From Bacteriovoracaceae bacterium (GTDB taxonomy: Bacteria; Bdellovibrionota; Bacteriovoracia; Bacteriovoracales; Bacteriovoracaceae): a DNA stretch of 44,820 nucleotides. Positions 1 through 44,820 of the stretch are shown one piece after another; the stretch's first letter is position 1; each line of letters opens with the position of its first letter. A program made the position numbers and the translations under genes. The stretch spans positions 1 through 44,820 of the forward strand of contig JBFGZE010000018.1 of the NCBI GenBank assembly GCA_041586955.1. The letters run 5' to 3'. The notes under the pieces were generated by a model that ran no database searches, was not told the origin of the DNA, and saw only the letters and a program-made list of their open reading frames with translations.

Positions 1-339
1 AATCAGGATAAATTAGCACAAACATTTATTAATTTAATTATGAATGCGACTCAGGCCTTAAAATATAAAGAAATAGAGCGCAACAAGATTGAGATTATAG
101 TGACAAAAGAGGCTTCAACTGTGATTATCAAGCTTTCTGATAACGGATGTGGTATTAAACCTGAAAATATGGTTAATATTTTTCACACTTTTTTTACAAC
201 TAAAGGTCCGCAGGATGGAACTGGTCTTGGACTATCTCTTTCTAAAAAAACTATAGATGATATGGGAGGTAGTATTACCGTTACGTCTAAAGAAGGACAG
301 GGAACCATTTTCACAATAAAGCTACCCCTTTGCTCCTAA
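1..339 (+). CDS. Sensor histidine kinase, C-terminal HATPase_c domain (5'-truncated by window edge)
   Basis: Frame is open from base 1 (NQDKLAQTFINLIMNA, N-box). Also has G1 DNGCGI, F-box FHTFFTTK and G2 GTGLGL. Confidence 0.92.
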   Translation, partial: NQDKLAQTFINLIMNATQALKYKEIERNKIEIIVTKEASTVIIKLSDNGCGIKPENMVNIFHTFFTTKGPQDGTGLGLSLSKKTIDDMGGSITVTSKEGQGTIFTIKLPLCS

Positions 340-386
340 GCTCAAGTCACATAGACATCATTTATTTTTTATAAACAAGAAATAAA

Positions 387-413
387 ACAGGCCTCAAGCG
401 AATTGAGGCCTGT
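387..413 (-). terminator. Intrinsic terminator of the peroxidase gene
   Basis: Perfect 11-bp stem ACAGGCCTCAA/TTGAGGCCTGT with a 5-nt loop, 7 nt past the stop at 421, followed by a T-rich tract on the minus strand. Confidence 0.8.
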
Positions 414-420
414 CGAATCA

Positions 421-1767
421 TTATTTTTTTACCCATGGACGGTAGAAAGTTGGTGTCAATTGCGTCAATGACTTTTTAAGAAAAGCTAAAAGATCTTCTT
501 TTTCATCATTAGTGAATAAAATTGGAGGCCACATATTTTGATCAAGGCCTTTAAACATATCAATGACTTCTTTCTTAATAAATACACGCTCTAGATCAAC
601 ACCGTAAGTATAACGATACCTGTGATTAATATTGGCAGTCGTATAATGCATAAAAGAATGGCGAACATGGTCGTAATGATTGATTACTTCTTTTAAGTTA
701 ATGAAGGCACCATTATGCATATAAGGAGCGGTTAGGGCGACATTTCGCAGAGCTGGCACTTTAAATTTAAACTTATCTTCGACTTTTCCGGTGGCATGAA
801 ACCGACCATAGTCCTGACCACTCTTCGTTTTTCCTGGGCCGATGGGAGGGACGGCGGTGTTTTTAAAGTCAAAATTGGATAGGTGGGGTCCATTATGACA
901 TTCAGCGCAGCGGCCTTTTTCCATAAAGACCAGTGCTCCTTTTTTTTCTTGTGGACTCAGGGCCTTATTATCACCACGTAAATAGCGATCCCAGGGAGTA
1001 TCATTAATGACAAAGGCATGCTTTTCAAAGGCATAAATGGCCTCAGCGACATGGCCAATAGTGAGTTCGCTGATAGCAGTATCTGGATAGGCATCTCTAA
1101 ACAATTTTTGGTAAAAAGATGCTTGGGCACCATAGAGAAGGCGGTCAAGAAGTGCCTGCCAAATTTCTTGATCACTGCTTAGGCTAGCAATCTCATTCTC
1201 TTCAGGGAGGCCCAACATCTCGTCGTGAGAAAGCATAGGGAAGAGTGCTTGGGCGGTATTAGCATGAGTCATGGCCCTCTTAATTCCAGGCGCTTGAGGT
1301 TCCTTGCCATTAAGGTGTGGGTTGGGGGTGGTGAACACATCGTCCTTTTCTGAATAATGAACACGGCCATCCCAAAACATAAAAATCTGCTCGTCAAAAC
1401 CAATATTAAAAAGGTGAGGGGTATTACGGGGAATTAGTGGGGCATCCCCTTTAACTCGCGTATTGCCGTTAAACGTCATGCCTTGGCCGATGGACAAAGG
1501 AAGATTGTCGCCAAGCCCTTCATTTTCCGCATGGCAACTCGCACAGCTCATATTATAATTTCCAGAGAGCGCCTTTTCAAAAAATAGGTTGCGACCCAGT
1601 TTGACCTCGCCCTCGGATGACTCTGCCGGCCATTCAAGCGCTTTCATTTGAAATGTTTTAATATATTGAGCTAATTGTTGGTCAATACTCTTAGTATCAT
1701 TGGCGTTAAGAGTAAGCGATACTCCCATCAATAGCACGATGCCTAAAATCTTCATGATTCCCCTCAT
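421..1767 (-). CDS. Secreted di-haem cytochrome c peroxidase / MauG family protein
   Basis: Signal peptide, two CxxCH motifs (CASCH, CAECH), LGRNLFFE, RNTP, FWDGR and FKVPALRNVALTAPYMHNG. Confidence 0.92.
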   Translation of the reverse strand: MRGIMKILGIVLLMGVSLTLNANDTKSIDQQLAQYIKTFQMKALEWPAESSEGEVKLGRNLFFEKALSGNYNMSCASCHAENEGLGDNLPLSIGQGMTFNGNTRVKGDAPLIPRNTPHLFNIGFDEQIFMFWDGRVHYSEKDDVFTTPNPHLNGKEPQAPGIKRAMTHANTAQALFPMLSHDEMLGLPEENEIASLSSDQEIWQALLDRLLYGAQASFYQKLFRDAYPDTAISELTIGHVAEAIYAFEKHAFVINDTPWDRYLRGDNKALSPQEKKGALVFMEKGRCAECHNGPHLSNFDFKNTAVPPIGPGKTKSGQDYGRFHATGKVEDKFKFKVPALRNVALTAPYMHNGAFINLKEVINHYDHVRHSFMHYTTANINHRYRYTYGVDLERVFIKKEVIDMFKGLDQNMWPPILFTNDEKEDLLAFLKKSLTQLTPTFYRPWVKK

Positions 1768-1909
1768 TTGTTAGTGTCGTTTATAAAGTGGATAAAATTT
1801 AGCGGCATTCGTTTGGTAAGTCAAACACGTATTGGGCAGCTCAAACAGTTCGCCATGTCATAAGGAATTGAGGATTGGAATATATCTATCAGATCTCACT
1901 TAAGTAAGA

Positions 1910-2170
1910 TTAAAGGTTTTTCATTTTTTCTAGGTAGTCATGATCATTATCATCGTCCATGAGTTTATCAAATTGACCATTCCAATTTTGATGTTCGCCA
2001 GCAGGTTTACGCCAATTGGGATCAATCGGGTTTTTTTTAATAAAATCGAGGGTATTTTCACTAAGAGACATGAGGTATTCAGAGTGAGTATCTGGATCGA
2101 ACTCAGGCCGATCATAGGCCTGTAATTTACCAAGAGTTAAAGCTGCGATTAAAATGATGGTCCATTTCAT
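1910..2170 (-). CDS. Small secreted hypothetical protein
   Basis: MKWTIILIAALTLGKLQA signal peptide preceded by a GGGAG Shine-Dalgarno. Start moved from 2203 to 2170. Confidence 0.65.
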   Translation of the reverse strand: MKWTIILIAALTLGKLQAYDRPEFDPDTHSEYLMSLSENTLDFIKKNPIDPNWRKPAGEHQNWNGQFDKLMDDDNDHDYLEKMKNL

Positions 2171-2312
2171 ATATGGGTCTCCCTGATTAAAATATTTTAG
2201 CAAAGAGGCGAGATCTTTTCAGGCCAGTCAGGCCTGCCTCATTGGCAATTTCCTAGGTGTGAATTAACTGATTTAAATGGTTATCTGGTCGCTTTTCTAA
2301 TCCGGTAATTCT

Positions 2313-2340
2313 ATGAGTTATAATGGCAATTATAGCTCAT
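2313..2340. other. dif-like 28-bp symmetric recombinase site (11-6-11)
   Basis: ATGAGTTATAA-TGGCAA-TTATAGCTCAT. Arms are inverted repeats with 1 mismatch and the inner ATAA-N6-TTAT matches dif geometry. Lies 93 bp upstream of a tyrosine recombinase. Confidence 0.7.
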
Positions 2341-2433
2341 AACCCTTATTCTCTCTTTTCTCACACCCCGTCTCTAAAGGTTTTTTGAAAAACTCCGTTA
2401 AGAAATTATATGTAATAATCATAAGGAAAATAG

Positions 2434-3405
2434 ATGATGAATAACCGTAATATCAACCTCGACTTGGTGGCACAAAACCCCAGCGACGAGTCGTTAAAAT
2501 TAGAATATGAATTTTTTCAAAATTTTGAATCGACCCATACCCGAACATCCTATAAAAACGATATTCGCCATTTTTTCCAATTTTTCAGCGGTCAATTTCG
2601 CGAACAATCTTTACTTAATTGTGAGCGTTTTCATGTGGTCGCCTATAAGACCTGGCTTTTAGAGGGTAATTACTCCCCTAAAAGTATCAACCGCAAACTC
2701 TCCTCTTTATCCGCTTATTTCAAATTTCTCATGGAAAAATCTTTTGTTGAAACCAACCCATGTCAAGGTATCCGAAGGCCACGCCAAGTCGTTCAAAAAG
2801 AGACCAACGACCTGACAGATGAGGAAGTGTTACAATTATTTGAGGCCATTGATAAGTCCGCCTCACCACTTCATAAGGCGATTCTCTATATTTTTTTTGG
2901 CACTGGAATTCGTAAATCGGAATTAATTAATTTGCGGAAAAAAGACCTGCGAGAAATTAATGGACATATGACCATCGAAGTTCGCGCCAAAGGAGGCAAG
3001 CAATTACTAAAATTCTTACCGGAAGAGTGCGTCCAGGCGATTGACGATTATTTAGCGTGGATGGACGGCCAAGAACGCAGTATTTGTGACGATGATTGGC
3101 TTTTCCAGCCTAGTAAGAACCCTTACCGCGGTAAAGAATTTTTAGTGAAGCCCATACGGCCAAAATCCATTGATTATATCTTCAGAAAGTACTGTCAATT
3201 GGCGGGAATTAGCAAGCATATAACCCCTCATAGCGCCCGTGCAACCTATATTGGCTCCGCCCTTGATAACGGCTCTAATATAATTAAAGTGGCAAAAGAT
3301 GTTGGCCATAGTTCGATCAAAACGACTGAGCATTATAATAAGCGGCGCAATCAATTATCCGACTCCCCTGCTCGGAATCTTGGGTTTTTTAAAAAAACGG
3401 CCTAA
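2434..3405 (+). CDS. Tyrosine recombinase (XerC/XerD-like, stand-alone)
   Basis: N-terminal SAM-like domain (SPKSINRKLSSLSAYFKFL...NPC). Catalytic motifs GIRKSEL, KGGK, HSAR and GHSSIKTTEHY. Confidence 0.93.
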   Translation: MMNNRNINLDLVAQNPSDESLKLEYEFFQNFESTHTRTSYKNDIRHFFQFFSGQFREQSLLNCERFHVVAYKTWLLEGNYSPKSINRKLSSLSAYFKFLMEKSFVETNPCQGIRRPRQVVQKETNDLTDEEVLQLFEAIDKSASPLHKAILYIFFGTGIRKSELINLRKKDLREINGHMTIEVRAKGGKQLLKFLPEECVQAIDDYLAWMDGQERSICDDDWLFQPSKNPYRGKEFLVKPIRPKSIDYIFRKYCQLAGISKHITPHSARATYIGSALDNGSNIIKVAKDVGHSSIKTTEHYNKRRNQLSDSPARNLGFFKKTA

Positions 3406-3413
3406 GTCTCAAG

Positions 3414-5039
3414 CTAGAATCCAGAGGGGTCATTAGATTGTTCGTTTTCCATCATCGGCAATAAAGAAAGGTCTAGCTCCTCGAGTACCTTCCAGTCCTT
3501 ATCATAAGACAGGCAAAGTCTTTGGAGATAACGTAAGACCCGCACAAAATAATGAAAAAACTCAAATGATGTTTTAAGATAAGAGGCATGAGTCTTATCA
3601 CCATCTGGCCCCTGCAAAGTCACTTTTTCAGTTAGAAAAGAACCTGGCCTATTGGCCTCACGATCAAATAAATAACACCAAAGCTCATTGCGGTTCCCAT
3701 CAAAGCTATCAACGACTCCTTCAAGAGGATCTAAGGCCATATCTAATTCATCGCGACTTAGGTCTTGAATAAAATGGTTAAAAGCATCCCAGTGTAACAA
3801 TAAATCCTTCAGCGTACGCAGACGGCCTAATTGGGCCCACGCTAAAGGCCTATGGGATTCATGCTTATGCCAAATAAGTAATAATAAATGTTCCAAGAGG
3901 TCAATTTCTTCGAGGAAGTCCAGGGGCACCTTGGCAATCTTTTTTCGAACGCCCTTTTGGGATAGACTTTGCACTAATTGGTCTTCAAACGTTTTTAAGC
4001 GGAATAATAAATCACGGTACAGCTTTTGGGCCTCGACTAGGCCTTCATCTGGCACATTTGATAATAATTGGAATAGGTTTTTTGAAATGGATTGTTCTTT
4101 ATCTCGGTCCGCTGCCTGGCCAGGGTAAATCGCAATCACAATTTTTTGGATTATCGGATAAACAAGAAGACCCATGATAGAGTTTAAAAAATTAAAGGCA
4201 AAGTGGATGGCATTGATTTCATGCTCAATTGCCAGGCCTAAAACTCTATTGACTAAAATTTCTATAACGTTGAGGAAGGTTCCCATGGTGACGACACACA
4301 TCAGAAGTCCAAGGCCATGAATAATAATATTCGCCATTGCCAAGCGTTTCGCCTTAGTGCTCAACCAGGTACTAACCACCAGAGCTGTTAAGGTCAATCC
4401 TAAATTGGCCCCTAAGATTATATAGGGTGCCTTTATTAAGTATCTTGATGTTAATAAATCAAGAATAGGCCCATGTGATTGTAAAAGAATACTGGAAAGA
4501 AAACCCAGTCCCATACCTTTTAAGGGATTCCATGTTTCGCCAGCAAGGAGTTGGTCCGGAGTCAAGATCGTCATCCAGCCCCCCAGGCCCTTTTGTAAAA
4601 GAGCAAAACCGAAAAAAATGATTCCAAGCCAACTCATCAATTGGAAAAAGGAGCGCCATTTAAGTGAGCGCCATAGAAAGATTCCCATTTGTCCGCCCAA
4701 GAGGCAAAAGACAGCGAGGAAGGTCATATCAGGCCCTATAATCCAAAAATTAAGACTAGCTCCCACTGATGCCCCTAAAACAAAAGCAAAGGATGAAGCA
4801 AAGCTAATGGTCGAGCGGGAGGCAAAAATCATCATGCCAATAATCGCCAGCGTTGATGATTGAATCACCATACTAAAGATCAGGCCCAGTAAATATGGCC
4901 GTAGCAAACCGTCGAAATGATCAAATAAACTCTTTGGTAAACGAGTTAAGGCCTTGTCTAGATTAGACGGGATTTTTCGCAGGCCAAAAATAAATAGGCC
5001 GATCCCTAATAAAAATTGAATGATATTTAATTCAAGCAA
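3414..5039 (-). CDS. Na+/Pi cotransporter family (NptA/YjbB-like) protein, divergent
   Basis: Multi-TM N-terminal region with IQSS, LGASVG and repeat-2 LQSHG/GANLG motifs. Helical soluble C-terminus occupies the PhoU-like position. Confidence 0.75.
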   Translation of the reverse strand: MLELNIIQFLLGIGLFIFGLRKIPSNLDKALTRLPKSLFDHFDGLLRPYLLGLIFSMVIQSSTLAIIGMMIFASRSTISFASSFAFVLGASVGASLNFWIIGPDMTFLAVFCLLGGQMGIFLWRSLKWRSFFQLMSWLGIIFFGFALLQKGLGGWMTILTPDQLLAGETWNPLKGMGLGFLSSILLQSHGPILDLLTSRYLIKAPYIILGANLGLTLTALVVSTWLSTKAKRLAMANIIIHGLGLLMCVVTMGTFLNVIEILVNRVLGLAIEHEINAIHFAFNFLNSIMGLLVYPIIQKIVIAIYPGQAADRDKEQSISKNLFQLLSNVPDEGLVEAQKLYRDLLFRLKTFEDQLVQSLSQKGVRKKIAKVPLDFLEEIDLLEHLLLLIWHKHESHRPLAWAQLGRLRTLKDLLLHWDAFNHFIQDLSRDELDMALDPLEGVVDSFDGNRNELWCYLFDREANRPGSFLTEKVTLQGPDGDKTHASYLKTSFEFFHYFVRVLRYLQRLCLSYDKDWKVLEELDLSLLPMMENEQSNDPSGF

Positions 5040-6523
5040 AAATCCTCCAGGGTATAGCGAAATGCATTGAGGTCCAAAGATGGAACGACCTTAGATAGCC
5101 CGGTTTGGTCCATTTCTAGCCGGTAAGTTTGAAATTTAATGGTTTTTATTCCTTGACGCTGCAACGACATTTTAAGAACTAAATCAAGGTTATAGGTCTT
5201 AGGCCCATCGAGCTCGACGCGACCCTCATCTTCATCCAGAAAACTCATACTCTTTTGAGGAGTATCTAAATGACGATAAAAATCCCGTAGGTCAAAGCGC
5301 ACGACATCCTTAAGCGCCCACTTCCCTACTCGATTGATCGGATATAATGCAATTTGTTTATTATAGTGAAGAACCTTATCATGGCCGAGGAGGCTTCCCT
5401 TGGCCTTTTGGCGGGCCTTTTTCCATACATAATACACTTCGTCTGAAACGTCTTCTTTGGCCAAGGTTCGTAGGGTTTCAGTTTGTAAGGCCACTTGTTT
5501 TCGCTCTTTTTGATTGCCATAAAAATCAAACCAAATTTCTGATTTAAAATCGGGTAATTTACCTTTCATCTTTTGGTTAAAATATTCTTTGGAGATATCT
5601 TTGATACGATCTTTGAAGACATACACAGCGACAGCGATCATTAGCATAATAAAAAACTTAATGCCATAATCATGGTCCCCTTGGTTAAAGCGCGATTCGT
5701 ATTGAGCAAAAAAATTAAAACTTGCGGCCAAGGCGGCGGCCACTGCGGCGGCCATATTTTTATAAAATTTATCTTTTTTAATTCGCACGACATCAACATA
5801 TAGAATTTCGGAAATAAATTTCTTGAGCATAGAGGCCCTTTGTAAAAAGCGAAGGCGATCTTGGCGCTTATGAACCACATCATAGTCTTTATAGTGACGG
5901 CGAGTATAAGAACGCTCAGATTCTAAAATGTGGCGCCAATAACTTTCCTTTTCCAAATGCGCCTTTAGGCCAAAGTATTGCCAATAATAACTTAGGTACT
6001 CATCACACCAGGCAATATGCTTGACCACTGTGGAATGCGCGCTACTATCTCCATGAAGGGGGTGCACGATCTCTTGTCTAAACTGATGAAGATATTGATA
6101 AAGAGACTCCAATAAAGCTTCACGTTCTTTAAAGGCCAGATCTTTAGTTTGCTTTAATTGCTGAATAATACGATTGGTAAATAATTTGCCCTCATAAATG
6201 ACATCTTTTAAGAGCGCCTCGCGTTTCGCTAATTGCACTCCCAGACCTAGGTATTCAAGAGTTTTTTCGAATTGATAAATGAATTCCAACTCAACAGTCG
6301 GGGTATGCAATCGTAAATGGTTTTTCACATTTTCAAAAAAGCGATCTCTTTGTTGCCAACGCCCCTGATCCTTAAGCGTATTTGGTGAGAAAAAATACAA
6401 ATCAATTTCAAAATTATTAAGGTGTAGGGTCTCATCACCTGATAAAAATGGATAATTCAGACCTAGCTCAATATGGCCATTGCCTCTTTTCAATAAAATT
6501 TGTCCAGGGCACCAATCCATCAT
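5027..6523 (-). CDS. Hypothetical protein with two central transmembrane helices
   Basis: 498-aa ORF with TMs MAAAVAAALAASFNFFA and FFIMLMIAVAVYVF followed by KDRIKD. Overlaps the next gene by 13 bp. Confidence 0.75.
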   Translation of the reverse strand: MMDWCPGQILLKRGNGHIELGLNYPFLSGDETLHLNNFEIDLYFFSPNTLKDQGRWQQRDRFFENVKNHLRLHTPTVELEFIYQFEKTLEYLGLGVQLAKREALLKDVIYEGKLFTNRIIQQLKQTKDLAFKEREALLESLYQYLHQFRQEIVHPLHGDSSAHSTVVKHIAWCDEYLSYYWQYFGLKAHLEKESYWRHILESERSYTRRHYKDYDVVHKRQDRLRFLQRASMLKKFISEILYVDVVRIKKDKFYKNMAAAVAAALAASFNFFAQYESRFNQGDHDYGIKFFIMLMIAVAVYVFKDRIKDISKEYFNQKMKGKLPDFKSEIWFDFYGNQKERKQVALQTETLRTLAKEDVSDEVYYVWKKARQKAKGSLLGHDKVLHYNKQIALYPINRVGKWALKDVVRFDLRDFYRHLDTPQKSMSFLDEDEGRVELDGPKTYNLDLVLKMSLQRQGIKTIKFQTYRLEMDQTGLSKVVPSLDLNAFRYTLEDFCLN

Positions 6524-6698
6524 TTACAGCGCTCTCCCATGAATGCAAATGATCTAGTCTACAATCCGTTAAAAAATACTGTCAAGAACGGCCAGAATAT
6601 TTTTTATGCGCGTTAAGTGACCTAAATCTTGCTGAGTTATAGGGCATTTGCTAAAATTGCGAATACTTGACCAAAAAATACTTCGTAGGAGAGGGATA

Positions 6699-8471
6699 AT
6701 GATCATCGATGATGTGACGCAAAACTGGAAATGGCTTTTTAAAAACGCTTTTGATTGGCCAACCATCTTAAAGAACTATTACCCCAATTATCCTACAGAA
6801 GATGGATTTGAAAATGAAGATGATGTTATCGAGTTCATGCAAGAAATCTTGGAGAGTATTGGTGATTGGACCAATGGCCCTCTGATGGAAATGGCGGCCC
6901 GTCTTGATAAAGAAGGCGCGGGCGAGGTTCGCGATGGGCGCACCTACTTGTCAGAACCACTCCAAAACTTCATCAAAGAATGTAAGCAATTTGAAGTATT
7001 CGGCCTACCGTTGCCTAAAGAATACGGTGGAATGGGCGCGCCCATCAGCCTTTTCTTTATTATGATGGGAGTTATGTCTCGCGCCTGTATTAGCTCAAGT
7101 ACTTTAATGAGTTTTTATACTTCCATTGCAGAAATGGTTCACCGATATTGTGACCATGAAACGGCAGCTCGAGTAATTCCACAAATTATCGCTGGTGAGC
7201 TCAGTGGTTCAATGAACTTAACAGAACCTGGATGTGGCAGCGACTTATCTAAAATCAAAACGACTGCGGTCTTACAAGAAGATGGCTCTTACCTTCTCAA
7301 TGGTAGTAAATGCTTCATCACCAATGGCGGTGGCGGTCTGGCCTTTGTTCTCGCCCGAGTTCAAGGCGACCCAATGGATCTCTCTGGAATCTCGATGTTT
7401 TTCATGGAGCAAGACATTACCGACGCTAACGGCGAAAAAATACTTAATTTCAAAGTCACCAAAAATGAAGAAAAAATGGGGATGCATGGCTCATTTACAA
7501 CGGAAGTTGTTTATGAAAATGCCAAGGCCCATTTGGTTGGCGAGCAGGGGAACGGCTTTAAGTATATGCTTCATTTAATGAATGAGGCACGTATTGGAGT
7601 TGGCCTACAAGCTGTTGGTGGCATTGAGGGCGTTTTAGGCCATGCCCGTGCTTATTCTCAAGAGAGACAGGCCTTCGGTAAACCTATCGCTGAACTCCCC
7701 TTGCTAAAGAGATTACTCACCGATTATGAAACTGAACGTGATGCCTTGGCCGCCTTATTGGCCGATACCCTCTCTCATTTTGACATCTTCCTAACTCTGG
7801 ATAATAAAAATATTCAAACCGGGGACCTAACAGAAGAGGAAGAAAAAACCAAGGCCCAAGCCTCGTTATGGACTCGTAAGCGCACACCTCTCGTCAAGTA
7901 CTACGCCTGTGAGGCCTATACAGAAATCAGCCAACGCTGTATTCAAGTACTCGGTGGTTATGGTTTTATGCAAGAATACCCCGTGGAACGTTACCACCGC
8001 GATAGTTTTGGGCCACTTCTTTATGAGGGGACTAGCCAGATACAGGCGTTAATGGCGATGAAGGACCTGTTTAAATTCATGATGAAGGATCCTAAGCAAT
8101 TCTTTAAAGGTGTGCTTGTCGGTCATCCGACCAATCGGCTTTTTTCCGATATGGGAACTTATGAGAATAAATTTAGAGCTGCCCAGTACCGCTTTAAAAA
8201 GAAACTACTTAAATTGATCCTTGGGACCTTAAACATAAAGAGTCCCGCAGCTTTGACCAATCCTAAGAAGTTATTAAATGAAGAGGCCATTGATCAATTA
8301 ATGATCCACGCGGAAACCTTATGCCAGGGTCTTTGCTATTTGGAAACCTTGCGGGTTCTTGCGAGTCACGCTGATAAAGATTCAACTCGCGCCGGCCTCT
8401 TTGACCGTTATATGGTTTTAGTTGGCCCACGCTTTGAAGGAATTTATCAAGATTGGAAATTACGGCGCTAA
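6699..8471 (+). CDS. Acyl-CoA dehydrogenase
   Basis: LTEPGCGSD, NGSKCFITNG, EKMGMHGS, QVLGGYG and YEGTSQIQ motifs. ATG 6699 follows an AGGAGAGG Shine-Dalgarno. Confidence 0.95.
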   Translation: MIIDDVTQNWKWLFKNAFDWPTILKNYYPNYPTEDGFENEDDVIEFMQEILESIGDWTNGPLMEMAARLDKEGAGEVRDGRTYLSEPLQNFIKECKQFEVFGLPLPKEYGGMGAPISLFFIMMGVMSRACISSSTLMSFYTSIAEMVHRYCDHETAARVIPQIIAGELSGSMNLTEPGCGSDLSKIKTTAVLQEDGSYLLNGSKCFITNGGGGLAFVLARVQGDPMDLSGISMFFMEQDITDANGEKILNFKVTKNEEKMGMHGSFTTEVVYENAKAHLVGEQGNGFKYMLHLMNEARIGVGLQAVGGIEGVLGHARAYSQERQAFGKPIAELPLLKRLLTDYETERDALAALLADTLSHFDIFLTLDNKNIQTGDLTEEEEKTKAQASLWTRKRTPLVKYYACEAYTEISQRCIQVLGGYGFMQEYPVERYHRDSFGPLLYEGTSQIQALMAMKDLFKFMMKDPKQFFKGVLVGHPTNRLFSDMGTYENKFRAAQYRFKKKLLKLILGTLNIKSPAALTNPKKLLNEEAIDQLMIHAETLCQGLCYLETLRVLASHADKDSTRAGLFDRYMVLVGPRFEGIYQDWKLRR

Positions 8472-8671
8472 AATAGATCGAGGATTGATTGCAAATAAGG
8501 GCCTTGTGCTGTCATTTGTGACCAATTCTCGGGTTTTGAAATCGTCTCCAAATCCTGGTGCCAGTCTAATGCTTCCTGAGCTTTCATTGTTGCCAGGACT
8601 CTTTCTGCTTGGATCCCATCCTGTTGGTTAACGGCCTGATCTGAAGAGTTCTGATTGATATTTTGATCCAT
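8468..8671 (-). CDS. Small acidic hypothetical protein
   Basis: 67-aa ORF with an AAGGA Shine-Dalgarno. Its stop overlaps the convergent ACAD stop. Confidence 0.5.
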   Translation of the reverse strand: MDQNINQNSSDQAVNQQDGIQAERVLATMKAQEALDWHQDLETISKPENWSQMTAQGPYLQSILDLF

Positions 8672-8725
8672 AAAAATCCTTGTCTGGTGCTTATTTGCTG
8701 GCCCGCTTCAGGGCGTGGTATTTTG

Positions 8726-9124
8726 CTAGTTCTTAAGATCTAATACATCGTTTATTATTGTATAAACTGGAAGATGAGGCCTGGTTACTTCATTTGAAAA
8801 GAAATTAATATTGATAATATTATCTCCATCATTATCCAAATATGCCTTCATCATGCGATTTGAAAAATTTAAAACTGTTCCCTTTTTTAAATTTAATATT
8901 TGTATTTCCTTATCTACCGTAATGGCCATATACCCACACTTTCCAGTATGAACAAATTTTAGAAAGTAGCGTTTGTCGAAATCTTGTACTGTCCTAACTG
9001 GATATGAACGTAACTCTAGTGTTCCTTGGCATCGCTCAACTTTTACCGCCCTCCCTACAAGGTCACTGTGACCAAAGGCGGATACTGAAAGTAATAATGC
9101 TGCCCACAGAAAAAGTCTATTCAT
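8726..9124 (-). CDS. Secreted hypothetical protein
   Basis: Signal peptide MNRLFLWAALLLSVSAFG, GGAG Shine-Dalgarno, one Cys pair, AT-rich coding sequence. Confidence 0.7.
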   Translation of the reverse strand: MNRLFLWAALLLSVSAFGHSDLVGRAVKVERCQGTLELRSYPVRTVQDFDKRYFLKFVHTGKCGYMAITVDKEIQILNLKKGTVLNFSNRMMKAYLDNDGDNIININFFSNEVTRPHLPVYTIINDVLDLKN

Positions 9125-9414
9125 GTCAATTCTCCGTTCTTTTCATTAGTGGTTTGACTCCAAATTAGATTTAAGAGTCGCATAAAAATGAGAATATTAA
9201 TGCGATGCATGTAAAATATTTACCCCTTGGTCAGTTTGAATAAATCTTTTAATTACAGGTAATTATCACTTTAATATCTTGAGAAAGGGCAGAAACAAGC
9301 TATTTTGATGAATGGTAAGACCTCTCCATTTAAAACCTGCCTGAATAATTTGGTAGTGGGACTTTTTTGAGCAGTCCCTAACCTCTTGAAACCCTTTAAA
9401 GCCGAGTGTTTTGA

Positions 9415-9441
9415 TAAAGAAATAGCATAAATGACCGATAA
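9415..9441 (+). promoter_or_regulatory. Sigma-28 (FliA)-type promoter
   Basis: TAAA-N15-ACCGATAA, against consensus TAAA-N15-GCCGATAA. Confidence 0.7.
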
Positions 9442-9473
9442 TAGAAGGGTAAGTTTTGTCCCCAGGAATGGTA

Positions 9474-11189
9474 ATGATAAGATCGCTTTTTATTTTCCTT
9501 TCTTTAGTATTCGTCACACTGCTCGCGCAGGCCGAGGATAGTGATTCGCAGGCCATTCAAAAATTGGAAAAGGCGCTGATCAATGATCCCAAAATCAAGC
9601 ATCATTATCAGACCTGCCAAAAACAGGATTCCAAAAGAATTGGCCGTTGTATTTGGCAGAAGTTAGGTGATAAAGAAAAAGAAGAAGTTTATAAAAAAAT
9701 GACCAGTGGCGCTTATTTTAAAGACCCAAAAGATATCCAAAAGACTAAAGAAGCTCCCCGGTATGAGGGCGTTGATACTCTTGCTCATCTACAAATCCAA
9801 ACAAAACCAAAAGATAAGGCCTATCAAAAGGTTGAGTCCTATCTCTATAAAAAATTGCAAGAGGCACTCTATAGTGATGTTAAAAATCGTAAAAATAAAA
9901 ATGGCCAAAAGCTTATGATGAACCATAAGGTTTTTCACGACCTCTATGAATCAGCAGTGTCCAAAAATATTATTTCGGGACTTACTTCCTATTGCATGGA
10001 AGCCGATGCTACTCGCCATTTTATTCTCTATAAAAGTGAGCAAACGCGGGAAAAAATTCGGAAGGAGAATATGAAAAAGCTCAATCAATTCCAAGGGGAA
10101 AGTCCGGAGGCAATGAATGATTGGGGCCTATGTATTCAATCAGTTCAATATATTTGTTACCGCGAGAAGAAAGGGCAGATCGCCTACGATAATTTTGATT
10201 TTATCTGCCCACAAAATACTGATTGTAATGAAGAAGATTATGATTATTCTCAAAACCGCGCTTGTCAATTAACAACATACCTTAAATCTTTACGGCAAAC
10301 ATTAATTCACACAGCTGATATTCAAAAAAAATGGGAGCTTCTTAAAGAAGATGAGTTCAATAAGGGCGACGCCAGTATTCAGACAGCTATCGATGTGGAT
10401 GGAGTGACTAATATTACCTCTAATGAAGCGGTCAACGACTCAGGCCTTGAACAGGCCTTAGTTGAAAAAAAGGCGCTTTTGGATCAATGTGAAAAGGCCT
10501 GGGATGAAGTCCGATGTGCACAATTCAAAGAGAACAAAGAAGAACTCGCGAAAAATATCCATGAAGCTGATTTACGATTGCATATGAAGGGTGACCAATT
10601 GGAAAAAGATATGGCCACAGATGCCGATCAAACGGTAAGGCGTTATTTGGCAGAAGAAGGCCATAGTGAGAAAGATATTGCAAAAATGTTAAGCACCAAA
10701 GAAAAGCTAGCAGCGATGCAAGAGCAAATTAAATCTCGTTATGAAAGCGAACGAGAAGCTTTACGGCGTCAATTAGCAGAAAAATTAGATGAGGGCCAGG
10801 CCTCCTCCGGTAAGGAGTCACAATCTTCCACACCCAGTATTGATGACTTTGCTGATGAAAGGGTTAAGATTAAAAAGCAGGCGGCCAAAATTAAACAATT
10901 GGTTTTTTTTAATAATATGATCTCTGGCTACTTAACCTTTGCCAGTGATGAAAAAGGCCCAGGAAAAGGTCCCGGCCGCAATACTAAGGCCCTTATGATG
11001 GAGCTAGGAAACTCCGCCTATGATCCTGGTCGTGCACCTGCTGATAGTGAGAGCAGTGACTTACATTTTGCCGTTATTAAAACTCTCCATGAAGAAAAAA
11101 ATGGTAACCTTGACTCTGGTAATAACGGTAAAGATAATAGCTCCCGCATTGAAGTGGATACTCTCAATAAAAATATTCTGAACCATTAA
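9474..11189 (+). CDS. Secreted Cys-containing, coiled-coil-rich hypothetical protein
   Basis: Signal peptide ending LLAQA, several Cys pairs, charged helical C-terminal half. AGGA Shine-Dalgarno precedes ATG 9474. Confidence 0.8.
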   Translation: MIRSLFIFLSLVFVTLLAQAEDSDSQAIQKLEKALINDPKIKHHYQTCQKQDSKRIGRCIWQKLGDKEKEEVYKKMTSGAYFKDPKDIQKTKEAPRYEGVDTLAHLQIQTKPKDKAYQKVESYLYKKLQEALYSDVKNRKNKNGQKLMMNHKVFHDLYESAVSKNIISGLTSYCMEADATRHFILYKSEQTREKIRKENMKKLNQFQGESPEAMNDWGLCIQSVQYICYREKKGQIAYDNFDFICPQNTDCNEEDYDYSQNRACQLTTYLKSLRQTLIHTADIQKKWELLKEDEFNKGDASIQTAIDVDGVTNITSNEAVNDSGLEQALVEKKALLDQCEKAWDEVRCAQFKENKEELAKNIHEADLRLHMKGDQLEKDMATDADQTVRRYLAEEGHSEKDIAKMLSTKEKLAAMQEQIKSRYESEREALRRQLAEKLDEGQASSGKESQSSTPSIDDFADERVKIKKQAAKIKQLVFFNNMISGYLTFASDEKGPGKGPGRNTKALMMELGNSAYDPGRAPADSESSDLHFAVIKTLHEEKNGNLDSGNNGKDNSSRIEVDTLNKNILNH

Positions 11190-11297
11190 AGCGTGAAGAA
11201 GTTGATCAGACTGTGTTTTACCTTCTCAGGTTCACACCGCCAATTTAGGCGGAGAGTCCTGAAAATGGTCAAAGTCATTATTTTCTATCGCCCCTTT
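11188..11297 (-). ncRNA. Candidate structured small RNA (long imperfect hairpin)
   Basis: Nested complementary blocks CCGCC/GGCGG, TCAGG/CCTGA, ACC/GGT, GACT/AGTC and GCG/CGC. Upstream minus-strand TTGGGT-N17-TAAAAT. Confidence 0.3.
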
Positions 11298-11408
11298 TTA
11301 TTTATTTTAAACGTCCCTCGTTCTTAACCCAAAATTGGTTATTTATGGCAGAACAAACGGTCTAAAAGTAGCTTATAAAGTGGCCAAAAGGGGTCTAGTG
11401 TATTGTTA

Positions 11409-12095
11409 TTATTCGCTTAACGTTTGCTTCAGCCAAGTGTACTCCTTAGCATTTTCATTACAGGGGATAAGCCGCAAGCTTTGGGCCGACATACCAAGGT
11501 AATTACCAGCAGATGTTTTATTTGTCAGGATCTGGAAGCGCTCAATCTTGTAGGGCCTAGAACTCATTTGGTGATGAATTCCTTTATGAGCATGCCGCAT
11601 TTCGACATAATCCTTGGCCTTGGAATAAAAGCGCAATTCAACTAAATGGTCATCAATCTCCACGGTGTTCATAGGAGTGTTTCCATTAGTTAATGCCTTA
11701 CAGATCGTGGCAAGCGGAGGGTGAATATCAGATAAAACTTTATTGAAAAAGAGCGTATCTTTGCGTGATTCAAAAGTTAATTCTTTATCGGTATTAGGTT
11801 GATTTAACTTTGTCTTCCATTGGTAGGTTTCCTCCTGTCCATTGCAGGTTCGCTCCTCAATATCAAATCGAAATTGATGATTGCCAAAACTTCCCAGCAT
11901 TTGGCCACGCTTAAAACGAAGAGCGTAACAAATACGTAAAGCAACACCCATTTCATCATCACCTAATGGATTACCGCCAGCAATGACGGACTTGGAAAAT
12001 TGGTTAAGGACTTGCGCCGGACGCCGCACTTTCCCGTCAGGGGTACAACCAATAGTGACAAAAGTTAAAATAAAAGTTAAATAATATCTTCTCAT
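11409..12095 (-). CDS. Hypothetical lipoprotein
   Basis: MRRYYLTFILTFVTIG-C lipobox-like signal, 228 aa. Confidence 0.75.
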   Translation of the reverse strand: MRRYYLTFILTFVTIGCTPDGKVRRPAQVLNQFSKSVIAGGNPLGDDEMGVALRICYALRFKRGQMLGSFGNHQFRFDIEERTCNGQEETYQWKTKLNQPNTDKELTFESRKDTLFFNKVLSDIHPPLATICKALTNGNTPMNTVEIDDHLVELRFYSKAKDYVEMRHAHKGIHHQMSSRPYKIERFQILTNKTSAGNYLGMSAQSLRLIPCNENAKEYTWLKQTLSE

Positions 12096-12104
12096 GCTAT
12101 TAGC

Positions 12105-12131
12105 TTATCGGAGTCATTCTGCGGAGTTTTA
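12105..12131 (-). promoter_or_regulatory. Sigma-28-type promoter
   Basis: Minus strand TAAA-N15-TCCGATAA, ending 9 nt before the lipoprotein ATG. Confidence 0.65.
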
Positions 12132-12142
12132 GGGATTAATTA

Positions 12143-12955
12143 ATGGAAAAGAAAAAACAATGGTGCAATTTTCAAGGAGACTTAGGTGAGTATCGAGTCG
12201 TTAAAACCGACGACGGTAGTCAGACTCTCCATTCGACCCATTTTGATGAGGCCTGTCACTCTACTCACGGGGCCTACGCAGAGACTGTTTATAATTATAT
12301 CGAAGGCTGTGAAATCGCCCACCAATTACAGGAGAAGGATGAGTTATGGATTTTGGACGTTGGTTTTGGCGCGGGTCTGGGGGCACGCGCTCTCATCGAC
12401 CTATTGGAGCAATTACCAAGTAACCCCAAAAGAAAGATCCACTACCTTTCTGTCGAGCTTGATCAAGAGCTCACCATCTGGGCATTAGAGCATGGCCTCC
12501 CGCAACCACTCCCCTATAGCTTGATGGCGATAACCGAGGAAGTCGCTTCCCTATCTTTTAATCATGGTCAACTCCTTGGACAGGTCTTAATAGGAGATGC
12601 TCGCCAAACTATCCCGGCCTTTAAACAAGCATTCCCAAAGGTCAGCTTAAACGCCATTTTTCAAGATGCCTTTTCCCCTAAAAAAAACCCTTCACTCTGG
12701 ACCCAGGAATGGTTTGAGCTCCTTAAATCATTTTCTGCTCCAGATGCCTTGATGACCACCTATAGCGCCTCCATCGGTGTTCGTAAGGCCATGTTTCAGG
12801 CAGGATGGCCAGTTTTTAACTTCCCTGGCTTTGGTCAAAAACGACAGGCCACAAAATGTGTTCGGGGTCTGGAAATGAACCCTGAAATGACCAAAAAGCT
12901 AACCACTGGCAATTCAATTGCTCTTAAGGATTGTCTTATAGGCCTAGGAGAGTAG
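12143..12955 (+). CDS. mnmD: tRNA mnm5s2U34 methyltransferase (stand-alone MnmC methyltransferase domain, MnmD-like)
   Basis: TDDGSQTLHS...EACHSTHGA, DVGFGAGLG, QDAFSPKKNPSLW and TYSAS motifs. Confidence 0.85.
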   Translation: MEKKKQWCNFQGDLGEYRVVKTDDGSQTLHSTHFDEACHSTHGAYAETVYNYIEGCEIAHQLQEKDELWILDVGFGAGLGARALIDLLEQLPSNPKRKIHYLSVELDQELTIWALEHGLPQPLPYSLMAITEEVASLSFNHGQLLGQVLIGDARQTIPAFKQAFPKVSLNAIFQDAFSPKKNPSLWTQEWFELLKSFSAPDALMTTYSASIGVRKAMFQAGWPVFNFPGFGQKRQATKCVRGLEMNPEMTKKLTTGNSIALKDCLIGLGE

Positions 12956-13027
12956 TTTTTTTTCTAAAACTGGCCTTCTATGATGTAAAATAATATCTGG
13001 TGAGACTTTTATATTAGGAAGGAGGGC

Positions 13028-14377
13028 TTGATGGCCCAATGTTTAATTTTAGAAGAGCGTAAAGAGTGGCGAGAGCTTCTCCAGTGGAATTTGAAGCATC
13101 GACTAGGTGTCGAGCCCATGTCTAAAGATAATGTCGATGAAGGTATTGCCCTTCTTGATCTCTTACCCTCTATTCAAACCGTTCTCCTATCGCCCCAAAA
13201 GGCCCAGAAATTATTCGGCCATGAAGACTTTAACCGACACGATGCCGACTTCGTCATTCTTGGTGACTATGAAGGCCATCTACCGGACGGGATTAAGCCG
13301 CATATTATTGACCGTCTCGACGATGAAAAAGTTGTTCTTTATGCCATCGCCACCATTTTGGCGATCAACCCTGATGAATTACAAAAGAAGCTCACTCCGG
13401 AGTTCATTCCCGTTGAACCCTATTTTTTTTATACTTTAGGAAGCTCCATTGTCGACATTTATATTCGGATTAAAAAAGGGCCAATGACCTTTCAATACGT
13501 AAAGCGATTGCATGCCGGTGATAGCTTTGACAAAAAAGATATCGTTCATTACGAAGGGCAAGGTCTCAAGTTTTTTTATATCCCTAAAAGGCAATTTGAA
13601 GCGTTTTCAAACTTTCTTTCTAATCACCTTATTGATCGTTTAGAAAATATCGGTAATTTACCTTTGGAGCAACGGATGCCAATTTTATCGAAAGGCTTCC
13701 ACGCGGCACACGCTCAAATTATGGCCCTCGGTCTGAATCATCCCAATATTCAACTAAGCGAGTCAGTAATATCAGGCGTGCTTCATAGTATATACGAGAA
13801 GGCGCAAACCAGTGACTTGGTCAAAAAAGTGATTAATTCCGGGACCGGGAAAATGTATCAACAATGCCATATGATCTCAATGATAGCAGGACAAGTATTG
13901 AGCTTTATGGACTATCAAGATAGTGCCATCCACCGTGAGATGGCATTTGCCGCGTTTTATCATGATATTTCTTTGGCCAATCACCAAGAATTATTTCAAA
14001 TCGATAGCGAAAACGCTTTAAAACAGGCCAATCTCAAAAAAGAGCAACAGTCTTTAGTTCTTAACCACGCCTTGAATTCTGCGAAGATTTTAAAAGATCA
14101 CCCTGAAATCCCCCAAGGAACTTATAATCTCGTTTTACACCATCATGGCTCCCTTAACGGTATAGGTTTCTATCCTGATGACACCAAAAAGATTCCTGGC
14201 CTTTCTAAAATTTTTATTGTGGTCTGTGAATTCGTCACAGAATTGATGAGATTCAAGGAGGCCGGTGGACAAGGGATACAAGTTCTCGATACTCTCTATC
14301 AAAAATTTCAATCAGAGGATATGGCCAAAGTTGTGGTGACATTAGAAAATTCATTCCGACGACAAAAAAGGCCTTAA
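13028..14377 (+). CDS. Degenerate REC domain plus HD-GYP-like protein
   Basis: N-terminal REC-like region. C-terminal FYHDIS, H...SAKIL and HHHGSLNGIGFYP (HHExxDGxGYP-like). Confidence 0.7.
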   Translation: MMAQCLILEERKEWRELLQWNLKHRLGVEPMSKDNVDEGIALLDLLPSIQTVLLSPQKAQKLFGHEDFNRHDADFVILGDYEGHLPDGIKPHIIDRLDDEKVVLYAIATILAINPDELQKKLTPEFIPVEPYFFYTLGSSIVDIYIRIKKGPMTFQYVKRLHAGDSFDKKDIVHYEGQGLKFFYIPKRQFEAFSNFLSNHLIDRLENIGNLPLEQRMPILSKGFHAAHAQIMALGLNHPNIQLSESVISGVLHSIYEKAQTSDLVKKVINSGTGKMYQQCHMISMIAGQVLSFMDYQDSAIHREMAFAAFYHDISLANHQELFQIDSENALKQANLKKEQQSLVLNHALNSAKILKDHPEIPQGTYNLVLHHHGSLNGIGFYPDDTKKIPGLSKIFIVVCEFVTELMRFKEAGGQGIQVLDTLYQKFQSEDMAKVVVTLENSFRRQKRP

Positions 14378-14386
14378 GGCAAATTA

Positions 14387-15322
14387 ATGACGAATTATTT
14401 AACTCAGTTGCTTGGTATTAAATACCCCATTATTCAAGGGGGGATGGTTTGGGTCTCGGGCGCCAAATTGGCGGCAGCAGCATCTAATGCAGGAGCTTTA
14501 GGCCTGATTGGAGCAGGCTCTATGAAACCAGACCTTTTACGGCAGCATATTCTTAAATGCCAAACCTTAACTGATAAACCCTTTGGGGTGAATGTCCCTT
14601 TGCTCTATAAAGATACAGAAAAACAAATTCAAACTGCGCTCGATTTGGGGGTGCGAATTTTTTTTACATCGGCAGGAAGCCCTAAAAAGATGACCAACTT
14701 TTTAAAAAAGGAAGGTGCGACCGTCGTTCATGTGACAAGTTCTCCCTTATTGGCCAAAAAATGTGAAGACGCCGGAGTCGATGCCGTTGTCGCTGAGGGC
14801 TTTGAGGCTGGAGGTCATAATGGGCGTGATGAAATCACAACGATGAATCTTATTCCACAAGTCGTGGATGCAGTGAATATTCCCGTCATCGCGGCCGGTG
14901 GAATTGGGACTGGACGGCAAATGCTTGCGGCCATTAGTCTCGGTGCTGATGCCGTGCAAGTTGGAACTCGCTTTGCGGCCACTATAGAATCTTCTGCCCA
15001 TGATAATTTCAAACAGGCAATCGTCAATGCCGGCTTTGGTGATACTAAATTGATGATGAAAAGTTTAGTTCCGGTACGCCTTCTCAAAAATCATTTTTAT
15101 GAAGAAGTCGAAGAAATGGAATCGCGATGTGCCAGCGTTGAGGAATTACGAGAACTTCTCGGAAAGGGTCGTGCCAAGGCGGGGATGCTTGAGGGTGATC
15201 TTGAACGGGGAGAATTAGAAATTGGCCAGGTGTCGGCCATGATTCACGATCTCCCCACAACGGCAGAAGTTGTGGGGAGATTTATCAAAGAGTATCAAGA
15301 GGCCAAGGACCGCTTATTATAA
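14387..15322 (+). CDS. Nitronate monooxygenase / FabK-like flavin oxidoreductase
   Basis: YPIIQGGM, PFGVN, EGFEAGGHNG, PVIAAGGI and VQVGTRF motifs. Confidence 0.92.
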   Translation: MTNYLTQLLGIKYPIIQGGMVWVSGAKLAAAASNAGALGLIGAGSMKPDLLRQHILKCQTLTDKPFGVNVPLLYKDTEKQIQTALDLGVRIFFTSAGSPKKMTNFLKKEGATVVHVTSSPLLAKKCEDAGVDAVVAEGFEAGGHNGRDEITTMNLIPQVVDAVNIPVIAAGGIGTGRQMLAAISLGADAVQVGTRFAATIESSAHDNFKQAIVNAGFGDTKLMMKSLVPVRLLKNHFYEEVEEMESRCASVEELRELLGKGRAKAGMLEGDLERGELEIGQVSAMIHDLPTTAEVVGRFIKEYQEAKDRLL

Positions 15323-16207
15323 GCGGCCAAGGGCCTTAATTCTTTTATCTAAGGAAGGATGTGAACTAAAAAGCTCCATCATCGCTGATTTACTAGAGAT
15401 TTGCATTGCCTGAAATTGCTGACTTTGATGAGACTCTACCTTATTTTCCGCTAACTGAGGATAAGAACGCTTCAATGCCTCAAGCGCCATCACCATTTTA
15501 TGAGGCCCCACTAAACTCGCAGCACCAGCATCGGCACGGTACTCACGCCAACGGGAAAACCACATCACGATTGGTAAAGTCAATAGGCCAAAGGCCATTT
15601 GAAAGACTTGATAGGCGATCATATAGCCAAAAAAGCCAAGACCCCCACCACGCTTATCATCATCACCACGCATCGCCTGCTCAAGGGCAAAAGTCGCCAC
15701 ACGTGCCAAAAACATCACAAAGGCATTGACCACACCCTGAACCAACGCCATAGTCACCATATCACCATTGGCAATATGAGAAACTTCATGGGCCAAGACC
15801 GCCTCTGCTTCCGACTCATTCATTTGCTGTAAAAGTCCCGAAGAAACTGCAACTAATGAATTATTCCGGCTGGGCCCTGTCGCAAAGGCATTAACGTCAT
15901 CTGACTGGAAAATATATACTTCAGGCATCTTGGTTAGACCGGCCCTTTTGGCCAATTGATGAACTTTATTCTCAATGGCCGATCCAGCAGGTTCGAGGCC
16001 ATAGGCCATTTTCGCCATCCATTTCGAAATTAAGAGAGAAATAAATGAACCAGCACCACCCCAAATAAGGCACATAATCATGAGACTTTCATAATTAATC
16101 CCGTAGGCAGTCATATAAGGTTCAAGACCCAGAACCTGGGTGATGATCGTGACCATTGCAATAACCAAAATATTGGTTAGGACAAATAATGAAACCCGCT
16201 TAAACAT
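15317..16207 (-). CDS. htpX: Membrane zinc metalloprotease HtpX
   Basis: NAFATG, AHEVSHIANGDMVT, FSRWREYRADAGAA and SHPSL motifs. GGAGG Shine-Dalgarno precedes ATG 16207. Confidence 0.96.
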   Translation of the reverse strand: MFKRVSLFVLTNILVIAMVTIITQVLGLEPYMTAYGINYESLMIMCLIWGGAGSFISLLISKWMAKMAYGLEPAGSAIENKVHQLAKRAGLTKMPEVYIFQSDDVNAFATGPSRNNSLVAVSSGLLQQMNESEAEAVLAHEVSHIANGDMVTMALVQGVVNAFVMFLARVATFALEQAMRGDDDKRGGGLGFFGYMIAYQVFQMAFGLLTLPIVMWFSRWREYRADAGAASLVGPHKMVMALEALKRSYPQLAENKVESHQSQQFQAMQISSKSAMMELFSSHPSLDKRIKALGRL

Positions 16208-16240
16208 GAAATCCTCCGTTAATCTAAGGGTATGGCCATA

Positions 16241-16268
16241 TAATGGCGTTATTATTTTAAGTGTCAAG
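16241..16268 (-). promoter_or_regulatory. Sigma-32-like heat-shock promoter of htpX
   Basis: CTTGAC-N14-CGCCATTA, against consensus CTTGAA-N13/14-CCCCATNT. htpX is a classic RpoH target. Confidence 0.5.
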
Positions 16269-16310
16269 GCACATGGGCGCTCTTACAACTATTTTAAGGT
16301 CAATTTATTG

Positions 16311-16337
16311 TAAAATTTTACAATTTTTGACCGATAC
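16311..16337 (+). promoter_or_regulatory. Sigma-28-type promoter
   Basis: TAAA-N15-ACCGATAC upstream of the channel gene. Confidence 0.6.
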
Positions 16338-16384
16338 GTAAATAAATAAAATTAAAGAGTTATCGCAAAAGGAATGAGCGCAAT

Positions 16385-17686
16385 ATGCTTGGTCAAGTGG
16401 CACTGACAAAAAAGGAATTAATTTGGATTTTCGTCGTCTTTTGGTCGGTGGTTTTTACTGCCGTAGAAGCGCCCTATAGCTTTACCTTTGAAACACGTCT
16501 GCAAACCTGGCAATTATGGACTGATGCCCTTTTCACTATTCTTTTTAGTTTTGATCTCGTTAAAAATGTCCGACAACATCTATCAGAAATGAAAAAGGCC
16601 GATGATCAGGTGCGGCGTCATATATACCCAGATAATCGCTTTCTCTTTGGCCTTTCGGTCTTAGTCGATTTTTTAGCGACTATTCCCTTTGATATTATCT
16701 TTTATTTGATTGGATTAACTCACTTTAACCACGCGCTTAAGCTAATTCGACTTTGTCGTTTAGTTCGAATCGTTAAGCTTTTTCATATTCTTGAACAATT
16801 TACCGTCGTTCCTAAAGTTGTCAAAATGCAATTCATTTTGGTTTTTTCTATGGTTTTAGTTCATTGGATCGCCTGTCTTTGGCTTCTAGTACAACCGATG
16901 GAGGGCAGTACACAGGCCCAGCAATACATCACGAGCGTTTATTGGACTATCACAACACTAACCACCATTGGTTATGGTGATATTACTCCTGCCACCATTC
17001 CTGCGAAATTATTTACTATGGTTATTATGATTTTGGGCGTTGGTGTTTATGGTGTGGTCATTGGTAATATCTCGCGTATGTTTGCAGAGAGTGATCGCTA
17101 CCAAGAAAAGACTCGTGAGAAATTTAATGACCTCAGTATGTTTATGAAGCATTACAATATCCCCAAAAAACTACAGCAGTCGGTTTTCTCCTACTATCAG
17201 CATATTTTTAATCAGCGCCTTTCAGATAATGACACCAAAATTATTTCAGAACTCCCGCAAACTTTGCAGGAAGAGATTCAACTCTATATGAATATTAAAA
17301 TGATCCGGGCCTTGCCCATATTTAAGTTTTGTTCCATTCCATGCTTGAAAGAAGTTGCTCAGGCCTTAGAAAAAAACTCGTTATCTCCTGGTGATTATGC
17401 CATCAAGGCCGGAGATATAGGCCATGAGATGTTTATCTTGGCCCATGGAGCGGTCGATATTATTCTGGGAGATGGCCAGGTGGTGGCAAGTCTCCAAGAA
17501 GGTCAATTTTTTGGAGAAGCGGCACTTCTTAAAGAAACCACTCGAAATGCTGATGTGCGTGCTCAATCCTATTGTGACCTTTACCAACTCAATAAAGATG
17601 ATTTTCTCAATATCATTAAAAGTTATCCCGAGTTACTACATAGTTTAGAGGATGTCGCCAATAAGCGTCAAAAAGACAAAAGCTAG
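16385..17686 (+). CDS. Cyclic-nucleotide-gated K+ channel (6TM, C-linker, cNMP-binding domain)
   Basis: S4 LKLIRLCRLVRIVK, selectivity filter TTIGYGD, cNBD FFGEAALL...RNADVRA. Confidence 0.95.
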   Translation: MLGQVALTKKELIWIFVVFWSVVFTAVEAPYSFTFETRLQTWQLWTDALFTILFSFDLVKNVRQHLSEMKKADDQVRRHIYPDNRFLFGLSVLVDFLATIPFDIIFYLIGLTHFNHALKLIRLCRLVRIVKLFHILEQFTVVPKVVKMQFILVFSMVLVHWIACLWLLVQPMEGSTQAQQYITSVYWTITTLTTIGYGDITPATIPAKLFTMVIMILGVGVYGVVIGNISRMFAESDRYQEKTREKFNDLSMFMKHYNIPKKLQQSVFSYYQHIFNQRLSDNDTKIISELPQTLQEEIQLYMNIKMIRALPIFKFCSIPCLKEVAQALEKNSLSPGDYAIKAGDIGHEMFILAHGAVDIILGDGQVVASLQEGQFFGEAALLKETTRNADVRAQSYCDLYQLNKDDFLNIIKSYPELLHSLEDVANKRQKDKS

Positions 17687-17769
17687 CTCCTCTCGTGTTT
17701 CATAGTGCATTGTTCATTTCCTCCCTATAAAAAGACAGTTAGAGTTAAAGGCCATACTTTGGAGGTCAA

Positions 17770-19155
17770 ATGTTTGCAAAAGAGAAGGCCCAAGCGCTTA
17801 TCGATCACGCTCTCAGTAAAGGAGCGGATTTCGCAGAAATATTCGTTGAAAAAAATCGTCAAGAAAGTCTTAAAATTGTTGGTCAAGATGTTCAAGGCAT
17901 TACAGGGGGCGTTGATTTTGGCATCGGCATTCGCCTTATTTATGGTACGCAGGTTCTCTATGGTTATACCAATTCCACAGAGCTCGAAGAGCTTATGCGC
18001 ATCACCAACCTCATTGCTAAAAATGAGGATCCCAGCACTGCCGCGAAGGCATTTGGCAAGATTATTCCCGCCAAGGCCTTTCACCCCATTGAAAACCAAC
18101 TCGGTAATGATTTTCCCTTAGAGCAAAAGCTCAATTATCTTAAAACTATGACTCAAAGCATGATGGATCAAGGAGAAAAAATCGTCCAAGCGAACGCCTC
18201 CTCCTTACAAAGACATCAGTCCATTATGCTTTTTAATAGTGATGGTGTCGCAGTAGAAGACGAACGCCATTATATGCGCGTTGTCGGTCAAAGTGTCGCT
18301 CAAGATGGCCCTGACCAAACCTCGGGTTATGAAGCTCCTGGTGCCATGCAGGGTTGGGAGTTTACCAATGGCGTTGATCCCAAGAAAATTGGATCACAAG
18401 TGGCGGCCTTGGCCTTAACTAAACTTCAGGCCAAAGAATGCCCCGCTGGGCGTATGCCAGTTATCATTGATAATGGTTTTGGTGGTGTGATTTTTCATGA
18501 GGCCTGCGGTCATCTTCTTGAAACCACCTCCGTTGCTAAAAAGGCCTCGGTCTTTCACGATAAAATGGGCGAAATGATTGCCAACCCCGTCGTTAATGCT
18601 GTTGATGATGGCACCATTCAAAATGCCTGGGGATCGATCAACCTCGATGATGAGGGAATGGCCACCCAACACACCCAATTAATTAAAGACGGTAAACTAG
18701 AGAGTTTCCTTGTCGATAAAGTGGGAGCGATGCAAACAGGTTATGAGCGCACCGGTTCTGGCCGTCGTCAATCCTATAAATTCGCGCCCGCCAGTCGGAT
18801 GAGAAATACTTTTATTGAGCCAGGAGAGCACTCACTTGATGCTATGATTTCAACGATAGATAAAGGTATTTATTGTAAAAAAATGGGTGGAGGTTCTGTC
18901 TCTCCAGGAACCGGAGAGTTTAATTTTGCTTCGATTGAGGCCTATATGGTGGAAAATGGTAAAGTCACTCATCCATTAAAGGCCGCTACCCTTATTGGTT
19001 CAGGCCCAGAGGTTCTAAAGCAAATTTCGATGGTAGGCAATAATTTTGAATTAGCGGCCGGTATGTGCGGCTCTGTCTCAGGTTCCATACCCACCACAGT
19101 CGGGCAAGCGGCCATTAAAATTGATGATATTCTGGTTGGAGGACAAAGCGCATGA
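17770..19155 (+). CDS. tldD: TldD metalloprotease subunit
   Basis: GADFAEIF, FHEACGHLLE, DDEG, GSGRRQSY...RMRNT and GMCGS motifs. Confidence 0.95.
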   Translation: MFAKEKAQALIDHALSKGADFAEIFVEKNRQESLKIVGQDVQGITGGVDFGIGIRLIYGTQVLYGYTNSTELEELMRITNLIAKNEDPSTAAKAFGKIIPAKAFHPIENQLGNDFPLEQKLNYLKTMTQSMMDQGEKIVQANASSLQRHQSIMLFNSDGVAVEDERHYMRVVGQSVAQDGPDQTSGYEAPGAMQGWEFTNGVDPKKIGSQVAALALTKLQAKECPAGRMPVIIDNGFGGVIFHEACGHLLETTSVAKKASVFHDKMGEMIANPVVNAVDDGTIQNAWGSINLDDEGMATQHTQLIKDGKLESFLVDKVGAMQTGYERTGSGRRQSYKFAPASRMRNTFIEPGEHSLDAMISTIDKGIYCKKMGGGSVSPGTGEFNFASIEAYMVENGKVTHPLKAATLIGSGPEVLKQISMVGNNFELAAGMCGSVSGSIPTTVGQAAIKIDDILVGGQSA

Positions 19156-20483
19156 AAGAAATAATGAATCAAGTTTATGATATGTCCTCCAAGTTCGCTC
19201 TTGGTGGTATTGATATTATCGCTGAACGCGGGAGTCTTCTAGGCCTTAAAAGCTTTAATGGGGCAATTTCTGAGCATAAGGTCAGCTCTTCCCAAATCAT
19301 TGGTGTCCGCGTGATTAAGGAAAATCGCTGTGGCGTTTCCTATACAGAGTCATTTGATAAAGACTCCCTGGCATTTATGCTCCAACAAGCGGTGAATTCC
19401 TCAAAGTTTACCAAAGTTAACCCCCATGAAATGGTACAATCTCCAGGTGGCGAAAAAATTCAAATAGAGGCCAATCATAACCAAGACGAGTCAGCGACAT
19501 TAGAAGAAAAAATGGACGCAACTATTGAATTGGAAAAAGGCACTTTTAAAGTGGACCCTTCAGTTAAAAATAGCCCCTATAATGGCATCAGTGAAGTTGC
19601 CGTGGAGCATGCCAGTTTTGATGGCCATACCTTTACCCAACAAAAGCAAAAATACCTAAGTGCTTATACCTCTGCTCTTTGCGAGAGAGGTGAAGAGAAG
19701 ACAATGTTTTGGCATTCTCAATTAGGCCGAAAGATGGCCGATATTGATTTTCAAAAGATTATTAACGAGTCGGTAAATACCAGTGTCGCTCTCTTAGACG
19801 TTAAGAAGATCGAAAGTGGTCAATACCCCATTCTTTTTTCTCCTGATATGCTCGAGAGCTTTACCGGAATTTTCTTTGGTAGCATCCTCTCATCAAAATC
19901 AGCGATCGAAGGGACCAATCCTCTTAAAGATAAATTGGGGCAAATGATTGCCAGCAATCAATTTACTTTAATTGACGACCCCACCTTTCAGGATAGCTTT
20001 TTTCCATCGCTCTTTGATGCTGAGGGCTTTGATCAAAAACCGATCACCCTCATTGATCGTGGTGAATTCAAAGAAATGTATACCAATACCGCGACAGCAA
20101 AAGAATTGGGTCAAGGCCATAATTGCCGCGCTTCACGTTCCGTCAAAGGAACATTAATGGTCAACGGCACGACTTTGGTCATTGCTCCCGGAAAGGAAAG
20201 TGAGAAGAATTTATTAAAGGGTCGTTATGTTGAATTAGTTAAACTTGATGGATTGCATTCAGGAGCTGAGGCAGTGTCAGGTAGCTTTTCCTTTGGCGCT
20301 AGTGGCTTTCTCTGTGAGAATGGGGAACGACTCCATGCTCTTAAAAACTTTACCGTTTCTGGTAACTTCTACGAGGCCATGAAAAATATCACCGCTATGG
20401 GTGATCAACTTCATACCACTGCTGATCAATCTTTCTTTGCCCCCTCCATCATTTGGGGAGGCATCACATTGGCATTCGGCTAA
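19152..20483 (+). CDS. pmbA: PmbA/TldE subunit
   Basis: ATGA overlap with tldD. Has FDAEG and GLHSG...SGSFS...TVSGNF, and lacks HExxxH as expected for TldE. Confidence 0.88.
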   Translation: MKEIMNQVYDMSSKFALGGIDIIAERGSLLGLKSFNGAISEHKVSSSQIIGVRVIKENRCGVSYTESFDKDSLAFMLQQAVNSSKFTKVNPHEMVQSPGGEKIQIEANHNQDESATLEEKMDATIELEKGTFKVDPSVKNSPYNGISEVAVEHASFDGHTFTQQKQKYLSAYTSALCERGEEKTMFWHSQLGRKMADIDFQKIINESVNTSVALLDVKKIESGQYPILFSPDMLESFTGIFFGSILSSKSAIEGTNPLKDKLGQMIASNQFTLIDDPTFQDSFFPSLFDAEGFDQKPITLIDRGEFKEMYTNTATAKELGQGHNCRASRSVKGTLMVNGTTLVIAPGKESEKNLLKGRYVELVKLDGLHSGAEAVSGSFSFGASGFLCENGERLHALKNFTVSGNFYEAMKNITAMGDQLHTTADQSFFAPSIIWGGITLAFG

Positions 20484-20493
20484 ATTGACAATC

Positions 20494-20527
20494 AAAAAAA
20501 AGGGCCTCAAATATAAAATGAGGCCCT
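20494..20527 (-). terminator. Intrinsic terminator between convergent genes
   Basis: AGGGCCTCA/TGAGGCCCT stem preceded by an A7 run, which is a U-tract on the minus strand. Confidence 0.75.
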
Positions 20528-20553
20528 CAGTAAATGATCACTTGAATTAATTA

Positions 20554-20961
20554 TTATTTTTGGCAGTTAAGGACACAGGCCTTCATTTCTGCGCTTGGAC
20601 GTACTCCAAATGCATGACAGGCCTCTATGCATTGCTTAACCAATTCTGTTTTATTGACATAGGTATAATCAACAACGTCACATAAAGCATCAACTTCGAC
20701 TCTTACTTGGTAAGTCGCGTTTTTTGTTTGTATCTGCGCCACATAGGCCTCATAACCAGCAGAAGTTAATTCATCAAGAAGCTGAAGTTGAGACGCCTGG
20801 TAACCACTCCAAGTTGAACTGGCCTCGTCATAAGGAACTTTTAACTCCTGAGACAAAATATCTAAAACCTGAAGGCCAATCGCTTCTCGGCATTCGCTTG
20901 CAAAAATGTTGGTATTTAAAACAAAAAGAACGGCGATGATCGCCTTGAATATATTTTTCAT
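20554..20961 (-). CDS. Secreted Cys-rich hypothetical protein
   Basis: AGGAG Shine-Dalgarno, signal MKNIFKAIIAVLFVLNTNIFA, C-terminal CxxxC...CxxxC. Confidence 0.75.
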   Translation of the reverse strand: MKNIFKAIIAVLFVLNTNIFASECREAIGLQVLDILSQELKVPYDEASSTWSGYQASQLQLLDELTSAGYEAYVAQIQTKNATYQVRVEVDALCDVVDYTYVNKTELVKQCIEACHAFGVRPSAEMKACVLNCQK

Positions 20962-21052
20962 TTGATCTCCTAAGTTCAAATGCTTTTACTCAAGAGGTCA
21001 AGGCCTTGTCAATGTGACGGGATAGGTTTTTTAGAGTTTTCGAAAATATTTC

Positions 21053-21079
21053 ATTAAGGCCCTTAATAAGGGCCTTAAT
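21053..21079. terminator. Hairpin downstream of the KamA-family gene
   Basis: Perfect 12-bp inverted repeat ATTAAGGCCCTT-AAT-AAGGGCCTTAAT. Confidence 0.55.
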
Positions 21080-21105
21080 TGAAAGTACGAAACAAGGAGA
21101 AAGGT

Positions 21106-22425
21106 CTAGCGAGCTTGATCCATGGCGGCTTGAATCATCTCTTCACGAGTCTTCTTATCATGCCAACGCTTTTGCGCCTCAGGAGATAGTTTATGAATAG
21201 GATCAAAATAAGTGAATAATTGACCTTTTTTCACTTCCGGAGCACGCCATACGCTAATGCCATTTTCCTCATCATAATATTCGTAGCTTGCGACATGGCG
21301 TTTACCACCACCACCAGGAAGGTCACAGACAAAAGTAGGTGTGTTAAAACCTGCTGTTGTACCACGAACCGCTTTTTCAAGCTCCACTCCTTCACGCAAA
21401 GTGGTGCGGAAGTGCTCACAGCCAGGAACCATATCATGCATATATACATAATAAGGTTGAATATTAAGGTAGCCCACCTGACGGGTTAATTGCACCATGG
21501 TGTCAATATTATCATTAACACCGGCCTGTAATACCGCCTGGTTACGAACAATAATCCCCGCCGCAAAAATACGGTCCATCGCCAATTTTGTCCATTCGGT
21601 GATTTCTTGAGGAGAACTAAAGTGAGTATGAATCACGACCTGTTTACCAAGGGATTTTCCAAATTGGTGAACAGAGGTAAGGGCCTCAAACCAGGCCTCA
21701 TCAGTCAGTATTTTTTGGGGAAAAATCGCAATCCCTTTGGTGGCATAGCGAATCCGTCGAATATGAGGAATCTTAAGGAGGCTTTCACCAATATAGCGGA
21801 TTTGCGCCGCGGTTAGCATAAAAGAGTCACCACCAGAGATCACGACATCTTCGACCGCCTCTTGAGTGCGTAAATAGGCAAAAACATCATCCCAATTTTT
21901 TTGATTGGCGCCGTAGGTTTCTTTTTCAACAGTTTCAGTAGAGCCACCAATTAAGCGGCTACGAGTACAATAGGAACAATAAACGGGACAAATACTTGTT
22001 GGGAGAAATAAAACTTTATCAGGATAGCGATGAGTTAACATCGGTACAGGCGAATCGGTGTCTTCGCTTAAGCTGTCGGCCATATGCATTGGGTGATCTT
22101 CTAAGAATTGTGAACCCAAAGGCAGAAATTGTTTTCTCAAAGGATCATCTGTGGGGTTATCCCAATTAATTAAAGCAAAAATATAAGGCGTTATGCGAAT
22201 ATTCATAGGCGTGATTTTTTGACCTTCACGCAAATCTTCCATAAAATCTTCTGAAACTCGAGGCCCTAAAACCTTGGCAACTTGGTCAATTTTACGAATT
22301 GAGTTTTTCGTTTGCCATCGATGATCAGCAAACTCCTCGCGACTGACATCGGCCCAGCCAGGGATTTGCTTCCAAAAATCATCACTTCGAAATTGACGAT
22401 GTTTAAAATCTTTATCACCACTCAT
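21106..22425 (-). CDS. KamA-family radical SAM/PLP aminomutase (lysine 2,3-aminomutase-like)
   Basis: HRYPDKVL, CPVYCSYCTR, ISGGD, NQAVLQAGVND, PYY...D and DLPGGGGK (PLP lysine). Confidence 0.92.
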   Translation of the reverse strand: MSGDKDFKHRQFRSDDFWKQIPGWADVSREEFADHRWQTKNSIRKIDQVAKVLGPRVSEDFMEDLREGQKITPMNIRITPYIFALINWDNPTDDPLRKQFLPLGSQFLEDHPMHMADSLSEDTDSPVPMLTHRYPDKVLFLPTSICPVYCSYCTRSRLIGGSTETVEKETYGANQKNWDDVFAYLRTQEAVEDVVISGGDSFMLTAAQIRYIGESLLKIPHIRRIRYATKGIAIFPQKILTDEAWFEALTSVHQFGKSLGKQVVIHTHFSSPQEITEWTKLAMDRIFAAGIIVRNQAVLQAGVNDNIDTMVQLTRQVGYLNIQPYYVYMHDMVPGCEHFRTTLREGVELEKAVRGTTAGFNTPTFVCDLPGGGGKRHVASYEYYDEENGISVWRAPEVKKGQLFTYFDPIHKLSPEAQKRWHDKKTREEMIQAAMDQAR

Positions 22426-22641
22426 AATGCCTACCTCTAAAGAAATTTATCTTATTGGCCCTTTAATTACACTGAATTTCATAGTCCTTCAAGGTCACTA
22501 CCACAAACCGGCTAAAATCCATCAGGTTTAACCGAATCACATCTTCATTGTAGTACTTTTGCCAAAACCAAGCGATAAGATTTAACAAAGGAAAAATTAA
22601 TGCTATAACTTCACCAACTATTTAAATGCGTCGGGAATAAT

Positions 22642-23712
22642 ATGAAAGAATGGATTCTTTACTTACTCATAGCGTTGCTGTTTTCACCTCTCGCTGCCTT
22701 GGGCGTAGAGCATCATATCGATACAACTTGGGGGGGACTCTCCCTGAGCGATGCACAAAATAAATCCCGCTTGATGCAGGCCACTTTTCTTTACCAGGCC
22801 GAATATTCACCAAGCACTCCCCTCACCTTTTATTCTGGCCTGCTCTTTAATGCTCAAACTGGCTCAAATAATGCAGAATTTATTGATGAATATATCCCGA
22901 AACAAACTTGGGCCATTCATCAGGCCGTAATGACTTATAGGCCTACTTCATTTCTTTCTTTTTCCTTGGGAGCACTTAACCAAGGCCAATGGCAGGCGCC
23001 GCTTCTGTTGGGCAATCAGGCATTTGCTGGAGCTCAAGAAGAATTGCATATTAAAAATGATTATATGGATTTAAATCTTTTCTTGCAGCAAAGTATTCCC
23101 ACTAATCAAACACTTTTATCACGCCTGGATTCGTCTGAAGATGGCACACCTTCATTATTATTGGGTGGGCTTCGTCTCACCAATAAGTCCCTTCTCATTC
23201 AGGGAATGTTTTTTAGCTTCAATGAACTTGGAAGTTCTGTTGCTCATTATTCTCGCTTTATGGGGAATTCGATCCTCGGCACGACAACTTCAAACTCACG
23301 CTTTCTCTATGGCCACCAAGGTTTCCATGCACTGGTGAAAACTCAATTTCCCATAGGGCAATTTATGGATCTTAAAACAGGTTGGGCCTTTCTTCACAAC
23401 AATAAAACGCCAGATAAGCGTAGTGATGGTTATCGTATCTTTGTTGATTTCGACTTTAAAGGTTTTGGTTTAGGAACAGAATATTTCCTCAACGAATCGG
23501 ACTCCGCTCCAAGCTTTTATAATTTAGGGACCTATGGCCATAATAATGTCCAGGGCCTGATCGCCCGCCTTTTTGGTACGATCAATCAAATGGATTATGA
23601 ATTTATTATCGTACGATCCCAAGTAATTGACCAAAATGTGGCCCAGGCACTTTACCAATCCGAGCGCACCAGCTTTCAATTCAACATTAGTCGACGATTT
23701 GTTTTACCCTAA
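22642..23712 (+). CDS. Putative outer-membrane beta-barrel protein
   Basis: Signal peptide, alternating aromatic/amphipathic strands, C-terminal FQFNISRRF. Confidence 0.65.
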   Translation: MKEWILYLLIALLFSPLAALGVEHHIDTTWGGLSLSDAQNKSRLMQATFLYQAEYSPSTPLTFYSGLLFNAQTGSNNAEFIDEYIPKQTWAIHQAVMTYRPTSFLSFSLGALNQGQWQAPLLLGNQAFAGAQEELHIKNDYMDLNLFLQQSIPTNQTLLSRLDSSEDGTPSLLLGGLRLTNKSLLIQGMFFSFNELGSSVAHYSRFMGNSILGTTTSNSRFLYGHQGFHALVKTQFPIGQFMDLKTGWAFLHNNKTPDKRSDGYRIFVDFDFKGFGLGTEYFLNESDSAPSFYNLGTYGHNNVQGLIARLFGTINQMDYEFIIVRSQVIDQNVAQALYQSERTSFQFNISRRFVLP

Positions 23713-24822
23713 AAATTTTTTAAGCCCGTAATAGAGGTGAAAGGGAATGAGTTTTTTGGAGGTATAAATGCCATGACCAAAAATACTAAAAGGCCCTAAT
23801 GGTAGGATGGTGTCATCTCCATAATCAACTAAATAATGGTGTCCCCATTGCTGAAAGCGATTCCCTTGATCCAAATGCTGCCACCAAGTTTTGCCATCAA
23901 TGCCTTTGCCAAGTAAAGAGTCCAAGTCCCGATTAAAATGCCTCTCATTTTGTGAGGCCGAGATAAAATCTGAACCTGGTGAACCCCATAATTGAATATA
24001 ATCGCCAAACTTCGTTTGCATAACACCCTTGGTCCCTACGCCTTGGGTTGTTTCTTTACGATGATTTGAAAAATGAACAAAGCTCCAAGCTCCCTCTAGG
24101 CCCATTTCATAGCGAGGTGGTGCGCCTAATGTATTGACCCAAAAGGGTCCCTTAAGAGAAGAGAGTTTAAAACTATTGGCGGTATTATGCTTCTTAAATA
24201 GCTTGGCAATTTCAGCATAAAGGTTTGCGTTGCTTTGTAATGAGGATAGTAAAATGGGTAATTGAGAACCATGACTATGGCAGAGGAAAAGCACTGGACC
24301 TTGATTTAGACCCTCTTTTATTAAGAATTTATTGAGTTCCATCGCCCCCTTGAGGCGAGCAAGATGATGGTTTGAACTAGTCCATACAAATCGCTTAATT
24401 GGAATACCTGGGCATAGACCTTCCAATTCGTTTATATAATGCTTCGTAAAATTGGCCTTTTCCTGTAAGATTAAGTCAGTTTGACCTTTGGTCATTCTCC
24501 GCATGAGATTAAGGTTGATAGGTCGGTGCCGAGAAAGAATTGATTCTGCTGCGCGAATAAGAGTTAATGGGTCATCACCAATGAAGGTGCCGTGAATAAG
24601 TACAATGCCCTTTAATTGAGCTCGATTTAATAAGCTTTGCAATTCATGAGTTGGAATATTTTCCAAACAGGTGTCCTGTAAATATTCAAAAGGTGGATCG
24701 CCGTCTCTTTCTAAAGGTGTATAGGGTCTGGGAAAACTGCGTTTTTTCCGTAAATAGAAAAAGATTACCAGCAGAAAAATAGAAATGAGAACTGGAGCGA
24801 TTATAGGCAAAAAATCTATCAT
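23704..24822 (-). CDS. Membrane-anchored alpha/beta-hydrolase-like protein
   Basis: N-terminal TM, LIHGT oxyanion-like motif, CHSHGSQ nucleophile elbow, TLGAP and a late HGIY. Confidence 0.65.
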   Translation of the reverse strand: MIDFLPIIAPVLISIFLLVIFFYLRKKRSFPRPYTPLERDGDPPFEYLQDTCLENIPTHELQSLLNRAQLKGIVLIHGTFIGDDPLTLIRAAESILSRHRPINLNLMRRMTKGQTDLILQEKANFTKHYINELEGLCPGIPIKRFVWTSSNHHLARLKGAMELNKFLIKEGLNQGPVLFLCHSHGSQLPILLSSLQSNANLYAEIAKLFKKHNTANSFKLSSLKGPFWVNTLGAPPRYEMGLEGAWSFVHFSNHRKETTQGVGTKGVMQTKFGDYIQLWGSPGSDFISASQNERHFNRDLDSLLGKGIDGKTWWQHLDQGNRFQQWGHHYLVDYGDDTILPLGPFSIFGHGIYTSKKLIPFHLYYGLKKFLG

Positions 24823-25329
24823 GCCTTTATTTTAATAAAGACTCTAAGTGAAAGTCACGCATATAAAACAAGGGATCATATATTTTATAACTGGACCATA
24901 TAAATGGTGCTAGGCCATCGATAAATTATTTTCAAATCTAACGTTTTATAATCCGGTGGTGCCGGCCTTTCCTCATAAATAGATTTTTTTTAAGGACTTT
25001 AAAAAGGTATAAATAAAAACAATAATAAATATTTCTTTCGGATTAAGTTTTCTTAATTTTTTAAAATACGACTTCGTGATTCAATCAAATTCATTGTTTT
25101 TCTAGCTATCAAAAGACTCAATCATCAGCAGTCATGGACAATTCAGAGACTTCAAAGTTTTTTCTATAAAAAACATGATTTTTAAAGCTTTCCATCAATA
25201 ATTAATAGTTAATTTTTATTTGTGAAATTTTCTCCGTATTTTTTTTATGAGGATTTATTTACAATTAAAACTATCAAGTGCAGGCCTTACTTCAATGAAT
25301 GTAAGTAAACCTTTTAAGGGAGGGTTTTA

Positions 25330-26973
25330 ATGAGTATTCAAAAATCTATTTTGTACGTGGGTGAGGATGAGTCTCTCTTCAGCAAGATAGAAATATTCTG
25401 CGAAGCGAGAATTAGGACCGACTTTATAATCCAACAAACAAATTATAAACCTGGTTCACTTATTGAGCATATCACTTCAGATTTACCTAATATTATTTAT
25501 ATCGACTTCACCGAGATCGAAAAATACACCGATATTTTGGTTCAAGAGATTATTTTCTTAAAACAATATAACCGCTTCCGTAGTATTATGTTCGCGGCAA
25601 TACTACCCAATGAAAAAAATAAAGAACAATTCCCACAATTATTTACATCTGGCTTCCAATAATCAATGATTAAAGGAATGGAATTGGATAATTTCCTGCT
25701 GACCAGTTTTTATATTGGCTTTGGAGTAAAAGTTCGATTTCCACAATACGCCCAGGTGAAGTATATCGATCGAAAACTAGTCGTTGGTATATGCTCGACT
25801 TTAACAGCTCTTTCCCTGGACCAATTTATAATTGAGACAGATTTAGAGACAGATAAAGTCAAACTCCAACTATCTCTACCGCTCTTTGAAGAGCTTAAGG
25901 CAACATCATTTGATATTTCGAAAAGACATCGTTCAAATTTCATTTATCCTATGACCGATACCTATTATTTAAATTACCCTTTTCGGGGTGCCTGGGATGA
26001 GGAAACAGATGAGACACTAGATAAGGAGGTACTTAAATCCTGGTTCCAATCAAATCATCAGGAGCTTGAGCAGAATAAGATTTTTACTCAGGTCATTACC
26101 AAAAATAGAGCATTGATAAATGATCTATTTCAGTTTTCACTTAGACCTGATTATCATATCGAAATAAGTGAGTTCCTAGACGTTAGCTTCTTAAAACAGG
26201 CCTTACCGTTAAAAACTCCACAAATTATCTTTGTCGATATTTCCGAGACAAAGGGCAACTCTTCTAAAGACGACCATGACCTTAAAAATCTTATTGGACT
26301 CATTGCCATTATTAATAATATTTCCAATTATAATCCTATTTTGGTTATTTCAAATAATAAATCAAAGTCAGAAGCATTACGTAAGGCCTATAATTACCCA
26401 AACATTATTGTCACGCCCGAAAAGCTTAACGTAGAGACCTTTGAATTGTTAGCAACCAGTTATTCCGAAAGTTACTCATCAGATGATAGCTCCCCTGAGC
26501 TTCACTACTTCAAGATCATGGATGAAAGGCGAGCAGTTATGGTTGATCAGCAAATTCTTGTCACCAGCTTATCTGAACATAAAGTAACATTTATAAGCGA
26601 AGCTGAATTGCCCATATATAGCGTCCTTCATTTTCTTCTGCCCTTTGATTTTTATGTGACAATTGTGCCCGATTTAGAGCAATTGGTTCAAAAGGAAAAT
26701 GTGACTCATTATACGGGAGTTATCCATGGGCTAACTGAGTCGAGTATCCAAAATTTAAGAAGATTTATTAATCTCATATACTTTAACCCCTTGGAAGAGT
26801 TCACTCCCGAACATATCCAAGCAATACTTGGCCAAAAGGAAATCAAAGAAGAGATTATAGTAGATATAGATACGGATAAAGAAAGTATCACCGATGAGAT
26901 GATTGAAGAAGAAGAGGATAATTGGAACCGGACCTTCAAACGGCCAACACTGAAAGGAAAATCTAAATTATAA
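25330..26973 (+). pseudogene. REC-like signalling protein split by an in-frame TAA at 25660-25662
   Basis: ORFs 25330-25662 and 25666-26973 share a frame (…GGC TTC CAA TAA TCA ATG…). The stop falls inside the first REC-like domain (ILYVGED…PNIIYIDF) and the second ATG has no Shine-Dalgarno. Confidence 0.65.
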
Positions 26974-27132
26974 AGGCAAATAAAGACAAAAGCCGACTAA
27001 AGCAGTCAACAGGATTCACTTCAGACACTTATAAGAGCTCATTCTAGAGACTAGAAAAAAATGATAAAAGTTTCCAAAAAAATATTATCACAAAACACAC
27101 CACAAGAAGTGGATGTAATTGAAGATTGGCGG

Positions 27133-27141
27133 TGCTATAAT
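27133..27141 (+). promoter_or_regulatory. Extended -10 promoter element
   Basis: TGcTATAAT about 45 nt upstream of the response regulator start. Confidence 0.4.
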
Positions 27142-27186
27142 TTAAAGGTCTAGCATGAATAGTAAAACCAAATGATGGGGTGCTCT

Positions 27187-27633
27187 ATGAAGAACGGAAA
27201 TTTATTATTAGTTGATGATGAGCCTCTCATCCTAGAAAGGTTAAAGCTAACCTTAGAAGAAGTTGCCGATACTATCCATACCGCACTAAACGGAGTCGAG
27301 GCACTCAAAATAATTAATAAAGAGAATATTCACTGTATTGTCTGTGATATCAATATGCCTAAAATGAATGGCGTTGAGGTCATTAAGAGGGTTCGCGCTG
27401 ATAATAATGATGTCCCCTTTATCTTTTATACTGGCCATGGCACCCAGGACTTGATGCTGGAGGCCATTAAATATGGTGCCTTTGACTTTCTTGATAAGCC
27501 TAATCTTGATGGCCTTGAAGAAGTTATTATTAATGCTCTTCGGGAAGGCGCAAAGAATCATTCAAAGGTTGCGACCGACAAAAACTGTTTTGTTTCAGAA
27601 TATCAAAAGTTACTAACCACTCTTAAAAAATAA
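27187..27633 (+). CDS. Single-domain response regulator (REC)
   Basis: LLVDDE, CDINMPKMNG, YTGHG and FLDKP motifs. Confidence 0.93.
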   Translation: MKNGNLLLVDDEPLILERLKLTLEEVADTIHTALNGVEALKIINKENIHCIVCDINMPKMNGVEVIKRVRADNNDVPFIFYTGHGTQDLMLEAIKYGAFDFLDKPNLDGLEEVIINALREGAKNHSKVATDKNCFVSEYQKLLTTLKK

Positions 27634-27693
27634 CGAATTCTTTATTATCAATAGCTACTAGACGCAGCATAAATTAATCCACTTGTCCCAATA

Positions 27694-27722
27694 CCCGACG
27701 GCATTACTGTGCTGCTGTCGGG
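27694..27722 (+). terminator. Hairpin after the response regulator
   Basis: CCCGACGGCA/TGCTGTCGGG stem (one G-U pair) followed by CCTTATTT. Confidence 0.45.
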
Positions 27723-27831
27723 CCTTATTTCAAAAAAAAGTACTCATAAACAAGGTCTCATTATCCGATCTGTATTTTACCCTAGGGTAACCCACCCCCA
27801 AATCAAAATACGGCGTTTTACGTAAATTCAA

Positions 27832-27860
27832 TTGCTTACCTGCTATATTTTGCGTATAAT
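27832..27860 (+). promoter_or_regulatory. Sigma-70 promoter of the second recombinase
   Basis: TTGCTT-N17-TATAAT. Confidence 0.65.
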
Positions 27861-27876
27861 ATAAATTATATGCAAA
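27849..27876. other. dif-like 28-bp symmetric recombinase site (11-6-11)
   Basis: TTTGCGTATAA-TATAAA-TTATATGCAAA. Arms are inverted repeats with 1 mismatch, and the left arm is 8/11 identical to the E. coli dif XerC arm GGTGCGCATAA. Confidence 0.7.
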
Positions 27877-27935
27877 GTAGGCACTCTAAAATCGATTCTA
27901 AGCGTTTTGGGGTACCAAGGACCAAGGGTAATCAC

Positions 27936-28928
27936 ATGCTAAAAATGAATGAGAAATGGCTTGAGGAATTTATGGATAATTGTCGCACCCTCAATAAGTC
28001 ACCTCATACACTCAAGAATTATTACGCCGATTTGAAAAAGTTTATTAATTGGTACGAGGCCAATTATGGGCGAAAAGTTTCCCAGGCCAACGGTCAAACC
28101 ATTACCTTATATAAAGATTTTCTAAGTGGTGGCGGAGGGTATACGCCCTATCAAAAAAAACGGCATAAGATTCGCCTCTTTTTAAAGCATATCTTCAAGA
28201 AAGATAAACCAGCGCCATTAGCTCAAGTACTCCAGGCGCCATTGGCCGTCGCATCTCGTCGGCGACATCTGAGTGCTATCCGAAATTTTTTCGAATATCT
28301 TAAACAGGTTCATGAAGACCGTTCCAAGATCTTTGCTATCAACCCTGTTAAACCAAAGATTCATGGCATTAAATTGAAAGATATCGACATTACTCCTACT
28401 AAAATGCTGCGACCTGGTGATTGGTACAAACTAGACCAGGGCCTATTTCGCGCGAAAGAACGACTAATTGTTTATCTTCTTTACTGGGGAGGTTTACGAC
28501 TGGAAGAATTAACGACGCTTAAAGTTGAGTATTTTCATAGGGAGTCCGGGAGTCTAAAATTCCCGCGCAAAGGCGGAAGCATCCATACACTGATGATTCA
28601 AAACTCTGCTGAGGTTTTTAAATATTTAGATTATTGGCTAAACCAAAGGCCTATTGATTCAGAACATCTTTTTGCCCGCCGTTTTGGCCGGCCGGAGTCG
28701 ACTCGTAATATGTATAACCTTATTAAGCGAATTTTAAAAAAATGTGATTGTGATATGGAACTAACCCCTCATAGTTTTCGTAAGGCCTGCGCCACAGAGC
28801 TCTATTTAAAAAAACGAGATTTATTATTAGTTCGTGATTACCTCAACCATAGTGATGCAAAAGTCACCCAAACCTATATTGATAAAAGAACTCTTCAGGA
28901 AAACTCGGTCGCTCAATTACAGGAGTAA
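27936..28928 (+). CDS. Tyrosine recombinase (XerC/XerD-like, stand-alone)
   Basis: SPHTLKNYYADLKKF, SRRRHLSAIRNFF, GLRLEEL, RKGG, HSFR and NHSDAKVTQTY. AAGGG precedes ATG 27936. Confidence 0.93.
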   Translation: MLKMNEKWLEEFMDNCRTLNKSPHTLKNYYADLKKFINWYEANYGRKVSQANGQTITLYKDFLSGGGGYTPYQKKRHKIRLFLKHIFKKDKPAPLAQVLQAPLAVASRRRHLSAIRNFFEYLKQVHEDRSKIFAINPVKPKIHGIKLKDIDITPTKMLRPGDWYKLDQGLFRAKERLIVYLLYWGGLRLEELTTLKVEYFHRESGSLKFPRKGGSIHTLMIQNSAEVFKYLDYWLNQRPIDSEHLFARRFGRPESTRNMYNLIKRILKKCDCDMELTPHSFRKACATELYLKKRDLLLVRDYLNHSDAKVTQTYIDKRTLQENSVAQLQE

Positions 28929-29016
28929 TATCATCCTCGTTAGGATGTCAAAAAATAAAATAGGCCAAGCGCTCTTTAGTTTTAAAAGCGTAAGAGGGAA
29001 AAGGTATCACAAAAAT

Positions 29017-30204
29017 CTAGTGTAAGGGGGGTCTTTGCGGCAAATGCATAATAAATGAAGTTCCTTCATGAATTGAACTCTTTACCTCCATATTTCCCTG
29101 ATGATACTTGATAAACTCTTTGACCAAAGTCAGTCCTAAATCCGGTCCGATATCGAGATCCTTGGCCACGTTATGGGGTGATTCCCGAGTCTCAAAAACA
29201 TTAGGTCTATTTTTTTCTCCAACCTTCACACCCGAATCATTAACTTGGAAGACAACTTCATATTCATTTTGTTTTGCGTGGATAACCAACGTACCATGAT
29301 CTGGCGAATATTTAATTCCGTTAGCAATCATATTATGGATGATAGATGTCATCATAATATAATCACCGTTATACTTTATTCCCACTTCAACATCCTCTAC
29401 TAAATGGATATTTTTAGAAGTCATACTCATCTTCATACTATCGACAACTTTTAAAATCAGATCACTTAAAGCAATACTTGTCACCGAAAAATCTAAATCA
29501 CCATTATACCATTTGGCCCAAGAGAGGAGGTTTTCGCAAAGATGATAGGAGGAACGGGCAGTATTATAAATCTCCCTAATATAGGAATTGCTATTTCCTT
29601 TGATTAAATTGGGAGACTCCTTCATTATATTTTCGGCCATGATAATGAGGTGATTAAAACTACGATGGAGATCATGTGAAATGACCGCCATAATTTTATT
29701 TCTGGCCTGAAGGGCCCTGTCTATTTGATGATTGAGTTCTGCAAATTCTATCGCCTTTCGCTTCATTTCATGACTTAGGCTTTTATTATAATGAGTGGCC
29801 CTTTCTTCAGCTTCTATTTGGTGTGAGATATCAGTGACAAAACCCTCAATAATAACCGTAGCACCATTATTTTGAGAATGGCACATCCCCTGTTCCCATA
29901 ACCATTTAATGGACTTATCTTTTGTAATAATACGGTAAGTAAGTTGAAAATGCTCCTTATTGGCCACCGCTTGTTGAATTTTCTCCCATACTTCATTTCG
30001 ATCTTCAGGATGAATCATTTCATTATAATAAGGATTGGTGGAGTAAAAATAATCGCAATCGTAACCCGTAACAGGGAGACAGCCTTCACTGATAAAATTC
30101 ATGGTCCAATTTTTGTCATTGGAACAGCTATAAGCAAAGCCATTGATATTTTTAACCAATCTATCAGACCCTTGATCTGTCTCCTTGAAATTTGCTGGAA
30201 CCAT
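29017..30204 (-). CDS. PAS-domain sensor histidine kinase with degenerate ATP-binding boxes
   Basis: PAS (IHPEDR…YRIITKD…WLWEQG), H-box SHDL, N-box NMIANGIKYS. G1 reads DSGVKV and G2 reads GPDLGL. Confidence 0.85.
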   Translation of the reverse strand: MVPANFKETDQGSDRLVKNINGFAYSCSNDKNWTMNFISEGCLPVTGYDCDYFYSTNPYYNEMIHPEDRNEVWEKIQQAVANKEHFQLTYRIITKDKSIKWLWEQGMCHSQNNGATVIIEGFVTDISHQIEAEERATHYNKSLSHEMKRKAIEFAELNHQIDRALQARNKIMAVISHDLHRSFNHLIIMAENIMKESPNLIKGNSNSYIREIYNTARSSYHLCENLLSWAKWYNGDLDFSVTSIALSDLILKVVDSMKMSMTSKNIHLVEDVEVGIKYNGDYIMMTSIIHNMIANGIKYSPDHGTLVIHAKQNEYEVVFQVNDSGVKVGEKNRPNVFETRESPHNVAKDLDIGPDLGLTLVKEFIKYHQGNMEVKSSIHEGTSFIMHLPQRPPLH

Positions 30205-30547
30205 GAGAAACTCCCATGCTTAGAAAGAAGCTGTCACTTTTATACACTAAATAAGCACCAGACTCTAGATGATTTAGCGTTTTGAAAATTTCAAAATTGC
30301 AGTATGCCTTATTTTAGAGGCAACCATTTATTTTAAAATTTCTTTTCTTTTCAGGAAGTTAAATCAAAACCAACCTTTTTAGTTTATTTTTTTGAAAAAT
30401 TATTTAAAATAATAATAAGGCGGAAACGAAAAGGAAGAAGATCTTTAAACGAATAGGCATGATAATAATCGTAAAGCTAAAAAAATTTGTATTCAATACT
30501 TATAGCTTTTGCACTAACCCCATTGATTATTGGATTGTCTAAAATAA

Positions 30548-30576
30548 GGCCTTGGGGATATGTCGGCCCCAAGGCC
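30548..30576. terminator. Intrinsic terminator
   Basis: GGCCTTGGGG/CCCCAAGGCC stem flanked by T-rich tracts on both strands, 50 nt past the stop at 30626. Confidence 0.7.
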
Positions 30577-30625
30577 CTTTTTATATTCCGGGAAAATAAA
30601 GGAAAATGGCCGGGCCATGGCCTAT

Positions 30626-31528
30626 TTACTCAATCAAAAAAGAGTGAATAATTTTATTAACGGAAGTTTTCACTTCTTGATAATTAGCATGGGGATCTGA
30701 AGAGATCCGCTCACCAAGAGAGAATAAAGCTTGCCAACGACTTTGACTGTCGTTCTGTTCTTTCATTTTGATTTTATCCTGCCTTTGGTAGATCTCATTC
30801 CAAACTTGACGCACGACCTGCCAATATTTTTCATGCTTAGGCCACCACTCTTTGGCCAAATGGCAACGTGAATCGTCAACTTTCTTGTAGATATTATAGC
30901 TTTTTTCGCGCGTTAGGAGCTGATCCATTCCTTGGGTACGATTAATTTTGATATTATCTTGATCGTGAACCCAGCCAAAATCGGTAATTTGGTGGCGGTT
31001 TCCACGCTTTAAGATATTATAATCCTGGCGAACACTAAATTCTCTCCGAGGTAGAGGAGCATTGGCCTCGCATTCCCAATATTGCTGCTCGCCCCAGGAT
31101 ATCCAAGGTGCAGAACATTCATAGCGAGGTCCATCGTCCACTTGAAAAACCTTTTGCACCCAACGCCCCGAAGAGATATCTTGGGGAAGAATTTTTTTAT
31201 GCCAGGTTTTATCTCCCTGGTAATCAAATAGTTCGGGCCCCTGAAAAACCCATTTCTGGCGCCAATGTTTTTGAACCGTATCGCCATTTAATATTAATAA
31301 ATGCTGAAGTTCGACATTATTATCCCCTTGCTTGTCGGTGAATATCCATTCCAAGGCATGGGATTTATAGGGAGGAGAATGGGTGTAATTTTCGGCATAA
31401 GAAAAGGTTTCTTTACTTTGAAAAGTAACCTCATAACAGCCGGTCATTTTTTGAATCATTTGAATCTCTACCATTGGTGCCGCAGAGAGAGAGCTTATTA
31501 GGACCAAGGACAGAATCATCGCTTTCAT
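30626..31528 (-). CDS. Secreted DUF6607-like protein
   Basis: Signal peptide plus GCYEVTF, LQHLL, KHWRQKW, QVDDGPRYE, PLPRRE and GWVHDQDN motifs. Family recalled from memory. Confidence 0.7.
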   Translation of the reverse strand: MKAMILSLVLISSLSAAPMVEIQMIQKMTGCYEVTFQSKETFSYAENYTHSPPYKSHALEWIFTDKQGDNNVELQHLLILNGDTVQKHWRQKWVFQGPELFDYQGDKTWHKKILPQDISSGRWVQKVFQVDDGPRYECSAPWISWGEQQYWECEANAPLPRREFSVRQDYNILKRGNRHQITDFGWVHDQDNIKINRTQGMDQLLTREKSYNIYKKVDDSRCHLAKEWWPKHEKYWQVVRQVWNEIYQRQDKIKMKEQNDSQSRWQALFSLGERISSDPHANYQEVKTSVNKIIHSFLIE

Positions 31529-31604
31529 ATGGACTCCCTTGTTAAATTTATCTAAGAGAGTAAAGAAATTTCTGGCCTCGTGTCAATTCATTCCAGTCGA
31601 TCGT

Positions 31605-31838
31605 TTAAAACCTAGCGAAAAACCATTTAAGCAGTGAATAAAGTAAACTAAGACCAACACAGGTCCCCAGAGGTATAAAAATGGTGGTGCTAGCAGAGCG
31701 GTAATGAATATCAAAGGGTAATTTCCCCAAAAAGTTTCCGTACCCCATTTTATAAGAGATAAAGAGGGCAACCCCTATAATTATAATCAAAGTAATCAGG
31801 GGTAAAATCATTTTCATGGCCTGAGACATAGGAGACAT
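31605..31838 (-). CDS. DUF2905-family small membrane protein
   Basis: Two TMs around GKLPFDI…IFIPLGTC. GAGG Shine-Dalgarno precedes ATG 31838. Confidence 0.75.
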   Translation of the reverse strand: MSPMSQAMKMILPLITLIIIIGVALFISYKMGYGNFLGKLPFDIHYRSASTTIFIPLGTCVGLSLLYSLLKWFFARF

Positions 31839-32027
31839 TGATACCTCGTTTGCTTGTTTTTGGATTTTTAAAGAATAATTGAATTCTCTACGCTGGGCCA
31901 AGATTTTTCCTTATTTAAGCGTAAATTTAGAAGCAGTATGAAATGATTTTAGGTTATTTATATTATTAATGCGGCGCACAGGTATTAATATTATAGTCAT
32001 TCCATTTAATCCCTTTAGGAGTAGAGA

Positions 32028-32327
32028 ATGAAACAATCAATTTTGGCGCTAATTCTAATTTTTATGGCGTGTAATTCACATGCCAAATTAAAAAAACACC
32101 AAGTCTTAGTAGACGGATTAAAGGTTTTAAGAGTTGAACGAAAAATGGATCTCAATCAATTATTCGACCAAATCATTGATCAAAAGGCCACTATTGAAGT
32201 CAAAAAAGTAAAGACTGATGAAAGCGTCAATCTTATCGTTACCGACAGTGCAGATTGTGTTCATATGGTTTCCTTTAATATTATTACGAGTGAAATGAAC
32301 CCTTTACAGGCCGCTCGCTGCGATTAA
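32028..32327 (+). CDS. Small secreted hypothetical protein
   Basis: AGGAG Shine-Dalgarno and signal peptide ending SHA. Confidence 0.7.
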   Translation: MKQSILALILIFMACNSHAKLKKHQVLVDGLKVLRVERKMDLNQLFDQIIDQKATIEVKKVKTDESVNLIVTDSADCVHMVSFNIITSEMNPLQAARCD

Positions 32328-32329
32328 TA

Positions 32330-33364
32330 ATGAGAAAAAATGTTAAGGACAATAATCCTCCGCTCATGAATAATAAGACTCGCTTCCAGCATTTTAGGCC
32401 TTTAAAGATAGGTCAGCGCAAGATTAATGAATTTCATTTTAACTTGCAGGGCAGTTGGGTGGCACCTTATATTCAGCAATTATTGACAGAGCTCAAAGCA
32501 CGCCAGCTCAATTTTAAACCGAGTTTTTGGATTTCTACGGAATGGTTTAGTCCTGCAGATCGGCCAGGGATTGCTCTTCCTTTTTATCTTTTTGATTCAC
32601 AATTGATTCAGTATCATAAGCAGAAACTAGGATTTACCGAAGGGGCGACCCCTCACACATTGATGAAATATCTAAGGCATGAGGCCGGTCATGCCATTGA
32701 TCACGCCTTTGCCCTAAACCACCTCCCAAGACGTAAAGATATATTTGGGGATCATCATCTTCCTTATCCAATTTCTTATGATTATAAACCATTTTCCTCT
32801 CGATTTGTTCGCCATCTTGGAGAGGGTTATGCTCAGGCCCATCCAGAAGAGGACTGGGCCGAAACCTTTGCGGTATGGCTCGGCCCCAAGATTCACTGGC
32901 AAAAGCGTTATCAAGGCACCCAAGCATTAGAAAAACTAAATTTTATGGATCAGACAATGAAAGGGTTAAGGGAGAAAAGACCCCTGCGCCTACGTTGCCA
33001 CCCCGTTGACCCCTATCAGGCCAATGATTTAACCTTGGACCAATTTTACCGCCTTAAAAGGCAAGAATGGGGCCCAAGGGTCACCCAACGACAGAATTAC
33101 CAAGGAATATTGACCCCTAGACAAAGGGGAGAATCCAGTCCCTGTCTCTTTAAGCGAAAAACACATTCCTTACGGTCGCGATTATCTCGAAAACATCAAG
33201 TTCCTTTATATCTCATCGACCGCATGATCAACGAGGTTTCTCGACATTTAAAGGTCAAAAATTTGAGCTGTAACGATTCGGTTAGGCTTCAGGCCCTTTA
33301 TCGAGTGCTCGACCTTGAGGCCTCCCATTTTTTTCAACGCCGTTTCCAACGCGTACGTATTTGA
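32330..33364 (+). CDS. Putative zinc-binding metallopeptidase (zincin, Peptidase_Mx-like)
   Basis: LRHEAGHA (HExxH) and HL..GYAQAHPEEDWAETFAVW. Confidence 0.8.
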   Translation: MRKNVKDNNPPLMNNKTRFQHFRPLKIGQRKINEFHFNLQGSWVAPYIQQLLTELKARQLNFKPSFWISTEWFSPADRPGIALPFYLFDSQLIQYHKQKLGFTEGATPHTLMKYLRHEAGHAIDHAFALNHLPRRKDIFGDHHLPYPISYDYKPFSSRFVRHLGEGYAQAHPEEDWAETFAVWLGPKIHWQKRYQGTQALEKLNFMDQTMKGLREKRPLRLRCHPVDPYQANDLTLDQFYRLKRQEWGPRVTQRQNYQGILTPRQRGESSPCLFKRKTHSLRSRLSRKHQVPLYLIDRMINEVSRHLKVKNLSCNDSVRLQALYRVLDLEASHFFQRRFQRVRI

Positions 33365-33458
33365 TAAACGCACATTCTGATAAAGATAGATGACACATGA
33401 AAGAAAATATTGGCCTGTTTGCAACAGAACCTGAGTAAATTCTCGTACAATAGAGATT

Positions 33459-34469
33459 ATGCGTAAAAAGAAAATTCTCCTCATTACCCATCCCTCATTT
33501 CTCCCCCCAGAGGATATCAATCCTCAAGTAATTGATCGTCTTAATTGTGATTGGATTACTGAATTTGATGTCAGTATGGCACTTAAAGATAAAGGCCATG
33601 AAGTTGATATACTAGGAGTGGAAAATGATCTTCAAGCTCTTGGTAGTAAGATTAAAGAATTTAGGCCTCATATTGTTTTTAATTTGCTAGAGGAATTTAA
33701 TGGTAAAACCCTATGGGATCAAAATGTTGTGAGCTATTTAGAGCTTTTAGGAGTTCCTTATACTGGCTGCAATCCGAGAGGGCTCGTTCTTGCGCGTGAT
33801 AAGGCCATCGCTAAAAAAATACTCTCCTATCACCAGATTCTGACACCAAAATTTTGGACCTTTGCCCATAACAAAAGGCCATCAATAAAAGAAGATCTTC
33901 CTTATCCTTTAATTATTAAATGTCATAAAGAAGAGGCCAGCTTAGGTCTTGCCAATGCCAGTATTGTCCATTCAAAAGAAAAGGCCTTGGAACGTATTCA
34001 ATATTTACATCATCAATTTAAGGCGGATGTAATGGCGGAGGAGTTTATTCCAGGCCGTGAACTTTATTGTGGTGTGTACGGTAATGTGAGGGCAAAAGCA
34101 TTCCCTATTTGGGAATTAAAATTCGCCGAGTCGAAAAACCCCCATGAAGAAATCTATCATCGACAGGCGAAATGGAATGATCAATACCGCCAAAGAAAAG
34201 GTATTAGAACAGAAAAGGCTTCCCTACCTCAGCATCAAGAAAAACTAATTCAAAAAACCGCGATCAAAATCGTCAAACTTTTAAACCTCAACGGTTCTTC
34301 TCGCATTGATTTTCGTTTAAATAATCATGGTGACCTTTATTTTTTAGAGGCCAATCCAAATCCTAATTTAGCGATAGATGATGAATTCGCCCTTTCGGCT
34401 TCCTATCAGGGTCTCGATTATCGCGATTTAATCGAGCGCTGTGTTAAAATGGGGCTTGCCTATAAGTAA
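33459..34469 (+). CDS. D-Ala-D-Ala-ligase-like ATP-grasp enzyme
   Basis: VFNLLE, LELLGVPYTG, DKAIAK, EEFIPGRE, RIDFRL and LEANPNP. Lacks the Ddl GGxSxEH and EVNTxPG motifs. Confidence 0.88.
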   Translation: MRKKKILLITHPSFLPPEDINPQVIDRLNCDWITEFDVSMALKDKGHEVDILGVENDLQALGSKIKEFRPHIVFNLLEEFNGKTLWDQNVVSYLELLGVPYTGCNPRGLVLARDKAIAKKILSYHQILTPKFWTFAHNKRPSIKEDLPYPLIIKCHKEEASLGLANASIVHSKEKALERIQYLHHQFKADVMAEEFIPGRELYCGVYGNVRAKAFPIWELKFAESKNPHEEIYHRQAKWNDQYRQRKGIRTEKASLPQHQEKLIQKTAIKIVKLLNLNGSSRIDFRLNNHGDLYFLEANPNPNLAIDDEFALSASYQGLDYRDLIERCVKMGLAYK

Positions 34470-34549
34470 AACTCCCAGGAATCTGCGTAGCTTGGTATTA
34501 AGTGAACAATAAGGTGACGACCTCATTTCTATTGGCCATAATAAGCGCC

Positions 34550-35260
34550 ATGATTTTATTGATTCGAAATAGTGTCTTGATTATATGGTGTATTGTTCTG
34601 GCCATCCCCGCTTGCTTATTGATGCTCTTGCGCCCTGGGAACCCCAGTAATTCAGGCCCATTATGCCGGACCTTTGGCTCTATAGGCCTTCTTCTCATGA
34701 ATATTCGTGTGGAAGTCGAAGGTCGAGAAAAACTAGATAATGACCATCCTTTTATCATCATCGCGAATCATCAGCATAATTGGGATGTCATTGCCTTTTC
34801 TAGCTTCTTATCTGAACGAACAGTGACTATTGGTAAAAAATCTCTCCAGTGGATCCCCTTTTTTGGCCAAATGTATATCCTAGCAGGCCATATCCTCATT
34901 GATCGTAGCAATAAAAAGAAGGCCTATTCTGTTATGGATGAAACGGCGAAAAAAATCGTTGATAATGACACTTCTATTTTTATTTTTCCCGAAGGCACCC
35001 GTAATCCTAAACCAGGGCTTTTGCCGTTTAAACGAGGCGCCTTTTATACCGCGATTAAGGCCCAAAGGCCGATTATCCCGATGGTTGCTGGAGAATACCA
35101 TCACCTCAATTTTAATTCCCCGAGGCGTCAAACGATTAAGGTAAAAGTACTCGATCCCATCCCAACCAAAGGCCTTAAAGAAAATGATTGGCACCAATTG
35201 CGCGATAAATGCTATCAATTGATGAAGGATGCGGTCGATGAACTCGCTCCACCAACATAA
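34550..35260 (+). CDS. plsC: 1-acyl-sn-glycerol-3-phosphate acyltransferase
   Basis: NHQHNWD (HX4D), IDR, FPEGTR and FKRGAF motifs. Confidence 0.92.
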   Translation: MILLIRNSVLIIWCIVLAIPACLLMLLRPGNPSNSGPLCRTFGSIGLLLMNIRVEVEGREKLDNDHPFIIIANHQHNWDVIAFSSFLSERTVTIGKKSLQWIPFFGQMYILAGHILIDRSNKKKAYSVMDETAKKIVDNDTSIFIFPEGTRNPKPGLLPFKRGAFYTAIKAQRPIIPMVAGEYHHLNFNSPRRQTIKVKVLDPIPTKGLKENDWHQLRDKCYQLMKDAVDELAPPT

Positions 35261-35329
35261 TCTCATATCTTTCCTGGACCTCAATTCAAAATTCCTCTAA
35301 AGTAGCCGCTTAATTACCTAGGGGTATTT

Positions 35330-37333
35330 ATGAAATTGATTCAGACTTCTGTCCTGTTTATCCTTTTTTTAACTACCACCTTCGCGGCCGGCGACACCGC
35401 CGCTCCCAATATTATCGATTATTTTTATAACCGCGGTATTGGTATTAATTATAGACCCCATTATTATCAAAACCTCACTTTACTTATCGAGCGCAAATTA
35501 AAGTCCGCCATCGCTCAATCAGAATCGCATAGGCAAAGCGATAAAGAGCAGGCCATGGCCTTTTACGCCGGTGCCCTAGAAGTACTTGAACTCTACAAAG
35601 ATCACCCCGATATGAGGGCGAGAGAAGCGGGTTTTAATCTCGCTAAAAGGATGTTCTACTCAATGTATAGCATTCGCTATGAAGACCGCTCGATGACCTG
35701 GGGGGAGCGACTCAAGCTGATTACACGGTTTTCCCATGGAATGCATTATGTTCACCCAGAATATTGGCATCACCGTATAGGCCGTGAACAGGCCAGTAAA
35801 GAGGCCCGTTATCTTATGCGTGACGGTGAATACGAAACTTATTTAACCTCAAAAGAGTTGCGCAAGCTAACCTATTTAGAAGTTTCCGAATTAGACCTCT
35901 CTCCTAACCACCCAGGTTTTTACAATAATGAATTTATGCGCCAAAAGCGTGATACCTGGAAGGAACTTGAAAACTGGACCCAGCAATCATTGGCCAATCA
36001 ATTAATGAAAAAAAATCCTCAATTGGCCGATGTCTACACCCTCAAGCAGGCGCGCCAAATTTTATTCCTCACTAAGATTAAAGAGAGCTCCACCGCCCCT
36101 AAACTCAATGCCAAAGATTCCTTTGGCATGAAGTGGAAAGTAAAATTTGGAAATGAGGTTGCAACAGAAGGTGTCGCCAACCGTCTTTATATGAAAATAG
36201 GGGCCAAGTTTACCGATTTGGTCTACCATACTGCACCAGGGGAATTAGTGCTCGTCTTAGAAAGACCGGATAAAAAAGGTAGTTGCACCCATATTAATAG
36301 TATTAAACTTTTACGTCGTTGTTTTAAAAAATCAATTTTTAAATTTGAGATCAAGCATCATATTTATAAAAGCGGAGTATTAAACAAGAATAATATTGAT
36401 CAAGTCCTGACAAACCTCTCTCCCTATGCTCTTAAAAAATACCAAAAGAAAAACCTCCTAGGCCGCACCTATGTCACCTTCCACGAGGCCTTAGTGGAGT
36501 ATAAATCAAACAAAATTCTAACGCGTGGAGGGCCTACCGCTGGCAGCATGCTCGGTGCTCGGCGCGATCGAGCCGCACGTGGCCTTTTTATTTTTAATAT
36601 GTGGATTTGGAATATGGATGCCAAAGATGCTAATAATCGCGGAGTCATCCTTAAAGATTGGGACGGCAAAAAAAATGTCTATGTCGACTTTATGCATGAT
36701 CTAGGTGCGTCTCTTGGTAAACCCTCCCAACCTGGCAATATTAATCAATTGAAGACGGGGAAAAAATGGCTTAATCCCCGAGGCAAACGTTTAATCTTTC
36801 GCCAATTTTTACTTTACCGCCCTAAGGCCTGGAAAGATGCGACTTTTAGTGATGGCCGCTGGATGGCGAAGCGAATGGCCCTAATAAGGGCCCCAGAAAT
36901 TGAAAAAATCGTCAAGGAGTCAGGACTCCCAGACTTTGCCCAGAAGGCGCTGGTCTATAAACTTCTTAAACGTCGTCAAAGAATATCACAGTTCTTTGGA
37001 GTGACTGAGTACTTGGATCAAAAAGAAGTCCCCCTTTTAAATATCTCGTATTCCTTTAGGACGCCCAAAGAAAGGCAGGATTTGGCGCTAAAATATGATC
37101 TACCATTGAAGCTTATCGAAAGGTCTCTTAACAAACGTGGTCTTTTGCGATCCAGTGGTGCCTCTTCCTATATCGACAAGGTTGTCATCAAAGGCCAGAT
37201 CAGCGATTGCAAAGATTCGCTTTTGGTTAACCTTTTGGAAAAAAGTCATTTCCCCATGGGCCTGGCCCGCCGACAAAGGAGGAGAAAAGATCACCGTCCG
37301 TTAAAATTTTGTCAATTTAAAGGAAAAAATTAA
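35330..37333 (+). CDS. Secreted basic hypothetical protein with atypical kinase-like motifs
   Basis: Signal peptide, WKVKFGNE, NMDAKDANN and HDLGASLG. Confidence 0.7.
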   Translation: MKLIQTSVLFILFLTTTFAAGDTAAPNIIDYFYNRGIGINYRPHYYQNLTLLIERKLKSAIAQSESHRQSDKEQAMAFYAGALEVLELYKDHPDMRAREAGFNLAKRMFYSMYSIRYEDRSMTWGERLKLITRFSHGMHYVHPEYWHHRIGREQASKEARYLMRDGEYETYLTSKELRKLTYLEVSELDLSPNHPGFYNNEFMRQKRDTWKELENWTQQSLANQLMKKNPQLADVYTLKQARQILFLTKIKESSTAPKLNAKDSFGMKWKVKFGNEVATEGVANRLYMKIGAKFTDLVYHTAPGELVLVLERPDKKGSCTHINSIKLLRRCFKKSIFKFEIKHHIYKSGVLNKNNIDQVLTNLSPYALKKYQKKNLLGRTYVTFHEALVEYKSNKILTRGGPTAGSMLGARRDRAARGLFIFNMWIWNMDAKDANNRGVILKDWDGKKNVYVDFMHDLGASLGKPSQPGNINQLKTGKKWLNPRGKRLIFRQFLLYRPKAWKDATFSDGRWMAKRMALIRAPEIEKIVKESGLPDFAQKALVYKLLKRRQRISQFFGVTEYLDQKEVPLLNISYSFRTPKERQDLALKYDLPLKLIERSLNKRGLLRSSGASSYIDKVVIKGQISDCKDSLLVNLLEKSHFPMGLARRQRRRKDHRPLKFCQFKGKN

Positions 37334-40300
37334 GGAGTGGCATTAAAATCAACTAAGGTGGCGCTGCTTTGATTAGCAGTTACGCCCGACCCATTGCCTA
37401 ATTGGCCACTACCATCGTACCCCCAGCAATGAATATTACCCCATTGACCAACGATGCAGGAATGGTCTTGACCGACAGTTATATGATCAATAGGCTCATT
37501 TCCTATTGTGCCTGAAATAATTGCAACAGGTTTAACCTCATCCCCACCAGCACCTTTGCCCAATTGGCCATAGGAATTACTACCCCAACAAAACACATCA
37601 CCAATATCAGTTTGACCACAAGTATGATTCCACCCGCTCGCCACTTCAATAAAATAATTTCCTCCTAAATTACTTTCATCAATTAAAACGGGTATACTCT
37701 TGGCCACTTGAGAACCATCACCTAGTCGACCATCACTATTATTACCCCAGCAATAGGTTTTATTTTGAGGTTCGGTCACCGCACAGGTATGCTCATTCCC
37801 TCCGGAGAGCTGGGCCATCTCTTCGTTAGTACCGTTCCAATTGGTTGAATCAACTTCGACTGGTGTGAAGCGATTGGTAGTATAAGAATCTCCTAAACGA
37901 CCATATTGACCGTTACCCCAGCAATAGGTTTTACGAGAGCTACCCATGGCACAAGTATGATAATCACCGGCGCCAATTTTAATTATTGTATCACCACCAA
38001 TAACACTGGTATTAATCGCAACAGGAATATAAGAGCTAGCATTACTAATATCATTCCCTAATTGACCGGCACTATCATTCCCCCAACAAAAAACATTACC
38101 GACATTTGTCAAACCGCAAGTATGTGCTTGCCCTAAGGCAATATCCACAAAGTATTCAGTCCCTAAATTGCTTTCATCCACGCTGGCCGTCGGTTTTTGA
38201 TTAGCATTAATATTATTGATCCCCATTTCCCCATTAGTATTCTTACCCCAGCACCAAATTTTAGCGTCATCGGCAATACCGCAGACATGATTGGCCCCGG
38301 ACTTGATGCCGACAAAGTAATTGCTCCCCAAGGCGGTATCATCCACTAAAGTAGGAATATGATAATTGGAAGTTGCTGTACCGGCCCCAATTTGCCCGCT
38401 GGAATTATCCCCCCAACAAAAGACACGTGATCTATCATCTATTCCGCAAGTATGATTATTGCCAGCGGCAAGATCTTTAAAAACGATGGGCAGAACGCGA
38501 ACGTGAATATATTGAAAATCAATTCCACCAGAGGAATCACTGGCCATTATCTTAAATTCGTATTCACCCAATTGACTACTTGTCGGGGTCCAATCGAGAA
38601 CTCCTGTACTAGAATTGAATGAAATACCCGGAAGATTGGTACCATTACAAACCGTTCCTAAATTCTGGACAACGGAGTTGTCTGGGGTACCAATCTCAAA
38701 ATAACAGGAATAGGTGAGGGCCTCCAGGTCTATATCAAAATCATTACCATTATCACCAGCATCCCAAATAATACTGGGATCATCCTGAGGTATGGAAATA
38801 GGACCTGAAACTGGATCTAAATCCGGCACACGATTGACATTTGAAACAGTGATAACCACGATTTCATCGTCAGCTAAACTGCCATCAGATCCAGATATAT
38901 GAAGTTCATAGGTTCCGGCCTGAGAATAATCAGGAGTCCAATCAATGACACCTGTTGTACTATTAAAGATTAGGCCAGTAATCATTGTACAATTCATACC
39001 GCCTGCTAATGTTCCATCTGCGGTGGAGTCATACTGACAAGAATATGTGATGGGATCAAAATCACTATCCAAATCATCTCCACCATCACCAGGGTTAATT
39101 TGACTAATAGGGGAATTTTCACTCACTCCCAATTGATCAGCGATAGAATCAAGGATAGGAGGATCATTTTGGCGTAGTTGCATCGCCGTCAGACTACAAG
39201 AGGAAGAAGTACTATTACCTGCATGATCATAGACTTTTACTTTAAAATAGAGATCCTCATTATCACTACCGGTATGTGATTGAGTGGTAATACCGTCACC
39301 TAGGCCATTATAAACCCCAGCACTAATAGTACAACCAGAATCAGTATAGACAAAAACCGATTGTGTATTGATATCACTAGACCCAGACACAGTCCAAGTG
39401 GCCGTCGCCGTTACCCCATCTAAAGGAGATGCCTCAACCCAATTAAGAGCGCTGGCCGCCAGCGGGGCAGTGGTATCAATCGTCATGCCAGAAGAACATG
39501 TACTGATTGTTTGATTACCGACATTATCAAAGGCCGTCACAGTGTAATAATAATCGCCATCAGATCCAGAAAAAGAGTCATTCGTCGCGATAGCACCAAG
39601 GGTATTGGATGTCCCTGCTGCCGTGATACAAGAGGCATCGGTATAATAATCAATTTGTTGAGAAGCTATATCAGCTGATGGTGTCCAAGCGGCGCTGACA
39701 CTAGCTCCACTATAAGGAGATGCTTGCACCCATCCAAGCCCCGATGGAGATGCGGGAGCAATATTATCGTAAGTAACATTAGATGAGGCATTTGGCCCAG
39801 AATCATAAATAATATTAATGGCCACATTACCTTGGGCCGGTTCGGCTCCACCCAATAATGGAATATTAAGACTACCGCTAGACCAAGATCCACCTGTACA
39901 AGTCGTTGTCGCAACAGAATTGCCGTTAAAATGAATATCAACATTTCCACCGGTGCTATCGCATATTCCACTTAAATTATAGGCCGATGCATTAGCGATA
40001 TTAATATCCACTGGGGGGTTAAGGACAATAAAAGGAGCAGGGGCCTGCCCACTAAATAGAAGGTAATTCTCATTGCCTGAAGTGAAGACTGCTGTATCAT
40101 TGGGGTTAGCGGGGAATAAAGGGCCATGACGGTAATTAACCTTTATTTCGCTACCACCGCAATTGATCTGGTTATAATAGTGGAAACGGTAAGCGAACAT
40201 TTGAACCATGCTGGTACCCAGAGGAGTCACAATATCACTAGAATCCATATCGGCCACTTCAATACAGCGGGAAGTTAAGGCCCCTTGTGGCAAGAATACC

Positions 40301-40887
40301 CCGCCCTTTTCTTCATACCCTAAAAGAGAAATTTTTAAAGAGAGTGTTCCGCCATCACCAGGTGCGGCGCCACCACAATCACTACCAGCAGAAAAAGTAC
40401 CGGGGATAGCTCCACAGGAGCGAAAATTGAGCGGGGAGAATTGATTACTTGAGAAATTATTGGATGCTTGCTCTCCTTTGAGGATGGACCCTGCACAATT
40501 TGCACTATTAAGGTTAAAGGGAATTGAAATATCTCCCCCTTTAAGTTCCACATTGCCGACAAAGCCACAAAGGTGAGTTCCTGTTAATTCTTTTAATCCC
40601 GCAGCATGAGAAGGAGAGCCTTCCCAAATGACCGCATAAAAGTCCCAAGTGCCATTAGATAATTGTACATTGGCATCAGAATCACTACGAATGGGAAGAG
40701 CGAGGCCATCACCATTACTGAGATTTTTACCATAAACCATAACACCGCCCTCAGAGGCAATGCCACTGAGCGCGCGCGCTGAAAGGAGACTAAAATGAGT
40801 CGCTGTCTTTTTCCCTTTTTTCCCAGCACAGGACGGCAGGACTAAAAGTCCTATGAGTAAAATTAACATCGCCTTAGCATTAAACAT
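37330..40887 (-). CDS. Large surface lipoprotein: two FN3-like repeats, two cadherin/He_PIG-like domains, RCC1 beta-propeller
   Basis: Lipobox LPSC after ATG 40887 (AAGGAAG Shine-Dalgarno). Duplicated WxxASP…YTDxxC and TYSC…FNSxTGVxDWTP…GxYE units, and seven GxxHxC…CWGxxxxGxxG repeats. Confidence 0.9.
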   Translation of the reverse strand: MFNAKAMLILLIGLLVLPSCAGKKGKKTATHFSLLSARALSGIASEGGVMVYGKNLSNGDGLALPIRSDSDANVQLSNGTWDFYAVIWEGSPSHAAGLKELTGTHLCGFVGNVELKGGDISIPFNLNSANCAGSILKGEQASNNFSSNQFSPLNFRSCGAIPGTFSAGSDCGGAAPGDGGTLSLKISLLGYEEKGGVFLPQGALTSRCIEVADMDSSDIVTPLGTSMVQMFAYRFHYYNQINCGGSEIKVNYRHGPLFPANPNDTAVFTSGNENYLLFSGQAPAPFIVLNPPVDINIANASAYNLSGICDSTGGNVDIHFNGNSVATTTCTGGSWSSGSLNIPLLGGAEPAQGNVAINIIYDSGPNASSNVTYDNIAPASPSGLGWVQASPYSGASVSAAWTPSADIASQQIDYYTDASCITAAGTSNTLGAIATNDSFSGSDGDYYYTVTAFDNVGNQTISTCSSGMTIDTTAPLAASALNWVEASPLDGVTATATWTVSGSSDINTQSVFVYTDSGCTISAGVYNGLGDGITTQSHTGSDNEDLYFKVKVYDHAGNSTSSSCSLTAMQLRQNDPPILDSIADQLGVSENSPISQINPGDGGDDLDSDFDPITYSCQYDSTADGTLAGGMNCTMITGLIFNSTTGVIDWTPDYSQAGTYELHISGSDGSLADDEIVVITVSNVNRVPDLDPVSGPISIPQDDPSIIWDAGDNGNDFDIDLEALTYSCYFEIGTPDNSVVQNLGTVCNGTNLPGISFNSSTGVLDWTPTSSQLGEYEFKIMASDSSGGIDFQYIHVRVLPIVFKDLAAGNNHTCGIDDRSRVFCWGDNSSGQIGAGTATSNYHIPTLVDDTALGSNYFVGIKSGANHVCGIADDAKIWCWGKNTNGEMGINNINANQKPTASVDESNLGTEYFVDIALGQAHTCGLTNVGNVFCWGNDSAGQLGNDISNASSYIPVAINTSVIGGDTIIKIGAGDYHTCAMGSSRKTYCWGNGQYGRLGDSYTTNRFTPVEVDSTNWNGTNEEMAQLSGGNEHTCAVTEPQNKTYCWGNNSDGRLGDGSQVAKSIPVLIDESNLGGNYFIEVASGWNHTCGQTDIGDVFCWGSNSYGQLGKGAGGDEVKPVAIISGTIGNEPIDHITVGQDHSCIVGQWGNIHCWGYDGSGQLGNGSGVTANQSSATLVDFNATP

Positions 40888-41324
40888 TGTCTTCCTTTCT
40901 AATCGTTTATTCTTAATTCTGATTCTACCTCCACCCCCTGATGAATCATAAAAATAAAAAAAAGTCCCTATAAACAATAACTTGCAAACACACTCAAAAT
41001 ATTTTTTTTGGCCTAACTGCCAATAATTTTACTCTATTTCCTAACCGAGTATCGCTCACTTATTACTTGCATAAGACATTACGTCTCGTCTTAGAGCATT
41101 TTCCCATTTTAATATTTCGAAAATTAAGACAATTCCCTAATTCCTAGGGTCACAAGGCCGTATTCTGTGAAATATGTCCTATTAATAGACAGAAAATTTA
41201 AATAAAGTAATAAGTACAAAATACGTGTGACGTATAAAAAATTAGTTCATGATTGAGGAGTATTATTAATGATGTCTCGAATCCAGTAAGGTGAATCACC
41301 ACCGGCCGGGAGACAGACCAAAAA

Positions 41325-43658
41325 ATGAGTCATGTGGCACGCTTAATTATCGTTATGTTTTCCCTTATCATTGTTATGCGGTCTACGGCAGCGGGGCCAT
41401 TTAAAGAATATAAGCTTTTAAGAGTGGATAGAGAAAACGATAAAGCTCAAAAAACGACGAATAAACCTCTCACAAAAAAAAGTTTTTATTCATCCCAAAA
41501 AATAAATACATGTCCTCAGGTTCTTCTTGAATCTCTTTCACATATTTATTCAAATGGCACGGTTGGTAATATCAATTATATTTTTTCCGATGGAAGTCTT
41601 AAGGATCCAAGAAATGTTTGCTCCGCTTCGGCCAATAACCTTAAAAAAGTAGATCCAATCAAACTCGATAACCAGATCAAGAATAAATTTCCAAACGATC
41701 AGCAACTAAGTGACATCGCAGACCTTTGCATCAGAGAATATCAAGAATCAATTGAAGTTGATAGAAAGACCGAAGACAAACAATTAGCGATGTCATACCT
41801 TATCTATGATTTCAATTATAAGAATCATCTCATTACGAATGTTCTCATGGATTTGCTAGATCTTAAAAGTCAAATGAACGCAATAATTAGTGGAGAACAG
41901 CAAGACTGCAAACAGCTAACGGGACAAGGCCTTATCAAAAGTTGTCAATCTATAACTGATTGCTCACATCAGAATCAAAAAAAGCTATTTGATATAAAGG
42001 CCAATGATCTTTACCAAGGTTTTAAAAAAATACTCCTACTTGAAAATGAGTATAATAAACTTAGAAATAAAAAAGGGCATATCACGAATTATTCCAAAGC
42101 AAAAGAAATTACGGAAGTCATAAAAGTCATTGAATATGCCAATCCCCTTTTAATGGGAGAACACTTGAAAAAAGTGAGAGCACAATATAAAACAAAAAAG
42201 GTCTACAAAAATAATAATATTCCTATTATCGACTCTTGGACATTTAACACAATTATAAAAAAACAACTTGAAACCGCATCTCTGAAAATTGATACCAAAA
42301 TTTCAGACTTTACCCACGCTCACAACTGCCTCAACGGTAAGGAGTTTGATTGTGATGACTTTCATGAAATAATCGTCCAGGCCAAGTATAATCCACCAAC
42401 ATTTTTTACCGAAAATGCTCAAGAAATCAATAAGGCGGCGGTGTTCCATTCATGTATAGAAAGGATCAAGAAAGCAAGAAATGAGGCCGATAAAGTTCTT
42501 GATGAAGTGGTCATCAACACGGCCCTAACATTCACCCCATTAGGAGCAATTGGCCTGATTAAAAGTGCCTCATCAGCTATTAAAAGCGTCCGCATTTTAA
42601 ATAATTTAAAATGGCTCAAAAAAAGCACTGCACGAGCAGGGATGACTGCTGACATTGGTTACGGAGGCATGCAAAGTGCACAACTTTATCGAAAATGTCA
42701 AAAAGCAAAACAGGAACTCGATATTTTAGGAAAAGGCCAAGTTCGATCATGCCAAGACATAGAAAAATTAATGATTGCAAACTCCCATAATAATAGATGT
42801 GAAACTGAACTAATTTTAACGGCAGCTCTCATGGCCCCCCTGACTTATAGTGGACTGAAGCTGCATCATGTTAACTCAGGCCTACGCACAGATGCTCAGC
42901 TTCTTTTAGAAAAAGTGAGAAAAGGAAAGTCTCTTACAACTCAAGAGGAGCTGCGACTTCTAGAGTTTTATAAAAAAAATAACCCGATAGACAAGCTAGT
43001 CATAAAAAAAATTAGTCCAGAACAAAGAAGCTTTGTTGAACAGACACTCAAAAAATTATACGCTCAAAAAGATGTTCATCCAAATGATCTCATTAGACTC
43101 TCAAAACTTATTAGGCCAACAAATCCCCCTATGCTTATGGTATCTCGATTTACTAATGCGGAAAAAATCCTTGAGAGTAAAAGATTATGGGGAAAAACAG
43201 AAGGCGCCGTCTACTCATCTCCTCGCCCAGCAGAAACATTTTCCCAACATATTAAGTCAGGAGTCATTCGTAAAAAAGATCAAACAACCTTTATCTTCAC
43301 TCCTCAAGCAGCAGCACTTTTTAAACCACATGAGATTGAAGGAATTTATAGTGGATATAAAAGGCTCGTAGGACAGCACAAGGGCCCCTTTGGGGATATT
43401 ATTATTGAAGAACACTCTCAAATGATCAAAGGGACGACCATTATCAATGAAAAGGCCATTCCCCATAATTATGTCGTCATAAAAAAAGCACGTCGTACCG
43501 ATCCAACGAAAGGAGAGAAACTTTTTGCACCCGAAAATCAAAGCGCCACAAAAGCGGCTTTGAGAAAAGCAGGTCGCATTGCCACCATAGAAACATCTGC
43601 TGGATTAATTGCATTTTTTGGCTGGGTTCACGCGGCCAATCTAGTCGAAAACGAATAA
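41325..43658 (+). CDS. Large secreted hypothetical protein
   Basis: 777-aa ORF with a signal peptide, Cys pairs, internal hydrophobic segments and a distinct C-terminal domain. Confidence 0.8.
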   Translation: MSHVARLIIVMFSLIIVMRSTAAGPFKEYKLLRVDRENDKAQKTTNKPLTKKSFYSSQKINTCPQVLLESLSHIYSNGTVGNINYIFSDGSLKDPRNVCSASANNLKKVDPIKLDNQIKNKFPNDQQLSDIADLCIREYQESIEVDRKTEDKQLAMSYLIYDFNYKNHLITNVLMDLLDLKSQMNAIISGEQQDCKQLTGQGLIKSCQSITDCSHQNQKKLFDIKANDLYQGFKKILLLENEYNKLRNKKGHITNYSKAKEITEVIKVIEYANPLLMGEHLKKVRAQYKTKKVYKNNNIPIIDSWTFNTIIKKQLETASLKIDTKISDFTHAHNCLNGKEFDCDDFHEIIVQAKYNPPTFFTENAQEINKAAVFHSCIERIKKARNEADKVLDEVVINTALTFTPLGAIGLIKSASSAIKSVRILNNLKWLKKSTARAGMTADIGYGGMQSAQLYRKCQKAKQELDILGKGQVRSCQDIEKLMIANSHNNRCETELILTAALMAPLTYSGLKLHHVNSGLRTDAQLLLEKVRKGKSLTTQEELRLLEFYKKNNPIDKLVIKKISPEQRSFVEQTLKKLYAQKDVHPNDLIRLSKLIRPTNPPMLMVSRFTNAEKILESKRLWGKTEGAVYSSPRPAETFSQHIKSGVIRKKDQTTFIFTPQAAALFKPHEIEGIYSGYKRLVGQHKGPFGDIIIEEHSQMIKGTTIINEKAIPHNYVVIKKARRTDPTKGEKLFAPENQSATKAALRKAGRIATIETSAGLIAFFGWVHAANLVENE

Positions 43659-43760
43659 TTAAAAATTTCCATTCATATTCATTTAAGAACAATTGTATAA
43701 AGTTTAGACAAAATCATAAAGAGGTGGGCCTCATTTATTATTACTTAAAAGTAATATTCT

Positions 43761-43776
43761 AGGCACGACATTTGCA
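43761..43776 (+). promoter_or_regulatory. Sigma-54 (-24/-12) promoter
   Basis: AGGCACGACATTTGCA, i.e. GG-N10-GC, one mismatch to TGGCACGNNNNTTGCW. Confidence 0.7.
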
Positions 43777-43787
43777 TAAAAATGCTC

Positions 43788-44820
43788 ATGGAAAGAGAAA
43801 CTTTGATTAAACCATTACTTTGGTTTTTATCGCTTACCGTTTTATTGGGTGTCAACTCCTGCTCTAATAAAGTGGAAGATATTAGTCCCCAGATGCAGGG
43901 ACACGCCAGCTTTGACGTCAAAAAGGCACAATTTCAAAGTCTTGAAACTCTTTCATCAGGAAAGTATTCCAAATGGCCACAAATTCACGATCAAGCTAAT
44001 ATAAAGCTCACCTTTTGTCTGGAAGATCAAGGCCTCACTCATAAAATTCGTCAACAAATTTTTACTATCCAAACTCCTTTTTCACAGTCTCAAGAAAGAA
44101 CCGATAATGATGGCTGCCTCGTGGTTAACGACCTCGTACCTTTTAATCTTTTTGGTGAAGACCGACATAGTCATTACCCTATTATCATAAAGGGTCAGGC
44201 ACCTTATAACGGCGAAGTGTCCATTCCTCTATTAATCAACCCATTTATAACAAACAATAAGGCCTTAATCGATTTACGGTTCGACCAAAAACAAACCAAG
44301 GTCCAATCCGGTAATCATTTACACAAAAAAAATCATTGGCAATTAGGAAAAATGGCCTGGCAACCAATGCCCAAGAGCAAAAAAGAAAACATTAACACAC
44401 GCTCCATTCAAATTGCTTTAACCCCACATTTTTGGCGTTATAATGAAAAGGGAGAATTGTTCAAATGGCCAATAGTGCAGGGACTTTTCCACCTCAAGCT
44501 AAAAGTCCTGCAAAGTCTTCCTGGTGATAAGTGGGAACAAATCACCGGAACAAATAAAACGATAGAATTAAAAGAAGGTATTGAGTTTTTCACCCTCCAT
44601 CTTCCTTATTCGCCCGCACTAGCAAAGGGAGGCCAGGAGCAAATTCTTCACTTATCATTGAGTCCTCTAGAGGCGCCTAAAAGCATAACTAGTCAGATTT
44701 ATACTGCTCCTCTTCCCCATCTTTTAAAGATGAAAACACTCAATCTCACCCCTGCTCAAAGACCAATCATCATCATTGGCCATAAGGAACAACGCCTATC
44801 CAAAAACGAAAACCACGACA
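43788..44820 (+). CDS. Hypothetical lipoprotein, 3'-truncated by window edge (absent from ORF track)
   Basis: Read manually: MERETLIKPLLWFLSLTVLLGVNSC… stays open to the window end. Contains RTDNDGCL and IPLLINPF. Confidence 0.8.
   Translation, partial: MERETLIKPLLWFLSLTVLLGVNSCSNKVEDISPQMQGHASFDVKKAQFQSLETLSSGKYSKWPQIHDQANIKLTFCLEDQGLTHKIRQQIFTIQTPFSQSQERTDNDGCLVVNDLVPFNLFGEDRHSHYPIIIKGQAPYNGEVSIPLLINPFITNNKALIDLRFDQKQTKVQSGNHLHKKNHWQLGKMAWQPMPKSKKENINTRSIQIALTPHFWRYNEKGELFKWPIVQGLFHLKLKVLQSLPGDKWEQITGTNKTIELKEGIEFFTLHLPYSPALAKGGQEQILHLSLSPLEAPKSITSQIYTAPLPHLLKMKTLNLTPAQRPIIIIGHKEQRLSKNENHD

Follow-up and report, generated by a model that had tools for sequence, protein, structure and literature searches.

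Results

The whole stretch of DNA analysed here (44.8 kb, hereafter the window) is best explained as the replication-terminus region of a member of the Bacteriovoracia (Bdellovibrionota), with a short palindrome, site 1, lying where the two replichores meet. Judged from sequence comparison, site 1 is quite probably the dif of this clade. The whole account, in which the recombinase rec1 uses site 1 as dif and a second site, site 2, forms a paralogous unit with the recombinase rec2, is held with moderate confidence; the part of it that concerns site 2 and rec2 is tentative. The system is a variant of the known single-recombinase Xer/dif kind, and a literature search found no paper on this Bacteriovoracia system.

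Two palindromes and two recombinase genes

A preliminary description of this DNA had reported two 28-bp 11-6-11 palindromes within 100 bp upstream of recombinase genes, and both were found, ending 93 bp (site 1) and 59 bp (site 2) before the respective start codons.

2313-2340, no strand: site 1 (candidate dif), 11-6-11 palindrome ATGAGTTATAA TGGCAA TTATAGCTCAT, 28 bp
2434-3405, plus strand: rec1, 323-aa Xer-like tyrosine recombinase, presumed enzyme for site 1; Pfam Phage_integrase and SAM-like N-domain
27849-27876, no strand: site 2 (presumed rec2 binding or recombination site), 11-6-11 palindrome TTTGCGTATAA TATAAA TTATATGCAAA, 28 bp
27936-28928, plus strand: rec2, 330-aa Xer-like tyrosine recombinase; invariant catalytic residues, XerH/XerA matches

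When at most one mismatch was allowed, only four palindromes of the 11-6-11 build were present in the window, starting at 2313, 9907, 26103 and 27849. The two sites share an inner core and differ in their outer arms, as had been described; each has dyad symmetry and a set of outer arm bases of its own, and each carries one arm mismatch, in both cases at arm position 6. The common core, TATAA-N6-TTATA, was observed three times against 0.08 expected, and none of 100 shuffles reached three. Its third copy lies at 29358, within a kinase gene. Site 1 has the Xer core build, with 11-bp arms ending in ATAA and TTAT around a 6-bp centre, and can alternatively be paired as 13-4-13, spanning 2312-2341. 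The DNA between the sites, earlier characterized as housekeeping, carries genes for an M48 peptidase, two PmbA/TldD proteins and one Methyltransf_30 protein.

No tyrosine recombinase genes other than rec1 and rec2 were present in the window, and the two proteins are only 20% identical. The start of rec2 at 27936 agrees with the homologue N-termini (MKKxHxxW), the alternative in-frame starts being 27870 and 27972. Residues R159, H265, R268, H291 and Y300, together with lysines 185, 188 and 192, are invariant in 43 homologues of rec1, and R176, K200, H267, R270, H293 and Y302 in 41 homologues of rec2; from what is known of the tyrosine recombinase family, we take these to be the catalytic residues. 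Neither protein reached an NCBIfam Xer cut-off, the scores of rec1 and rec2 being 143 and 97 for XerC (TIGR02224, cut-off 335), 132 and 82 for XerD (TIGR02225, cut-off 330), 76 and 63 bits for XerS (NF003462, cut-off 267), and 140 and 98 for XerA (NF040815, cut-off 220), which was nevertheless among the top NCBIfam matches. The XerH chain was matched in sequence at 27 bits by rec1 and at 57 bits by rec2, for which XerH 5jjv is the best PDB sequence match. Predicted structural models of both proteins look most like the single-recombinase Xer proteins XerA and XerH; the best structural matches of the rec1 model were XerA 5hxy and 4a8e, and the rec2 model matched XerA first and XerH next.

Site 1 is conserved upstream of rec1 and changes symmetrically

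Of 65 related Bdellovibrionota loci, 36 had a site-1-type palindrome upstream of rec1. The loci span 10 kb on either side of rec1 and come from related species, so that the counts are not independent. The distance of the palindrome from the gene was 29-8300 bp. Where 9 kb or more of upstream DNA was available (32 loci), it was present in 21; it was missing from 29 of the 65 loci, including 11 with that much upstream DNA. In all 36 cases it was upstream of rec1 and in none downstream, with about equal lengths searched (277 kb and 274 kb, respectively), and rec1 was always on the same side of site 1 and always read away from it. The palindromes are thus conserved beside orthologues of both genes, in the 36 loci for site 1 and in 4 of 4 for site 2. 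The placing of a site directly upstream of each gene stood for site 2, in the window and in all four loci, but for site 1 it applied only to the window and 7 of the 36 loci (within 150 bp), the other 29 having the palindrome 0.15-8.3 kb away, always upstream.

The site-1 counterparts were intergenic in 10 of 10 loci inspected, and zero to four differing open reading frames separated the palindrome from rec1. Each locus had a single copy; L063 shows two, but these flank a run of N and represent a scaffolding overlap. Under a strict palindrome rule, 961 kb of loci gave no further match besides the site-1 palindromes and rec2's own site in L021. The arms changed from species to species with their symmetry retained: of the 19 different arm pairs, all were symmetric at positions 4 and 5, where three and two bases occur, respectively, and 15-17 were symmetric at positions 1, 3, 6 and 7. 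If the dif reading holds, the consensus for the class would be CTACCCGATAA-N6-TTATCGGGTAG.

GC skew and a polar motif change direction at site 1

In the relatives, GC skew corrected for gene direction was +0.021 to the left and -0.021 to the right of site 1 (locus bootstrap 0.014-0.028), a small step of terminus polarity with noisy individual loci. The best breakpoint among 29 offsets tried was offset 0 relative to site 1. Skew was greater on the left in 25 of 28 loci and the opposite in three, and the effect was the same in the CTACCCG arm group (0.022) and in the remaining arm types taken together (0.021).

Among all heptamers in the relatives' loci, AGGGGAG was the most polar, and its strand flipped exactly at site 1 (left, 33 plus and 3 minus; right, 5 plus and 46 minus; rec1 and 60 bp around the site excluded). 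Counted by locus, it pointed toward site 1 in 32, away in none, and two were ties; within 8 kb of site 1 there were 63 copies toward versus 3 away, and the signal weakened when the anchor was shifted by 2-6 kb. Pooled over loci, both the flip and the skew step have their centre within 500 bp of site 1. Past about 10 kb few loci contribute and the polarity looks weaker. Gene direction (left, -0.10; right, +0.39) runs in the opposite sense and therefore does not explain the polarity. In most loci without site 1, every copy of AGGGGAG was on the minus strand, as though the site were situated farther to the left; L014 and L035 were mixed or opposite.

In the window itself the motif is not over-represented (7 copies versus 4.8 expected), and since the 2.3 kb left of site 1 hold no copy, the flip is visible only in relatives.

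2673, 3363, 7695, 12509, 22817 and 26490 (span 2673-26496), minus strand: six copies of AGGGGAG pointing toward site 1
33125-33131, plus strand: sole plus-strand copy of AGGGGAG in the window

AGGGGAG could also act like Chi and not as a guide for FtsK. A direction switch of polar motifs at dif has been described as a structural hallmark of the system (PMC13342612). The upstream conservation, the symmetric arm change, the skew step and the AGGGGAG flip together are the marks of a dif used by one recombinase. The suggested location near the terminus was borne out by the skew step and the motif flip in relatives, which place the region at the replichore junction.

Site 2 accompanies rec2

Counterparts of site 2 were found 25-60 bp upstream of rec2 in all four rec2 genes present in the loci, the evidence on this site coming from five genomes only (the window and four loci). 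Gene calls of 3 of 120 rec2 homologues run through a TATAA-TATTAA-TTATA core. The rec2/site 2 unit lies 5-25 kb from site 1, on the same side, and both recombinase families are kept at about 50% identity across Bacteriovoracia. At site 2 no AGGGGAG flip was seen in the two readable loci, L021 (5 of 5 on the minus strand, counting both sides) and L011. In L011 skew after site 2 was positive, and in L015 the sole sign change fell at site 2. Of the proposal that the two sites are single-enzyme dimer-resolution modules, the half concerning site 1 and rec1 thus fits well, but that concerning site 2 lacks the polarity flip in these two loci.

Discussion

A model for site 1 and rec1

In the model that we favour, rec1 would bind both identical arms of site 1 as a homodimer, two sister copies of the site would pair in a tetramer, and strand exchange across the 6-bp centre would convert a chromosome dimer to monomers. 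FtsK probably delivers and activates the complex, reading AGGGGAG toward site 1. The second recombinase presumably binds its own symmetric site 2; because that site always stands 25-60 bp before the start codon, rec2 probably controls its own expression. Site 2 may serve self-regulation or act as a second recombination site.

Alternative explanations

It is improbable that the palindromes are transcription operators or binding sites only, with no strand exchange, serving self-repression or, like the XerD-binding sites that unload SMC in Bacillus, organization of the terminus. The constant position of site 2 before rec2 and the TATAAT hexamer that each window site has in its left arm would suit such a function, but scanning for consensus promoters gave none at either palindrome. 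No second copy of site 1 or site 2 was seen, which leaves neither with an evident partner for recombination within one chromosome; a single copy is, however, what is expected of a dif site. The 11-6-11 build with its 6-bp centre is the form of a Xer recombinase substrate, and all catalytic residues are kept across the 41-43 homologues of both enzymes.

An earlier suggestion, which we find quite improbable, is that rec1 and rec2 are a diverged XerC/XerD-like pair acting at a hybrid site elsewhere, each controlling itself through its palindrome as operator. Its appeal is that both kinds of arm contain the inner TATAA but diverge over the six outer bases, in the manner of dif with its XerC and XerD arms, that the site-2 arm resembles XerC-side arms such as ATTTCGTATAA in Nitrosomonas (as given in PMC2731167), and that both genes are conserved 5-25 kb apart. 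Against this, it is the homo-symmetric site 1 itself that falls on the skew step and motif flip, and site 1 is in most loci separated from rec1 by 0.15-8.3 kb with genes between, a poor fit to an operator. The search proposed for hybrid sites, with one arm of each type, came back empty: none with fewer than four mismatches existed in the three stretches with known arms of both types (the window, L058 and L011), no half-site was paired with a foreign arm in 630 kb, and neither hybrid sites nor XerD-arm-like sites were found in 1.0 Mb.

We consider it very unlikely that the roles are swapped or shared, with rec2 and site 2 as the working dimer-resolution unit and site 1 with rec1 doing another job at the terminus. 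The tight adjacency of rec2 and its site does match xerS and xerH (66 bp in Arcobacter butzleri; PMC2731167), XerH is the best solved-structure sequence match of rec2, the skew of L015 changes sign at site 2, and as published difH sites lie 16-35 kb off the skew peak (PMC2731167), a distance of 5-25 kb is not disqualifying. The motif, however, shows no flip at site 2 in either L021 or L011, and it is on site 1 that the flip and the skew step, pooled over loci, have their centre.

That rec1 and rec2 are integrases of mobile islands and the palindromes their attachment sites is scarcely credible, for although both proteins match the broad phage integrase family phrog_1 and the nearest relatives of rec1 outside the clade are plasmid-borne, no segment is flanked by a tRNA or by a repeat of either palindrome, the DNA between the sites is of ordinary metabolism, both families are maintained across Bacteriovoracia, and the side and direction of rec1 are fixed relative to the junction.

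Significance

If site 1 and rec1 are indeed a dif system, a whole bacterial class joins the short list of one-recombinase dimer resolvers (XerS, XerH, XerA, XerL) and gains a dif consensus and a candidate polar guide motif. The two units would further be a natural side-by-side pair of paralogous recombinases and sites that could show how specificity diverges and could reveal whether units that resolve plasmid multimers were the source from which chromosomal dif systems were recruited. In addition, new tools for orthogonal recombination might be built from the sites and enzymes. A bolder reading, which we regard as rather unlikely, is that Bacteriovoracia gave up two-enzyme XerCD/dif for two orthogonal plasmid-type units of one recombinase and one symmetric site, with dif proper at the convergence of AGGGGAG as a new FtsK guide and rec2/site 2 as a true second recombination system. 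The latter could then resolve chromosome multimers independently of FtsK or as a back-up, which may be needed if these predators, as related ones do, grow as multi-genome filaments before dividing.

Comparison with known systems

Like XerS/difSL of streptococci and lactococci and XerH/difH of Campylobacterota, the present system has one recombinase and a terminal, AT-rich, intergenic inverted repeat at or near its gene, and a recombinase gene with its own adjacent site is a possible hallmark of those systems (PMC5357621, PMC2731167). It differs in that difSL has an 11-bp centre and unequal arms, that the difH arms (TTGAAAA / TTTTCAA) are of different sequence, and that rec1 and rec2 score far under the XerS and XerH family level. 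The idea of an undescribed architecture accordingly needs narrowing: a gene adjoining its own site is already described for XerS and XerH and also occurs on plasmids, but here two such gene-site units stand in one terminus region.

With XerC/XerD, dif and KOPS, found in most bacteria, the system shares the 28-bp 11-6-11 core, the inner ATAA / TTAT, a skew switch and converging polar motifs (PMC13342612, PMC2731167). Canonical dif, however, has two different arms for two enzymes, whereas the arms are identical here, and neither rec1 nor rec2 reaches half of the XerC or XerD cut-off. A predicted dif of canonical type is given for Bdellovibrio bacteriovorus HD100 (PMC2731167; PMC3025954).

Archaeal XerA/dif likewise combines an 11-6-11 site, almost without arm mismatch, with a single recombinase (PMC2958812), and XerA is the best structural match of both predicted models. 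Unlike in archaea, the host is a bacterium, the XerA score is under its cut-off and a G-rich polar motif flips at the site; the Thermococcales sites do not adjoin xerA.

XerL/dif of Legionellales is similar in having one divergent Xer recombinase that homology searches overlook, with a palindromic dif, which on the Coxiella plasmid immediately adjoins xerL (PMC9765430). XerL belongs to a different protein family, with its catalytic Tyr at 387-389, compared with 300-302 here.

Finally, plasmids carry recombinase/palindrome units (e.g. NC_016108.1, NZ_CP014361.1, NZ_AP024516.1 and NZ_CP005971.1) whose recombinases are 30-35% identical to rec1. An ATAA-N6-TTAT palindrome of the 11-6-11 type precedes the gene by 11-102 bp in four of the seven inspected and is absent from the other three. 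These units, unlike rec1 and site 1, have no terminus context; they adjoin toxin-antitoxin or partition genes and presumably serve to resolve plasmid multimers.

Two recombinase genes and their upstream palindromes

Both palindromes that the preliminary description had placed before the recombinase genes were recovered at their positions, each with a single mismatch at arm position 6. The features concerned are as follows.

2313-2340: site 1, 11-6-11 palindrome, ATGAGTTATAA TGGCAA TTATAGCTCAT
2434-3405, + strand: rec1, Xer-like tyrosine recombinase
27849-27876: site 2, 11-6-11 palindrome, TTTGCGTATAA TATAAA TTATATGCAAA
27936-28928, + strand: rec2, Xer-like tyrosine recombinase

Site 1 ends 93 bp before rec1 and site 2 ends 59 bp before rec2, whose start at 27936 is the one matching the N-termini of its homologues. 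The window (40.4% G+C) contained just four 11-6-11 palindromes when up to one mismatch was allowed, and the TATAA-N6-TTATA core common to both sites was present three times against an expectation of 0.08 from shuffles. The promoter scan at both palindromes revealed no consensus promoter overlapping either site; no tRNA or Rfam family was detected in the window, and profiles of the rec1 and rec2 families detected no further tyrosine recombinase gene there.

A Phage_integrase catalytic domain and a SAM-like N-domain were identified in both proteins, which share only 20% identity. All NCBIfam scores fell below the curated cut-offs, both for rec1 (XerC 143 against 335, XerA 140 against 220, XerD 132 against 330) and, with the same cut-offs, for rec2 (XerA 98, XerC 97, XerD 82). 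The closest solved structures by sequence were archaeal XerA and XerD for rec1 and XerH for rec2, and the AlphaFold models of the two proteins (pLDDT 84.5 and 85.7) had XerA as their best match, followed by XerH in the case of rec2. Hundreds of homologues of each were obtained at about 50-67% identity, the named sources being Bacteriovoracaceae, Halobacteriovoraceae, Bacteriovorax or Oligoflexia, and the catalytic Arg, His, Arg, His and Tyr were invariant in alignments of 43 rec1 and 41 rec2 sequences.

As for the surrounding genes, a di-haem MauG-like peroxidase lies just left of site 1 (421-1767); it scored 264 bits with the 'His-Xaa-Ser system-associated' model, under the cut-off of 340. 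Around rec2 the G+C content falls to 0.34-0.39 (24000-31000), a stretch that also encodes a response regulator and a PAS histidine kinase, and several ORFs within 22642-26973 are without any family match. At 37330-40977, RCC1-like repeats and an Ig-like (He_PIG) domain are combined in a protein of 1215 aa. Two further repeats look like terminators: a perfect 27-bp palindrome, ATTAAGGCCCTTAATAAGGGCCTTAAT, at 21053-21079 between the minus-strand ORFs 20554-20979 and 21106-22425, and an inverted repeat, TCTCCCCACAA ... TTGTGGGGAGA, at 15249-15281, where an NMO-family gene meets an M48 peptidase gene.

Conservation of site 1 upstream of rec1

The rec1 alignment was searched against species-representative genomes and 66 loci were retrieved; one of them (L066), a Kribbella contig with a match of 33 residues, was dropped, leaving 65. 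Under a strict rule, which asked for TAA-N6-TTA and for symmetry at 7 or more of the 8 outer arm bases, 35 loci had exactly one match each (L063 two), with no other match in the 961 kb; 34 of the 35 lay upstream of rec1, and the 35th (L021) belongs to a rec2 gene. A weight matrix built from the strict-rule sites added L047 and L054. A site-1-type palindrome was thereby present in 36 of the 65 rec1 loci and always upstream (36/36), with about equal amounts of downstream and upstream DNA searched (277 kb and 274 kb), so that conservation of the site near rec1 orthologues, implied by the preliminary description, was borne out. The tandem site of L063 (8157-8339) consists of two identical copies separated by a run of 100 N, and one 55-bp stretch recurs on either side; this is a scaffolding overlap and no genuine duplication, and the assembly therefore broke at the site.

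The distance from site 1 to rec1 ranged over the 36 loci from 29 to 8300 bp (median 1052 bp), and was at most 150 bp in seven loci, the nearest relatives of the window. Where upstream DNA extended to 9 kb or more, the site was present in 21 loci and absent from 11. The site was intergenic in all ten loci inspected, with zero to four unrelated ORFs separating it from rec1.

The most frequent form of site 1 was CT-CTACCCGATAA-N6-TTATCGGGTAG-AG, the rarer forms including ATAAGGGATAA, ATGTGGTATAA, ATGAGGTATAA, CTTCCCTATAA and CTACGGTATAA. The inner ATAA and arm position 2 were constant in all 19 distinct arm pairs; positions 4 and 5 took three and two different bases, yet were symmetric in every pair, and positions 1, 3, 6 and 7 were symmetric in 15-17. 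Such symmetry, retained through many changes, is expected where two copies of one protein read the site. TGGAAG was the commonest 6-bp centre, and both orientations relative to rec1 were seen. In a quick tree of rec1 (63 rows, three short or broken genes being left out), arm types grouped by branch, with CTACCCG present also in L057 and L058, which branch deeply. It was also observed that another, different tyrosine recombinase ORF lies directly 3′ of rec1 in L001 (1011-1877) and L062 (10899-11657), and that rec1 of L062 seems split.

The alternative of a divergent XerC/XerD pair, with the true dif a hybrid of both arms, had also been proposed. No such hybrid was found in the window, L058 or L011, where the best matches to the pattern, at 4-5 mismatches, were site 1 and site 2 themselves, and in 630 kb no half-site with the site-1 arm stood opposite a foreign arm; these results speak against the proposal. 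A search for a canonical dif-like site with an XerD-type arm gave three weak regex matches in 1.0 Mb, none of them conserved.

A replichore junction at site 1

GC skew in the site-1 loci was calculated per 500-bp window, with side and coding direction as regressors. A step was obtained at site 1, from +0.021 on the left to -0.021 on the right (locus bootstrap interval 0.014-0.028), and among 29 trial offsets from -7 to +7 kb the best-fitting breakpoint was offset 0. Corrected skew was higher left of the site in 25 of the 28 loci with at least 3 kb on both sides, and the step was 0.022 in the CTACCCG arm group (17 loci) and 0.021 in the other arm types (20 sites). The polarity of the step, with G in excess over C left of site 1, is that of a terminus. 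The window's own raw GC skew was not decisive.

All 6- to 8-mers were then ranked, without bias, for words pointing to site 1 from both sides. AGGGGAG ranked first as the most strand-polar word around the site, and its strand flips exactly there. Once rec1 and the 60 bp surrounding the site were excluded, 33 plus-strand and 3 minus-strand copies were counted on the left and 5 and 46, respectively, on the right; by locus, 32 pointed towards the site, none away and two were tied. Within 8 kb of site 1, 63 copies were directed towards it and 3 away, and the signal weakened when the anchor was shifted by 2, 4 or 6 kb. Gene direction is opposite to this polarity, which rules out both gene direction and ribosome-binding sites as its cause. 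Antisense copies were also present within the rec1 coding sequence (19 in 37 sequences; 2673-2679 and 3363-3369 in the window). One antisense copy overlies the near-invariant Asp-Ser-Pro codons near the rec1 C-terminus.

Six copies in the window, from 2673 to 26490, are all on the minus strand and directed at site 1, the sole plus-strand copy being at 33125; none occurs in the 2.3 kb left of site 1, and the flip is therefore visible only in relatives. In most loci lacking site 1, every copy of the heptamer was on the minus strand (L009 7/7, L021 5/5, L037 6/6), and it looks as if the site lay further left. L014 and L035 were exceptions. In L035 (1766-9809), copies of GGGGAG up to 3705 are minus-strand and those from 4001 on plus-strand, diverging from one point, the opposite of dif, and the motif strands of L014 are mixed; these patterns may be due to inversions or misassembly. 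A Chi-like motif is also expected to flip near the terminus. AGGGGAG, which emerged from the data rather than being sought, is therefore a candidate for a KOPS-like or a Chi-like motif in Bacteriovoracia.

Site 2 as a companion of rec2

Four rec2 genes chance to fall within rec1 loci, and an 11-6-11 palindrome was found 25-60 bp before the rec2 start in all four, again in keeping with the expected conservation. The sites are as follows.

L015: GGTTCGTATAA TATAAA TTATATGAACT
L058: TCTTCTTATAA TTTCTA TTATATGAAAT, three mismatches
L021 and L011: ATTCTTATAA T ATTA A TTATAAGAAT

Three of the 120 rec2 homologues listed have too-early gene starts, in which TATAA-TATTAA-TTATA is translated as SYNINY; a search for more gene calls reading through site 2, with the N-terminal 46 residues of P0058 as the query, matched only itself. 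The distance from site 1 to rec2 was 5.3 kb in L011, 11.6 kb in L058 and 25.5 kb in the window, with rec2 always on the rec1 side.

No AGGGGAG flip was observed at site 2 in L021 and L011, and the single-locus skew was mixed, with a sign change in L015 and not in the expected sense in L011 and L021. Of the two modules near the terminus considered earlier, the one with site 1 is supported by the skew step at offset 0 and the heptamer flip. Together, site 2 and rec2 form a conserved unit, paralogous to site 1 with rec1 and near it; the site probably serves self-control of rec2 and perhaps also recombination. For both enzymes we infer the pairing of protein with site, catalysis and FtsK dependence.

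Comparison with known systems

Judged by sequence, site 1 and rec1 have the marks of a dif/Xer system that serves this class with a single recombinase. In full-text literature, largely outside subscription journals, nothing relevant was found on a Halobacteriovorax tyrosine recombinase or on xerD, dif or chromosome dimers in Bacteriovorax, and Bdellovibrionota occurred with xerC only in an unrelated context. For Bdellovibrio bacteriovorus, of a sister class, a canonical-type dif is predicted (a table of PMC2731167; a supplement row of PMC3025954). An excerpt of PMC13342612 names the reversal of polar motifs at dif as a structural hallmark of systems guided by FtsK.

The nearest plasmid relatives of rec1 share 30-35% identity with it, and four of the seven inspected have an 11-6-11 palindrome with inner ATAA-N6-TTAT 11-102 bp before the gene (L067, L068, L070 and L073; NC_016108.1, NZ_AP024516.1, NZ_CP014361.1 and NZ_CP005971.1). 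These relatives adjoin RelE/ParE, CopG or StbB genes (toxin-antitoxin or partition), and recombinase and palindrome together look like unnamed plasmid multimer-resolution units. No relative of rec2 above 26% identity was found in the plasmid collection.

According to excerpts of PMC5357621 and PMC2731167, a site adjoining the recombinase gene is a possible hallmark of the single-recombinase XerS and XerH systems, the distance in Arcobacter butzleri being 66 bp (PMC2731167); the site of xerL on the Coxiella plasmid is likewise beside its recombinase gene (excerpt of PMC9765430). The 11-6-11 layout with nearly identical arms, given for archaeal dif in part of PMC2958812, is a feature of site 1 and site 2 as well.
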